This document shows positions 1-45,548 of a DNA stretch of 45,548 bases, piece by piece (the first letter of the stretch is position 1; each line of letters begins with the position of its first letter). The DNA comes from Prolixibacteraceae bacterium. GTDB taxonomy: Bacteria > Bacteroidota > Bacteroidia > Bacteroidales > Prolixibacteraceae. The translations under genes and the position numbers were made by a program. The stretch covers positions 1 through 45,548 of the forward strand of contig JAVHPO010000212.1 of assembly GCA_036170635.1 (NCBI GenBank). Direction: 5' to 3'. The notes beneath the pieces were generated by a model. That model did not search any database. It was not told where the DNA came from and worked only from the letters and a program-made list of their open reading frames with translations.

Positions 1-779
1 CGATTTTTGTTGCTACATTTTGGCCCCATATAGAAATGAATTTTGAGTTTTTCTTTATCATAACTGCTGTTTTAGGGACCACAATTTCCCCTTACATGTT
101 TTTTTGGCAAGCTTCTGAAGAAGTAGAGGAGGAAAAAGAGCAGCACCTGACCCATCGATATGGAAAGCCTACCATTGGAGCCCCATTTATCAAAAATCTG
201 CGTATCGATAATTTTGTCGGTATGGTATTCTCTGAAATCGCAACCTGGTCAATCATTGTGGTTGGTGCCACTGTATTACATCAAAATGGCATTACCAATG
301 TCGAAACTGCCGCCGATGCTGCCAAAGCACTGGAACCACTTGTTCAGACTTTTCCCAATGCAGGCTTCCTGGCAAAATTAATTTTTGCTTCCGGCATCAT
401 TGGTTTGGGATTATTGGGTATTCCCGTATTATCCGGTTCGGCAGCTTATGCCTATTCTGAAGCATTTGGCATGAAAGAAGGACTCAGCCTTAAATTAAAG
501 AAAGCTCATGGCTTTTATGGCGTTATTACCATTGCAACGCTTATTGGTTTAATGATTAATTTTATTGGCATTAATCCGATTAAAGCACTGGTATTTACTG
601 CCGTATTTAATGGTGTAGCTGCGGTACCTTTAATCTTTTTGATTGCCAGAATTGCACGAAATCGAAAAATTATGGGCGAATACAGCAGTGGATGGTTGTC
701 CAATGGAGTAGTGTGGATCACCTTCCTGGTTATGCTGGCATCCGCGGTAGCCATGTTTTACACTTTAGCCCAGCAATAA
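1..779 (+). CDS. NRAMP-family divalent metal transporter, C-terminal part (5' end lies outside the window)
   Basis: The frame of ORF 36..779 stays open back to base 3, so the gene enters from upstream. The product is a run of hydrophobic helices with a ...TISPYMFFWQASEEVEEE... loop typical of NRAMP/MntH-like transporters. Recognised by eye only. Confidence 0.55.
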   Translation, partial: IFVATFWPHIEMNFEFFFIITAVLGTTISPYMFFWQASEEVEEEKEQHLTHRYGKPTIGAPFIKNLRIDNFVGMVFSEIATWSIIVVGATVLHQNGITNVETAADAAKALEPLVQTFPNAGFLAKLIFASGIIGLGLLGIPVLSGSAAYAYSEAFGMKEGLSLKLKKAHGFYGVITIATLIGLMINFIGINPIKALVFTAVFNGVAAVPLIFLIARIARNRKIMGEYSSGWLSNGVVWITFLVMLASAVAMFYTLAQQ

Positions 780-792
780 CCCAACCTTGAAA

Positions 793-859
793 TGTGTGAA
801 TGATGTAACTTATGTTCAAAGTTATGTAACAACATACGGAATAATCCGGCTTACATTTG
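793..859 (+). promoter_or_regulatory. Composite stress-type promoter, copy 1
   Basis: box1 TGTGTGAATGATGTAAC (793-809), box2 TATGTAAC (823-830), -7-like TACATTTG (852-859). The next ATG at 884 is 25 nt after the octamer. Confidence 0.6.
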
Positions 860-883
860 AATTTAACTTCTAAATCATTTGAT

Positions 884-1069
884 ATGTCACTACTTAGTAT
901 TTTGGTAGCCATTATTGTGGTTGGTGTTCTCCTTTGGATTATCAATAATTTCCTGCCCATGGATCACCAAATCAAACGAATTTTCAACATTGTCGTTGTC
1001 ATAGCGTTGATTATTTGGCTTCTGAAGGCATTTGGACTTTTCGCGTACCTGACAAGTATTTACGTTTAA
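884..1069 (+). CDS. Small two-helix membrane protein (61 aa)
   Basis: The ORF track starts at TTG 857, but that codon sits inside the -7 box of promoter copy 1, so I take the first ATG (884). Hydrophobic helices MSLLSILVAIIVVGVLLWII and VVVIALIIWLLKAFGLF. From memory it resembles Thivi_2564-type small membrane proteins. Confidence 0.5.
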   Translation: MSLLSILVAIIVVGVLLWIINNFLPMDHQIKRIFNIVVVIALIIWLLKAFGLFAYLTSIYV

Positions 1070-1079
1070 ACAAATACAG

Positions 1080-1274
1080 ATGAATCTTAAGAGAATATTC
1101 GGAGCGCTGCTGACCCTTCTCGGAACAGGAGGTCTGATTTATGCAGCTGTACTTTTTGTCAATGCATCAGGCAATACACGGGATTTCAAGTCACTTGTCA
1201 TTTATGGTCTGCTTGGACTCCTGTTTTTTATTGCCGGCATAAGTTTGGTGCGCACGACGAAGGACGAATCGTGA
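1080..1274 (+). CDS. Small two-helix membrane protein (64 aa)
   Basis: Starts 10 nt after the previous stop. Two hydrophobic segments (IFGALLTLLGTGGLIYAAVLFV, LVIYGLLGLLFFIAGISLV). No family recognised. Confidence 0.45.
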   Translation: MNLKRIFGALLTLLGTGGLIYAAVLFVNASGNTRDFKSLVIYGLLGLLFFIAGISLVRTTKDES

Positions 1275-1412
1275 GATTAACAGCGGATATCCAACCTTAT
1301 CCAAAATTATATTGTATCAATTAACTACAAATATTGTTACCTCCTCTGGAAACACTACCTTTACCAGTACAGAATTGCGGAATTATTCAATCCCAATTTA
1401 ACACTGAACTCA

Positions 1413-3002
1413 ATGCAAGTAACGGTAACCAGAAAAAAACAGATTTTTTCTCCTGATTCTACACGGGTAATCGCCCGGTTTCTATATTTGGATGATGACC
1501 GGTCGGCGGATATAATCAGGAAGGTTTTGGCAATGCCCGAAGAGCAGGTGAAGATTGCCATGAGCCAGGTGCTGAGAGGTTACGCGCGTCGTCACAGAAA
1601 TATATCGCGCATATTTGAGAGGCATTTTGACAGACTTGCTCCCATCTTCGACAAGATTGAAGTCAATGAAGCGGATCTTAGTCCGGCGCAGAAAGCGTTG
1701 GTTGGTTCCTATTTTACCATGGAATATTCCATTGAATCTGCCGCTTTTTTTAATCCTTCCATTGTAGAACATCCCGATCAGTCTGAATTAAGATCAGATG
1801 AAAAAAGGGTGATTTTTAGTTTCCGGGCTACCGGCGAAGGGCATATCTCCTCAGTTGTCTTTCGATCAGGAATTCTTGACAGGCATAACAACCTCACCAT
1901 CGAACCTGTTGGTAAAATGCTGGCAGAAGCAGATAAAATTATACGAAATACATACCATAAAAAAAGTTTTAGGGAGAAACTGAATGAAATTCAAGATCAT
2001 AGCACGGTTATAGTTCCGCCAATACTGGCCGTAGATGAAATTCAGGTGCCTGAAGAAGTAATTTCTGCTGCTATATCAGATAAAAAAGAGGAGATGCAAG
2101 ACAAGGCCAAGGATGTTACACCAGATTTTATCCTTGATAAATTAGGTGAGACTTTTACTTATGGTGAATTGATGAAGAATCTTGGTATAGCCATCAAAGA
2201 TACTGCCATTACAGAAGAGCATATCAAAATAATCAATCAAATGATGTGGCTGGCTTCCTCTCATTATGAGATTCACTTTTCAATTGATTCAGCCATTTCC
2301 GAAAGGGTTATTTTCCCCATATCGGCAACCGAACAAAGGGGGATTGAGGATGCCAGGTTTGTTAAATTCATTGACGACAATGGAGAGGTAACTTATTTTG
2401 CTACTTATACTGCCTATGATGGAATATCCATTCTGCCCAAATTAATTAGTACCAAAGATTTCTACGATTTTAGGATTTTGCCAATTAATGGCGAGGTTGC
2501 CCAAAACAAGGGGATGGCGCTGTTTCCAAGGAGGATTAACGGGAAGTATGCCATGTTATGCAGAATAGACGGGGTAAATAATTATATTGCTTACTCGGAG
2601 AATATAAATATCTGGCGTACGGCCAAAGTTATTCAGAAACCCCAATTTCCCTGGGATCTTGTGCAAATTGGCAATTCCGGTTCTCCAATTGAGACCCCCG
2701 ATGGTTGGTTGGTTATTACGCATGCAGTCGGGTCTATGAGGGAATATACGCTTAGTGCATCCTTGTATGACCGCGAAAACCCCGAGATCTTAATCGGGAA
2801 GTTGAATGAACCGTTAATGGTCCCCAATGAAGAGGAAAGGGAAGGTTACGTGCCGAATGTAATCTATTCGTGCGGTTCTATGATTCACAATGAAGATCTG
2901 GTCATCCCGTATGCCATGTCGGATCACGCCTCCTCATACGCGACGGTTAATCTGAGGGAGTTACTGGATGTATTGAAGGCCACAGGCAACTCCGAAAAGT
3001 AG
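1413..3002 (+). CDS. GH130-like glycosidase/beta-mannoside phosphorylase-related protein with an unassigned N-terminal ~290-aa extension
   Basis: The C-terminal ~240 aa carry segments I associate with the PH1107-related/GH130 fold: GIEDARFVKF, YFATYTAYDG, MALFPRRINGKYAML, NSGSPIETPDGWLVITHAVG, YVPNVIYSCG. I recognise no family in the N-terminal half. Confidence 0.55.
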   Translation: MQVTVTRKKQIFSPDSTRVIARFLYLDDDRSADIIRKVLAMPEEQVKIAMSQVLRGYARRHRNISRIFERHFDRLAPIFDKIEVNEADLSPAQKALVGSYFTMEYSIESAAFFNPSIVEHPDQSELRSDEKRVIFSFRATGEGHISSVVFRSGILDRHNNLTIEPVGKMLAEADKIIRNTYHKKSFREKLNEIQDHSTVIVPPILAVDEIQVPEEVISAAISDKKEEMQDKAKDVTPDFILDKLGETFTYGELMKNLGIAIKDTAITEEHIKIINQMMWLASSHYEIHFSIDSAISERVIFPISATEQRGIEDARFVKFIDDNGEVTYFATYTAYDGISILPKLISTKDFYDFRILPINGEVAQNKGMALFPRRINGKYAMLCRIDGVNNYIAYSENINIWRTAKVIQKPQFPWDLVQIGNSGSPIETPDGWLVITHAVGSMREYTLSASLYDRENPEILIGKLNEPLMVPNEEEREGYVPNVIYSCGSMIHNEDLVIPYAMSDHASSYATVNLRELLDVLKATGNSEK

Positions 3003-3060
3003 CAGGACTCAAACACCCTTCATTTAATAATCATTTCAGGTATTGCATCTTCAGCAGAAA

Positions 3061-3127
3061 TGTGTGAATGATGCAATTTTTTTATGCAATTGTGTAACGC
3101 ATTTAGATACTGGGTTCCTCATCTTTG
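3061..3127 (+). promoter_or_regulatory. Composite stress-type promoter, copy 2
   Basis: box1 TGTGTGAATGATGCAAT (3061-3077), box2 TGTGTAAC (3091-3098), -7-like CATCTTTG (3120-3127). ATG at 3154 is 27 nt after the octamer. Confidence 0.55.
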
Positions 3128-3153
3128 ACCAGATGATTTTTTTAACTTAAGGA

Positions 3154-3348
3154 ATGGTTACCATGAACACAACAGAAGAAAACGGAAACCTGCATAAACT
3201 GAACGGAGCGCTCAAACAGAAATTCGCCCGTTTAACAAAGGACTACCAGCTGTACCAGGAAGGACTGCAACAGGAAGTATTTGGAAAACTGCAGATCAGG
3301 TATGGAAAAACTGAAAAAGAACTGGACATGATTATTGCGACGCTTTAA
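3154..3348 (+). CDS. CsbD-like general stress protein (64 aa)
   Basis: The pattern ...LNGALKQKFARLTKDYQLYQEGLQQEVFGKLQIRYGKTEKEL... matches the CsbD layout (G-x-K-x-K-x-x-LT-x-D ... EG ... GK-Q-x-RYG). Small, hydrophilic, and directly behind promoter copy 2. Confidence 0.55.
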   Translation: MVTMNTTEENGNLHKLNGALKQKFARLTKDYQLYQEGLQQEVFGKLQIRYGKTEKELDMIIATL

Positions 3349-3415
3349 AGTGGGAATGATGTAACTCTTCATGTTAATTGTGTAACATTTATCCTCATCG
3401 TGAAGCTCACATTTG
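3349..3415 (+). promoter_or_regulatory. Composite stress-type promoter, copy 3
   Basis: box1 AGTGGGAATGATGTAAC (3349-3365), box2 TGTGTAAC (3379-3386), -7-like CACATTTG (3408-3415). ATG at 3455 is 40 nt after the octamer. It begins right at the csbD-like stop codon. Confidence 0.6.
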
Positions 3416-3454
3416 TATACTGTAATTTTTTACCATCATTAAAAAACAATCATT

Positions 3455-3733
3455 ATGAACACAGGAAAAGTATTATTAGGTGTATTGGCTGGAGTCGCTA
3501 CAGGCGCTTTGCTGGGAATTTTATTCGCTCCGGCCAAGGGTTCACGTACCCGAAGAAGAATCCTCAGGCAGGGTGAGAGCTATGTGGACGGTCTAAAAGA
3601 AAAGTTCAACGAATATGCTGACACCATCACCGAGAAACTGGAACATGCCAAGGAAGAAGTCTCTGCATTTGCTCAAAAGGGTAAGGAGAAATTTGAAGAG
3701 GCTGAAAAAGAGGTGAAAGCATCCAAGGTTTGA
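3455..3733 (+). CDS. YtxH domain-containing protein (92 aa)
   Basis: N-terminal helix GVLAGVATGALLGILFAPAKGSRTRRRI is the YtxH signature. It is followed by a charged Lys/Glu-rich helical tail. Confidence 0.7.
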   Translation: MNTGKVLLGVLAGVATGALLGILFAPAKGSRTRRRILRQGESYVDGLKEKFNEYADTITEKLEHAKEEVSAFAQKGKEKFEEAEKEVKASKV

Positions 3734-3790
3734 ATCATTTAAAGCAATTTAGATAATTTGACTGCTCCGGGAGATCAATTAATAAACATT

Positions 3791-3876
3791 ATCCCTGTCA
3801 GGTTTTAGCCATTTGCTTGTCACCGATAGATTAAGCTTAGCAGAACGATTTCAATTCACGCCTGACAGGGATTTTT
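3791..3876 (+). other. Perfect 12-bp inverted repeat with 58-nt spacer, followed by T4 (possible large-loop terminator or structured RNA)
   Basis: ATCCCTGTCAGG (3791-3802) pairs with CCTGACAGGGAT (3861-3872), followed by TTTT (3873-3876). It lies between ytxH-like and the next gene. Confidence 0.35.
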
Positions 3877-3904
3877 GGAGCAATATCAATTAAATCATAT
3901 TATC

Positions 3905-4318
3905 ATGTGGAAAAAAATGTCGAATGACAATCTATTGTTTTACAAGAATACAAATTCGCTCAATCCATCTTTGTTACTTTTCGATTTCCCATCATTAATT
4001 GGAAAAATGAAACACAAACAGACCTGGGTTAAAGGGGATCTTGAAACCATGATTCTGTTGAAAATACCCGCCAAACAGATTGTACTTACCGCATTGCACG
4101 AAGGAACCGAGATAAAATCGTTCCAGTCAAACGAATCCATTACCTTTCAAGTAATAGAAGGGGAAATGAAGTTTCATAGCCGGAAAGGATCTGTGAATCT
4201 TGACAAAAGTCAATTGCTGACCCTCAGTGAAAATATAAATTATAGTCTGACCACGAATGTAGAGACGGTACTTCTTTTAACAATAACGAGCGGGTCAATA
4301 CAACTCTCAGAAAATTAA
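3905..4318 (+). CDS. Hypothetical protein, possibly cupin-fold
   Basis: The ORF-track TTG start at 3875 overlaps the T-run of the inverted repeat, so I use the first ATG at 3905 (3917 is an alternative). The beta-rich C-terminal half (ITFQVIEGEMKFHSRKGSVNLDKSQLLTL...TVLLLTI) resembles a cupin barrel, but I see no metal-binding His pattern. Confidence 0.35.
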   Translation: MWKKMSNDNLLFYKNTNSLNPSLLLFDFPSLIGKMKHKQTWVKGDLETMILLKIPAKQIVLTALHEGTEIKSFQSNESITFQVIEGEMKFHSRKGSVNLDKSQLLTLSENINYSLTTNVETVLLLTITSGSIQLSEN

Positions 4319-4326
4319 ATATACAC

Positions 4327-4698
4327 ATGTTTAATAATATTCTCCGCCCAAATGCCAGGGGAGGCACGATTGGGATGATTGAATCACTGTTTGAAAAAAC
4401 CGTGGATTATGGAAAAACAAGCTTTCTATTGGTGAAACTTAGAACGCTAAACAAGACTTCAGATGTTGTTTCCTCCCTCCTCGCCCACACGGTTGTCCTG
4501 ATTTTTGCTTTATCATTTATGCTTTTCCTGAGTTTGGGCTTAGCTATTTGGCTTGGCGAAATTTTTGGCAATACCTTTTATGGGTTCTTTGTGGTAGCGG
4601 CCTTTTACGGGTTGACAGGGATTTTTATCCATCTTTTCCTGCACAAATGGATCAAAAAGTTGGCAAGCGATCGCTTTATTGAACAAGTGCTTAAATAA
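4327..4698 (+). CDS. Membrane protein of the 'phage holin family / Holin-X-like' type commonly found next to ytxH
   Basis: 123 aa with two adjacent hydrophobic helices (VVLIFALSFMLFLSLGLAIWL, GFFVVAAFYGLTGIFIHLFL) after an amphipathic N-terminus. Sits 8 nt after the previous stop. Confidence 0.45.
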   Translation: MFNNILRPNARGGTIGMIESLFEKTVDYGKTSFLLVKLRTLNKTSDVVSSLLAHTVVLIFALSFMLFLSLGLAIWLGEIFGNTFYGFFVVAAFYGLTGIFIHLFLHKWIKKLASDRFIEQVLK

Positions 4699-4704
4699 AC
4701 TAAG

Positions 4705-5103
4705 ATGCAAAACAGATCTTCAACTGCAGTGTTAAAAGATACGATTCAACTATTGGAAACCGAACAGAAAATTGAAGGACGGCTTTTGAAAGAACAATTT
4801 TATTTGACCTATGAAAGCCTGAAACCAGTCAATCTTCTCCGAAGTTCAATAAGGGATGTCGCTTCGTCACCCTATTTGATTGATAACATCATAGGCACGG
4901 CAGTGGGTTTGGCTACAGGTTATCTGTCCAGAAAAATTGTGATAGGAACCTCGGGAAATATTATCAGAAAACTTTTTGGCTTTTTGTTTCAGTTGGGTGT
5001 TACAAATACGGTTGCGCAACACCCAGGATCCATAAAATCAATCGCTCAATATTTCTACCAACATTTTCTCCGTAAAAAAAGAGAAAAAGCTCAATTATTG
5101 TGA
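4705..5103 (+). CDS. Hypothetical protein (132 aa)
   Basis: Complete ORF 6 nt after the previous gene. Its stop overlaps the start of the next gene (GTGA). No family recognised. Confidence 0.4.
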   Translation: MQNRSSTAVLKDTIQLLETEQKIEGRLLKEQFYLTYESLKPVNLLRSSIRDVASSPYLIDNIIGTAVGLATGYLSRKIVIGTSGNIIRKLFGFLFQLGVTNTVAQHPGSIKSIAQYFYQHFLRKKREKAQLL

Positions 5104-6209
5104 TAAAGAGAGAATTACAATTACCATTTTATGCAAAGGCTTCCATCTTTTTTATCGGTTTGGTTGCCTTTGTTGCCATATTGTACATTGCTCAAGGAAT
5201 TATTGTCCCTTTTGTTTTCTCAGTCATTGTAGCCATCCTGCTTCATCCGGTTGTGAATTTTCTGATCCGGCTAAAAATCAATAGAATTATTGCCATTGTA
5301 ATAGCACTATTTCTAACTTCTTTGGTGCTTGCGGCATTTTTTTCACTTATTTTTTCACAAGTGACTCAGTTTAGTGAATCATGGCCAAAACTGGTCGACA
5401 AACTGACCGAAACGCTCAACCAAATTATTTCCGGACTAGCCGGCTATCTGGATATAAAACCTCAAATCATAAATGAGTGGCTTACCAAGTCCAAGGGAGA
5501 ATTTCTCCACTTCAGCAATGAAGCAATCGGGCAAACCATTCTTTCAGTGGGTCATGCTGTCATGCTTGTTTTTTTAATCCCTGTTTACATCTTTTTTATC
5601 TTGTTTTACCAGCCACTTCTAATGGAGTTTATTCACCGTCTCTTTACCTCAAGCGACCATCATCAGGTGAGCGAAATTGTTACCCAGATAAAAACTGTTA
5701 TTCAAAGATACCTGGTAGGTTTGGTGATAGAGGCTATTATGATAGCAGCGTTGGATACAGCCGCTCTCCTGATACTTGGAATTGATTATGCTATTCTGCT
5801 TGGTATTATCGGTGCATTACTCAATGTGATCCCCTATATCGGAGGTATTGTAGCTGTTGCGTTACCAATGATGATTGCACTTGCCACGAAATCTACTGCC
5901 TGGTATGCCTTTTATGTATTGGGTGGCTACTATTTCATTCAACTTATTGACAATCATTATATTGTTCCATTCATCGTCGCATCTAAAGTTAAAATAAATG
6001 CACTTTTCTCACTCATTGTGGTTTTTGTTGGGAATGCAATTTGGGGAATTCCCGGCATGCTCCTTTCCATACCTCTTTTGGCCATTGCAAAAGTAATATT
6101 CGACCATATTGAATCGGTAAAACCCTGGGGATTTTTATTGGGTGATACCATGCCTCCATTATTGACAATTGATCCAATAATAAAAAAATTAAAAAAATTG
6201 GTACCATGA
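5100..6209 (+). CDS. AI-2E family (PerM/YdiK-like) transporter
   Basis: 369 aa, about 8 hydrophobic helices, with the characteristic C-terminal block ...ALLNVIPYIGGIVAVALPMMIAL... and ...IWGIPGMLLSIPLLAI.... GTG start overlaps the upstream stop. Confidence 0.7.
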   Translation: MIKRELQLPFYAKASIFFIGLVAFVAILYIAQGIIVPFVFSVIVAILLHPVVNFLIRLKINRIIAIVIALFLTSLVLAAFFSLIFSQVTQFSESWPKLVDKLTETLNQIISGLAGYLDIKPQIINEWLTKSKGEFLHFSNEAIGQTILSVGHAVMLVFLIPVYIFFILFYQPLLMEFIHRLFTSSDHHQVSEIVTQIKTVIQRYLVGLVIEAIMIAALDTAALLILGIDYAILLGIIGALLNVIPYIGGIVAVALPMMIALATKSTAWYAFYVLGGYYFIQLIDNHYIVPFIVASKVKINALFSLIVVFVGNAIWGIPGMLLSIPLLAIAKVIFDHIESVKPWGFLLGDTMPPLLTIDPIIKKLKKLVP

Positions 6210-6233
6210 CCAATTTATTTTATAACAACAAAA

Positions 6234-8561
6234 ATGAAAAATGAAATAATTTCGGCTCTATCCGTTGATTCAATCCACACTTCCCAAGAGATCTTAGGAT
6301 TGGTTAATCACGGGACGATCCTTTTAAAAAGCAATGAAATTTGTTGGGAGTCAGCAAAGGAGTTTGCCGAAATATTGGTAGTAACCTCCTATCCTCCCCG
6401 GGAATGCGGCATTGCTACTTATTCTCAGGATCTGATCAGAGCCATTAACAACAAATTCAGCAATTCAATATCCATCAAGGTTTGTGCACTTGAATCCAAT
6501 GAAACAAATTACTCCTATCCCAGTGAAGTCAAATATATCCTTAAAACCTCACTGGCCGAAGAGTATGAAAAAATGGCGATTACAATCAATAAAAATGATC
6601 GTATCAAACTTATTCTCATTCAGCATGAGTTCGGATTCTATAAAAAGCAGGAAAACGCGTTTATGCAATTTCTATTTGAACTCTCTAAACCTGTTGTGAT
6701 CGCTTTTCATACCGTTTTGCCTCATCCTGATTTGGAATTACTCTCAAATATTAAACATATCTGCTCTGTATGTCAGTCAATTATAGTTATGACGCAATCC
6801 TCGGCTGATATTTTATTGAAGGAATACAATGTACCTTCTGAGAAGATCTCAGTGATTGCGCATGGTACACATCTGGTTCCTCATTTGAGCGAAAAGTTCT
6901 TGAAACAGAAGTATGGATTAACAAATAGAAAAGTTCTTACCACATTTGGTCTGCTGAGTTCAGGAAAAGGAATTGAAACCACACTGGCTGCTTTACCTGC
7001 GATTATCAAACAATGCCCTGAAGTTATGTTTATGATAATGGGTAAAACACATCCTGAGGTTGTTAAAACAGATGGAGAACAATACCGCGAAATGTTGGTG
7101 GAAACGGTAAACAAACTGGGAATTGAGGATCATGTACGTTTTATCAATAAATATCTGTCACTTACTGAATTGCTTGAATATCTACAACTTACAGACATAT
7201 ATCTCTTTACTGCAAATGATCCGAATCAGGCCGTAAGTGGCACCTTTGCCTATGCGATGAGTTGCGGTTGCCCCATCATTTCTACTCCCATTCCCCATGC
7301 CGTGGAAGTATTAACGACTGATACGGGTATAATTTTTGATTTTCGCGATTCCGGCCAGTTGGCAGCTGGTGTGAACCACTTACTTCAAAATGATTCTTTA
7401 CGAAAAAAACTCAGTGTCAATGTATTGCAAAAAATAATATCTACTGCCTGGGAAAATTCCGCAATTGAACATGCCTTGTTGTTGGGGAAAATTGCCGATG
7501 AAAAAATGGTACTACGGTACAATCTCCCGTCTATCAAGTTTGATCACCTCAACAATATGACTACCGATATCGGAATCATTCAATTTTCAAAAATCAACCA
7601 GCCAGATATTAATTCCGGATATACACTGGATGATAACGCCCGTGCACTGATTGCCTGTTGCATGTATTTCAAATTAACCGGTGATGAAAAAAGTGTGTTT
7701 TACATACAGAAATATCTGAATTTTGTTAAGTATTGCCAATTACCTTCCGGTGATTTCTTAAATTATGTCGACCAGGGGAGCCATTTTACTGACCAGAACA
7801 AAGCAGTAAATCTGGATGATTCCAACGGGAGGGCTATCTGGGCTTTGGGATACTTGATCTCATTGATTGATCTGCTTCCCACAAAAATAATACTTGAAGC
7901 TGACAGAATACTCGCTAAATCGCTCCTTACATTTGACAGGGTTCATTCTACGAGAGCAATGTCCTTTGCTATCAAGGGGGTGTATTATTATCACCACACC
8001 ATGAAATCGAGCGAAAATCTACTTCTGACCAAAACCTTAGCCAATCGGTTGGTACAGATGTACAAACACGAATCGACAAGAGAATGGGAATGGTTCGAGG
8101 GATATCTCACTTATGCCAACAGCATCTTACCGGAAGCTATGTTGTATGCATGGTTGTTGACTGGTGAAGAAAATTACAAGGAGATCGCAAATTCGTCCCT
8201 GGATTTTCTGCTCTCGCATACCTTCAATCAAAATGGAATCGAAGTAATTTCCAACAAAGAATGGTTTTTCAGGGGTGGGGAAACAGGGAAATTTGGTGAA
8301 CAACCTATTGATGTTGCCTATACTATCATGACATTAAGCAAATTCTACGATGTATTTGATAACGACAAAATGTATGAAAAAATGGTTACAGCATTCAATT
8401 GGTTTTTAGGGGAAAACCGTTTGCACCAAATTGTTTACAACCCCTGTACCGGAGGCTGCTATGATGGATTGGAAGAGAGGAATGTTAACCTCAATCAGGG
8501 TGCTGAATCAACGATTAGTTACCTGATGGCCAGATTAACCATTGAAAAGTATAATAAGTAA
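6234..8561 (+). CDS. Group 1 (GT4-type, GT-B fold) glycosyltransferase fused to a ~340-aa C-terminal domain of unknown function
   Basis: The N-terminal ~430 aa have the GT4 layout (ILVVTSYPPRECGIATYSQDL..., FGLLSSGKGIE, AVSGTFAYAMSCGCPIISTP). Residues ~440-775 are helix-rich (DDNARALIACCMY, SNGRAIWALGYL, YLTYANSILPEAMLYAW), reminiscent of an alpha/alpha-toroid glycoside-binding domain. Confidence 0.6.
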   Translation: MKNEIISALSVDSIHTSQEILGLVNHGTILLKSNEICWESAKEFAEILVVTSYPPRECGIATYSQDLIRAINNKFSNSISIKVCALESNETNYSYPSEVKYILKTSLAEEYEKMAITINKNDRIKLILIQHEFGFYKKQENAFMQFLFELSKPVVIAFHTVLPHPDLELLSNIKHICSVCQSIIVMTQSSADILLKEYNVPSEKISVIAHGTHLVPHLSEKFLKQKYGLTNRKVLTTFGLLSSGKGIETTLAALPAIIKQCPEVMFMIMGKTHPEVVKTDGEQYREMLVETVNKLGIEDHVRFINKYLSLTELLEYLQLTDIYLFTANDPNQAVSGTFAYAMSCGCPIISTPIPHAVEVLTTDTGIIFDFRDSGQLAAGVNHLLQNDSLRKKLSVNVLQKIISTAWENSAIEHALLLGKIADEKMVLRYNLPSIKFDHLNNMTTDIGIIQFSKINQPDINSGYTLDDNARALIACCMYFKLTGDEKSVFYIQKYLNFVKYCQLPSGDFLNYVDQGSHFTDQNKAVNLDDSNGRAIWALGYLISLIDLLPTKIILEADRILAKSLLTFDRVHSTRAMSFAIKGVYYYHHTMKSSENLLLTKTLANRLVQMYKHESTREWEWFEGYLTYANSILPEAMLYAWLLTGEENYKEIANSSLDFLLSHTFNQNGIEVISNKEWFFRGGETGKFGEQPIDVAYTIMTLSKFYDVFDNDKMYEKMVTAFNWFLGENRLHQIVYNPCTGGCYDGLEERNVNLNQGAESTISYLMARLTIEKYNK

Positions 8562-8593
8562 CAACCGGATCTGTTCAAATAAACTTATCTGCT

Positions 8594-9226
8594 TTGAAAA
8601 CTCTGAGAATAGATACAGAAAAAACAAAATCTGTGGCCCTCATCATAGCGCATCCTGATGATGAAACATTGTGGGCCGGAGGAACGATCCTTTCACATCC
8701 TGAGTGGAACTGGTTTATTGTTTGTCTTTGCCGTCGCAGCGACAAGGAACGGGCCTCCAAATATAGCAAGGTGGTTAAGATTCTTAAGGCCAAGGGGATT
8801 ATGGGTGACCTCGACGATGGTCCTCAGCAAATACCATTGGATGATAGTGAGGTGGAGAATAGTATCCTGGAGTTATTACCCCTGAAACATTATGATTTGC
8901 TGATTACCCACAATATTAACGGAGAATATACAAGGCACCTCAGGCATGAGGAGATAAGCAAAGCTGTGATAAAGCTTTGGCAGTCAGGCGAAATTGATGC
9001 TGATGAACTATGGACATTCGCTTACGAAGATGGCAACAAGGCCTATTTCCCAATTGCTGTCGAAAAGGCATCGGTTTTTAAGCAATTACCGCAAAACATC
9101 TGGAACAAAAAATACAACATTATTACAGAATCATACGGTTTTGATCAGAATAGCTGGGAAGCCAAAACAGTACCTCATGCTGAAGCATTCTGGCAATTCA
9201 CCAATCTGCTTCATGCTAAAAACTGA
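8594..9226 (+). CDS. PIG-L/LmbE-family N-acetylglucosaminyl deacetylase
   Basis: N-terminal signature VALIIAHPDDETLWAGGT (AHPDDE zinc-site motif) and a typical size of 210 aa. TTG start at 8594, with GTG at 8630 as an alternative. Confidence 0.7.
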   Translation: MKTLRIDTEKTKSVALIIAHPDDETLWAGGTILSHPEWNWFIVCLCRRSDKERASKYSKVVKILKAKGIMGDLDDGPQQIPLDDSEVENSILELLPLKHYDLLITHNINGEYTRHLRHEEISKAVIKLWQSGEIDADELWTFAYEDGNKAYFPIAVEKASVFKQLPQNIWNKKYNIITESYGFDQNSWEAKTVPHAEAFWQFTNLLHAKN

Positions 9227-9282
9227 GTTAGCAATTTGTAAATGAGACAATTCTAATTATCAATAACTAATTATTTTTTCAA

Positions 9283-9325
9283 TTTTCACATTTTCACATT
9301 TTCACATTTTCACATTTTCACATTT
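9283..9325. repeat. Octanucleotide tandem repeat (TTTTCACA)x5 plus partial unit
   Basis: Five perfect units at 9283-9322 followed by TTT, preceded by a degenerate unit TTTTTCAA (9275-9282). It ends 6 nt before the ATG of the next glycosyltransferase (9332). Confidence 0.95.
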
Positions 9326-9331
9326 ATTTTC

Positions 9332-10474
9332 ATGAAAGTATTAGTAATGTACGATTACCCTCCATCCCCCGGAGGGCTTGCAACTCAGGGAGACCTCTTA
9401 TACAAGGGTCTTCTGGGAATGGGCGTTGATGCCCGTGCAGTTCACTTCGAATCGGCTCAGGAAAAAGAGTGGTACTATCGCTGGTTTGAACCGGATGTTG
9501 TTATTGGAGTAGGATACTGGGGCCACACTCCGCAATTGGTGCTACATCCTCAGCGATACGGGATCCAGCCAGTCCCATGGTTGGTGGCAGATGGTTATAT
9601 CGCGAATTATCAGGAAGTTTTGAATACCCTTCCTTTGATTTTGGTTACATCAAACTGGGTCAAAGAGATGTATGTCCGCGATGGCATTCATGGTGATCGA
9701 ATTGAAGTGCTTCCCGTTGGATGTGATACAGATTCTTTCATCCCGTTTGAAAAAAATGATCCGAAAATTCTTGCCGTACGTGAAGCTTTAGGAATCTCAC
9801 CGGAACAACTGATGATTCTTACAGTTGGTGGTGATGCTGCATCCAAAGGTGCGCAGGAGGTAATGCAAGCCCTTGCTATTATTGATTCAAAAGCGCCTGA
9901 CTGGAAATATGTATGCAAAGTGTGGCCGCAACCCCGCACCAAAATTCAAAATCTTGCTGATTTACAAATGGCATCAGACCTTGGCATTGAAAAAAATGTC
10001 ACCTATGAGACCAACACGATCTCAAGGAATTTCATGCCATATTTGGTAGGTGCATGTGATATTTATGCTGCCCCTTCGCGGCTTGAAGGATTTGGTATGC
10101 CCCAGGTTGAAGCCGGGGCTTGCGGAAAGCCTGTCATAAGCATAAAGGCAATGGGAATGCTGGATACCTTAATTGACGGTGAAACAGCATTTTTGGCCAA
10201 TGTGGCACAGCGAATTGTTGTCAATGAGGTAACAATTGGAGGCGAGTCGGGATTTGAGGAAAAACACAAACTGATTTTTGAAGTTCCGCGAACCGTGGAT
10301 TACCGTGCCAATGTTCAGGATATAGCCAAATATTTATTGATTCTTATGAAAGACGCAAGTCTTCGTGACAAAATGGGGAAAGCAGGTCGGGAAAGAGTGG
10401 TAGCGAACTTTGACTACCGCATTGTGGCAAAACGATTTGTTCAGATCATCAACGAAAAATTGGGAATTTACTAA
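9332..10474 (+). CDS. Group 1 (GT4) glycosyltransferase
   Basis: 380 aa with the E-x7-E region of retaining GT4 enzymes (PSRLEGFGMPQVEAGACGKPVIS). N-terminus MKVLVMYDYPPSPGGLATQ. Confidence 0.7.
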   Translation: MKVLVMYDYPPSPGGLATQGDLLYKGLLGMGVDARAVHFESAQEKEWYYRWFEPDVVIGVGYWGHTPQLVLHPQRYGIQPVPWLVADGYIANYQEVLNTLPLILVTSNWVKEMYVRDGIHGDRIEVLPVGCDTDSFIPFEKNDPKILAVREALGISPEQLMILTVGGDAASKGAQEVMQALAIIDSKAPDWKYVCKVWPQPRTKIQNLADLQMASDLGIEKNVTYETNTISRNFMPYLVGACDIYAAPSRLEGFGMPQVEAGACGKPVISIKAMGMLDTLIDGETAFLANVAQRIVVNEVTIGGESGFEEKHKLIFEVPRTVDYRANVQDIAKYLLILMKDASLRDKMGKAGRERVVANFDYRIVAKRFVQIINEKLGIY

Positions 10475-10483
10475 TGTTGAAAT

Positions 10484-11680
10484 GTGAAAATGGAAAACTG
10501 GCAAGAGATTGAAGATGCTAAGAAAGCTGCGATTGAGGTGCTGCTGCACAATGCTCACGGACCCTACTCGGGACTCCCTCGTACTGCAGGATGGGGCTAT
10601 CCTGAACCATATACCAGGGATTTGATGTTTTCCATTCTTGGCATAGCCGTAACCGGAAATATAAAATTACTCGGAAGCATCAGAAAAGTGCTGGAAACAC
10701 TGGCAAAAAATCAAACACGCCATGGTCATATACCTTCGTTGGTTCATGATAAGGAAGACCGAGGATCCAGCGATACAACTCCATTATTTTTGATGGCAGT
10801 TGGCATTTATAGAAAAGTATCAGCTGAACCGGATTTTTTAACTGAAGCAGTTGACAAAGCGCTGATCTGGATGGAATACCAAAGTCCGTCTGACCGTTAC
10901 CTTGTTGCCCAGCAACCTACCAGCGACTGGCGCGATGAACAATGGGTAACAGGATATGGACTGTTTGTAAATACAATTGTATACAGCTACTTGCGTCTCT
11001 TGGGCAAGGACGAGCGAGCAGAGCATGTTCGATGTGAAATGGGCCGGTTTACCATCGTCGATGGTTCAGGTCACCACCATTTGCACGAAGGCCTCGTAGT
11101 GAAACATAAACCATATTTTGCTTTCTGGTCTTACAAAATTCATAGCAGTGAAAGGTTCGATCTTCTTGGTAATGCACTGGCTATTCTTTCCGGATTGGCA
11201 ACTCCTTCCAGAGCCAATGAGATGATTTCGTGGATCGAAGAGGAGTGCGAAGCCATGCGCCTTCGGGGAGAATTGTCAATTCATCTGCCACCAAATTTTT
11301 TCCCTTATATAAGACCTGAGGATGCCGAGTGGCTTCCAAGGTATTTGATATATAACAACCCGGGAGAGTACCACAACGGAGGCATTTGGCCATTTATTTG
11401 CGGGTTTTATGTGGCTGCCCTGGTTGCAGCCAAAAGGTTTAAACTGGCAAAAGAGAAACTCATTGAGCTTACTCATTTGGTAACATTGTCTAATTCAGGT
11501 GAACTCCAATTCGGTTTCAATGAGTGGATAAAAGCCCAAAACGGCATACCCATGGGCCAGGATTGGCAAACCTGGAGTGCGGCACTTTATCTTTATGCTG
11601 TTAAATGTGTGGAGCTAAATGAAACTCCATTTTTTGAAGAAATGCGCAATTACCACAAAGAATCAAAAAATCCGGATTGA
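10484..11680 (+). CDS. Amylo-alpha-1,6-glucosidase (GDE_C)/GH63-like (alpha/alpha)6 glycoside hydrolase
   Basis: GWGYPEPYTRDLMFSILG near the N-terminus and NGGIWPFICGFYVAAL near the C-terminus resemble GDE_C-type hydrolases. GTG start sits 9 nt after the previous stop (ATG at 10490 is an alternative). Confidence 0.55.
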   Translation: MKMENWQEIEDAKKAAIEVLLHNAHGPYSGLPRTAGWGYPEPYTRDLMFSILGIAVTGNIKLLGSIRKVLETLAKNQTRHGHIPSLVHDKEDRGSSDTTPLFLMAVGIYRKVSAEPDFLTEAVDKALIWMEYQSPSDRYLVAQQPTSDWRDEQWVTGYGLFVNTIVYSYLRLLGKDERAEHVRCEMGRFTIVDGSGHHHLHEGLVVKHKPYFAFWSYKIHSSERFDLLGNALAILSGLATPSRANEMISWIEEECEAMRLRGELSIHLPPNFFPYIRPEDAEWLPRYLIYNNPGEYHNGGIWPFICGFYVAALVAAKRFKLAKEKLIELTHLVTLSNSGELQFGFNEWIKAQNGIPMGQDWQTWSAALYLYAVKCVELNETPFFEEMRNYHKESKNPD

Positions 11681-11683
11681 TCC

Positions 11684-11750
11684 TGTGTGAATCATGTAAC
11701 TCTTTACCGGAATTGTGTAAAGCATTTCTGCCCATATAAACAGACCTTTG
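11684..11750 (+). promoter_or_regulatory. Composite stress-type promoter, copy 4
   Basis: box1 TGTGTGAATCATGTAAC (11684-11700), box2 TGTGTAAA (11714-11721), -7-like GACCTTTG (11743-11750). The next annotated gene starts 139 nt later (11889). A 29-codon sORF starts at 11788. Confidence 0.55.
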
Positions 11751-11888
11751 TATTGTGAAGATTCATTCACAATTGATATTCAATAAAATGCAAACGTTAA
11801 AAAACACGACAATGGCCTGCACAAGGGTCGCAAAATTCACCAGAAATAGTCTTTTGTTTAAAACGAATATTCTCTGACAAAAATTATA

Positions 11889-12677
11889 ATGATGAAGGTT
11901 GCTATTGGTTTACTAATTATCCTGTTGCTAAAGGTATCCCAATCAAATGCTCAGGAAATATCTAATCCCCCACTTAAAATGGCAACTCCTTTTTCGTCAG
12001 GAGAAAAGCTTACCTATCAGGTAAAGTATGGCTTTTTAGTAGGTGGTTATACAACCTTTACGCTTTCTGATACCATTTATAAAAGTAAGCCAGTCTTCCA
12101 TGCCAGGGCAATTGGACAAACTTCCGGAATTGCCAACACGATTTACGGGGTAAAAGACATTTACGAAAGCTGGTTCGATAAAAACACAACCTTGCCATTC
12201 AAACAGATCAGGAATATCAAGGAAGGTCGCTATACGCTTTACAACGAGGCAATCTACAACCGGAGAAACAATACAGTCTATTCAAAACTTTCCGGAGAAC
12301 ATCAGGTTCCTGAAAAGATTTTGGATCTGTGTTCTACCTTTTATTACATCAGAAGAGTCGATTTCTCAAAAATAAATGAAGGTGATATCCTATTTGTAAA
12401 TATGTATTTCGCTGACGAAGTATTTCCTTTCCACCTCAGATACGATGGTCGGGAAACAATCAGGACCAAAAATGGCAAGATGAACTGCATTAAAATAAGT
12501 CCGGTTGTTGAAGTCGGTCGTATGTTCGAAACAAAAGATGATATGACCATTTGGTTTACTGACGACGATAAATGTATTCCGGTTTTGGTTCGAATGGAAT
12601 TGCGTATTGTAGGAGCCGTTATCCTAAAACTTGTCAAATATGAAAATGTAAATGATGCATTGGCAAACGGAAATTGA
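11889..12677 (+). CDS. DUF3108 domain-containing secreted protein
   Basis: Signal peptide MMKVAIGLLIILLLKVSQSNAQ. The block GEKLTYQVKYGFLVGGYTTFTL and the beta-rich remainder match my recollection of DUF3108. Confidence 0.55.
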   Translation: MMKVAIGLLIILLLKVSQSNAQEISNPPLKMATPFSSGEKLTYQVKYGFLVGGYTTFTLSDTIYKSKPVFHARAIGQTSGIANTIYGVKDIYESWFDKNTTLPFKQIRNIKEGRYTLYNEAIYNRRNNTVYSKLSGEHQVPEKILDLCSTFYYIRRVDFSKINEGDILFVNMYFADEVFPFHLRYDGRETIRTKNGKMNCIKISPVVEVGRMFETKDDMTIWFTDDDKCIPVLVRMELRIVGAVILKLVKYENVNDALANGN

Positions 12678-12710
12678 ATCATTTTGAGAGATCCTGTTTC
12701 ATTAAGGAGT

Positions 12711-12735
12711 ATCCCGCATTTGCGGGATTTTTTTT
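12711..12735 (+). terminator. Rho-independent terminator
   Basis: ATCCCGCA/TGCGGGAT stem followed by T7, 34 nt after the DUF3108 stop. Confidence 0.7.
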
Positions 12736-12738
12736 ATA

Positions 12739-12805
12739 CCTGTGAATTATGTAACTCATTGTAAATATTTTGTAACATTTCTGGGACAAAAGCTGCTTAA
12801 CTTGG
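12739..12805 (+). promoter_or_regulatory. Composite stress-type promoter, copy 5
   Basis: box1 CCTGTGAATTATGTAAC (12739-12755), box2 TTTGTAAC (12769-12776), -7-like TAACTTGG (12798-12805). ATG at 12877 is 72 nt downstream. Confidence 0.55.
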
Positions 12806-12876
12806 CGTATTAATAAATCTGAAATAGGGACAGATGCAATAGCAAGAATTAGTTGCAACACATCTTTCTAAATCCA

Positions 12877-14097
12877 ATGAAAAAAAATAACAATATGAAA
12901 AAATTTAGCTTAAGTTTAACAGTTTTGCTGATGTGCTCTTTATTCACTTTTGCTCAGGACAAAGTAAAGACCGAGCCTTACCCCAATTGGGAGGTCGGGG
13001 TAAGTTTGGGAGTAACAAATTTCGCCGGATCTACCAACATTGCCAAAGGCAAATCCTGGGAGCATTTTAACAATTATAAAAGTAACTTGAACCTTGGTTA
13101 CGGATTGTTTATCAGGAGAAATTTCACCAGCGTATTCGCGTTCGAGGGCGCTTACAACGGGACTACTCTAACAGGTACGCCAAAAGCAACAAATGTCGCT
13201 GGTAAGGCATTTAAAACCGGTATCAACGAGTTAGATCTGAATACTGTCTGGAACATGAACAATCTCTTTTCCAGGAACAAATTTGATCGAAAGGTATATT
13301 GGTATACCAAACTGGGTGTAGGTTGGACCCATGTGAACAACAAAGAATTTACCAACCCAACTGCAATGAAGCCTTGGAGAGAATTAACCATTCCTATCGG
13401 AACCGGTATAGCCTTTCGCTTGAGCGAAAATGTAAAGTTTCACATTGGAACACAGTGGAGTTGGGTCAATTCAAATCGATTGGATGGTGATAATCAGGGT
13501 GGAACCGGAACTGACTACCTGATTGCTCATATCCGCGAACAATATTTGTACACGCACGCTGGATTATCCTTCATTTTTGGCAGAAGAGTTGTGAAAGAAG
13601 TACCTGTTGTAGTTGTAGTCCCAGCGCCTCAACCGGAACCAAAAAAAGAACCAAAACCAGAACCAAAACCAGTTCCTGTGCCACCACAAGCTCCAGTAAT
13701 TATTTATGTTCAACCGGCCGTTGTTGGAAATGTTTACAACATTCTTTTCGGCTTTAATTTCGGATTTGACAAGTCCAATATTGATGGTAAATCATCTACA
13801 GAACTTGATCGTCTAATAAGGGATCTGGTCGATAATCCAACGGTTGATGTTGAAATTGCCGCTCATGCTGATTCACGAGGTTCGGCAGCCTACAACATGA
13901 AACTTTCTGAAAGACGCGGCCAATCATTAATGGATTATCTCGTGGGGAAAGGTATTGATGCTTCAAGAATTAAAGTAACTGCCTATGGCGAAACAATGTT
14001 AACAAACAGGTGTTCAGATGGAGTTAAATGCTCCGAAGCAGAACATGCGGCCAACCGCCGGGCAGTAGCTACCATTGTAGTTTGGAAGAAGAACTAA
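12877..14097 (+). CDS. OmpA-family outer membrane protein (N-terminal beta-barrel, Pro-rich linker, C-terminal OmpA/peptidoglycan-binding domain)
   Basis: The ORF-track TTG at 12853 is replaced by ATG 12877 (12895 also possible). Signal peptide ...LTVLLMCSLFTFAQ. Linker PAPQPEPKKEPKPEPKPVPVPPQAP is encoded partly by three 12-nt units (13636-13671). The C-terminal domain has ...AHADSRGSAAYNMKLSERRGQSLMDYL...NRRAV.... Confidence 0.8.
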   Translation: MKKNNNMKKFSLSLTVLLMCSLFTFAQDKVKTEPYPNWEVGVSLGVTNFAGSTNIAKGKSWEHFNNYKSNLNLGYGLFIRRNFTSVFAFEGAYNGTTLTGTPKATNVAGKAFKTGINELDLNTVWNMNNLFSRNKFDRKVYWYTKLGVGWTHVNNKEFTNPTAMKPWRELTIPIGTGIAFRLSENVKFHIGTQWSWVNSNRLDGDNQGGTGTDYLIAHIREQYLYTHAGLSFIFGRRVVKEVPVVVVVPAPQPEPKKEPKPEPKPVPVPPQAPVIIYVQPAVVGNVYNILFGFNFGFDKSNIDGKSSTELDRLIRDLVDNPTVDVEIAAHADSRGSAAYNMKLSERRGQSLMDYLVGKGIDASRIKVTAYGETMLTNRCSDGVKCSEAEHAANRRAVATIVVWKKN

Positions 14098-14135
14098 GAT
14101 GTTGATTTGATTACAGATCAAGCAAGCACACAAAA

Positions 14136-14170
14136 AGAGAGGTTGTCATTTTGACAGCCTCTCTTATTTA
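14136..14170. terminator. Bidirectional rho-independent terminator between convergent genes
   Basis: AGAGAGGTTGTCA-TTT-TGACAGCCTCTCT (13-bp stem with one G-U pair), flanked by an A-run upstream and a T-rich tail downstream. Confidence 0.75.
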
Positions 14171-14219
14171 TGGAACATGCCTCCGTTTGAAATCATTGTT
14201 CAGAGCAACAAACAGCCAC

Positions 14220-15353
14220 TTACTTCTCCTTTTGTATGGTAAGGCTGGATTTAATTCCGGATAAGATAGATTTGAAGCAATAATTAAAAAGAAATTTTTC
14301 AGGATCTCTCTCATTATAGATGATCCCCCTTCTTATTTCTTTTCCAGGTAATGGATTGGAGTTTAATATCTTAATATTGGCAATAAGAGAACCTAATCGC
14401 TCTTTCACTGCTGTATTATCATCCGTCCGTTTGTTTTTCAGTGTGACATCCAATCCATGGTAAAGTAGTGTCATTTTGCCTGTTGCTTTGGTATTATTTG
14501 CAGTAAAGCTGAAATTCATCGCGTCAATTTTACCGGTTGTTACATTGATAAAAGCATTTTTCTCAAGGATAGGGTTCAATTCACCGGCATCCATTTCCGA
14601 CAGACTACCATTCAAAGAAAATGTATTTTGCCGGTCAAAGAGTCTACCTTTTAATCGAATGGCCAATTTACCTTTTCCCATCAGTAAAGCGTTAACATTG
14701 AGCTTTAGATAGGCCTTCTCCCTTTTGTAAATAGTGTCGTTCGAAAGATTATAAATCTTAGCATTTACCTCAGTAAAACTAATTTGGCCCGCTGTGTTTG
14801 CCTCTTTGGCATGTTCTTTATAGGTAACACTACCGGCTAATAGAGATATGGAATCAATTTTAACATAACCGGGATAATTGTATATCATATTTTGAAATAC
14901 CTCCTTGTTCACATGTTTGAATTTTATTCGCTTGTCACTAAAAGCATTCAAATCCATTTCTCCGATTTCTATACCGGAGCTTTTCAGAATACCGGATTTT
15001 ATATACTTTGAAACGGAAAGTTTTTGAACAAGTAGCTTTTTAAAGTCTGCTTCAATTCTGTCTGTTTGATATGTGTTGCGAGAAGTGAAAGCGTATTCGT
15101 TGTAATTAGGGTGAATTGAAAAACTGTTGGCGGTAAGTGTTTTTGTTGTTTCGGAATATTTAATACGGCTGGCTTTAAAGCTGTACAAGCTGTCTGATGA
15201 AACAGAAAGAAGTTCGTCTGCTTCAAAATCAAAAGCATTGAGGATAGAAGGAGAAATGGTATCTAATTTTGCAACATGCAGTTTATACCCCATTAAAATA
15301 CCGTTTTTTATTCGATATGATTTTGCACTTAATTTATTGCCAAACGATCCCAA
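14220..15353 (-). CDS. Hypothetical beta-rich protein, last gene of the mla-like operon (possibly AsmA/DUF748-like)
   Basis: 377-aa ORF with a TTG start, 48 nt after the mlaD-like stop. No signal peptide or TM helix visible. It has repetitive amphipathic beta-strand segments (for example GSLSEMDAGELNPILEKNAFINVTTGKIDAMNFSFTANNTKATGKMTLLYHGLDVTL). Confidence 0.4.
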   Translation of the reverse strand: MGSFGNKLSAKSYRIKNGILMGYKLHVAKLDTISPSILNAFDFEADELLSVSSDSLYSFKASRIKYSETTKTLTANSFSIHPNYNEYAFTSRNTYQTDRIEADFKKLLVQKLSVSKYIKSGILKSSGIEIGEMDLNAFSDKRIKFKHVNKEVFQNMIYNYPGYVKIDSISLLAGSVTYKEHAKEANTAGQISFTEVNAKIYNLSNDTIYKREKAYLKLNVNALLMGKGKLAIRLKGRLFDRQNTFSLNGSLSEMDAGELNPILEKNAFINVTTGKIDAMNFSFTANNTKATGKMTLLYHGLDVTLKNKRTDDNTAVKERLGSLIANIKILNSNPLPGKEIRRGIIYNERDPEKFLFNYCFKSILSGIKSSLTIQKEK

Positions 15354-15401
15354 GAGAGATTTTTAGGATATTTTTTTTTGACATGGCGTTAAATTTTGTT
15401 G

Positions 15402-16379
15402 TTATTTGTTTATGGAATCGTTTAGGGCTTCTTTCGCTCTCTTCTTAAAAAATCCCCGAAGTAAGATATTGTGCTGAGCCGCTTCAAGATCTTCATCCAA
15501 TTTTTTAGAGCTGCTCTCCAAATTCTTAATAGTTTCTTTCAAACGGGCACCTGCTTCTTCATCATGTAGCAACACCCCAATTGTAGAATGAGGATTGCTT
15601 CCTGCCTTTTTAATATTTGTAACAAACAATGAGGCTGTGTCTGCCATTTGCCGGAGTTGCAAAACTGAGGCCTTTACCGAATTAAAAACCACAGTATCTG
15701 TTGTCAGTTCATTCACAAGGGTACCTTTTTTATTTAAGCCGGAGCTGAAGGCGACCAGAGAGCTAACCAATTGTTGCGCCTTTACTGATGCGATCTGAAG
15801 TGAAGCAGTGGCAGAATTGATGTTTACATAGATGGAACTGTCATTCAATAGTTTCCCCATGGTTCCTTCTCCGGATACCAACTTATGACTAAGGGTTTTG
15901 AAATCGGTAGTTATGGCGAGCAGGTTGGAATTGTTCTCCTGTAAGGTTTTAATCATATCCTCTGATGTAAAAGTCTTTTCCACTGCCAAAGTATCTCCAT
16001 CCTGCACAGAAGGCAATTTTTCAGTTCCACCGTAAATAACCAGTATTTTATTTCCTATCAATCCATCGCTGCTTATCTTGACCATGGCGTCTTTCGGGAT
16101 ATACTTCTGTGCTTTTCTCTCAATATTCATGGTGACTTCTACCTGAGATTTCCCAAAAAAATTAAGGTTGCTTACAGTTCCTATTTTTACCCCTGACAAC
16201 CAGACGTTGTTACCCCCTTGCAATCCTCCCACATCATCAAAGAGAGAATATACCTGCATTTTTCGGCTAAAGGTTTCCCTGAGGTCTCCAACAATAAGAA
16301 TTCCGGCCAAAAGAAAAGCCAATCCTATAAAAATAAAGAGACCCACTATAACTGCATGTTTATTAGGTGATTCATTCAT
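15402..16379 (-). CDS. mlaD: MlaD/MCE-family substrate-binding protein of an ABC lipid transporter
   Basis: N-terminal anchor AVIVGLFIFIGLAFLLAGILIVG followed by an MCE domain (DDVGGLQGGNNVWLSGVKIGTVSNLNF) and a helical C-terminal extension. Confidence 0.75.
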   Translation of the reverse strand: MNESPNKHAVIVGLFIFIGLAFLLAGILIVGDLRETFSRKMQVYSLFDDVGGLQGGNNVWLSGVKIGTVSNLNFFGKSQVEVTMNIERKAQKYIPKDAMVKISSDGLIGNKILVIYGGTEKLPSVQDGDTLAVEKTFTSEDMIKTLQENNSNLLAITTDFKTLSHKLVSGEGTMGKLLNDSSIYVNINSATASLQIASVKAQQLVSSLVAFSSGLNKKGTLVNELTTDTVVFNSVKASVLQLRQMADTASLFVTNIKKAGSNPHSTIGVLLHDEEAGARLKETIKNLESSSKKLDEDLEAAQHNILLRGFFKKRAKEALNDSINK

Positions 16380-16382
16380 GGT

Positions 16383-17180
16383 TTATTGTATAAAATTATA
16401 ATCGAAGAAAGCTTTTACCTGTTCGTCATTTGTATCGAATACCTCGTCGAAGGTTCCTACTTTTAAAAATTCACCTTCAATTAGCATGGCAATACGATTT
16501 GCTGAATTTTTTGCACAGGTGAGATCATGGGTAATAATGACTGAACTGGTGTTGTATTTTTGCTGAACTTCATTGATCAATTCAATGATTTCGGCACTTG
16601 TAATTGGATCAAGACCTGATGTTGGTTCATCGTACAGCATGATCTCAGGTTTAAGTATTAGTGTCCGTGCAATACCGATTCTTTTGCGCTGTCCGCCAGA
16701 AAGATCTGATGGCATTTGTTTCAGCTTATCTGTAAGACCCACAGCCTCCAATACCTCTTCAACGGCATCATCTACCTCCTTTTTGTTGATATTCTTCCTG
16801 TTCATGGTCAACGGAAAGGCCAAATTCTGGTAAACATTCATGCTGTCGTACAGTGCACTGTTTTGAAAAGAGAATCCAATGCGTATCCGCAGAGCATTCA
16901 GCTCCTTGCTCTCCAATTGATCAACATGTTGTCCAAGCACTACTACCTCTCCCCTATCCGGCTTAAGCAAGCCTACTATTATTTTTATTAAGACAGATTT
17001 TCCAGTCCCGGATTTGCCTAAAACAGCAACATTTTCGCCTTTGAAAAGATTAAAATTGATTCCTTTTAATACCTCCAGGTCACCAAACGATTTGAATAAT
17101 CCGCTGATTGAAATAACTGAATCTTCCTTGTCAATACTATGCTGCTTTAATTTTTTCATTGCAAATATTATCTCATCCAA
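16383..17180 (-). CDS. mlaF: ABC transporter ATP-binding protein (MlaF-like)
   Basis: Walker A GKSGTGKS, ABC signature LSGGQRKRIGIAR, Walker B IMLYDEPTSGLD. Overlaps the upstream permease gene by 13 nt. Confidence 0.85.
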   Translation of the reverse strand: MDEIIFAMKKLKQHSIDKEDSVISISGLFKSFGDLEVLKGINFNLFKGENVAVLGKSGTGKSVLIKIIVGLLKPDRGEVVVLGQHVDQLESKELNALRIRIGFSFQNSALYDSMNVYQNLAFPLTMNRKNINKKEVDDAVEEVLEAVGLTDKLKQMPSDLSGGQRKRIGIARTLILKPEIMLYDEPTSGLDPITSAEIIELINEVQQKYNTSSVIITHDLTCAKNSANRIAMLIEGEFLKVGTFDEVFDTNDEQVKAFFDYNFIQ

Positions 17181-17956
17181 TTGGAAATCTGAACAATAAT
17201 TACCTCTTCAATAAATATCAGGAACATGGCAAGCACAACCGCCTGATTTGCAGCTTTACCTACACCACGTGTTCCCTGAGTGGCATGATAGCCTTTGTAA
17301 CATCCCACAATGCCTATTGTAAATCCGTAAACTATGGTTTTGACCACAGATGTGGTGATATCAAGAAAGTTGATGGTTTTAAATGCACTTTGATAGAAAC
17401 TGATCATGCTGCTGGTTTCTTCGGCATGCACATTCAGGTATGAACCGTACAACGCCACGAAGCTGCAATACAATGCGAGTACAGGAATGGTCAAAGTGGT
17501 GGCTATAACACGTGTAACTACCAAATATTTAAAGGGATTGATGGCAGAAACCTCCATGGCATCAATTTGTTCTGTCACCCTCATTGAACCGAGTTCTGCT
17601 CCAATGCTTGATCCGACTTTACCGGCACAAATGAGTGCAGTAACCAACGGACCCAGCGCCTTGATGATTGCAATACCGATTAAAGAAGGGAGCCATGAGG
17701 TTGCCCCAAAATCTTCCAAAGATGGACGCGATTGCTTGGTGAAAACTATACCAACAATGAAACCTGTCAAAGAAATTAATGCCAGCGATTTTAAGCCCAC
17801 CTCGAAACACTGATTGATTACTTCACGCAGGTGAAAAGGCCTTTTAAATGCCTCCTTAAAAAAAAGGGCAGTAAATAGATAGGCCTTATGAATACCACTA
17901 AAATATTCATCAACGCCTTTCGAAAAGGTGTATTTGTTCCTCATTCTGTTAAACAT
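17168..17956 (-). CDS. mlaE: MlaE-family ABC transporter permease
   Basis: 262 aa, multi-pass. The layout and the segment ...GSMRVTEQIDAMEV... are typical of MlaE/YrbE permeases. First gene behind promoter copy 6. Confidence 0.8.
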   Translation of the reverse strand: MFNRMRNKYTFSKGVDEYFSGIHKAYLFTALFFKEAFKRPFHLREVINQCFEVGLKSLALISLTGFIVGIVFTKQSRPSLEDFGATSWLPSLIGIAIIKALGPLVTALICAGKVGSSIGAELGSMRVTEQIDAMEVSAINPFKYLVVTRVIATTLTIPVLALYCSFVALYGSYLNVHAEETSSMISFYQSAFKTINFLDITTSVVKTIVYGFTIGIVGCYKGYHATQGTRGVGKAANQAVVLAMFLIFIEEVIIVQISNWMR

Positions 17957-17978
17957 CAGGGGACTGCATAATTAAAGT

Positions 17979-18045
17979 CAAAGATGAAAAGTTCAGGATC
18001 GGATAGTGTTACATTGTTTTAGAAAAAATTTACATGATTCACACT
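17979..18045 (-). promoter_or_regulatory. Composite stress-type promoter, copy 6 (minus strand)
   Basis: Read on the minus strand: box1 AGTGTGAATCATGTAAA (18045-18029), box2 AATGTAAC (18015-18008), -7-like CATCTTTG (17986-17979). The mlaE start at 17956 is 23 nt after the octamer. Confidence 0.6.
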
Positions 18046-18144
18046 TTAATGGAAGAATGGTGCTATTGGTATCAGTTATGCAAGGGAAGCGAGGTTAAAA
18101 GTTCCAGGAGAAAGGATCATTAAACAAACTTCCCCTTTATAAAA

Positions 18145-18211
18145 GGTGTGAATCATATAACTCTTAACCGTAATTGTGTAACGCTTTCTGTTAAGGAATG
18201 AATCAACTTTA
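18145..18211 (+). promoter_or_regulatory. Composite stress-type promoter, copy 7
   Basis: box1 GGTGTGAATCATATAAC (18145-18161), box2 TGTGTAAC (18175-18182), -7-like CAACTTTA (18204-18211). ATG at 18249 is 38 nt after the octamer. Confidence 0.6.
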
Positions 18212-18248
18212 CAAAGTGAAAATTCATTCACAAGATAATACCACTACA

Positions 18249-18545
18249 ATGAAAAAAATATTTTTTCTTGGCAGTTTAGCAGTATTGTTGCTGACATTGG
18301 GATCCTGCACCACACAAGGTTATGTTACTTCAGAACCAACCTATGTAGAATATGCCAGACCAAATCGTCCAAGCAATCTCCATATCTGGATCGATGGTGA
18401 TTGGGTTTACAATCGTCAAAGTCAGGTGTATGTAAGGCAAAATGGCCATTGGCAGAAACCAAACCGCAACCGCACTTATGTAACAGGAAGTTGGCAATCA
18501 ACACCTCAGGGACTTCGCTGGGAATCAGGTTATTGGCGCAGATAA
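18249..18545 (+). CDS. Small Trp-rich lipoprotein with W-x2-G-x-W repeats
   Basis: The ORF-track ATG 18198 lies upstream of the -7 box of copy 7, so I use ATG 18249. Lipobox MKKIFFLGSLAVLLLTLGSC. The mature part has WIDGDW, NGHW, GSW and WESGYW repeats, reminiscent of YXWGXW-repeat proteins. Confidence 0.55.
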   Translation: MKKIFFLGSLAVLLLTLGSCTTQGYVTSEPTYVEYARPNRPSNLHIWIDGDWVYNRQSQVYVRQNGHWQKPNRNRTYVTGSWQSTPQGLRWESGYWRR

Positions 18546-18585
18546 TAGTTTCAGGGTTTATTCTGACCGATTTATATACAAAACT

Positions 18586-18611
18586 CGTTCCAATTTATTG
18601 GAGCGGGTTTT
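18586..18611 (+). terminator. Possible weak terminator
   Basis: CGTTCCAAT/ATTGGAGCG stem (one G-U pair, very short loop) followed by GGTTTT. Weak. Confidence 0.3.
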
Positions 18612-18672
18612 CCCCCAAAAAAAGCAATGAATTGTTTTCCTGCAAGTGCCGGAATACTTAAAAAAAAATCAG

Positions 18673-19143
18673 ATGAAAAAAATACTTATCGCACTGGATT
18701 ACGATCCGACTGCACAAAAGGTTGCTGAAGACGGTTACGATTTGGCCAAGTCAATGGGCGCAGAAGTAACGCTGCTCCATGTTATATCAGATCCGGTCTT
18801 TTATTCATCGTCCGACTACTCCCCCATTATGGGGTTTTCAGGTTATCTCAACAACGATCCCCTGCAGCAGAATACTCTGGAAGTGCTGAAATCTGCCTCT
18901 CTCAATTTTTTGGCTAAGTCAAGAAATCACCTTGGCGATTCAGCCATTCACATTGATGCGGAGGATGGTGACGTAGCGGACATAATCCTAAAGACAGCTA
19001 AAAAGATACATGCAGATCTCATTGTGGTGGGCTCTCACAGCCACAAATGGTTGGAAAATATTGTCATGGGAAGTGTTACAGGAGAAGTTCTGAAACACAC
19101 AACCATCCCGCTTTATATCATTCCAACGAAAAAACACAAATAA
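18673..19143 (+). CDS. Universal stress protein (UspA family)
   Basis: MKKILIALDY start (ATG 18673 preferred to 18646). C-terminal ATP-binding type motif ADLIVVGSHSHKWLENIVMGSVTGEVLKHTTIPLYIIP. Confidence 0.8.
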   Translation: MKKILIALDYDPTAQKVAEDGYDLAKSMGAEVTLLHVISDPVFYSSSDYSPIMGFSGYLNNDPLQQNTLEVLKSASLNFLAKSRNHLGDSAIHIDAEDGDVADIILKTAKKIHADLIVVGSHSHKWLENIVMGSVTGEVLKHTTIPLYIIPTKKHK

Positions 19144-19209
19144 TTCAAAATTGGCAATACTTCCTGATTATCAGAAACATATATGTTGATTTTCAAACAA
19201 GACTCCTAA

Positions 19210-19276
19210 TGTGTGAATGATGTAAGTTATTATCAGAATAGTGTAACATGTCAGGAAGCTTTACCCCCTACTTTTA
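19210..19276 (+). promoter_or_regulatory. Composite stress-type promoter, copy 8
   Basis: box1 TGTGTGAATGATGTAAG (19210-19226), box2 AGTGTAAC (19240-19247), -7-like TACTTTTA (19269-19276). ATG at 19305 is 29 nt after the octamer. Confidence 0.6.
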
Positions 19277-19304
19277 TTTACATACTTAATATTAAAACAA
19301 CAAC

Positions 19305-19637
19305 ATGAAAAAGACAATTTTTTTTGGACTCTTAATGATTTTCACATTGAGCTCTACCCTGGCATTTTCAAGCAATACAGCTAAAAAGGCTGCTACTGAA
19401 AATTCTGCCGTTTTGACTAAAACCGAGAACAAACTATCAGCTGAAGAGATTGCTGTTTTAACGGCACGGGTCGAAACAATCCGGAACATGGATAAATCAG
19501 CCATGACATCTTTGGAAAAGCGCGAGCTTAGAAAAGAGATGAAGGGAATTAAAGAAAATGTGCGTAAAAGTGGTGAAATCATCTACATCAGCGGTGGTAC
19601 TCTTTTAATTATTATTCTGATTATCATTTTAATCTGA
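19305..19637 (+). CDS. Hypothetical secreted/C-terminally anchored protein (110 aa)
   Basis: Signal peptide MKKTIFFGLLMIFTLSSTLAFS, a charged helical middle, and a C-terminal hydrophobic tail GGTLLIIILIIILI. Confidence 0.5.
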   Translation: MKKTIFFGLLMIFTLSSTLAFSSNTAKKAATENSAVLTKTENKLSAEEIAVLTARVETIRNMDKSAMTSLEKRELRKEMKGIKENVRKSGEIIYISGGTLLIIILIIILI

Positions 19638-19680
19638 TCAATACATTAACGATCTTTTTGTCACCAGGAATCATCGGATC

Positions 19681-19716
19681 AAATATGCAGTACTTCTAGT
19701 ATTGCATATTTATTTC
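19681..19716 (+). terminator. Possible AT-rich terminator hairpin
   Basis: AAATATGCAGTACT-TCT-AGTATTGCATATTT (14-bp stem, one G-U pair) followed by ATTTCT, 44 nt after the stop at 19637. Confidence 0.4.
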
Positions 19717-19804
19717 TATGCAAATCAGAAGTCAGAGGAATCTTTGAATAAAGATCTACTGATAGTTTTTATACCTTTCAATCATCAAAGAAAAATCATT
19801 TGGC

Positions 19805-22800
19805 GTGTTTCATTTCAGGACACTTTTTCAAATTTCTTTAATCCGCCGGGATGTAATTCTTCTTCTGGCCCTTAACTGGATTAGCTACAACGCTTTATCC
19901 CAGAAGTATTTTCAGCAAGAGGTAAACTACAAAATTCAGGTTTCGCTTGATGATAAACTCCATGAATTGCATGGATTTGAAACTGTCGAATATATTAACA
20001 ACTCACCCGATAGCCTCTATTTCCTCTATTTCCATCTGTGGCCAAACGCTTATTCCAACAACCAGACAGAATTGGCAAAACAGATTGTCAATTCGAAGGG
20101 AAAACAAAAATTATTTAAAGATCCAGAATTGACCGGATTTATTGATTCATTGAACTTTAACGTCAACAATCAATCCGTTCAATGGCATTTATTGCCTGGT
20201 CAACCCGATATCTGCCGGATAATTCCCAATCTACCCATCAGGCCAGGCGACACCATTAAAATTACTACTCCATTCCATGTAAAAATACCCAAAGGAGTAA
20301 CCTCCAGACTTGGACATATCGGAGAATCATATCAAATATCCCAATGGTATCCCAAGCCGGCAGTTTACGATAATTCTGGCTGGCATCAAATGTCTTACCA
20401 GGATCAGGGCGAGTTTTATTCCGAATTCGGCAGCTTTGATGTAAGCATAACTCTGCCGGCTAACTATATCGTCGGTGCAACCGGAAACCTGCAGAATGAC
20501 CAGGAAGTGGAAAGGTTGAATCTACTTGCCTCAGATTCTGCCTGGCAAACAAGTCAGGATTCCAAAAATATTGGATTCCCTCCTTCTTCATCCCAAATGA
20601 AAACACTCCGCTACACAGAACATCAGATCCACGATTTCGCATGGTTTGCTGATAAGCGATTTCATGTTTTAAAGGGAAAAGTGATACTTCCCAACTCAGG
20701 AAGGGCTGTAACCACCTGGATCATGTTTACCAACCAACAGGCTGAATATTGGAAAGATGCCCTCCCCTATGTGAACAGATCAATTCAGAAATTTTCTGTT
20801 TGGAATGGTGATTATCCCTACAAAAGTTTTGCAGTTGTTCAAAGTGCCCTGACAGCAGGAGATGGTATGGAATATCCTGGCATTACTGTGATAGGTAGTG
20901 TAAAGGATGGCTATGCCCTTGATGAAGTTATTGCTCACGAAGTTGCACATAACTGGTTTTATAGCGCCCTGGGATCCAACGAAAGGCGTTATCCGTTTAT
21001 GGATGAGGGTATCACCAGCGCCAATGAGGTACGATATATGCAGGAAAGGTATCCAGAAAAAAAATTGTGGGAGATCTATGTGAACAATATAAAACTGGCA
21101 AAATTCTTTCACATCGATCAAATGCCTGTGAAGCAGATTAGAGAACTTGAATGGCTGTCACAAGCTCGGGATAACCTGGAACAACCGATTAATCTAACAT
21201 CCTCAGCGTACAATTCTTTGAATTACAGTTTGATGATCTACACCAAAGCCGGAATGTGTTTCAATTACCTGAGGTCCTATCTGGGCGATTCTACTTATGA
21301 TTCAGCCATGCAGGAATATTACAGGCTATGGAAGTTCAAACATCCCGGACCACAAGATTTGAAAAATGTATTTGAATTGGTAACGGGCAAAGAATTGACC
21401 TGGTTTTTTAATGATCTGCTTGGCACTACCAAAAGATTGGATTACAAATTGGTTCAATTCACCGGACAGAAATTGCTGCTTGAAAACAGAGGCGAGTTGG
21501 TATCTCCGGTGTTAATAGCAGGAATGAACGGAGATTCAATTTGTTTTGAAAAATGGGTCGAAGGTTTTCAAGATCAAAAATGGATTGAAGTTCCCGAAGG
21601 AAGTTATTCCGAATTAAAAATTGATCCTGAACATCTAATGCCTGAACTTTTCAGGCTTAATAACAACATCAGGAGAACAGGTCGCTTCCCCAAAGTTGAT
21701 CCTTTTCGGACTCAACTTTACTTTTCGCTCGAAGATCCTGAAAAGCGATACCTGATGTATATTCCAGCCCTAAACTGGACCAGGGAAAACGGTATGATGA
21801 TCGGCATCGCTTTGCACAATGGATTCCTAACTCCCAAACCTTTTGAATATTTTGTGATGCCGTTTATTGGATTAAAAAATCATGCAATGGCCGGATTTGG
21901 GAAGATAGCATACAACATCACTCCTTACGATAAATTAATCAGGCTGGCAAAGCTCTCCCTTGAAGGAACACAGTTTGGAGCGCCCGGCAATCAAAACTAT
22001 CATTTTCTAAAAGCCGGCACAGAGCTTTTTTTCAGATCCGGCTTTATGGCAAAGTCCTTAATTCATAAGGTATTTGGAAACCTTATAGCAGCCTCAGACC
22101 TTCTAAAGATTGATCTTCAGCAAAAAGCCGGGACAAATTATTACCTAATGTTTGGATACCAGCTGGGAAAGACCGGTTTCGTCAATCCTTTCAAACTTTC
22201 AACTTACGCCGAATCCAGCCATTCATATATGAAGACAGCTGCAGAGCTCAACTACAAATTTAGCTATCCCGGAAAGAAAGATGGTTTGGATATAAGGCTT
22301 TTCGCAGGAGCCATGCTAAAAAACAATTCCAATGCTCCCTTTTATGCCCTTTCAGCCAGCGCCAGAAGTGGACGTGAACAATATATGTTTCAGGGAACAA
22401 ATCCGGATCGTTTTGCTGTTTTTCCATCCAGTTTCTGGTCAAGGCAAATGACTGTCACAGAAGGAGGCCTGGTTTCGCCGGTCAATCAAATTCTTGGATA
22501 CAGTCGCTGGCTAATCTCCTTGTCGCTTTCGAGCAGTTTACCCGGAAAAACGAGTCGTATACCGGTAAAACCTTTTGCCAATCTGTTGCTGAATGATCAT
22601 GGAATCGGACCGGATCATAATTCTCCAATCTTCTTTGAAGCGGGTCTAAAGGCTGGTTTGTGGAATTTCTTTGAAATTTATATTCCACTGCTGGTATCAG
22701 AAAACATCCAATCTGCTGTTCCATCATTTAATAGCAGGATTCGTATCATATTTAACCTTAACTCATTAAGCCAAAACAAACTAAATTCCGGAATAGGTAT

Positions 22801-22813
22801 TCAAATACGTTGA
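19805..22813 (+). CDS. M1-family zinc metallopeptidase (aminopeptidase N-like) with a long C-terminal extension
   Basis: Gluzincin signature HEVAH-x18-E (VIAHEVAHNWFYSALGSNERRYPFMDEG) and an exopeptidase-like GDGMEYPG motif. GTG start with a signal-like N-terminus. 1002 aa. Confidence 0.75.
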   Translation: MFHFRTLFQISLIRRDVILLLALNWISYNALSQKYFQQEVNYKIQVSLDDKLHELHGFETVEYINNSPDSLYFLYFHLWPNAYSNNQTELAKQIVNSKGKQKLFKDPELTGFIDSLNFNVNNQSVQWHLLPGQPDICRIIPNLPIRPGDTIKITTPFHVKIPKGVTSRLGHIGESYQISQWYPKPAVYDNSGWHQMSYQDQGEFYSEFGSFDVSITLPANYIVGATGNLQNDQEVERLNLLASDSAWQTSQDSKNIGFPPSSSQMKTLRYTEHQIHDFAWFADKRFHVLKGKVILPNSGRAVTTWIMFTNQQAEYWKDALPYVNRSIQKFSVWNGDYPYKSFAVVQSALTAGDGMEYPGITVIGSVKDGYALDEVIAHEVAHNWFYSALGSNERRYPFMDEGITSANEVRYMQERYPEKKLWEIYVNNIKLAKFFHIDQMPVKQIRELEWLSQARDNLEQPINLTSSAYNSLNYSLMIYTKAGMCFNYLRSYLGDSTYDSAMQEYYRLWKFKHPGPQDLKNVFELVTGKELTWFFNDLLGTTKRLDYKLVQFTGQKLLLENRGELVSPVLIAGMNGDSICFEKWVEGFQDQKWIEVPEGSYSELKIDPEHLMPELFRLNNNIRRTGRFPKVDPFRTQLYFSLEDPEKRYLMYIPALNWTRENGMMIGIALHNGFLTPKPFEYFVMPFIGLKNHAMAGFGKIAYNITPYDKLIRLAKLSLEGTQFGAPGNQNYHFLKAGTELFFRSGFMAKSLIHKVFGNLIAASDLLKIDLQQKAGTNYYLMFGYQLGKTGFVNPFKLSTYAESSHSYMKTAAELNYKFSYPGKKDGLDIRLFAGAMLKNNSNAPFYALSASARSGREQYMFQGTNPDRFAVFPSSFWSRQMTVTEGGLVSPVNQILGYSRWLISLSLSSSLPGKTSRIPVKPFANLLLNDHGIGPDHNSPIFFEAGLKAGLWNFFEIYIPLLVSENIQSAVPSFNSRIRIIFNLNSLSQNKLNSGIGIQIR

Positions 22814-22834
22814 AGGAAAGTACTGTTTTCCTGA

Positions 22835-22901
22835 TATGTGAATTATATAAAATATATCCTGAATTGTGTAATTCTTTCCGGCAACAAGAAAATAACTTTA
22901 A
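22835..22901 (+). promoter_or_regulatory. Composite stress-type promoter, copy 9 (most degenerate copy)
   Basis: box1 TATGTGAATTATATAAA (22835-22851), box2 TGTGTAAT (22865-22872), -7-like TAACTTTA (22893-22900, offset 28 rather than 29). The tal ATG is 106 nt downstream. Confidence 0.45.
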
Positions 22902-23005
22902 CATCATTGAAAGCTCTGTAAATAAGCTTCTCTGTCGAAAAAAAGGTCGATTGGATTATTCGTTCCGATGAGCAATTGGATACCAGAAAATAAGGAGGTA
23001 AATTT

Positions 23006-24118
23006 ATGGATAGAAATCCTATAAAAATATTGGAAAGCCTGGGACAGTCAATCTGGCTCGACTATATCCGGCGTGATTTTATTGCGAGTGGCCAACTCCA
23101 GCGCTTAATTGATGAAGACGGACTTAGCGGTTTGACTTCAAACCCCTCTATCTTCAAGAAATCAATTACAGAAAGCAACCTATACGATGCCGACATTCAA
23201 GCAATATCTATTACAACAAAAGATCTTAATGCAATTTATGAAGCTATCAGCCAACAGGATATACAAAATGCCGCTGACCTTTTCAGACCATTGTATGAAA
23301 AGAGTGATGGTGGAGATGGTTATGTGAGTTTGGAGGTTAACCCGCATCTGGCTTATGACACCTTAGGTACTATTGAAGAAGGATACAGGTTATGGGCAAC
23401 ACTGAACAGGCCAAACATTTTAATCAAAGTTCCGGCTACCGTTGAAGGCATACCAGCCATAAGGCAACTCATCAGCGAAGGAATCAATGTAAATGTTACT
23501 TTGCTATTTTCATTACCACGTTACAGGCAGGTAACTGACGCATTCATTGCCGGGATCAAGGATCGTATCAACAAAGGCAAATCTCCAAAGAATGTTGTTT
23601 CTGTTGCAAGTTTCTCTTTAAGTCGTCTGGATGCGGAAATCGATCGAAAAGAAGAAGATTCTGTTGCCTCTTGGGGGGAACAGGCTCATTTTGCATCCAG
23701 GATACGTGGACAACTTGCCATATCAATCGCAAAAATTGCATACAAAATTTACCGACAAATTTTTGAAAGTGAAGAGTTTCTCAATCTTGGCGCTTCACCA
23801 CAGCGGCTGTTATGGGCCAGTACAACTCCGCAAAACCCTGATTATCGCGACTTAAAATATGTGGAGGCGCTTATCGGTCCAAATACTGTCAGCGCCATTA
23901 GGCTCAAAACTCTCGAAGCATATCGTGATCACGGTAATCCGGAATCCCTTTTAGAAGCTAATTTAGAAGAGGCTTCCCTGGTATGGTCCAAATTGTCCGA
24001 AGCTGGTATCAATATTAAAGAGATTACTGAGAAATTAGAAACTGATGGGATTGATAAATTTATTCAATCCTACGATAAGTTAATCCAGGTTTTATCGAAA
24101 AAATCGAGGATCTGCTGA
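23006..24118 (+). CDS. tal: Transaldolase
   Basis: N-terminus LGQSIWLDYIRRDFI...GLTSNPSIF and active-site Lys region NILIKVPAT. 370 aa. Preceded by a perfect AAGGAGG (22992-22998) 7 nt from the ATG. Confidence 0.85.
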   Translation: MDRNPIKILESLGQSIWLDYIRRDFIASGQLQRLIDEDGLSGLTSNPSIFKKSITESNLYDADIQAISITTKDLNAIYEAISQQDIQNAADLFRPLYEKSDGGDGYVSLEVNPHLAYDTLGTIEEGYRLWATLNRPNILIKVPATVEGIPAIRQLISEGINVNVTLLFSLPRYRQVTDAFIAGIKDRINKGKSPKNVVSVASFSLSRLDAEIDRKEEDSVASWGEQAHFASRIRGQLAISIAKIAYKIYRQIFESEEFLNLGASPQRLLWASTTPQNPDYRDLKYVEALIGPNTVSAIRLKTLEAYRDHGNPESLLEANLEEASLVWSKLSEAGINIKEITEKLETDGIDKFIQSYDKLIQVLSKKSRIC

Positions 24119-24152
24119 TCGTGTGATATTAAATAGATTGAAATAAGACAGC

Positions 24153-26582
24153 ATGGGGGAAAATAAAAATTCAGACAAGAAAATTGTTGCCAAAACAAGA
24201 AAAAAGGGGAATAAAAATAAACCACTTTCAAAGGAACTGCTGAGAAAGATGGATGCCTATTGGCGTGCTGCAAACTATCTGTCTGTCGGCCAACTCTATC
24301 TTCGCGACAATCCATTGCTTCATAAACCCCTTAATCTGTCTCATGTAAAGTCGATGCTGCTTGGTCATTGGGGCACAACTCCGGGACAAAACTTTATTTA
24401 TGTGCACCTGAACAGGATTATCAAAGAACATGATCTGAATATGATTTATATTTCAGGCCCTGGTCATGGGGGACCTGCACTGGTGGGTAATACTTATCTC
24501 GAAGGAACTTACAGCGAAATATATCCGAATATCAGTCAGGATGAGGCCGGAATGAAACGACTTTTTACGCAATTCTCCTTCCCCGGAGGAATACCAAGTC
24601 ATGTTTCCCCCGAATGTCCGGGATCAATCCATGAAGGTGGAGAGTTGGGATATTCACTTAGCCATGCCTTTGGAGCAGCATTCGACAATCCTGAACTGGT
24701 CGTTGCCTGCATTGTCGGTGATGGCGAAGCCGAAACGGGTCCACTGGCAACTGCATGGCACTCTAACAAATTTCTAAATCCTATCACCGATGGAGCCGTA
24801 TTGCCAATTCTGCACCTCAACGGCTACAAAATAGCCAATCCAACTGTGTTGGCCCGGATTTCACATAAGGAATTGAATCAAATGCTTAAAGGCTTTGGCT
24901 GGAAACCATATTTTGTAGAAGGGGATGATCCAAAAAAGATGCACCGGCTTATGGCTGTTGCCTTGGAAAAGGCAATCCTGAAAATTAATAAAATACAAAG
25001 TCGCGCCCGTAGCAAAAACGACCCCACCCGACCTCGCTGGCCGATGGTAGTCCTCAATTCACCCAAAGGCTGGACTGGACCGGATGTTGTGGATGGAGTT
25101 CAAATAGAGGGCACATCCCGGGCACATCAAATTCCTCTCCAGGTAGATTTAGAACATCAGGATCATCTGAATCTTCTCGAGAACTGGATGAGAAGCTATC
25201 ACCCTGAAAAACTCTTCGATAAGCACGGAAGACTTTTATCGGAATTGGCCGAACTGGCGCCGAAGGGCAATCGTAGGATGGGAGCGAATCCACATGCAAA
25301 TGGCGGGCTGCTGCTTCAAGACCTGAATATGCCTGATTTTCGGAATTTCGGGGTGAATGTACCCTTTCCAGGATCGGTTCAGGCAGCTGATGCACATGAA
25401 CTTGGTGTATTCCTTCGCGAAGTGGTCAGGCTCAATCGCGAACAACGCAATTTCAGGATATTCGGTCCTGATGAAACCCTCTCCAACCGATTGAACGCCG
25501 TTTTCGAAGTCACAAACCGGCAATGGCTGGCCCGGACTGAAGAGAATGATGAGTTTTTGGCTACAGATGGTCGGGTTATGGAAATGCTGAGTGAGCATCA
25601 ATGTGAAGGTTGGCTTGAAGGTTATCTGCTTACCGGAAGGCATGGATTGTTCAACTGTTACGAGGCATTTATACACATCGTTGATTCGATGTTTAATCAG
25701 CATGCCAAATGGCTAAAAATTAGCGCGGAACTACCTTGGCGCAAAAAAATCGCATCCTTGAATTACCTGCTTGCCTCCCATGTGTGGCAACAGGCACACA
25801 ACGGATTCACCCACCAGGATCCGGGTTTCATCGATCACGTAGTCAACAAAAAATCGTCTATCGTACGGGTTTACCTTCCGCCAGACGCCAACTGTCTGCT
25901 TTCGGTATGGGATCATTGTTTGAGGAGCCGGCATTATGTCAATGTTGTTGTAGCCGGTAAATACCAGGCGCCTCAGTGGTTGACCATGGAAGAGGCCGTA
26001 TTGCATTGTACAAAAGGAATTGGAATTTGGCAATGGGCCAGCAATGACCAGGGAACTGAACCTGATGTGGTAATGGCATGCTGTGGTGACGTCCCTACAC
26101 TTGAGGCGCTTGCCGCTGTTTCCATTCTGCGCCAGTATCTGCCATCCTTGAAAATCAGGTTGATCAATGTGGTCGATCTGATGAAACTTGAACCGAATAC
26201 CGAGCATCCGCACGGGCTGAGCGATCATGATTTTGACGAATTGTTTACCAGGGACAAGCCTGTTGTTTTCGCGTTCCATGGTTATCCCTGGTTGGTGCAT
26301 CGCTTAACTTACCGTCGAACGAACCATGAGAACATACATGTTCGTGGTTACAAAGAAGAAGGAACAATCACAACCTACTTCGATATGACGGTTTTAAATG
26401 ATTTGGATAGGTTTCACCTGGTGAAGGATGTCATCATTCGGTTACCACACATGGGCGTTAAAGGCGCAAAATTGAACGATATGATGAATGAAAAGCTTCT
26501 GCTGCATAAAAAATACATTGACAAAAACGGTCAGGATATGCCGGAAATCCTTAACTGGGAATGGGGTCAAAAATCGAAATAA
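24153..26582 (+). CDS. xfp: Xylulose-5-phosphate/fructose-6-phosphate phosphoketolase
   Basis: 809 aa with the phosphoketolase signatures [20 protein letters not shown] and [20 protein letters not shown], and the TPP-binding GDGEAETG. Confidence 0.9.
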
Positions 26583-26614
26583 TTGAAAATTAAATTTTTA
26601 AAAGAAGATCACTA

Positions 26615-26803
26615 ATGACTGACAATAAGCAAAATCACCAGCCTCAGGAAGGGCAGGATTACATCAAGGGTCCCAATGACCATACACCACGCTGGAAACA
26701 GCTGCATCACAGTTGGATATTCTGGGTTTTCTTATTTTTGATGTTGGTTGGCATCTTATATTACATTGTAACACTTGGTTTTGCTTTTGCGCCTCAAAAA
26801 TAA
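26615..26803 (+). CDS. Small single-pass membrane protein (62 aa)
   Basis: Hydrophilic N-terminus then WIFWVFLFLMLVGILYYIVTLGFAF. Lies between xfp and fba. No family recognised. Confidence 0.4.
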   Translation: MTDNKQNHQPQEGQDYIKGPNDHTPRWKQLHHSWIFWVFLFLMLVGILYYIVTLGFAFAPQK

Positions 26804-26864
26804 CTAAGGAGTAAGCATTAATTAACTGATTAAAAGAATATTAGTAAATAGAAACAAAAATGCT

Positions 26865-27887
26865 ATGAATAAGACATTATTGATGGGAACAGCAAAATCA
26901 TTGGTTTCAAATGACAAAGGCATATTGGCAATGGACGAAAGTTTCCCAACCTGCAACAAACGATTTGCCAAATTGGGAATTCCCCAGACTGAGGAGTTCA
27001 GGCGTGCCTATCGGGAGTTAATTGTTACTACTCACGGTCTTGGTAAGTTTATTAGTGGTGCTATCCTCTTTGACGAGACCATCCGTCAGAAAATAAAAGA
27101 TGGAACACCTATGATCAAGGTGATCGCCGATGCCGGAATAATTCCCGGTATCAAGGTTGACACCGGAGCAAAAGAGATGGCTGGTCACCCCGGAGAGAAA
27201 ATATCCGAAGGGCTGGATGGACTTCGCGACCGTCTTATTGAATATCATCAAATGGGTGCGCGTTTTGCCAAGTGGCGCGCAGTTATTGTTATTGGCGATG
27301 GAATTCCTACACATGGTTGCATAGAAGCTAATGCGCAATCGTTGGCACGCTATGCCGCATTGTGCCAGGAGATTGGACTGGTTCCCATTGTAGAGCCGGA
27401 AGTACTGATGGATGGAGAACATACTATGGAGCGTTGCTTTGAAGTAACGGAAGAAGTCTTACGGACAGTTTTCAATCAACTTTACCTGCAACGGGTGTTG
27501 TTGGAAGGCATGATATTAAAATGCAACATGGTTTTACCCGGATTAGCCTGCCCTAAACAAGAATCGGCGGATGATATAGCGGATGCCACTATGAAGTGCC
27601 TTTTGCGCGCTGTTCCTGCTGCTGTTCCGGGGATTGCATTTTTATCGGGTGGTCAATCTGCTGAATTGGCTTCCGCCCGGTTAAATGCGGTGAATGTCAG
27701 ATTTAAATCAAAATTACCCTGGGAATTATCATTCTCTTTTGGCCGCGCCATCCAACAACCGGCATTGGAAATTTGGCATGGTGAGGAAGCCAACGTGTCC
27801 AAGGCACAGCAAGCCCTTTATCAAAGATCCAGATGCAACTTCGCTGCCCGCAAGGGTGAATACAATCCCACACTGGAAACCAAATGA
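26865..27887 (+). CDS. fba: Class I (Schiff-base, eukaryote-type) fructose-bisphosphate aldolase
   Basis: ILAMDES...CNKRF near the N-terminus and the Schiff-base lysine block LLEGMILKCNMV. 340 aa. Confidence 0.85.
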   Translation: MNKTLLMGTAKSLVSNDKGILAMDESFPTCNKRFAKLGIPQTEEFRRAYRELIVTTHGLGKFISGAILFDETIRQKIKDGTPMIKVIADAGIIPGIKVDTGAKEMAGHPGEKISEGLDGLRDRLIEYHQMGARFAKWRAVIVIGDGIPTHGCIEANAQSLARYAALCQEIGLVPIVEPEVLMDGEHTMERCFEVTEEVLRTVFNQLYLQRVLLEGMILKCNMVLPGLACPKQESADDIADATMKCLLRAVPAAVPGIAFLSGGQSAELASARLNAVNVRFKSKLPWELSFSFGRAIQQPALEIWHGEEANVSKAQQALYQRSRCNFAARKGEYNPTLETK

Positions 27888-27984
27888 ACATGTCAACCAT
27901 GACAAAAATGGAGTCACATACTTTTGTATGCTAAGTTCTTCGATACAACCTGTCAGTATCGATCTTCCTCAAACTCCGAGAATG

Positions 27985-28051
27985 GGTGTGAATAATGTAA
28001 CTCTTTTCTAAAGTTATGTAACAATTGTCTGATTTCAGTGGACTAAATTAG
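27985..28051 (+). promoter_or_regulatory. Composite stress-type promoter, copy 10
   Basis: box1 GGTGTGAATAATGTAAC (27985-28001), box2 TATGTAAC (28015-28022), -7-like TAAATTAG (28044-28051). ATG at 28075 is 24 nt after the octamer. Confidence 0.6.
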
Positions 28052-28074
28052 TTGCATTAAACTCATATCTTAAA

Positions 28075-28287
28075 ATGAAAAATAAAGCCAATTCACTGGA
28101 TCTAACTATAAGAGATTCTGGTAGTTATAATAATTTTATAGCGCCAGACTATCCGGATTATCCTGATTGTGATGATATCTACAATACTCATCTTGACAGA
28201 ACAGAAATTGATTCAATAAATATATTTCGAACCAAAGCGTCTCCACAAATATCAAAAAAGCATGAAGGTATTCAGAAATCTAACTAA
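28075..28287 (+). CDS. Hypothetical acidic small protein (70 aa)
   Basis: First ATG behind promoter copy 10. Asp/Tyr/Pro-rich (APDYPDYPDCDDIY), no hydrophobic segment. Overlaps the next ORF by 26 nt. Confidence 0.4.
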   Translation: MKNKANSLDLTIRDSGSYNNFIAPDYPDYPDCDDIYNTHLDRTEIDSINIFRTKASPQISKKHEGIQKSN

Positions 28288-28693
28288 TCAGCAAAAGCAA
28301 GCGCTCCTTAAATTTCCCGCATATATTTCCTTGCTTGCGTCGACAGGTAGCAAAATGGATGAAGCAGAAAGACTGGAGGCAATCAAATTTGCCCATATCA
28401 AAGCATTTTCCTGCCAACCCCTTTTGGCTGAATTTTGCAGGGAATCGGAAATCGTTTTTGCAGAAAATCTGACACAACTAGAAGCTGTATTGCCGAAAAA
28501 TAAAAATGAGAGGGATGTAGCAATCAGAATAGAATTATTGAAACTTGAAATGATATTATTGCAGTTAGGAAAGGAGTATGGTTCAATCATGCACCAGAGC
28601 ATGAAAACCTTTAAAGAGCATGTGTTAAAAGCCCACCACAGTGTCATAGAGGATTTTCTATTTCCGATTTCCATCCCCGGATTATCGGATTGA
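28262..28693 (+). CDS. Hypothetical helical protein (143 aa)
   Basis: Complete ORF that looks predominantly helical. No family recognised. Confidence 0.45.
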   Translation: MKVFRNLTNQQKQALLKFPAYISLLASTGSKMDEAERLEAIKFAHIKAFSCQPLLAEFCRESEIVFAENLTQLEAVLPKNKNERDVAIRIELLKLEMILLQLGKEYGSIMHQSMKTFKEHVLKAHHSVIEDFLFPISIPGLSD

Positions 28694-28805
28694 TTCTATT
28701 ACATACGATAATGATAAAAACCTTGTCGTGCGCAGCCTGCTTCAAGGTCACAGGAAAACCTTCCAATTAACAGGATCACAAATTGATTTTCAGTTTCAGT
28801 AGAAA

Positions 28806-28872
28806 TGTGTGAATGATGTAAATATTTTCAAAGGTTGTGTAACACTTTTATGTTCAAAGTAATACAACTTTG
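28806..28872 (+). promoter_or_regulatory. Composite stress-type promoter, copy 11
   Basis: box1 TGTGTGAATGATGTAAA (28806-28822), box2 TGTGTAAC (28836-28843), -7-like CAACTTTG (28865-28872). ATG at 28916 is 44 nt after the octamer. Confidence 0.6.
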
Positions 28873-28915
28873 TATTAGGATCAGGCAATTCAACTCATTC
28901 TGATAATATTTATTC

Positions 28916-29746
28916 ATGATGTCAATCACATACTATTTATTGCAATTACCATCTTTTGTACTTTTCATTCTGATCATTTCGATTGGGGCAATTGGAGCTG
29001 GGCTAGGCGCTTTCCTTTTTCGTAAATACGCGAATTTGAAGATTCTCCGGTCACACAATGAAGTAACCGGGTTCCTTTTTTTGGCTTTGACTAGTTTTTA
29101 TGCATTTCTGCTAAGCTTTATTGTATTTATGGTTTGGGGCCAGCTGAATGAAACGAGGGGCAATGTGAGCAAGGAAGGTAGCTCTGCCATGGGTCTGTAC
29201 CGCGACATCAAATTTTATCCGGATACCGTTGAATCTAAACAACTCATGATTGTTTACCTCGATTTCATATACAACGTAATTGATGAAGAATTCCCCAACA
29301 TGGAACAAATGAAGCTCAGCCGAAAAACTCCGGAATCATTTGATCGTGTCTTTTATAAAATGGAGCATCTCAATCCCAAAAATCAGTTTCAGGTTCAGCT
29401 GGTAGCAGAAATGTTTAACCATTTGAATCAACTGGCAACCTATAGGGGTCTTCGTGAATCCTCCCTTGAAAAGGAAATCCCTTCCGCATTATGGTGGCCA
29501 ATGTTACTGGGAGCACTCATTACCCTCTTTTGTGCCATGTTGCTTGATATTGAGAATGCAAGGCTGCATATAACCTTAAACGCAATGCTGGGGGTTTTCA
29601 TTGGGATGCTATTCTTTATTATTCTTCTGCTTGATCATCCCTATTCCGGCAGCCTAAGTATTAAGCCTCAATCGTATAAGCAAATATTTACCCTGGAAAA
29701 GTGGGACAATGATACCCATGTAAAAAAAATCGATCCCATTAATTGA
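28916..29746 (+). CDS. DUF4239-like membrane protein
   Basis: 276 aa with two N-terminal and two C-terminal TM helices flanking a soluble helical core (…LNETRGNVSKEGSSAMGLYRD…), as I recall for DUF4239. Confidence 0.5.
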   Translation: MMSITYYLLQLPSFVLFILIISIGAIGAGLGAFLFRKYANLKILRSHNEVTGFLFLALTSFYAFLLSFIVFMVWGQLNETRGNVSKEGSSAMGLYRDIKFYPDTVESKQLMIVYLDFIYNVIDEEFPNMEQMKLSRKTPESFDRVFYKMEHLNPKNQFQVQLVAEMFNHLNQLATYRGLRESSLEKEIPSALWWPMLLGALITLFCAMLLDIENARLHITLNAMLGVFIGMLFFIILLLDHPYSGSLSIKPQSYKQIFTLEKWDNDTHVKKIDPIN

Positions 29747-29772
29747 AGAAGGAACATTTAAAATTGAAGCAA

Positions 29773-30258
29773 ATGACATTGAATCAAAATATTATCTCTA
29801 CGATTATAACAGGCGGCTTATTCATTATCCTGATAACTTCCTGTGGATCACGCGTACAAAAACCTGATGATGCATTTGATCTTGTGAAAAAAGAAAGAAT
29901 GATGTCAGTTGACAGTAGTTTTGTCAGCAAAGAAGTAATTCAGGCATCAATGAAAACCGAGCCAGTGAAGAAGATTGAAACTCCGGATGAGTGGACTATT
30001 TTCAGGCTTGAGACGGAAAAGAAAATTCGGCTGAATGAAAATCAAATCAAAAAAATTAAAGAATTGCCTGATGTCAATGCAAATTCACGAAGAAAACTGT
30101 CAAAGTTAGAGAAAGACAACAACAACCTGAAAAGCATGTTAGATGAATACAATGATGAAGTAAAGGCGAAGTGGGAAATGTTTAAAGTCTCGATAAACCA
30201 TAGCGCAAATGAAATTGGTATTGAGCTAAATGCCCTGAAGACAGATATTAAGAAATAG
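29773..30258 (+). CDS. Coiled-coil lipoprotein (hypothetical)
   Basis: ATG 29773 preferred over the ORF-track TTG 29743. Lipobox GGLFIILITSC. The remainder is Lys/Glu-rich and helical. Confidence 0.5.
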   Translation: MTLNQNIISTIITGGLFIILITSCGSRVQKPDDAFDLVKKERMMSVDSSFVSKEVIQASMKTEPVKKIETPDEWTIFRLETEKKIRLNENQIKKIKELPDVNANSRRKLSKLEKDNNNLKSMLDEYNDEVKAKWEMFKVSINHSANEIGIELNALKTDIKK

Positions 30259-30341
30259 ATATTTGAACTGTTCCATCAAAATTGTCAGATGTGTGTAACA
30301 TGTAACCTTTTCCCAAAATACATGTAAAATCATCTTGAAAA

Positions 30342-30408
30342 TGTGTGAATAATGCAACTCTTTTTATAAATTCTGTAAAAATTCATTTGTTACAGTCCCC
30401 TACCTTAG
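30342..30408 (+). promoter_or_regulatory. Composite stress-type promoter, copy 12
   Basis: box1 TGTGTGAATAATGCAAC (30342-30358), box2 TCTGTAAA (30372-30379), -7-like TACCTTAG (30401-30408). The bfr ATG at 30442 is 34 nt after the octamer. An extra box pair lies just upstream (30290-30328). Confidence 0.6.
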
Positions 30409-30441
30409 TTCCTTCAATATTTACAAATAAAACTCAATATC

Positions 30442-30921
30442 ATGAAAGGGAACAAAGATTTACTTATCGTCCTGAATTCACTCCTGGCAGACGAACTTAC
30501 GGCGATAAACCAGTATATGGTCCATTCTGAAATGTGTGAAAGCTGGGGTTACGGAAAGCTTCATATAGCTATCCGAAAACAAGCTATGGATGAAATGTAT
30601 CATGCAGAATGGCTAATTGAACGAATTATATTTTTTGATGGTACACCAACAGTTTCCACACTGAATGCCATGAAGATTGGTAAAACTGTTAAAGAAATGA
30701 TTAGCAATGACAATGGTGATGAACTCAACGCTGTACATGCCTATAACAAGGCAATCAAACTCGCCCAGGAAGTCGGTGATCAGGGAACCGTTGACCTTTT
30801 GACAAAGATCCTGAAAATGGAAGAAGGTCATGTAGATTGGGCAGAAATGCAGAGGGCTCAGATAGAACAGATGGGATTGGAAAATTATCTGGCTGGTCAG
30901 AATGCGACTCCTGCAAGCTGA
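30442..30921 (+). CDS. bfr: Bacterioferritin
   Basis: By my count all ferroxidase ligands are in E. coli Bfr positions (E18, E51, H54, E94, E127, H130), as is the haem-ligand Met52 (AMDEMYHAE). Confidence 0.9.
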   Translation: MKGNKDLLIVLNSLLADELTAINQYMVHSEMCESWGYGKLHIAIRKQAMDEMYHAEWLIERIIFFDGTPTVSTLNAMKIGKTVKEMISNDNGDELNAVHAYNKAIKLAQEVGDQGTVDLLTKILKMEEGHVDWAEMQRAQIEQMGLENYLAGQNATPAS

Positions 30922-30941
30922 TTCTATGCCATATAATTAGA

Positions 30942-30975
30942 ATAATTTCAGGGTCTCAGACCCTGAAATTATTTA
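30942..30975 (+). terminator. Rho-independent terminator
   Basis: ATAATTTCAGGGTCT/AGACCCTGAAATTAT near-perfect hairpin followed by TTT, 21 nt after the bfr stop. Confidence 0.7.
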
Positions 30976-31019
30976 CACCAGATTTGAAGAAAATTACTAC
31001 TTACCAATAATGAAAAACG

Positions 31020-32084
31020 ATGCCATCTTTAGCAGCAATTGCGAAAATTGATTTCCCATATAAAGTTAGTCAACAGAAAGTAAAAGAAGGTGCACAAGCT
31101 TTATTTGCGTCTTCATTCCCGCAAGTTGAAAGAATGATGAGTGCTTTCGACAACACAGAAATAAAAACAAGAAATCTCTGCAAACCGCTTGATTATTATA
31201 CAACCTTGCATTCTTTTCAAGACCAGAATGCGGAATATATCCGCGTTTCTCTTGATTATTCAGTCAAAGCGATTGAGAAGTGTATCTCATCAGCTCAAAT
31301 TGATAAAGATGAAATTACGGATATTATTTTCATCTCAACAACCGGACTGTCAACACCAAGTTTAGATGCACTTATTATTAACAAAATGAGACTGAACCAG
31401 AATATCGGTCGAATGGCCATTTTTGGTTTGGGATGCGGAGGCGGTGTTGCCGGATATTCAAAAGCCAACATTCTGGCAAAAGCAAATCCTGATGCCGTGG
31501 TGTTACTAGTGGCTGTTGAATTGTGTTCGCTGACTTTTCTGCGAAATGATTTCAGTAAAAGTAATTTTATAGGTTCAAGTCTGTTTGCAGATGGTGTGGC
31601 AGCCTGCCTTATTACTGGTGATAATCGTGCAAACAAAACAAAAAACACCATTGCTTTTCTGGACACACAAAGCAAATTGTATTACGATACTTTGGACGTT
31701 ATGGGATGGGAATTTCTGGATAGTGGATTTAAAGTGCTGTTTTCCTCTGATATTCCTACGATTATAGCCAATAATATCAATACCGATGTTACTTCATTTC
31801 TCGAAAAACATCATTTGAAAATTTCAGATATAAAGAATTTTATTTTCCATCCAGGCGGAAAAAAAGTGCTGACAGCTTATGAAGAGGCATTAAAGGCAGA
31901 CGGCGATTTCCTTAAGAATACGAGGGAAGTGATGAACGAAAATGGCAATATGTCGAGTACAACTGTCTTGTATGTTTTGGAAAGATTCTTTTCCGCAGGT
32001 TTCAGAAATGGCTACGGACTTATGGTTTCAATGGGTCCGGGCTTCTCAAGTGAAATGGTTTTACTACAGATGCAAAGCAAATAA
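31020..32084 (+). CDS. Type III polyketide synthase (chalcone/stilbene synthase family, BpsA-like)
   Basis: Cys-His-Asn triad contexts are present: FGLGCGGGVAG (Cys), FIFHPGGKKVL (His), ENGNMSSTTVLYVL (Asn). 354 aa. Confidence 0.85.
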   Translation: MPSLAAIAKIDFPYKVSQQKVKEGAQALFASSFPQVERMMSAFDNTEIKTRNLCKPLDYYTTLHSFQDQNAEYIRVSLDYSVKAIEKCISSAQIDKDEITDIIFISTTGLSTPSLDALIINKMRLNQNIGRMAIFGLGCGGGVAGYSKANILAKANPDAVVLLVAVELCSLTFLRNDFSKSNFIGSSLFADGVAACLITGDNRANKTKNTIAFLDTQSKLYYDTLDVMGWEFLDSGFKVLFSSDIPTIIANNINTDVTSFLEKHHLKISDIKNFIFHPGGKKVLTAYEEALKADGDFLKNTREVMNENGNMSSTTVLYVLERFFSAGFRNGYGLMVSMGPGFSSEMVLLQMQSK

Positions 32085-32576
32085 ATGATTTTCATTCTAT
32101 TCATATCATTTCTTGTTTTTCTTCGAATTGAAGAATTGATGTTGTCTAAACGGAATGAGAAATGGTTGTTGGAAAATGATGCAGTTGAATACGGGAGTAA
32201 ACATTATCCATTCATTGTAGCGCTTCATGTTTTATTTTTTCTTTCACTGATTTTAGAATACACCGCACAGCAGGACCATTCTTTCAGTTTACTCCTGATC
32301 ATTTTCTACTTTTTACTCCTTACATTTAAAATCTGGATCATTGTATCATTGGGAAAATTTTGGAACACCCGTATTTACCATATCCCAAATATGCCCTTGA
32401 TAAAAAGAGGGCCATACAAGTATTTTAAACATCCAAATTATGCAGTTGTAATAGCTGAGATTGCTGTTATCCCGATGATATTTCATTTGTATATCACTGC
32501 CACTGTATTTACGATGCTTAATCTGATAATGTTGATTGTCAGAATTAAAGAAGAGAATAAGGTATTGCAGACCTAG
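32085..32576 (+). CDS. Isoprenylcysteine carboxyl methyltransferase (ICMT)-family membrane methyltransferase (BpsB-like)
   Basis: Starts on the base after the PKS stop. 163 aa, multi-pass, with GPYKYFKHPNYAVVIAEI matching the ICMT/PEMT-type motif. Confidence 0.75.
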   Translation: MIFILFISFLVFLRIEELMLSKRNEKWLLENDAVEYGSKHYPFIVALHVLFFLSLILEYTAQQDHSFSLLLIIFYFLLLTFKIWIIVSLGKFWNTRIYHIPNMPLIKRGPYKYFKHPNYAVVIAEIAVIPMIFHLYITATVFTMLNLIMLIVRIKEENKVLQT

Positions 32577-32609
32577 AACAGGGAACACTCATTATCAATA
32601 CAATATAAA

Positions 32610-35162
32610 TTGAAACCAAACCTTACATCAGAAAAATACAAAGGCTTATCCGCCAGCAAGGCAAAGGAAAAGCTACGAACGGAAGGGTATAACAGTCTCC
32701 CGTCCTCAAAACCTAAAAACTTTTTATCTATTGCGCTGGGAGTCGTCAAAGAACCCATGTTTATACTTTTGGTTGCTTGTGGTTCTTTGTATCTGGTTTT
32801 GGGGGATTTACAGGAAGGTTTAATGTTGTTGGGCTTTGTCTTCGTCATCATGGGGATCGAATTCTTTCAGCAGAAAAAGACCGAGAAAGCTCTCGATGCC
32901 TTAAAAGAGATGGCAAGTCCGAGGGCTTTGGTCATTCGGGATGGCGCTGAGATACGCATCGCAGGTTTTGAAGTTGTTACCGACGACCTAATAGTCTTGC
33001 AGGAAGGTGACAGGGTTCCGGCAGATGCAACTGTATTGCAATCGGTTAGCTTATTGGTTGATGAATCCTTACTTACGGGAGAATCAGTCTCTGTCAGGAA
33101 AACCGATTGGGATGAAACTGAAAAGATAACACAACCCGGAGGCGACGATTTACCTTTCATTTTTGCAGGCTCCATGATTGTTCAGGGAAACGGCATTGCC
33201 CAGGTGACCAGGATAGGTATCCAAACTGAAATAGGGAAAATTGGCAAAGAACTCGAAAACATCAAAGACCAACCAACCCTGCTTAAAAAGGAGATGGGTT
33301 CATTGGTGAAAAAGCTGACCATCATTGCCGCTTTACTGTGTATTTTGGTGATCGTCGCTTTTACATTTAGCCGTGGAAGTCTGATTAATGGATTTCTGGC
33401 AGGAATAACGCTGGCCATGGCAGTGTTACCCGAAGAATTTCCTGTTATTCTCACCGTGTTTATGGCTCTAGGTGCTTGGCGAATGTCAAAAAAGAAAGTG
33501 TTGACACGAGATCCATTGGCTATTGAAACCCTCGGTTCAGCAACCGTGCTTTGTACCGACAAAACCGGTACGCTTACTGAAAATAAAATGACTGTGACCA
33601 GGCTTTACAATGGCAAAGATTTTCATACTGTCGAAAAATCCAACGAATTAAATTCAGAATTTCATGAAATCATGGAATATGGCATTCTTTCCAGTCAAAC
33701 CAATCCCTTTGATCCAATGGAAAAAGCCATCTCTGGCATGGGCAAATTGTATCTGAAAGGGACCGAACATATTCATCAAAACTGGGAAATGATCAAGGAA
33801 TATCCGCTTTCCAAAGAATTACTGGCCATGTCTCGGGTTTTTTCGTCAAAAGAAACAAGGGAAAAAATTATTGCCACAAAAGGAGCTCCTGAAGCCATTT
33901 TTGAACTTTGCCATTTGGATGCAAAAGAAATCAAACGGCTCTCACATGCGGTTGAAGAATTAGCTTCCGATGGTTTAAGGGTGTTAGGTGTAGCGAAAGC
34001 CAAAATTGTAGCACAAGGCTTACCAGAAATTCAACACGATTTTATATTTGAATTTATTGGATTGATTGGACTTTCAGATCCCATTCGTGCAAATGTTAAA
34101 CTAGCTGTAAGTGAATGTTATAAAGGCGGTATCCGGGTCATTATGATTACTGGGGATTATCCGGTAACGGCCAAACATATTGCTTTGGAAATTGGTCTTG
34201 AAAATCCTGAAATGTGCATGACCGGACAGGAATTACATGCAATATCGGATGCCCAATTGTGCAAAATGATAAAGCAAATCAACGTTTTTGCAAGGGTTGT
34301 TCCGGAGCAAAAACTTAAAATCGTAAATGCATTAAAGAAAAACGGGGAAATTGTGGCTATGACAGGTGATGGAGTGAATGATGCTCCAGCGCTAAAATCT
34401 GCTGATATTGGCATCGCCATGGGGGAAAAAGGCACCGATGTCGCCCGTGAAGCTTCTTCGTTGGTTCTCATGGATGATAATTTTTCTTCCATTGTTGGCG
34501 CCATCCGAATGGGCAGACGCATATTCGATAACCTCCAAAAATCTTTTGGATACATCTTTGCTATCCATGTACCTATTGCCGGATTATCTTTATTGCCTAT
34601 ACTACTGGGTAATTTCCCCATTATCTTATGGCCTGTGCACATCGTTTTTCTCGAATTAATCATTGATCCGGCCTGCTCTATAATTTTTGAAGCCGAAAAG
34701 GAAGAGAAAAATGTAATGAACCGACCACCAAAACAAATTAATGAACCTTTTTTTGGAAATAGGAAAATCCTGTTTAGCTGTTTGCAGGGGGTAGGTATCC
34801 TAATCATCACCCTTGCCGTCTATTTTACAGGTCTTCACCTTGGATATGTAGCTGAGGAAGTAAGGGCAATGACTTTTACCACCTTAATCATTTCGAATAT
34901 TTCGGTTATATTAACCAACCGCTCATGGTCCGACAATATATTTAAGATTATAGCCACACCCAATAAAGCAGTGTTATGGGTTTCAGGCGGGGCAATATTC
35001 TTTCTGATATTGGTTTTAAACATCCCATTTTTTCTAAGTTTATTCCAGTTTCAAAAGCTTACATTAATTAATATACTCATCTGTAGTCTGGCAGGGTTAA
35101 CAAGCATCATTTGGTTCGAAATATATAAGCTGTTTAAACTGAAAAAAGATGAATTACTGTAA
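32610..35162 (+). CDS. Cation-translocating P-type ATPase (P2-like)
   Basis: TGES (LLTGESVSV), phosphorylation site CTDKTGTLT, hinge TGDGVNDAPALK. The M4 motif is PEEFP instead of PEGLP. N-terminal Cation_ATPase_N-like LSASKAKEKLRTEGYN. TTG start. Confidence 0.85.
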   Translation: MKPNLTSEKYKGLSASKAKEKLRTEGYNSLPSSKPKNFLSIALGVVKEPMFILLVACGSLYLVLGDLQEGLMLLGFVFVIMGIEFFQQKKTEKALDALKEMASPRALVIRDGAEIRIAGFEVVTDDLIVLQEGDRVPADATVLQSVSLLVDESLLTGESVSVRKTDWDETEKITQPGGDDLPFIFAGSMIVQGNGIAQVTRIGIQTEIGKIGKELENIKDQPTLLKKEMGSLVKKLTIIAALLCILVIVAFTFSRGSLINGFLAGITLAMAVLPEEFPVILTVFMALGAWRMSKKKVLTRDPLAIETLGSATVLCTDKTGTLTENKMTVTRLYNGKDFHTVEKSNELNSEFHEIMEYGILSSQTNPFDPMEKAISGMGKLYLKGTEHIHQNWEMIKEYPLSKELLAMSRVFSSKETREKIIATKGAPEAIFELCHLDAKEIKRLSHAVEELASDGLRVLGVAKAKIVAQGLPEIQHDFIFEFIGLIGLSDPIRANVKLAVSECYKGGIRVIMITGDYPVTAKHIALEIGLENPEMCMTGQELHAISDAQLCKMIKQINVFARVVPEQKLKIVNALKKNGEIVAMTGDGVNDAPALKSADIGIAMGEKGTDVAREASSLVLMDDNFSSIVGAIRMGRRIFDNLQKSFGYIFAIHVPIAGLSLLPILLGNFPIILWPVHIVFLELIIDPACSIIFEAEKEEKNVMNRPPKQINEPFFGNRKILFSCLQGVGILIITLAVYFTGLHLGYVAEEVRAMTFTTLIISNISVILTNRSWSDNIFKIIATPNKAVLWVSGGAIFFLILVLNIPFFLSLFQFQKLTLINILICSLAGLTSIIWFEIYKLFKLKKDELL

Positions 35163-35174
35163 ATGGCTTAATGA

Positions 35175-35241
35175 TGTGTGAATCATGTAACTCTTCTCAA
35201 AAATTCTGTAACACTTATCAGATTTTGGTTATTTAATTTAG
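35175..35241 (+). promoter_or_regulatory. Composite stress-type promoter, copy 13
   Basis: box1 TGTGTGAATCATGTAAC (35175-35191), box2 TCTGTAAC (35205-35212), -7-like TAATTTAG (35234-35241). The sod ATG at 35441 is 200 nt downstream. Confidence 0.55.
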
Positions 35242-35440
35242 TTCACTGAAAATTAATTTATTGGTATAGTTGTATATAAACAGTAGGATGACTAAAAAAC
35301 GAGTAACCAAAATCAATTATAGCATCAATTATTTCCCGGTTACTTGGTTTTCATTATGTTTTTATTGCATTAGTATATAGATGCCCAAACTTCAAGTGAG
35401 TAAAAATCAAATAGATAAAAATCCTATAACCCAAAGTATT

Positions 35441-36076
35441 ATGAATACACAAAACGCATTTGAATTTAAAGCGCTGCCTTATTCTTATGATGCCCTTGAG
35501 TCTTTCATTGATAAGCTTACAGTAGAAATTCATTATTGCAAGCATCACAAAGCATATTATGACAATTTCATCAATGCCATAAAGGGAACTGAGATGGAAT
35601 CCATGGATATAAAAGATATTTTCAGAAACATAAGCAAATATCCACTTACGGTCAGAAACAATGGTGGTGGTTATTTCAATCATACCTTATATTGGGAAAA
35701 TATGAAATCTCCGGGAAATGATGCACCATCCGGAAAATTATCTGAAGCAATTATTAAAACATTTGGCTCTTTTGGGGAGTTCAAAAAACAATTCTCAGAA
35801 GCAGGTAAGACCCGTTTTGGCAGTGGCTGGGCATGGCTATGTTTGGATGATAAAGCAAACCTGTTTGTTAGTTCTACACCAAACCAGGATAATCCCTTGA
35901 TGGATATTGCTGAAAAACAGGGCATACCTCTACTTACAATTGACGTATGGGAACATACTTACTATTTGAAATACCATAACAAAAGAGTAGACTATGTTGA
36001 TGGTTTTTGGGATGTTGTAAATTGGGACGAAGTAGCTAAAAGATATGAAAATGGTTTAAAATCATTAAGTAACTGA
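35441..36076 (+). CDS. Fe/Mn superoxide dismutase
   Basis: FEFKALPYSYDALE, HYCKHHKAYYDNF and DVWEHTYYL signatures. ATG 35441 gives the canonical N-terminus. ORF-track ATG 35381 would add 20 non-conserved residues. Confidence 0.9.
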   Translation: MNTQNAFEFKALPYSYDALESFIDKLTVEIHYCKHHKAYYDNFINAIKGTEMESMDIKDIFRNISKYPLTVRNNGGGYFNHTLYWENMKSPGNDAPSGKLSEAIIKTFGSFGEFKKQFSEAGKTRFGSGWAWLCLDDKANLFVSSTPNQDNPLMDIAEKQGIPLLTIDVWEHTYYLKYHNKRVDYVDGFWDVVNWDEVAKRYENGLKSLSN

Positions 36077-36141
36077 TTTTAAAGTAACCTATAACAACAG
36101 GTTGAAAAGATAAAAGAGAATGAATAATTATAAAAATTACA

Positions 36142-36993
36142 ATGAAAAAAATAACCGATAAAAAAAAGAGTACAAAAGCAAGGGCAGAATATATAAAAGT
36201 TGAATCAAATGTCCGTCTTCATATAACAGACGCAGGTGAAGGAAGACCAATTGTACTCATACCTGGCTGGCCGTTAAGTGACGAAATGTATGAGTATCAA
36301 TACAATGATCTGATAAATAAAAACTTTCGTGTAATTGGCATTACATTAAGAGGTTTTGGCAAATCGGACAAACCCTTCGGTGAATACAATTACGATGTAC
36401 ATGCAGCAGATATAAAAAAGGTTTTAAGAAAACTGGATATTAAAGATGCTGTTTTGGTTGGATTTTCGATGGGTGGGGCCATTTCGGTTCGATACTTGTC
36501 AAAGTATAAAGGCGCTCATGTCTCTAAGTTAGTTTTGGCAGGAGCAGCAGCCCCAAGCTGGACTCAATGTGAAGATTTCCCATACAATCTTCCCAAAAGT
36601 GCTGTCGACGACCTAATTGCATTGAACTTTCAGGATAGACCAAAGCTTTTATCCGATTTTGCCAAAATATTCTCAGCTAACGCTACCTCTTTAAATAAAG
36701 GTATTGGTAATTGGTTGAACGGTATCGGCTTAAGCGCTTCATCCTATGCAACGGCTCAGTGTTTAATTGCATTGCGTGATACTGATCTGAGGAAGGATCT
36801 GATGAAAATAACAATTCCTACATTGATTATGCATGGTAAAAAAGACAAAATATGTTCTTTCGATCTGGCGAACCAGATGAATTCTGGAATTGCAAAGTCA
36901 CATTTAGTAACTTTTGAGAACAGTGGTCACAGTTTGTTTCTTGAGGAAACACAAAAGTTCAATGCAGAACTGATCCAGTTTGCCAAGAAATAA
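36142..36993 (+). CDS. Alpha/beta hydrolase (non-haem haloperoxidase/arylesterase-like)
   Basis: IPGWPLS oxyanion region, nucleophile elbow GFSMGG, C-terminal His in FENSGHSLF. 283 aa. Confidence 0.75.
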   Translation: MKKITDKKKSTKARAEYIKVESNVRLHITDAGEGRPIVLIPGWPLSDEMYEYQYNDLINKNFRVIGITLRGFGKSDKPFGEYNYDVHAADIKKVLRKLDIKDAVLVGFSMGGAISVRYLSKYKGAHVSKLVLAGAAAPSWTQCEDFPYNLPKSAVDDLIALNFQDRPKLLSDFAKIFSANATSLNKGIGNWLNGIGLSASSYATAQCLIALRDTDLRKDLMKITIPTLIMHGKKDKICSFDLANQMNSGIAKSHLVTFENSGHSLFLEETQKFNAELIQFAKK

Positions 36994-37071
36994 ATTTTAC
37001 GATTGAACGGTGAATAGATAAAAACAATACTGCAAATTCCTTATAGCTGATAGAACAATAAAAATTGACAA

Positions 37072-38160
37072 ATGGAAACAAACAAATTATTTACTCCTGA
37101 AAAGGTTGGATCGATAGAGGTGAAAAATCGTATAGTGATGTCACCAATGACCCGGTGCAGGGCAATTGGGAATATTCCGAATAATCTGATGGCTGAATAT
37201 TATGCACAGCGTTCCAAAGCCGGATTAATAATTACTGAAGGTACATCCCCATCTCCAAATGGATTGGGTTATGCTCGTATACCGGGAATTTTCAGCAATC
37301 CACAGGTAGAAGGCTGGAAAAAGGTTACCTCAGCTGTACACAATGCAGGAGGTAAAATAGTTGTTCAATTGATGCATACCGGAAGAATAAGCCACTCCCT
37401 CAATATGAGTGAAGGAGCCAGTATAATTGCACCTTCCGCGGTAAGACCTGCTGGTCAAATGTGGACTGATAGAAAACAGATGCAGAATTTCCCTTTGCCG
37501 AAAGAGATGAGTATTTCGGATTTGATTCATACAAAGGAAGAATTTGTTCACGCGGCAAAAAATGCCATGGAGGCAGGCTTTGATGGCGTCGAGTTGCATG
37601 GGGCAAACGGTTATCTGCTTGAACAGTTTCTTTCGCCAGTAAGTAATATCCGCAAAGACAACTATGGTGGAACTGTTAAAAACAGATGCAAGTTTGTACT
37701 GGAGGTGGTAAGTGCAGTAGCCGATGCTATCGGAAAAGGGAAACTAGGAATTCGTTTATCACCTTATGGTGTGGCAAGCGATATGCCTCATTATCCCGAA
37801 ATAGAAGTTACATACAACTACCTTTCGGAACAGCTCAATAAGCTTGGTATTTCCTACATACATATAGTTGATCATTCAGCAATGGGTGCTCCCAAAGTGC
37901 CCGTGAAAATAAAAAAACTGATACGTAAAAACTTTAAAAATATAATTATTCTTTCCGGAGGATATGACAAGAAGCGGGCAATTGCAGATATCGAAAGCGG
38001 GCTCGGAGACCTTGTTGCATTTGGTCGTCCGTTTATTAACAATCCCGATTTAGTTGACCGTTTTAAAAATAATTGGCCATTGTCAACAGACCTTAAGATG
38101 GATTTATTTTATACTGCTGATGAGAAAGGATATACCGATTACCCAGTTTATAAAGAATGA
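37072..38160 (+). CDS. Old Yellow Enzyme-family NADH:flavin oxidoreductase (alkene reductase, NemA-like)
   Basis: MSPMTRCRA, TEGTSPSP, QLMHTGRISH and GVELHGANGYLLEQFL blocks. 362 aa. Confidence 0.85.
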   Translation: METNKLFTPEKVGSIEVKNRIVMSPMTRCRAIGNIPNNLMAEYYAQRSKAGLIITEGTSPSPNGLGYARIPGIFSNPQVEGWKKVTSAVHNAGGKIVVQLMHTGRISHSLNMSEGASIIAPSAVRPAGQMWTDRKQMQNFPLPKEMSISDLIHTKEEFVHAAKNAMEAGFDGVELHGANGYLLEQFLSPVSNIRKDNYGGTVKNRCKFVLEVVSAVADAIGKGKLGIRLSPYGVASDMPHYPEIEVTYNYLSEQLNKLGISYIHIVDHSAMGAPKVPVKIKKLIRKNFKNIIILSGGYDKKRAIADIESGLGDLVAFGRPFINNPDLVDRFKNNWPLSTDLKMDLFYTADEKGYTDYPVYKE

Positions 38161-38181
38161 TGAACACAATTCAATATACTC

Positions 38182-39081
38182 ATGGATTTCGTTGACTATT
38201 ATAAAATATTAGGGATAAATAAAACAGCTGCGCCAAAGGAGATCAAAAATGCCTACCGTAAATTGGCCAGAAAGTTTCATCCGGATTTGAATCCCAATGA
38301 CAAGGATGCGAAAAAGAATTTTCAGCAAATCAATGAAGCCAATGAAGTACTGAGTGATCCTGAAAAACGGAAGAAATATGATCAATATGGTAAGGATTGG
38401 CAACATGCTGAAGAATTTGAAAAGGCGAAACAGTACCAGGGCCAATCATTCGGAACACGTGGTGCAAGAAATTCAGGATCTCAATCAGGAGCTGATTTTT
38501 CTGATTTTTTTGAGTCCATGTTTGGCGGTGCAGCTGGCGGTGGCAGAAGCAGACAGGTAAAATACAGAGGGGAAGATTTCAGCTCTGAAATCCATTTAAA
38601 CCTTATTGATGCTTTAAAAACCCGCAAACAAACCTTGACTGTCAACGGCACACAAATAAGAATCACAGTACCGGCGGGTATTGAAAATGGACAGACCATT
38701 AAAATCACCGGGCATGGAGGTACCGGAATCAACGGCGGACCCAACGGGGATCTCTATATTACATTTTCAATTGCCAATCACCCCAAAATTAAACGTCTGG
38801 GGAACAACCTATATACCTCAGTTGATTTGGACCTGTACACTGCGGTGCTCGGAGGGGAAATTACCATCGATACCCTTGATGGACAGGTAAAACTGAAGGT
38901 AAAGCCCGAAACACAAAACGAAAGCAAAGTAAAACTTAAAGGCAAGGGATTCCCGGTTTACAAAAGTGAAGGAGAAGCCGGAGATTTATATATTACCTAT
39001 CATATCAAAATTCCTACCAACCTGACAGACAAACAAAAGGCGCTGTTCACAGAATTGTCTGACTCATCCATTAAACCTTAG
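38182..39081 (+). CDS. cbpA: DnaJ-class co-chaperone lacking the zinc finger (CbpA-like)
   Basis: J domain DYYKILGI...KFHPDLNP, G-rich linker, DnaJ C-terminal domains, no CxxCxGxG repeats. 299 aa. Confidence 0.8.
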   Translation: MDFVDYYKILGINKTAAPKEIKNAYRKLARKFHPDLNPNDKDAKKNFQQINEANEVLSDPEKRKKYDQYGKDWQHAEEFEKAKQYQGQSFGTRGARNSGSQSGADFSDFFESMFGGAAGGGRSRQVKYRGEDFSSEIHLNLIDALKTRKQTLTVNGTQIRITVPAGIENGQTIKITGHGGTGINGGPNGDLYITFSIANHPKIKRLGNNLYTSVDLDLYTAVLGGEITIDTLDGQVKLKVKPETQNESKVKLKGKGFPVYKSEGEAGDLYITYHIKIPTNLTDKQKALFTELSDSSIKP

Positions 39082-39084
39082 GCC

Positions 39085-39387
39085 ATGCAAAAAGCAAACC
39101 TCATAGCAATTGATGAGTTCTGCAGCAGTTGGAATATTGAGACATCATTTATCAACTCTCTGCAGGAAACAGGACTAATTGAAGTTGTTATCGTCAATGA
39201 AACCGCATGTATCGATGTCAGCCAGCTTCAGCAACTGGAGAAATATATCCGGTTCTATTACGAATTGGATATTAACCTCGAAGGAATAGAAACGATCATG
39301 CATCTGTTACAACGAATGAATAACATGCAGAATGAAATTAACAATCTCCGGAACAAACTTAGGCTCTTTGAAAGATCAGAAACATGA
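39085..39387 (+). CDS. cbpM: Chaperone modulator CbpM-like (MerR_2-type helix-turn-helix)
   Basis: 100 aa, 3 nt after cbpA. N-terminal IDEFCSSWNIETSFINSLQETGLI resembles the CbpM/MerR_2 layout. Coiled-coil tail. Confidence 0.6.
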   Translation: MQKANLIAIDEFCSSWNIETSFINSLQETGLIEVVIVNETACIDVSQLQQLEKYIRFYYELDINLEGIETIMHLLQRMNNMQNEINNLRNKLRLFERSET

Positions 39388-42300
39388 TTAAATTGCAATT
39401 ATTATTAAAAAAATTGGTAAAAACGATCCTGTGGTTGGCCATCATCCTGGTGTTTTTATTTGTAATAATTGCAGTCTTAATTCAAATTCCTGTCATTCAA
39501 AACAAGATCGTTCATGGTGTCACCTCCTATGTCAGCAACAAAACCCATACAAAAATTGAGATTAAAAAGGTTGGCATTTCATTCCCTAAATCAGTAGTGA
39601 TTGAAGGTCTTTACCTGGAAGACCTCAATAAAGACACTTTACTCTACGTTAGAAAAGCGAGAGTAAATATTGCACTTTATGGCCTATTAAACAGCAAGAT
39701 AGCTATTGGTTCTTTAGCTGTTGAAGACGTAAATCTGAATTTGCATAGCACGAAAACAGATTCGCTGTTCAACTACAATTTCCTGCTAACAGCATTTGGT
39801 GATACCACCAAACAGGCAAAAGTTGCCCCACCAACTCCATCCAAATGGACCTTCAGCATCGATCAGGTAAGCCTGAAAAATGCCAGGTTTCGTTACGATG
39901 ATGAGTATTCAGGAATAAATGTATTTGCGGTTCTGAAAAATTCGGAATTTGGCGTGGATGAAATCGATCCGCAAAAATCAGTCTATTCTGTGGTCGACTT
40001 GCTCGTTGAAGGCTTAACAGCAAATGTTGGTGTAAGTGTATCTAAGAACAAGCAGAATAATAAACCGGGAAGCGTTTCACCAAGAATAGCAGCCAAAAAC
40101 ATTCTACTCAGCAATTCCACAATCAGTTATATTGATTCAACTGGTTATCTGTCGGTTGATGCGATCATCGACCAAAGTAAGCTGGAAAATTCTTCTGTCG
40201 ATTTACAGAAGCAATTGTTGATGACCGAATCTATCTACTTGTTAAATAGTAAAATTCTATACCACACCTTTGCCCCGGAATTAGTTACAACTGAATTCGC
40301 TGCAACATCCGGAAGCAACTGGAAAATTACAATGAAGAGTATTGATCTGGAAGACAATTCACTTAAATATAAATCCGACAATAATCCGCAATTAAAGAAT
40401 TTATTTGACGTGAATAATCTTGAATATAATCACTTAACACTTGATGCCAGTGATTTTTCATATTCAACAGATCTAACAAAAGTATTGGTAAAGAAATTCA
40501 GCGCGATTGATCAGAATAACTTTGCAATCACTGGTTGTGAGGCAGATTTCAGAATGGATCAGCACTCGATTTCTGCACGGAAGTTGAAGGTCCAAACCCC
40601 CTACTCTACCATTGATGCAGATGTGAACCTGCAATATTCTTCTTTATCAACACTGATAGATTCCATGCTATTCAGTAACCTGGATTTGGATCTGAGGAAT
40701 CTGCGTTTCAAAAACTCTGATGTTCTCTATTTCAAACCTGACCTTATCACACAGCCTTTCTTCAAAAATAGTCAGAATATTACAGCAGCCTCAGGGATAA
40801 TTAGTGGGCAGATGAATAATCTGAATGCCCAAAAACTATCAATAAAAACCGGAGTAAATACTAAGATTGAAACCGATTTCATCATCAAAGGAATGCCTGA
40901 ATATCGAACAGCATTTTACGATTTCCCCAATCTGAGCATCATATCAGGCAAAAAAGATATCTCAATGATGGCTGGTCCATACATTCCCGACAGCATAGAT
41001 ATTCCCGAAAACATCAGTATGCAGGTTGTTTTTAAAGGGAGGATGAAGTCCTTTGAGTCAACCGCGAATATGTCCAGCAGTTTTGGAGCCGCAAATCTTG
41101 TAGCATCGATTGATCCGAGCGAAAATTTCAGTAGTAAAGTAAGCATGAGCAGTCTTGATATTGGCCGTTTTTTAAAAGACACAGTCCTGTATGGCCCGGT
41201 AACATTAACCGCACAGGCAACCGGTCAGGGATTGGACATGAATACGATCAAAGCTAAAATCAAGGCCGATGTAACGCAGATTCATCTCAATAAATATACT
41301 TATCACAACCTGAAAATGGAGGGCACAGTCACCGGTAAGGAATTCGAAGGGAGAATAAACCTGAATGATGAAAATGCAGTATTCGATTTTGACGGATTGG
41401 TGAACTTGAATACAAATATGGAACGCTATAAATTTCAGTTGAATGTAAAAGGTGCAGACCTTCAAAAACTCAAATTAACCAACAAGGACGCACGGGTAAC
41501 CTTTGTTGCAGCGGCAGATTTAAAAGGAGGAACCGTTGATAAAATGAATGGAACAGCTGGAATCACCAATATTATTGTTGCCAGCCAGGGGAAAACGTAT
41601 GTACTCGACTCCTTTCTGTCGGCTGCAGTAAATGAACCAAATAGCAGTGAAATCAAAATCAATAGTGCGCTGATTGGCATAAAATATACCGGAACTGTTT
41701 CCCCTGATGCACTTCCAGGAGTACTTAGTCAATTCATAAATAATTATTTCCCATTTACAGATTCAAACCGGAAATCAAAGAAAAACGGTCTTGCAAATTT
41801 TAGTTTCGAAATACAACTTCACAATCACCCCATTCTTTCGGATCTCCTTCTTCCTCAGCTAAAAGAATTCGAGCCGGGAATCATCCTCGGTAGTTTTGAT
41901 AGTCAGAAAAACGACCTTAAGCTGAATGCCACGATGAAAAAAATTGTTTATGGAACTACTGAAATGAACGACTTGGCAGTAGATGTGAATTCAGATACCA
42001 AAGCATTGAATTATAAATTTTCGATCGGTAATATTTCAAACGCACAAATCAATTTAGACAATGTTTTATTTGAAGGAAATGTTGCTGCTAACAGAATTCT
42101 CACCAACATTTCTTCGACAGATGGCAAGAATAAAAAGCTTCAGATCAGGTCGCAAATCAGCAAGGACAAAGCCAACTACAAGCTTACGCTCGATCCAAAA
42201 GAATTATATCTGGCCAATAACCGCTGGAACATTGCAACGGATAATTACATTGAATTCGGGAAACAGGGATTTTTAATCCACCATCTATTCATTAATCACT

Positions 42301-44369
42301 CAGATAATCAGATCAATATAGCTTCAGTACATGATCAATTCAATGATGATCTGAATATCGCAATCAAGAATTTCAGGATTGAGGACATTTCCAGAATCGT
42401 AGAAAAAGATTCCAGTTTGGTAAAAGGAACTGTTGATGGAAATATACTGCTTAAACGGGTTAACAATTCTTATGGCTTAGTCGCAGATGCTAAGATCAGC
42501 AACTTGATCGTTCATGATATTCCCATCGGAAATCTAACAGTGAAAGCTGAGAATCCCAGCTATGAGAAATTTAACATTGATGTGAACTTATCGGGTACTG
42601 ATAACAATTTGACAGCGAATGGCTATTTTATTCCGAACGGAGGCGACAATTCGATTAGCATTAAGACAATCATTCAGTCGCTTTCTTTAAAAACCGTTCA
42701 GGCTTTTTCGATGGGACAATTGAAAGAAGCATCCGGAACTCTTGCCGGAAATATTTCAGTTGAAGGAAAGGCCAGTGCTCCGGATATAACAGGCGAACTG
42801 GTTTTCAGCAATGCCATTGTCAAACCCGCATTCCTGAACAACAGCCTGGAATTGAAACATGAAACGATTCAACTGAAAAAAGATGGGATTTATTTCAATT
42901 CTTTCACCATGCTGGATGCCGGTCAGCATATAGCAACCATTGATGGTTCCGTTCAAATGAAACAATTTTCAGATTTTATTTTTGCCCTGCAGGTCAATAC
43001 AAAAGACTTTCTGTTATTCAACACAACCGTTAAGGATAACAAAGAATTTTTTGGACGGATGGTTATTGACAGCAGGATAAATGTAAACGGACCAATGAAA
43101 TCGCCGGTTGTGGATGCAAAAGTGAAAATGAAGAAAGGTTCAAATTTCACTTTTTCAGTTCCTGAAGACAAACTGACCACCGACAAAGGAGAAAATGTGG
43201 TTGAATTCGATAATTCATTAAAATTCAATCCAATCCTGTTAAGAGGTGATAAAAAAGGAGGACAATCATCCGGCATGACTGGTTTTGATCTTTCTTCCAT
43301 TGTAGAAATAGATAAAGAAGCAACCCTCCGGTTACTAATGGATCCTTCTTCTACTGACTCGTTGGTAGTGAAAGGTGAAGCGGCATTGAGTTTCACGATG
43401 GACCGAAGCGGAAAGATGAGCCTTACCGGTGCCTATAATCTAAATGAAGGCAGTTACCTGGTATCATTGGAATCAGTGATCAAAAAGAAATTTGATATTG
43501 ATGCCGGAAGTACAATTATTTGGAATGGTGATCCACTAGATGCCGAAATATCAATCAATGCCCGCTATTCTGTCAGGGCTTCACCCTATGATCTGGTGGT
43601 TGATCAGATATCAGTCTTAAGTGATATTGATAAAGGCGGATACAAACAGCGCTATCCATTTTTAGTAATCCTGAAACTACGTGGACAAATTTTACATCCG
43701 CAAATTAGTTTTTTAATACAATTACCACCAGAGGAAAAAGGAATTCTGGGTGGAGCCGTGAATCAGAAACTGAGTATGCTAAATGAAGATGAATCAGCAT
43801 TAAACAAACAGGTTTTTGCTTTATTGGTATTGGGCAGGTTTGTCCAGGAAAATCCTTTTCAAACCGAATCGACCGGAACTTCGACTTTAATCCGGTCAAC
43901 GGTAGGCAAATTCTTATCCGCCCAATTAAATCAACTTAGCTCAAAGATATTACCCGGAATGGAGTTAAACTTTGATATTCAATCGTATGCCGATTATCAG
44001 TCGGGACAAGCCAAAGGAAGGACACAAGTCGAAATTGGCGTAAAGAAGCAACTTTTCAATGAACGATTGTCCGTTCAGCTTGGAGGTGCAGTTGATGTTG
44101 AAGGTGACAGGGCGAAACAAAACTCGGCAAGCGATATTACCAGTGATGTAACAGTCGAATACAAACTAACCAAAGACGGCCGTTTCCGAATGAAAGGATT
44201 CAGGCATAACCAATACGAAGGAGCCATTGAAGGTCAGTTGGTTGAAACCGGAGCTGGTGTTGTATTTGTACGCGATTTCAATCGCTGGGACAGAATATTC
44301 AAGTCTCAAAAAAACAGAAGTGATTCATCGAAAATACAAAAGAGTAATGTTACGATCAATCCAAAATAG
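39384..44369 (+). CDS. tamB: Translocation and assembly module protein TamB (AsmA-like superfamily, C-terminal DUF490)
   Basis: 1661 aa with an N-terminal anchor ILWLAIILVFLFVIIAVLIQI and a very long repetitive beta-rich body. The C-terminal ~350 aa resemble DUF490 (…LSFTMDRSGKMSLTGAYNL…RTQVEIGVKKQLFNERLSVQLGG…). Its ATG overlaps the cbpM stop (ATGA). Confidence 0.8.
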   Translation: MIKLQLLLKKLVKTILWLAIILVFLFVIIAVLIQIPVIQNKIVHGVTSYVSNKTHTKIEIKKVGISFPKSVVIEGLYLEDLNKDTLLYVRKARVNIALYGLLNSKIAIGSLAVEDVNLNLHSTKTDSLFNYNFLLTAFGDTTKQAKVAPPTPSKWTFSIDQVSLKNARFRYDDEYSGINVFAVLKNSEFGVDEIDPQKSVYSVVDLLVEGLTANVGVSVSKNKQNNKPGSVSPRIAAKNILLSNSTISYIDSTGYLSVDAIIDQSKLENSSVDLQKQLLMTESIYLLNSKILYHTFAPELVTTEFAATSGSNWKITMKSIDLEDNSLKYKSDNNPQLKNLFDVNNLEYNHLTLDASDFSYSTDLTKVLVKKFSAIDQNNFAITGCEADFRMDQHSISARKLKVQTPYSTIDADVNLQYSSLSTLIDSMLFSNLDLDLRNLRFKNSDVLYFKPDLITQPFFKNSQNITAASGIISGQMNNLNAQKLSIKTGVNTKIETDFIIKGMPEYRTAFYDFPNLSIISGKKDISMMAGPYIPDSIDIPENISMQVVFKGRMKSFESTANMSSSFGAANLVASIDPSENFSSKVSMSSLDIGRFLKDTVLYGPVTLTAQATGQGLDMNTIKAKIKADVTQIHLNKYTYHNLKMEGTVTGKEFEGRINLNDENAVFDFDGLVNLNTNMERYKFQLNVKGADLQKLKLTNKDARVTFVAAADLKGGTVDKMNGTAGITNIIVASQGKTYVLDSFLSAAVNEPNSSEIKINSALIGIKYTGTVSPDALPGVLSQFINNYFPFTDSNRKSKKNGLANFSFEIQLHNHPILSDLLLPQLKEFEPGIILGSFDSQKNDLKLNATMKKIVYGTTEMNDLAVDVNSDTKALNYKFSIGNISNAQINLDNVLFEGNVAANRILTNISSTDGKNKKLQIRSQISKDKANYKLTLDPKELYLANNRWNIATDNYIEFGKQGFLIHHLFINHSDNQINIASVHDQFNDDLNIAIKNFRIEDISRIVEKDSSLVKGTVDGNILLKRVNNSYGLVADAKISNLIVHDIPIGNLTVKAENPSYEKFNIDVNLSGTDNNLTANGYFIPNGGDNSISIKTIIQSLSLKTVQAFSMGQLKEASGTLAGNISVEGKASAPDITGELVFSNAIVKPAFLNNSLELKHETIQLKKDGIYFNSFTMLDAGQHIATIDGSVQMKQFSDFIFALQVNTKDFLLFNTTVKDNKEFFGRMVIDSRINVNGPMKSPVVDAKVKMKKGSNFTFSVPEDKLTTDKGENVVEFDNSLKFNPILLRGDKKGGQSSGMTGFDLSSIVEIDKEATLRLLMDPSSTDSLVVKGEAALSFTMDRSGKMSLTGAYNLNEGSYLVSLESVIKKKFDIDAGSTIIWNGDPLDAEISINARYSVRASPYDLVVDQISVLSDIDKGGYKQRYPFLVILKLRGQILHPQISFLIQLPPEEKGILGGAVNQKLSMLNEDESALNKQVFALLVLGRFVQENPFQTESTGTSTLIRSTVGKFLSAQLNQLSSKILPGMELNFDIQSYADYQSGQAKGRTQVEIGVKKQLFNERLSVQLGGAVDVEGDRAKQNSASDITSDVTVEYKLTKDGRFRMKGFRHNQYEGAIEGQLVETGAGVVFVRDFNRWDRIFKSQKNRSDSSKIQKSNVTINPK

Positions 44370-45548
44370 TCTCTTTCTGATACTTGTTTGCCTGCTTCTG
44401 GCAGCATGTACAGGTACAAGGAATTTGCCAAAAGGTGAAAAACTTTATACCGGTGCGGAAATTAAATTGGAATCAGCGGATAAACTGAATAAAAAATTTA
44501 TCAAAACCACTGCACAATTGGCCGTACGTCCAATACCCAATAAAGTTTATTTGGGTTTTCGTCCTAAATTGTGGTTGTACAATACAGCCGGAGTAGATCC
44601 CAAAACCAAATTAGGAAAGTGGCTTAAAAAAAGGGGCGAACCACCGGTGCTGATGAGTAGTGTTAAACCCGGCGTTACACGTGCGATAATTGATTCCAGA
44701 CTTTTTAATATTGGAATATTTAAAAGTTATACTGAATCCAAAATTGTTGAAAAAAAGCGCACTGGCAAAGTAATCTATACCAGTCATGTTCACAAGCCCT
44801 ACATTATTAAAGATCTTCTCTATGCGATTACGGATGATAGTTTAAGTCGCCTGATCCTGACCGGGAAAGATAAATCATTAATTAAACCCGGGGATGATTA
44901 TAATCTCGACATCTTAAAAAGCGAACGAATACGAATTGATGCTATCTTAAAAAACAACGGATACTTTTACTTCAGCCCCGACTATTTGCTTTTTAAGGCC
45001 GATACCTCAAACGTAAATCAAACTGTATCATTCAAATTAACCTTAAAAGACAGTATTCCGAAAAATGCTGCAACTGCATTTCGCATCAACAATGTCTATA
45101 TTAACCAGAACTATTCTTTGAATGAGGGGCGTAAAAACACTACAAAAGATACAGTAACGGTTCAGAATATTGTGTTTTTTGGGAAAGAAGCCAGAATGAC
45201 AATCAGGCCTAACGTACTTTCAAAATCAATTTATTTACGGAAAAACGAGATCTTTTCAAGACAAAACCACATCATCACATTGAACCGTTTGATGTCGATG
45301 GGAAATTTCAAATTGGTACAGATAAACTTTTCTGAAAACAAAGCTTCTGGTCCGGGTTTGCTGGATGTAAATATTTTGATGACACCATTGCCAAAACACA
45401 CATTCAGGGCGGAAGTTGACCTCGTTACAAAATCGAATAATTATGCCGGGCCACGAATGAATTTAAGTATGATGAATAGAAACGCCTTTAACGGGGCAGA
45501 ATTACTAAATCTTAATCTGGCCGGATCATTTGAGGCACAGTTGAGCGG
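44347..45548 (+). CDS. tamA: BamA/TamA-family outer membrane protein, N-terminal part (3' end outside window)
   Basis: Not in the ORF track because it runs off the window. Hand translation from ATG 44347 gives MLRSIQNSLFLILVCLLLAACTGTRNLPKGEKLYTGAEIKLES... (lipobox LAAC). I read it without stops through about 45000, and I did not hand-check the remainder to 45548. POTRA-like segments. Overlaps the tamB end by 23 nt. Confidence 0.7.
   Translation, partial: MLRSIQNSLFLILVCLLLAACTGTRNLPKGEKLYTGAEIKLESADKLNKKFIKTTAQLAVRPIPNKVYLGFRPKLWLYNTAGVDPKTKLGKWLKKRGEPPVLMSSVKPGVTRAIIDSRLFNIGIFKSYTESKIVEKKRTGKVIYTSHVHKPYIIKDLLYAITDDSLSRLILTGKDKSLIKPGDDYNLDILKSERIRIDAILKNNGYFYFSPDYLLFKADTSNVNQTVSFKLTLKDSIPKNAATAFRINNVYINQNYSLNEGRKNTTKDTVTVQNIVFFGKEARMTIRPNVLSKSIYLRKNEIFSRQNHIITLNRLMSMGNFKLVQINFSENKASGPGLLDVNILMTPLPKHTFRAEVDLVTKSNNYAGPRMNLSMMNRNAFNGAELLNLNLAGSFEAQLS

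What the first reader, a model, noticed from the sequence alone, without database searches (positions are those of the whole stretch)
793..35241. Thirteen co-oriented copies of a rigid 67-nt composite promoter tie most of the window into one putative stress/dormancy regulon
Seen directly. Copies lie at 793-859, 3061-3127, 3349-3415, 11684-11750, 12739-12805, 17979-18045 (minus strand), 18145-18211, 19210-19276, 22835-22901, 27985-28051, 28806-28872, 30342-30408 and 35175-35241. Hand alignment gives (T)GTGTGAAT-n-ATGTAAC-TCTT-n9-(T)TGTGTAAC-n21-TAnnTT(T/A)G. The 14-nt core GTGAATnATGTAAC has 0-2 mismatches in every copy. The last base of box1 to the last base of box2 is exactly 21 nt in 13/13 copies, which is two helical turns. 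The -7-like octamer ends 29 nt after box2 (28 in the degenerate copy 9, and copy 5 fits better one base off). Every copy is intergenic and co-oriented with the next gene. In 9 copies the next ATG is 23-44 nt beyond the octamer. The genes served are tiny membrane proteins with the GH130-like gene, CsbD-like, YtxH-like, DUF3108, OmpA-family, mlaEFD, Trp-rich lipoprotein with Usp, a secreted 110-aa protein, tal-xfp-fba, four unknown proteins, bfr, and sod with its downstream genes. Established knowledge: Bacteroides-type primary-sigma promoters use -33 TTTG and -7 TAnnTTTG. Here box2 occupies roughly the -33 position and replaces TTTG. Inference: this is either a promoter class read by an alternative sigma factor, or a promoter dependent on an activator bound to two in-phase TGTAAC sites. 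The gene set mirrors general-stress regulons such as Bacillus SigB (csbD, ytxH) and alphaproteobacterial EcfG. I know of no described Bacteroidota equivalent. No sigma, anti-sigma or obvious regulator gene is in the window.
Basis: partly seen in the sequence, partly recalled or inferred. Interest (0 to 1): 0.9.

Follow-up and report, generated by a model that had tools for sequence, protein, structure and literature searches.

The report
Conserved stress-regulon promoter with AraC-type activator sites
Thirteen near-identical promoters in this window share a docking site found across the phylum Bacteroidota, most likely for an uncharacterised AraC-type activator that appears to switch on a large set of stress and survival genes.

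Summary
All 13 copies lie at the stated coordinates, and a matrix built from them finds nothing else in the window.

The element is two 17-bp direct repeats 21 bp apart (GTGAATnATGTAAC, then AnTTnTGTAAC). Exactly 21 bp further on comes a primary-sigma-type -7 box, nAnCTTTG.

A search of 185,579 species genomes with only the upstream part returned at least 120 loci, nearly all labelled Bacteroidota. In these loci:
- The unspecified -7 box sits at the same offset.
- 90% of sites face a gene start about 46 nt downstream.
- The same gene families recur: CsbD, OmpA, MlaE, YtxH, Usp, small membrane proteins.

So this is a promoter class and a conserved regulon, not a dispersed repeat.

A roughly 185-aa AraC/XylS-family protein is encoded in 23 of those 120 loci. 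One of its two paralogue groups carries the motif in front of its own gene, and that gene heads an operon with a hybrid PAS histidine kinase and a receiver protein. Starting from the protein instead, five of six loci again have the motif upstream.

The repeat geometry matches AraC and XylS at their promoters. An activator is therefore favoured over an alternative sigma factor. No binding or expression data exist, and I found no published description.

The parts
793..859 (+). Composite promoter copy 1. Serves a Thivi_2564-family tiny membrane protein (884-1069), a second tiny membrane protein (1080-1274) and the GH130 gene (1413-3002).
   Evidence: PWM 55.9 bits; core 0 mismatches; Pfam and NCBIfam. 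Orthologues of the tiny membrane protein follow the motif in 7 other loci at 22-35 nt.
3061..3127 (+). Composite promoter copy 2. Serves the CsbD-like gene (3154-3348).
   Evidence: PWM 54.8 bits; Pfam CsbD. CsbD genes follow the motif in 10 other loci.
3349..3415 (+). Composite promoter copy 3, starting right after the CsbD stop codon. Serves YtxH (3455-3733). It probably also serves the co-directional genes up to 11680: a holin-X-like protein, an AI-2E transporter, two GT4 glycosyltransferases, PIG-L and a GH100/GDE_C protein.
   Evidence: PWM 54.7 bits; Pfam. YtxH, AI-2E and the GT4 gene also follow the motif in other genomes. The operon extent is inferred.
11684..11750 (+). Composite promoter copy 4. 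Serves a 30-codon small ORF (11788-11880) and DUF3108 (11889-12677).
   Evidence: PWM 61.8 bits; sequence read; Pfam.
11755..11770 (+). Palindrome GTGAAGATTCATTCAC, beginning at the predicted +1 of copy 4. Probably a stem-loop at the 5' end of the mRNA.
   Evidence: In 266 non-identical sites, 27 have 5/5 Watson-Crick pairs at this offset, against 0-6 at other offsets. Of 10 odd pairs, 7 are G.U-type on the sense strand and none are A.C.
12739..12805 (+). Composite promoter copy 5. Serves an OmpA-family protein (12853-14097).
   Evidence: PWM 49.0 bits; Pfam. OmpA is the commonest family downstream of the motif elsewhere, 14 of 150 genes.
17979..18045 (-). Composite promoter copy 6, on the minus strand and divergent from copy 7. 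Serves mlaE (17956-17168), mlaF, mlaD and a 377-aa unknown protein.
   Evidence: PWM 55.1 bits; Pfam. MlaE follows the motif in 6 other loci.
18145..18211 (+). Composite promoter copy 7. Serves a lipoprotein (ending at 18545) and Usp (18646-19143).
   Evidence: PWM 58.7 bits; Pfam Usp. An orthologue of the lipoprotein follows the motif in L059.
18216..18231 (+). Palindrome GTGAAAATTCATTCAC at the predicted +1 of copy 7. Probably a 5'-terminal stem-loop.
19210..19276 (+). Composite promoter copy 8. Serves a secreted 110-aa protein (19305-19637) and perhaps the M1 peptidase (19805-22813).
   Evidence: PWM 53.8 bits. Orthologues of the 110-aa protein follow the motif in 8 other loci.
22835..22901 (+). 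Composite promoter copy 9, the weakest, with a 104-nt leader. Serves tal, xfp and class I fba (23006-27887).
   Evidence: PWM 40.7 bits; Pfam. xfp, ack, hpf and fba sit in motif-rich neighbourhoods of the AraC gene in L122 and L127.
27985..28051 (+). Composite promoter copy 10. Serves two unknown proteins (28075-28693).
   Evidence: PWM 57.7 bits; no Pfam or NCBIfam family.
28806..28872 (+). Composite promoter copy 11. Serves a Bestrophin-like protein (28916-29746) and a 171-aa unknown protein.
   Evidence: PWM 61.8 bits; Pfam. A Bestrophin orthologue (77% identity) follows the motif in L086.
30342..30408 (+). Composite promoter copy 12. Serves bfr (30442-30921). It probably also serves the type III polyketide synthase, the ICMT-family methyltransferase and the P-type ATPase (to 35162).
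   Evidence: PWM 57.7 bits; Pfam. The operon extent is inferred.
35175..35241 (+). Composite promoter copy 13. Serves sod (35381-36076, with a leader of at least 139 nt). It may also serve the alpha/beta hydrolase, the OYE reductase and cbpA-cbpM downstream.
   Evidence: PWM 62.4 bits; Pfam. The operon extent is inferred.

Best explanation
**What it is.** Each 67-nt element is an activator-dependent promoter for the Bacteroidota primary sigma factor.

**Layout.**
- The -7 box (nAnCTTTG) is present, but the usual -33 TTTG is missing.
- In its place are two head-to-tail 17-bp repeats with a 21-bp period.
- Taking the last G of the -7 box as -5, the distal repeat (TGTGTGAATnATGTAAC, full consensus) spans about -71 to -55.
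- The proximal repeat (AnTTnTGTAAC, weaker) spans about -50 to -34 and abuts the -33 position.

**Proposed mechanism.**
- Two subunits of a roughly 185-aa AraC/XylS-family protein bind the repeats.
- The protein has an N-terminal HMA-like domain of about 55 residues, a linker helix, and a C-terminal double helix-turn-helix (HTH) domain.
- The promoter-proximal subunit recruits RNA polymerase, as AraC does at araI1-I2 and XylS at Pm.

**Wider circuit.**
- One paralogue group of the regulator gene (group A) usually carries the same promoter and is co-transcribed with a hybrid PAS histidine kinase and a single-domain receiver protein. This suggests positive feedback and a phosphorelay input.
- The output is a phylum-wide regulon of envelope, stress-protection and energy-maintenance genes. 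Thirteen of its transcription units are clustered in this window.

**Shown versus inferred.**
- Shown: the motif, its rigidity, its orientation and intergenic bias, conservation of the regulon, and the genomic link to the AraC gene.
- Inferred: binding by that protein, activation rather than repression, the transcription start site, the inducing signal, and the role of the kinase and receiver.
For: **1. The motif is real and rigid**
-.

**2. It is phylum-wide**
- I calculate about 4-12 chance matches.
- Nearly all the records are labelled Bacteroidota.

**3. The -7 box is part of the unit**
- It was not in the search pattern, yet it sits at the same offset: nAnnTT[TAC][GAT] in 108/134 sites and nAnnTTTG in 86/134.

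**4. It behaves as a promoter**
- 20 of 229 sites (9%) overlap an ORF, against 82% at random.
- 206 of 229 (90%) face a co-oriented ORF start within 300 nt, against 16% at random. The median distance is 46 nt.

**5. The regulon is conserved**
- Genes downstream of the motif in other genomes are orthologues of the window's targets: CsbD 10, the 110-aa protein 8, the tiny membrane protein 7, MlaE 6, OmpA-like 7, plus YtxH, Usp, AI-2E, Bestrophin and GT4.
- Pfam tally of 150 first downstream genes: OmpA 14, glycine zipper 8, Ice_binding 7, CsbD 7, MlaE 6.

**6. Link to the regulator**
- A protein with Pfam HTH_18/HTH_AraC is encoded in 23 of the 120 8-kb loci that were retrieved by DNA motif alone.
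- In paralogue group A the motif lies 48-51 nt before the ATG in L009, L013, L020 and L100, and further away in L024 and L054.
- In paralogue group B the motif begins 3 nt before the stop codon in seven loci.

**7. Reciprocal test**
- Six homologues were picked by protein similarity only.
- Four have the motif within 50 nt upstream (L122, L123, L125, L128), one at 268 nt (L129), and one has none adjacent (L127).
- All six loci hold 4-9 motif copies in at most 20 kb. Their neighbours include YtxH, GH130, GT4, Nramp, AI-2E, PPK2, Ack, HPF, Xfp and Fba.

**8. Conserved operon**
- AraC gene, hybrid PAS kinase, receiver protein.

**9. Structure of the regulator**
- The AlphaFold model matches the MarA, SoxS, Rob, AraC and AdpA DNA-binding domains.

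**10. Geometry**
- A 21-bp period of direct repeats with the proximal one abutting the -35 equivalent is the AraC I1-I2 and XylS Pm arrangement (established knowledge, from memory).
- The -12 to -5 position of the -7 box is taken from PMC9723704.
Against: - There is no experimental evidence of any kind: no binding, no transcription start sites, no expression data.
- The AraC gene is not in the window, and I could not reach the rest of the source genome.
- The AraC gene might simply be one more regulon member that lies near other members. Autoregulation and linkage are the usual comparative-genomics grounds for assigning a regulator, but they are not proof.
- One of six reciprocal loci (L127) has no motif next to the gene.
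- In Kaistella the motif is strongly diverged although the protein is 80% identical to the Robiginitalea homologue used as query.
- Two paralogues with nearly identical DNA-reading helices exist. Which one binds, or whether they pair, is unknown.
- Motif variants such as ATATAAC in L122 are not matched by changes in the recognition helices.
- The first base of the -7 box is often C rather than T.
Confidence: 0.7

Rival explanations
1. The element is a genuine regulon promoter, but the protein that reads the repeats is a different, unidentified transcription factor encoded elsewhere. On this reading the AraC-kinase-receiver operon is only a frequent target of it.
For: - The link to AraC is correlative only.
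- Five receiver-domain genes also lie directly downstream of the motif, so regulatory genes are common targets.
- L127 lacks an adjacent motif.
Against: - No other DNA-binding family is enriched among genes next to the motif. HTH_18/HTH_AraC are the only DNA-binding families among the 25 listed.
- None appears in the seven Pfam-annotated neighbourhoods.
- The site geometry is the one typical of the AraC family.
- Protein and motif are both unusually conserved across orders.
Confidence: 0.17
2. The element is read directly by an alternative sigma factor. TGTAAC would act as a -35-like element and nAnCTTTG as its -10-like element, with no activator needed.
For: - 'AAC' is a typical ECF-type -35 signature (from memory).
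- The -33 TTTG is missing.
- The first base of the -7 box departs from the TAnnTTTG consensus.
- General stress regulons in other phyla are driven by sigma factors.
Against: - The downstream box has the sequence of the primary-sigma -7 box, and its fixed position puts a conserved 5' hairpin exactly at the +1 that this box predicts.
- TGTAAC is 21 nt from that box, whereas ECF promoters use 16-17 nt to a CGT-type -10 (from memory).
- The strongest conservation is in the distal repeat at -71 to -55, which a sigma factor does not contact.
- No Sigma70 domain genes occur in seven annotated neighbourhoods or among the 25 families listed in the downstream tally.
Confidence: 0.07
3. The repeats are an operator for a repressor. 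The promoters would be constitutively active from the -7 box and held silent until stress.
For: - Nothing in the sequence alone gives the sign of regulation.
- A palindrome sharing the GTGAA word sits at +1 in about 14% of copies and could be an operator.
Against: - The repeats lie wholly upstream of -34 and replace the -33 element. That is the position of class II activators, not of steric repressors.
- The +1 palindrome shows G.U-type pairs and compensatory changes, which fits an RNA hairpin better.
- AraC/XylS-family proteins are mostly activators (from memory).
Confidence: 0.05
4. The element is a dispersed repetitive or mobile sequence (REP- or MITE-like) with no promoter function.
For: There are many near-identical copies within 35 kb.
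Against: - The orientation and intergenic bias is extreme.
- The same element precedes orthologous genes in different orders.
- Only the protein-contact-like positions are conserved, while the spacers vary freely.
- There are no terminal inverted repeats or target duplications.
Confidence: 0.01

Closest known systems
AraC at araI1-I2 (pBAD) and XylS at Pm: class II activation by AraC/XylS-family proteins
   Same: - Two head-to-tail repeats of about 15-17 bp with a 21-bp period.
- The distal repeat is closer to consensus.
- The proximal repeat ends at the -35 equivalent and replaces a good -35 element.
- The regulator has the double-HTH AraC domain.
   Different: - The N-terminal domain is a roughly 55-residue HMA-like fold, not a cupin sugar-binding domain.
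- The target is a large multi-operon regulon conserved across a phylum, not one catabolic operon.
- The regulator gene is linked to a hybrid kinase and a receiver protein.
- The polymerase partner is the Bacteroidota primary sigma factor with its -7 box.
- No NCBIfam equivalog model reaches its cut-off.
MarA/SoxS/Rob stress regulons of Enterobacteria
   Same: - AraC-family activators that switch on dispersed stress-defence genes through a degenerate site of about 20 bp at a fixed position and orientation relative to the promoter.
- The closest structural matches include MarA, SoxS and Rob.
   Different: - Those proteins bind as monomers to a single marbox.
- Here there are two rigidly spaced repeats, and the regulator has an extra N-terminal domain that could mediate pairing.
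General stress responses: Bacillus SigB, alphaproteobacterial EcfG-NepR-PhyR, enterobacterial RpoS
   Same: - Gene content: CsbD, YtxH, Usp, Bfr/Dps-type iron storage, Sod, OmpA-type envelope proteins, hibernation factor.
- Kinase and receiver proteins are linked to the master regulator.
   Different: - Those systems work by swapping the sigma factor.
- Here the promoter keeps the primary-sigma -7 box and appears to use an activator.
- No sigma or anti-sigma gene is linked.
Mycobacterial DosR dormancy regulon
   Same: - A transcription factor with sensor kinases controls several dozen dispersed and clustered genes rich in Usp proteins and unknown small proteins.
- The regulator is autoregulated.
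   Different: - DosR is a LuxR-type response regulator that binds a palindrome.
- Here an AraC-type protein faces direct repeats, and the receiver domain is on a separate protein.
- The comparison is by analogy only.
LytTR-type response-regulator promoters (AgrA, ComE, PlnC)
   Same: Direct repeats about 21 bp apart, placed just upstream of the -35 region.
   Different: - The LytTR consensus [TA][AC][CA]GTTN[AG][TG] (from memory) does not fit TGTAAC on either strand.
- No LytTR gene is present in the annotated neighbourhoods.
Promoter motif PM2 of Bacteroides thetaiotaomicron (Ryan et al. 2020, PMC7366714)
   Same: A non-canonical Bacteroidota promoter motif associated with oxidative-stress and stationary-phase genes.
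   Different: PM2 is described as near-palindromic, with elements at -10 and -30. It is not two direct repeats at -71 to -34 plus a canonical -7 box.

Membership tests
AraC/XylS-type class II activator-dependent promoter | Two direct-repeat half-sites of about 15-17 bp with a centre-to-centre distance of about 21 bp | tested here: met
   - The spacing is 21 nt in 13/13 window copies. It was fixed by the search pattern in the 134 sites from other genomes, and the same register is kept in the PWM-detected sites of the six loci found by protein.
- Information content peaks at positions 2-18 and 28-39.
AraC/XylS-type class II activator-dependent promoter | The proximal half-site abuts or overlaps the -35 equivalent, and a recognisable -35 (-33) element is absent | tested here: met
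   - The proximal repeat ends 21 nt before the -7 box, at about -34 when the box is placed at -12 to -5.
- No TTTG sits at -33.
- The transcription start is inferred, not mapped.
AraC/XylS-type class II activator-dependent promoter | A cognate AraC/XylS-family protein (double HTH, Pfam HTH_18) is genetically linked to the sites | tested here: met
   - The gene is present in 23/120 motif-retrieved loci.
- The motif lies upstream of it in five of six loci found by protein.
- It is not met inside the window itself, where no such gene exists.
AraC/XylS-type class II activator-dependent promoter | The protein binds the repeats and activates transcription | not testable with these tools
   Needs gel-shift, footprinting, DAP-seq and mutant expression data.
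Bacteroidota primary-sigma promoter (-33 TTTG / -7 TAnnTTTG) | -7 box TAnnTTTG at -12 to -5 | tested here: met
   - nAnnTTTG sits at the exact offset in 86/134 sites, and a relaxed form in 108/134.
- The leading T is weak; C is commonest.
Bacteroidota primary-sigma promoter (-33 TTTG / -7 TAnnTTTG) | -33 TTTG element | tested here: not met
   The position is occupied by the 3' end of the proximal repeat (GTAAC) and unconserved bases.
ECF / alternative sigma promoter | A -35 'AAC' element, a spacer of 16-17 nt and a -10 of CGT type | tested here: not met
   The spacer to the conserved downstream box is 21 nt, and the box is nAnCTTTG.
ECF / alternative sigma promoter | A sigma (and anti-sigma) gene linked to, or preceded by, the motif | tested here: not met
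   - No Sigma70_r2/r4 hits in seven Pfam-annotated neighbourhoods.
- None among the 25 families listed for 150 downstream genes.
- I did not scan all ORFs of the 120 loci.
REP/MITE-like dispersed repeat | No orientation bias relative to genes; copies inside genes or between convergent genes | tested here: not met
   90% are co-oriented with a gene start within 300 nt, and 9% overlap ORFs against 82% at random.
LytTR response-regulator binding sites | 9-bp repeats matching [TA][AC][CA]GTTN[AG][TG] with a 12-13-bp spacer, and a linked LytTR gene | tested here: not met
   - The period fits.
- The repeat sequence does not (the consensus is from memory).
- No LytTR domain is present in the annotated neighbourhoods.
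Known RNA families (Rfam) | A match at gathering score in the leaders or the element | tested here: not met
   Only one tRNA was found in the window plus 11 loci.

The most novel reading that the evidence does not exclude
The AraC-type protein (two paralogues), the hybrid PAS kinase and the single-domain receiver protein form the master switch of a general stress or dormancy response common to most Bacteroidota. It would be the functional counterpart of SigB, RpoS or EcfG, but built on an activator that supplies the missing -33 contact to the primary sigma factor rather than on sigma replacement. The 67-nt element would then give a direct read-out of the whole regulon in any genome of the phylum. 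That regulon includes dozens of uncharacterised small envelope proteins.
Probability: 0.45. Interest if true: 0.85.

Novelty: new member of a known kind. Interest (0 to 1): 0.66.

Why it matters
To my knowledge, Bacteroidota have no RpoS, SigB or EcfG-type general stress sigma factor. My searches of the paper library found no described general stress regulator or regulon for the phylum.

This element offers several practical things:
- **A regulon read-out.** It is a sharp, easily scanned signature of 40-60 bits that marks a conserved set of envelope, protection and energy-maintenance genes.
- **A testable regulator.** It points to one specific, very widespread and unnamed AraC subfamily (at least 8,000 sequence clusters), together with its kinase and receiver partners.
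- **Organisms to test in.** Carriers of the motif or of the regulator gene include cultured strains: Labilibaculum sp. K2S, Sunxiuqinia indica, Robiginitalea sp. SC105, Maribacter, Flagellimonas and Psychroflexus.
- **Functional context for unknown proteins.** Examples are the Thivi_2564 family, DUF5670, DUF6600 and the 110-aa secreted protein.
- **A possible tool.** It could supply stress-inducible promoters for engineering Bacteroidota.

The mechanism itself, an AraC-type activator on tandem repeats, is conventional.

Tried and rejected
- **Source genome.** Exact-protein look-ups for three window proteins gave nothing, or only a 2.2-kb contig. I could not search the organism's own regulator gene or count motifs genome-wide.
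- **Rfam.** At gathering threshold on the window and 11 loci, it found only one tRNA. The element and the leaders are not a known RNA family.
- **Literature.** Six full-text searches and two papers read gave no description of the motif or regulator. Hits for 'TGTAAC' were primers. PM2 of B. thetaiotaomicron is a different, near-palindromic motif.
- **NCBIfam.** Only generic AraC-family models hit, far below their cut-offs.
- **Covariation between regulator and site.** L122 uses ATATAAC/TATAAC variants, but its protein has the same recognition helices as the others. This was uninformative.
- **LytTR idea.** My early alternative, because of the 21-bp period. Dropped because the consensus does not fit and no LytTR gene is linked.
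- **Sigma-factor idea.** Disfavoured for the reasons given under rival explanations.
- **The +1 palindrome as a repressor operator.** Considered, but an RNA hairpin fits better because of G.U-type pairs and compensatory changes.
- **Kaistella.** The locus of a Kaistella jeonii homologue shows only a diverged version of the motif, 17.6 bits upstream of ack-xfp. The matrix from this window does not transfer unchanged to every family.

Full report
**1. The observation**

- The core GTGAATNATGTAAC with up to two mismatches occurs 18 times in the window, against 1.55 expected.
- All 13 reported copies are among those hits, at the stated coordinates: 12 on the + strand and one on the - strand.
- Aligned, they read (T)GTGTGAATnATGTAAC-TnTT-n-AnTTnTGTAAC-n21-nAnnTT(T/A)(G/A). 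The two GTAAC ends are 21 nt apart in 13 of 13 copies.
- A weight matrix built from the 13 scores them 40.7-62.4 bits. No other position in the window reaches 18 bits, and 20 shuffled windows never exceed 12.2.
- All copies are intergenic and point at the next gene.
It adds AI-2E, two GT4 glycosyltransferases, PIG-L, GH100/GDE_C, an M1 peptidase, a Bestrophin-like protein, a type III polyketide synthase, ICMT, a P-type ATPase, OYE and CbpA/CbpM.
- Two small corrections:
  - The first base of the octamer is T in only 6 of 13 copies.
  - 'Box 2' is the 3' end of a whole second repeat.

**2. The element outside this window**

- I scanned one genome per species (185,579 species) for GTGAATNATGTAAC-N15-TGTAAC. 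This pattern covers only the upstream part and matches only 4 of the 13 window copies.
I calculate 4-12 chance matches.
- The records are almost all labelled Bacteroidota. They include environmental Bacteroidales, Prolixibacteraceae, Paludibacter, Lentimicrobiaceae, Chitinophagaceae, Saprospiraceae, Flavobacteriia, Sphingobacteriales and Cytophagales.
- The closest relatives of the window's organism appear to be Prolixibacteraceae (MlaE 82% identical in L085).
- In these 134 sites the downstream box, which was not in the pattern, sits at the same offset. nAnnTTTG occurs in 86 sites and a relaxed form in 108. CACCTTTG and TACCTTTG are the commonest octamers.
- The spacers are unconserved, so the whole 67-nt arrangement is a conserved unit.

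**3. It is a promoter and the regulon is conserved**

- I tested 229 matrix hits of at least 25 bits that lie at least 400 nt from a locus end.
- 9% overlap an ORF, against 82% for random positions.
- 90% have a co-oriented ATG-started ORF beginning within 300 nt, against 16% for random positions. The median distance is 46 nt.
- The first genes downstream in other genomes are orthologues of the window's targets:

| Downstream gene | Loci |
|---|---|
| CsbD | 10 |
| 110-aa secreted protein | 8 |
| Thivi_2564-type tiny membrane protein | 7 |
| OmpA-like | 7 |
| MlaE | 6 |
| YtxH, Usp, the 171-aa unknown | 2 each |
| AI-2E, Bestrophin, the 775-aa GT4, the lipoprotein | 1 each |

- A Pfam tally of 150 such genes gives OmpA 14, glycine-zipper proteins 8, Ice_binding 7, CsbD 7, MlaE 6, DUF6600 5, receiver domains 5, HTH_18 4, DUF5670 3, and Usp, YtxH and PAP2 2 each.
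- The content is envelope, protection and, from the neighbourhoods below, energy maintenance (Xfp, Ack, PPK2, hibernation factor).
- Calling it a stress or dormancy regulon is an inference from this content.

**4. The candidate regulator**

*Linkage to the motif*
- Five strict sites lie directly upstream of a 181-191-aa protein with a C-terminal HTH_18/HTH_AraC domain.
- tblastn then showed this protein in 23 of the 120 8-kb loci, and none in the window.
- If a genome holds one to three copies, I would expect under one such locus by chance (my estimate).

*Two paralogue groups*
- Group A has the motif 48-51 nt before its ATG in L009, L013, L020 and L100. The distance is 156-261 nt in L054 and L024.
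- Group B ends with ...LENV*, and the motif begins 3 nt before its stop codon in seven loci. The codons GAA AAT GTG TGA contain the start of the motif.

*Conserved operon*
- Group A is followed by a hybrid PAS-HisKA-HATPase-receiver kinase and a 145-154-aa receiver-only protein. Both are about 60-80% identical across loci.

*Reciprocal test*
- I chose six homologues by protein similarity alone. In L128 the called gene start is probably about 60 nt too early.

| Locus | Motif relative to the AraC gene start | Score (bits) |
|---|---|---|
| L122 | 49 nt upstream | 45.8 |
| L123 | 18 nt before the called start (40 nt before the MVS... start) | 55.0 |
| L125 | 47 nt upstream | 27.7 |
| L128 | overlaps the called start | 55.1 |
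| L129 | 268 nt upstream | 38.5 |
| L127 | none adjacent | - |

- All six loci hold four to nine motif copies. Their neighbours are the same kind of genes as in the window: Nramp, AI-2E, YtxH, a holin-X-like protein, GH130, GT4, DUF5670, PPK2, Ack, a hibernation factor, Xfp and Fba.

*What is known about the protein*
- The family is very large (at least 8,000 clusters at 90% identity). It is named only 'AraC family transcriptional regulator'.
- No NCBIfam model reaches its cut-off.
- An AlphaFold model (pLDDT 71.5) has three parts:
  - an N-terminal beta-alpha-beta-beta-alpha unit (residues 1-55);
  - a long helix;
  - a domain matching MarA, SoxS, Rob, AraC and AdpA.
- The N-terminal unit weakly matches a CopA heavy-metal-associated (HMA) domain.
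- The protein starts MVSxRCK with an invariant Cys6. Some group-B members have MVCxRC, the HMA-type CxxC motif.

**5. How it most likely works**

- In Flavobacterium psychrophilum the primary-sigma box TAnnTTTG occupies -12 to -5 (PMC9723704).
- Applying that here, the distal repeat spans about -71 to -55 and the proximal repeat about -50 to -34. No -33 TTTG is left.
- Two head-to-tail repeats with a 21-bp period, a stronger distal site, and a weaker proximal site touching the -35 equivalent are the arrangement of AraC at araI1-I2 and XylS at Pm. This is established knowledge, cited from memory.
- I therefore propose that two subunits of the AraC-type protein occupy the repeats, and the proximal one recruits polymerase carrying the primary sigma factor.
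- The motif in front of group A implies positive autoregulation. The co-transcribed kinase and receiver protein suggest a phosphorelay input.
- How that input reaches a regulator with no receiver domain of its own is unknown. The HMA-like domain with its invariant cysteine is a candidate contact or redox-sensing surface. That is speculation.

**6. Rivals**

- **An alternative sigma factor.** This is disfavoured for four reasons:
  - the downstream box is of the primary-sigma type;
  - the spacing to TGTAAC is 21 nt;
  - the best-conserved bases lie at -71 to -55;
  - no sigma gene is linked.
- **A different, unidentified transcription factor.** This remains possible, because the AraC link is correlative.
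- **A repressor operator.** The position argues against it.
- **A dispersed repeat.** This is excluded.

**7. A second element**

- In 27 of 266 non-identical sites, a 16-nt palindrome GTGAAnnnnnnTTCAC begins exactly 4 nt after the octamer, which is the predicted +1. The window's copies 4 and 7 are among them. Other offsets give 0-6.
- Among sites with one non-Watson-Crick pair, 7 of 10 odd pairs are G.U-type on the sense strand and none are A.C. Compensatory A-T/T-A and G-C/A-T changes also occur.
- This fits a stem-loop at the very 5' end of the mRNA, a known way to stabilise transcripts. It also indirectly supports the predicted start site.
- The numbers are small.

**8. Comparison and novelty**

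- The mechanism is a conventional AraC/XylS-type class II promoter, so I file it as a new member of a known kind.
- Three things are new as far as I could find:
  - the motif;
  - the regulon and its reach across a phylum;
  - the specific AraC subfamily with its kinase and receiver partners.
- Six literature searches found no description.
- The non-canonical PM2 motif of B. thetaiotaomicron is a different, near-palindromic -10/-30 element.
- The library lacks most subscription journals, so an existing description cannot be excluded.

**9. Limits**

- Nothing here is experimental.
- The source genome beyond the window could not be reached.
- In Kaistella the motif is much diverged.

Noticed in passing
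window 11755-11770 and 18216-18231; loci L011, L027, L031, L046, L059, L093, L098, L107 and others: A 16-nt palindrome GTGAAnnnnnnTTCAC starts exactly at the predicted +1 in about 10-14% of motif copies. G.U-type pairs and compensatory changes suggest a 5'-terminal mRNA stem-loop rather than an operator. It shares the word GTGAA with the distal repeat.
   Followed up: partly
L030, L045, L065, L071, L087 (two copies), L111, directly after the +1 palindrome: A second small conserved hairpin, CCGCCAG(A/T)(A/G)GCGG, follows the +1 stem-loop in several leaders, many of them in front of CsbD-like genes. It may be a conserved leader RNA. Rfam has no match. It is not present in the window.
   Followed up: partly
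L013 434-436, L016, L022, L053, L057, L064, L075 (3' end of the group-B AraC gene): The group-B paralogue ends ...LENV*. Its last codons (GAA AAT GTG TGA) overlap the first bases of a motif copy that drives the next gene, and this overlap is conserved across taxa.
   Followed up: partly
AraC-type proteins P0002 and others; alignment A1: The regulator's N-terminal 55 residues model as a ferredoxin-like fold with a weak match to a CopA HMA domain. Cys6 is invariant, and some paralogues keep an HMA-like CxxC (MVCxRC). This may be a metal or redox input.
   Followed up: partly
window 31020-32576: A type III polyketide synthase is followed by an ICMT-family methyltransferase, downstream of bfr. From memory, this resembles the phenolic-lipid (alkylresorcinol) gene pairs of Streptomyces (srsAB) and Azotobacter cysts. 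That would suit a dormancy or envelope-remodelling programme.
   Followed up: no
window 1413-3002 and 6234-11680: GH130, two GT4 glycosyltransferases, PIG-L and a GH100/GDE_C-like hydrolase all sit under motif promoters. GH130 plus GT4 recur next to the AraC gene in L129. This may be a pathway for making or turning over a compatible solute or glycolipid.
   Followed up: no
window 11788-11880: A 30-codon ORF (MQTLKNTTMACTRVAKFTRNSLLFKTNIL) lies in the 138-nt leader between promoter copy 4 and DUF3108. It is unclear whether it is translated.
   Followed up: no
window 22902-23005 and 35242-35440: The tal leader (104 nt) and the sod leader (139 nt, or about 200 nt if Sod starts at its second Met) are unusually long compared with the 22-43 nt of the other units. 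Rfam finds nothing there.
   Followed up: partly
window 38182-39387: A DnaJ-type CbpA gene is followed by a MerR_2 (CbpM-like) gene. This is the only helix-turn-helix protein in the window and is probably a co-chaperone modulator rather than the regulator of the motif.
   Followed up: partly
L130 2315-9618 (contig encoding a homologue named Kaistella jeonii): Next to the AraC homologue lies an N-type ATPase operon (AtpR, ATPase_gene1). A small ORF, ack and xfp follow a strongly diverged motif copy (17.6 bits). The site has drifted in this family.
   Followed up: partly
L097 and L094 (records labelled Candidatus Saccharibacteria and Candidatus Kapaibacterium): Two motif-bearing contigs carry non-Bacteroidota labels. 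The Saccharibacteria one is probably a mis-binned contig.
   Followed up: no

Follow-up and report, generated by a model that had tools for sequence, protein, structure and literature searches.

The window, a stretch of 45,548 nt of Prolixibacteraceae DNA, carries four ORFs on the plus strand between 6234 and 11680 (6234-8561, 775 aa; 8594-9226, 210 aa; 9332-10474, 380 aa; 10484-11680, 398 aa). A first, sequence-only reading had described these as four packed genes accompanied by a GH130-like gene at 1413-3002, and coordinates and gaps match exactly. An uncharacterised eight-gene operon (3875-11680) ends with these four genes; its same-strand, closely spaced ORFs are separated by 8, 6, -4, 24, 32, 105 and 9 nt. 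The operon starts with three small conserved ORFs (3875-5103, plus strand; 147, 123 and 132 aa). The second of them contains three membrane-like segments and is weakly holin-X-like; at many orthologous loci, orthologues are found in this upstream block too. They are followed by a gene for an AI-2E family transporter of 369 aa (5100-6209, plus strand; Pfam 1.3e-54) with about 10 hydrophobic segments, which overlaps the preceding ORF by 4 nt, stops 24 nt before the first of the four genes and is found upstream in 31 of 81 loci. Orthologues of the 775-, 380- and 398-aa proteins are 57-96% identical across many Bacteroidota with synteny kept; the genes are real.

The operon lies inside a Bacteroidota (Prolixibacteraceae-like) general-stress island that is linked by a regulon motif. 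About 14 copies of this promoter-like motif (TGTGAATnATGTAAC-N14-TGTAAC) are found in the window, while 0 matches are expected from shuffles, and the motif is conserved in 41 loci. Copy 1 (TGTGAATGATGTAAC-N-TGTAAC; 795-836, plus strand) precedes a pair of small membrane ORFs as well as the GH130 gene, as had been proposed. Other plus-strand copies precede a CsbD-like small ORF (3063-3104) and a YtxH-like gene at 3455-3733 (3351-3392), and one lies just 3′ of the operon, before a DUF3108 gene (11686-11727). The stress setting suggested earlier is borne out by the CsbD, YtxH, Usp, Dps, SOD and P-type ATPase genes of the window, which together with CbpA/CbpM form the conserved context of the locus, and by other genomes in which the motif is directly upstream of the GH130 gene (L063) or of the gene corresponding to 6234-8561 (L038).

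The GH130 gene (1413-3002, plus strand) encodes a long protein of 529 aa, with an N-terminal extension (residues ~1-290) and a catalytic part at residues ~296-522 (Pfam Glyco_hydro_130 2.8e-28, residues 296-522 of 529). Its best PDB match is the 1,2-beta-oligomannan phosphorylase 9fj8 (5.6e-31), with which the EDAR Asp, NKG Lys, LCR Arg and THA His are aligned. Both GH130 types retain the catalytic Asp and basic residues of beta-1,2-mannoside phosphorylases (read against PMC4599007), and the Lys aligns with the corresponding Lys of the characterised beta-1,2 phosphorylases. The NCBIfam equivalog cut-offs are not reached (134-180 bits versus 450-550). We predict that the catalytic part phosphorolyses beta-mannosides (beta-1,2-type).

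By sequence, both GH130 types best match Teth514_1788/1789 of Thermoanaerobacter and Lin0857 of Listeria. They have the catalytic Asp, the basic residues for phosphate binding and the aligned Lys in common with these known enzymes, which are cytoplasmic and have an adjacent GT4 gene. In contrast to them, the window enzyme shows low identity, falls short of the equivalog cut-offs and has the extra N-terminal region of ~290 aa; its partner is a fused GT4 that lacks the EX7E motif and carries an (alpha/alpha)6 domain, and its context is a stress regulon rather than a sugar-uptake cluster.

This fused partner is encoded at 6234-8561. Pfam, Foldseek and motif analysis identify its N-terminal part (residues ~45-420; 6234-7505, plus strand) as a GT-B/GT4 domain, with a Glycos_transf_1 match at residues 222-396 (8.3e-18) and structural matches to MshA, SPS and BshA. 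The donor-binding EX7E motif of the family is replaced by Q332-x7-Y340 and the canonical Arg is also absent. Because EX7E is missing, the domain may not be an ordinary nucleotide-sugar transferase, and with the Arg missing as well it could be non-catalytic. GT4 retaining trehalose phosphorylases use a sugar-1-phosphate in place of a nucleotide sugar (PMC8950772). By analogy, a GT4 without EX7E might likewise use mannose-1-phosphate made by GH130, though the trehalose phosphorylases, compared here by description only, are fungal, unlike the fusion.

The C-terminal part of the fusion (residues ~425-775; 7506-8561, plus strand) has no match in a Pfam search, and its structural model (pLDDT 95.5) and Foldseek place it in a YPO2471-like family of (alpha/alpha)6-barrels with 3093 representative clusters. 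The closest structure is 7tem (YPO2471 of Yersinia pestis; E 5.6e-15, TM 0.82), with which sequence homology is also detectable (1.6e-12), followed by AGE epimerases (about 1e-7, TM about 0.7); the fold is that of the AGE superfamily (cellobiose 2-epimerase, mannose isomerase, YihS). A literature search found no paper on 7tem. AGE enzymes depend on catalytic histidines, whereas conservation analysis of the barrel domain found no invariant histidine and conserved Asp, Glu and Arg instead. Unlike in 7tem and the AGE proteins, the barrel is fused to a GT4, and some loci encode GT4 and barrel as separate adjacent ORFs.

The next gene (8594-9226, plus strand) encodes a divergent PIG-L/LmbE protein (CE14-type), a putative metal-dependent de-N-acetylase that barely clears the Pfam cut-off (PIG-L 1.9e-07; 32.1 bits versus 28.2). 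It matches no NCBIfam model, and profile searches of the PDB give no more than marginal matches among solved PIG-L structures (MshB, E about 1.6); its AHPDDE, GDLDDG and H-x2-H motifs are invariant in 17 orthologues. The 380-aa protein (9332-10474, plus strand; Pfam Glycos_transf_1 2.2e-20) is a canonical GT4 glycosyltransferase with EX7E intact (E254, E262) and orthologues of 69-90% identity. Both transferases had been called retaining-type GT4s; both are indeed Glycos_transf_1 proteins, but only this one is canonical.

The last gene (10484-11680, plus strand) encodes a GH100/GDE_C-like (alpha/alpha)6 glycoside hydrolase (Pfam Glyco_hydro_100 3.2e-11, GDE_C 1.5e-09). The original domain calls are correct, except that the hydrolase is nearer to GH100 than to GH63. 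Its PDB matches are neutral invertases of Anabaena and Arabidopsis (1.6e-07 to 1.7e-05), with YHNGGIWP and E347 aligned. With the GH100 invertases (Anabaena InvA/InvB, Arabidopsis CINV1) it shares the C-terminal half, the YHNGG-WP motif and the aligned Glu, and like them it would be a cytoplasmic (alpha/alpha)6 hydrolase of small sugars. It differs from them in being shorter (398 aa versus ~460); its scores are no higher than 27-34 bits, and its match to the Pfam model is limited to positions 287-431 of 435.

The cluster consists of two modules: a core of the fused GT4 and GH130 (module 1), and an add-on of PIG-L, 380-aa GT4 and GH100-like hydrolase (module 2). Because of this division the earlier interpretation is supported in part. 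It had treated the four genes as one unit and GH130 as a side remark, whereas it is GH130 that pairs with the fused GT4 and the trio is optional. GH130 is nearby in 60 of the 72 Bacteroidota loci with upstream sequence, mostly on the same strand and directly upstream of the fusion, and in 49 of 73 distant metagenomic loci (GC 0.27-0.71); it also adjoins P0389, whose barrel domain is 34% identical. The core pair, a predicted mannoside phosphorylase and an unusual fused glycosyltransferase, is kept down to about 30% identity and recurs across contigs of very different GC content. A literature search found no paper on this gene system.

Bacteroidota-like contigs were the only ones on which the trio was seen (10 of 48 loci), and its members always co-occur. 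Five loci were anchored on the hydrolase: in four the fusion lies just upstream, with overlapping genes in two. At L083 the trio stands without the fusion, next to an alpha-glucan phosphorylase. Two loci (L084, L168) are compact operons of AI-2E, GH130, fusion, PIG-L, GT4 and GH100 genes with overlapping stop and start codons.

A simple hydropathy test of the five enzymes (GH130, fusion, PIG-L, GT4 and hydrolase) found no membrane-like or signal-like segment, suggesting that the system is probably cytoplasmic. As previously stated, neither a flippase (Wzx), a polymerase (Wzy) or an initiating lipid-carrier transferase (WecA-type) nor a cysteine ligase (BshC/MshC) was found among the scanned ORFs, namely those of the window outside 12853-17956; within that interval, the identity of 14220-17956 comes from precomputed annotation of its L001 orthologues, and 12853-14097 is OmpA-like by its sequence only. 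Exopolysaccharide or LPS machinery is likewise absent from these scanned ORFs, and of 168 loci just 1 has a WecA-like gene.

We tentatively propose, at slightly less than an even chance, a cytoplasmic, phosphate-coupled system for making and reusing a soluble sugar compound under stress, with every catalytic step assigned from family membership. When the stress regulon is on, the system would make, and later remobilise, a soluble oligosaccharide or small glycoside, which may contain glucosamine or mannose as first suggested. GH130 would turn a beta-(1,2)-mannoside into alpha-mannose-1-phosphate and back. The fused GT4 domain would use a nucleotide sugar, or possibly a sugar-1-phosphate directly, to form an alpha-linked acceptor or primer, and the barrel domain may trim, isomerise or bind the product. 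By analogy with BshA/BshB, MshA/MshB and PIG-A/PIG-L, the 380-aa GT4 could transfer GlcNAc to an acceptor for subsequent de-N-acetylation by PIG-L. The GH100-like hydrolase would degrade the glycoside once stress is over, and the co-operonic AI-2E permease may carry product or precursor across the membrane.

A conceptual parallel is mannogen, a cytoplasmic beta-1,2-mannan reserve of Leishmania that buffers metabolism during stress and quiescence, and that is made and phosphorolysed by GT108 mannosyltransferase/phosphorylases with GH130-like active sites (PMC10913872). Module 1 could run a similar cycle, with GH130 in place of GT108 and with a GT4-barrel fusion that is absent from the mannogen cycle; the comparison is one of analogy.

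Several observations count against the stress-glycoside proposal. No copy of the motif directly precedes the eight-gene array in the window; the nearest is that before YtxH, and a possible terminator or attenuator (3791-3877, plus strand; 13-bp stem, large loop, then a T-run; z = -2.4) sits between the YtxH gene and the array. No characterised relative of the barrel domain was found, and the GH100 likeness of the hydrolase is confined to the C-terminal third of the Pfam model. The loss of EX7E and the canonical Arg in the fused GT4 and the narrow margin of the PIG-L match also weigh against it, and the cytoplasmic location is judged from simple hydropathy. In addition, Mla, DUF748/TamB and OmpA genes often lie nearby, which would fit an envelope role too.

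Such a role, in which the transferases make a glycolipid or other membrane-bound glycoconjugate under stress, is unlikely. GT4 and PIG-L form the PIG-A/PIG-L pairing of GPI synthesis, and one candidate product would be a glucosamine-lipid made as in the first two GPI steps and then mannosylated. In the window, as in about 15 other loci, MlaD/E/F, DUF748/TamB-like, OmpA and DUF3108 genes lie beside the operon, a type III PKS and ICMT lipid pair is found within the window, and the AI-2E membrane protein shares the operon. Both GT4s weakly match models of PimA/PimB', GlcN-phosphatidylglycerol and monoglucosyl-diacylglycerol synthases, but all these scores are far under the cut-offs. Moreover, the hydropathy test gave no membrane segment in any of the five enzymes, the presence of a GH130 phosphorylase with a GH100-like hydrolase is typical of soluble sugars, most loci and the distant clade lack Mla neighbours, and the rarity of WecA-like genes also argues against this role.

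Module 2 alone might be a sucrose- or trehalose-type disaccharide cycle of a GT4 synthase and the GH100-like hydrolase, with PIG-L unrelated or regulatory and module 1 independent. Neutral/alkaline invertases are the only solved relatives of the hydrolase, the 380-aa GT4 matches SPS, TreT and GlgM-type structures, and the fusion-free trio at L083 adjoins an alpha-glucan phosphorylase. This is nonetheless improbable: SPS and TreT models score 20-36 bits against cut-offs of 576-775, PIG-L is in every trio with its metal-binding motifs kept, and the fusion lies just upstream in four of the five hydrolase-anchored loci.

Salvage of imported beta-mannosides (plant or fungal mannan or N-glycan fragments) would be the usual GH130 role, the characterised enzymes being mostly catabolic, and AGE enzymes are known GH130 partners in mannan catabolism. 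The references listed in PMC7660257 also connect AGE-fold epimerases with GH130 there, and in a Thermoanaerobacter salvage cluster GH130 genes adjoin a GT4 and a GDP-mannose gene (PMC4264767). We regard salvage as quite improbable here, as no SusC/D, mannanase, or ABC or PTS sugar importer is found in the window or conserved neighbourhood, two glycosyltransferases are present, the surroundings are a stress regulon rather than a polysaccharide utilisation locus, and the barrel domain, in contrast to AGE enzymes, has no invariant His.

Finally, a bacillithiol- or mycothiol-like thiol pathway with its ligase encoded elsewhere is very improbable: although GT4 and PIG-L chemistry is present and the top structural matches of either GT4 include MshA and BshA, the BshA and MshA models score 30-40 and 47-63 bits against cut-offs of 273.7 and 462.5, BshB and MshB models give no match, no BshC or MshC is found among the scanned window ORFs, and GH130, barrel domain and hydrolase would be left unexplained. 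What stands of the original comparison is a chemical analogy, also with the GPI set, of a retaining GT4 followed by a PIG-L/LmbE-fold deacetylase; compared with BshB, MshB and PIG-L, the window deacetylase is very divergent and is accompanied by a dedicated hydrolase.

The gene for the fusion protein (775 aa, a GT4 domain followed by a C-terminal barrel domain; 6234-8561) and the three genes behind it, encoding a PIG-L protein (210 aa, 8594-9226), a second GT4 (380 aa, 9332-10474) and a GH100-like hydrolase (398 aa, 10484-11680), lie on the plus strand. The ORF table gives the same coordinates as the earlier sequence-only reading of this layout, with gaps of 32, 105 and 9 nt between the four genes and an AI-2E permease gene (5100-6209) ending 24 nt before the fusion gene. 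Together they close an array of eight closely spaced ORFs that share one strand (3875-11680). The domain calls of that reading (two GT4 domains, PIG-L, GH100/GDE_C-like and GH130) agree with Pfam. Glycos_transf_1 scores 65.0 bits in the fusion and 73.4 bits in the 380-aa protein (cut-off 26.4), and the GT-B fold is seen in Foldseek matches to MshA, SPS, BshA and PimB'. The 398-aa protein matches Glyco_hydro_100 (3.2e-11) and GDE_C (1.5e-09), and Glyco_hydro_130 covers residues 296-522 of the 529-aa protein encoded at 1413-3002. The fusion protein of the window gave no record in an exact look-up.

Based on an exact-pattern scan of 185,579 GTDB species-representative genomes (one genome per species), the fusion has at least 595 relatives. 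The 80 loci among the matches listed are almost all titled Bacteroidota, with the orders Bacteroidales, Chitinophagales, Saprospirales, Flavobacteriales, Cytophagales and Sphingobacteriales represented; cultured carriers among the matches listed include Flavobacterium sp. ZT3R25 (locus L081) and Alkaliflexus imshenetskii DSM 15055 (locus L057), the latter with GH130 and the fusion but with none of the PIG-L, GT4 and hydrolase trio in the 10 kb downstream. Orthologues of the fusion share 57-94% identity. Using tblastn and ORF clustering, we listed the genes around the fusion gene in 82 loci and found a GH130 gene in 60 of the 72 loci having at least 1.3 kb of sequence upstream. This GH130 is nearly always a short form (~347 aa) encoded immediately upstream on the same strand. 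The lineage of the window and about nine others carry a long GH130 (~529 aa) 2.5-5 kb upstream, with CsbD and YtxH genes in between.

The pairing extends well beyond these close relatives. Distant fused homologues, with barrels ~34-41% identical to that of the window, were taken from a search of 1.84 billion representatives and used to scan metagenome contigs. Since the GC content of the resulting contigs ranges from 0.27 to 0.71, their hosts are probably phylogenetically diverse. GH130 is found in 49 of 73 distant loci; in the high-GC group it is usually encoded downstream, and in some cases it is the long type. One distant homologue, checked directly, adjoins a divergently transcribed GH130. 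A few distant loci encode the GT4 and the second domain as two neighbouring ORFs. Because GH130 accompanies the fusion in most loci, near and distant, we consider it the real partner of the fusion. The sequence-only reading had joined all of these genes into a single pathway and mentioned GH130 in passing: the genes stand, the single unit does not.

Only two further partners recur: 10 loci have another small GT4, and 5 have a B12-binding radical-SAM enzyme. The latter, a DUF4070 protein of the PhpK/HpnR-like methyltransferase type, is inserted beside the fusion gene in five loci, two of them distant (L002, 12549-13916; L167, 5113-6606; L029, 7520-8881; L163, 940-2277; L112, 6-1052), a hint at methylation of the product in some lineages.

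The GT4 domain of the fusion is atypical. In characterised GT4s, the two glutamates of the EX7E motif bind the donor sugar and the nucleotide ribose (PMC8760489). In the fusion this motif is replaced by Q332-x7-Y340 (window 7227-7253), aligned with the intact E254-x7-E262 of the 380-aa GT4, which is canonical; aligned to each other, the two GT4s are not close paralogues. Both Q and Y are invariant in 26 close orthologues, and 26 distant fused homologues have Q in 24 cases, Y in 22 and Glu at the first position in none. Furthermore, all 26 close orthologues have Leu five residues before the conserved Lys, at the position of the pyrophosphate-binding Arg of other GT4s. The GT4 family also includes retaining phosphorylases that use sugar-1-phosphate (PMC8950772). 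From these residues we infer that the GT4 domain of the fusion may use sugar-1-phosphate, or else differs from an ordinary Leloir transferase.

For the second domain (residues 425-775), a whole-fusion AlphaFold model on a shallow alignment was poor (pLDDT 62.8) and was superseded by a domain model on a diverse 40-sequence alignment (pLDDT 95.5), which predicts an (alpha/alpha)6 barrel. The top structural match of this model is PDB 7tem, the uncharacterised Yersinia pestis protein YPO2471 (E 5.6e-15, TM 0.82), a relationship also detectable from sequence. Behind 7tem, the structure search places the AGE superfamily (cellobiose 2-epimerase, mannose isomerase and YihS; ~1e-7), followed by GH9 and GH76. 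The barrel has no Pfam match even at E <= 10, and profile-profile comparison detects no relationship to the GH100-like protein (probability 0.6%). The YPO2471-like family comprises 3093 clusters at 50% identity (E <= 1e-3), and its members occur in fusions (~750 aa) as well as on their own (~350 aa). Its near-invariant residues are D466, D467, N468, R470, D529, R533, R574, E622, D744 and E758 (protein numbering), several of which are placed near helix starts by the model. AGE-type epimerases depend on a pair of catalytic histidines. No His is invariant or near-invariant in the 40-homologue barrel alignment, and an AGE-type epimerase is therefore disfavoured, although the barrel shares the fold of the AGE epimerases and isomerases.

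Both GH130 forms find their best matches among beta-1,2-oligomannan and beta-1,2-mannobiose phosphorylases (5.6e-31 for the catalytic part of the window protein, 8e-41 for the short form). The catalytic Asp (EDAR/EDPR), Arg (LCR/LHR), His (THA/YHG) and Lys (NKG/DKN) coincide with those of characterised enzymes; opposite EDAR, NKG, LCR and THA of the window protein, 9fj8, 7fip and 5b0p have identical or basic residues, and the short form agrees in this. In GH130 hydrolases Glu replaces three basic phosphate-binding residues, and enzymes specific for beta-1,2 linkages are marked by a conserved Lys (PMC4599007). On our own mapping to the published positions, the window GH130 has the residues of a mannoside phosphorylase and is predicted to be one. 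Neither form reaches the NCBIfam equivalog cut-offs, so any linkage and acceptor specificity is putative. For the extra ~290 N-terminal residues of the long form (residues 1-290, window 1413-2280), Pfam gives no match at E <= 10. Long GH130s, 40-61% identical, also adjoin distant fusion homologues (L121, L139, L144, L150, L158, L161, L163 and L164).

The window as a whole is a stress island, with genes for CsbD, YtxH, Usp, Dps, SOD, a P-type ATPase, a CbpA/CbpM pair, an old-yellow-enzyme homologue, a bestrophin-like protein, phosphoketolase, transaldolase, a class I aldolase, and a type III PKS with an ICMT-type methyltransferase. A promoter- or operator-like motif, TGTGAATnATGTAAC-N14-TGTAAC(A), occurs in about 14 copies (795, 3063, 3351, 11686, 12741, 18029 on the minus strand, 18147, 19212, 22837, 27987, 28808, 30344 and 35177), and when <= 2 mismatches are allowed there are 17 matches where ~0.8 would be expected. 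The motif precedes GH130, CsbD, YtxH, DUF3108, OmpA and the Mla operon, as well as Usp-region ORFs, the transaldolase and bestrophin-like genes, Dps and SOD. It is also present in 41 related Bacteroidota loci; in L063 it lies directly upstream of GH130, and in L038 directly upstream of the fusion. Between the first copy and GH130 of the window lie two small hydrophobic ORFs (~61 and ~64 aa, 885-1275), so that GH130 is the third gene behind the motif; counterparts of these two ORFs (DUF5670 and others) stand ahead of GH130 in the related loci L001 and L002.

The closest motif copy upstream of the eight-gene array stands before YtxH, and a T-run hairpin (3791-3877; 13-bp stem, ~55-nt loop, then UUUUU) intervenes between YtxH and the array. 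For this reason, we grade co-regulation of the array by the motif as likely only. The hairpin overlaps the annotated TTG start of a 147-aa ORF, which probably begins in fact at an ATG further on. A sigma-70 and terminator scan was uninformative, with 44 promoter-like sites where 33.5 were expected.

We tentatively propose, at somewhat short of an even chance, a cytoplasmic, phosphate-coupled system that builds and remobilises a soluble mannose-containing, and probably hexosamine-containing, glycoside or oligosaccharide in stress. The domain families, the conserved pairing, the motifs kept and lost, the absence of membrane segments and the regulon context are its observed base. We infer all of its catalytic steps and its product.

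An envelope glycolipid remodelled by the same enzymes is an unlikely alternative that draws on the Mla, TamB and OmpA neighbours and on the PIG-A/PIG-L precedent; a hydropathy scan of the five enzymes found no membrane-like segments. A locus for exopolysaccharide, LPS or capsule was rejected: the window ORFs scanned include no flippase or ABC exporter, no polymerase and no polyprenol-phosphate initiating transferase. The absence of a flippase, polymerase, initiating transferase and cysteine ligase, remarked from sequence alone, is borne out among these ORFs, and neither homology nor neighbourhood analysis places the genes in an exopolysaccharide or LPS pathway, the outcome that would have spoken against the soluble glycoside of the sequence-only reading. 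The ORF scan covered the window on both sides of 12853-17956; within that interval, 14220-17956 was named from the annotation of L001 orthologues and 12853-14097 was read as OmpA-like from its sequence alone. A WecA-like gene lies beside GH130 in one of 168 related loci. Anti-phage defence, prompted by a weak match to the GT4-conflict family PF20706, was also rejected, with no PADLOC match among six proteins.

A further reading, which we consider rather unlikely, would make GH130 and the fusion a widespread bacterial counterpart of Leishmania mannogen and a nucleotide-independent phosphorylase relay. Of a reserve of this type, an intracellular beta-1,2-mannan pool turned over by phosphorolysis, sequence analysis points to the kind of enzyme only. 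In this scheme, mannose would pass to and fro between a pool of beta-mannosides and Man-1-phosphate through the inverting GH130, and the EX7E-less, phosphorylase-like GT4, fused to a novel (alpha/alpha)6 enzyme domain, would connect Man-1-phosphate with an alpha-linked glycoside, the two enzymes together forming a carbohydrate buffer for stress or dormancy. Bacteroidota would have wired this buffer into a general-stress regulon and added a GlcN-glycoside branch through PIG-L, GT4 and the GH100-like protein.

The genes of that putative branch are distributed differently from the GH130-fusion pair. PIG-L and the 380-aa GT4 occur in only 10 of the 48 loci having at least 4.5 kb downstream, invariably as one block that includes the GH100-like gene, contig permitting. 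In the samples examined this trio is an add-on found only on Bacteroidota-like contigs. The nearest relatives of the hydrolase come from metagenome-assembled genomes of Prolixibacteraceae and other Bacteroidota (85-96% identity). That the trio runs a disaccharide cycle of its own, independent of the fusion, seems to us improbable. In favour of such a cycle, one related locus (L083) has the trio without the fusion, adjoining an alpha-glucan phosphorylase; against it, the fusion lies just upstream in four of the five hydrolase-anchored loci (window included). Two of the four (L084 and L168) carry compact AI-2E / GH130 / fusion / PIG-L / GT4 / GH100 operons with overlapping stop and start codons. 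Across Bacteroidota carriers (L001-L062) the 380-aa GT4 is 69-90% and the hydrolase 66-83% identical, exceeding the flanking genes; the trio may be under strong constraint or may have spread laterally in recent times.

The PIG-L protein is barely over the PF02585 cut-off (32.1 against 28.2 bits) and belongs to the PIG-L/LmbE (CE14) family by model match, metal-binding (A/P)HPDD (here AHPDDE) and downstream H-x2-H; AHPDDE, GDLDDG and H-x2-H (HLRH) are kept in 17 of 17 orthologues. It has no NCBIfam match, BshB and MshB equivalogs included, and no significant match in PDB by sequence or profile (best family match MshB, E ~1.6). The top structural relatives of the 380-aa GT4, all of weak similarity, are MshA, SPS, TreT and GlgM, which act on soluble acceptors or alpha-glucans. 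The hydrolase scores 43 bits against GH100 PF12899 (cut-off 23.6), over model positions 287-431 of 435 only; its C-terminal half aligns with neutral/alkaline invertases, including YHNGGIWP and the Glu E347, and the N-terminal Asp is unalignable.

Salvage of beta-mannosides is quite improbable as the role of the system, and a mannan PUL was rejected. A thiol pathway of the bacillithiol or mycothiol type is very improbable, as BshA models score 30.4 and 39.9 bits (TIGR03999 cut-off 273.7) and MshA models 47.2 and 63.0 bits (TIGR03449 cut-off 462.5). The likeness of the GT4 and PIG-L pair to thiol synthesis, drawn in the sequence-only reading, therefore holds for the chemistry only and does not extend to BshA or MshA membership.

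All parts of the system are known enzyme classes, and the system itself is real, widespread and uncharacterised. We found no description of the gene combination, the YPO2471 family or an EX7E-less GT4 fusion in the full-text literature. The nearest published parallels include a Thermoanaerobacter GH130/GT4 cluster (PMC4264767), the GH130-GT81 fusions listed in CAZy and the Leishmania mannogen cycle (PMC10913872); soil Nitrososphaera genomes, all of which have intracellular CE4, GH130 and GH133 enzymes, are another. If the proposed stress glycoside system is right, many environmental bacteria have an unrecognised cytoplasmic carbohydrate system linked to stress survival. This would assign a function to the large Pfam-less YPO2471-like barrel family (~3,000 clusters at 50% identity), to a GT4 lineage without the donor-binding EX7E and to the long-form GH130. 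The enzymes could serve beta-mannoside synthesis without nucleotide sugars, and the shared promoter-like motif gives a concrete way into the general-stress regulon of Bacteroidota, which has been little studied.

Finally, three gene groups of the island deserve mention. Genes for transaldolase, XFP phosphoketolase and class I fructose-bisphosphate aldolase lie together at 23006-27887, where the GC content of the window is highest (0.44-0.46 against ~0.39); the motif match at 22837, which precedes the transaldolase gene, is degenerate (2 mismatches). At 31020-32576, a type III polyketide synthase gene is followed by that of the ICMT-family methyltransferase. In Azotobacter cysts, gene pairs of this kind are responsible for alkylresorcinol or alkylpyrone lipids. 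At 38182-39387, a CbpA-like DnaJ gene is followed by a MerR_2 (CbpM-like) gene and then by the gene for a 1661-aa TamB/DUF748 protein, which are further chaperone and envelope members of the island.
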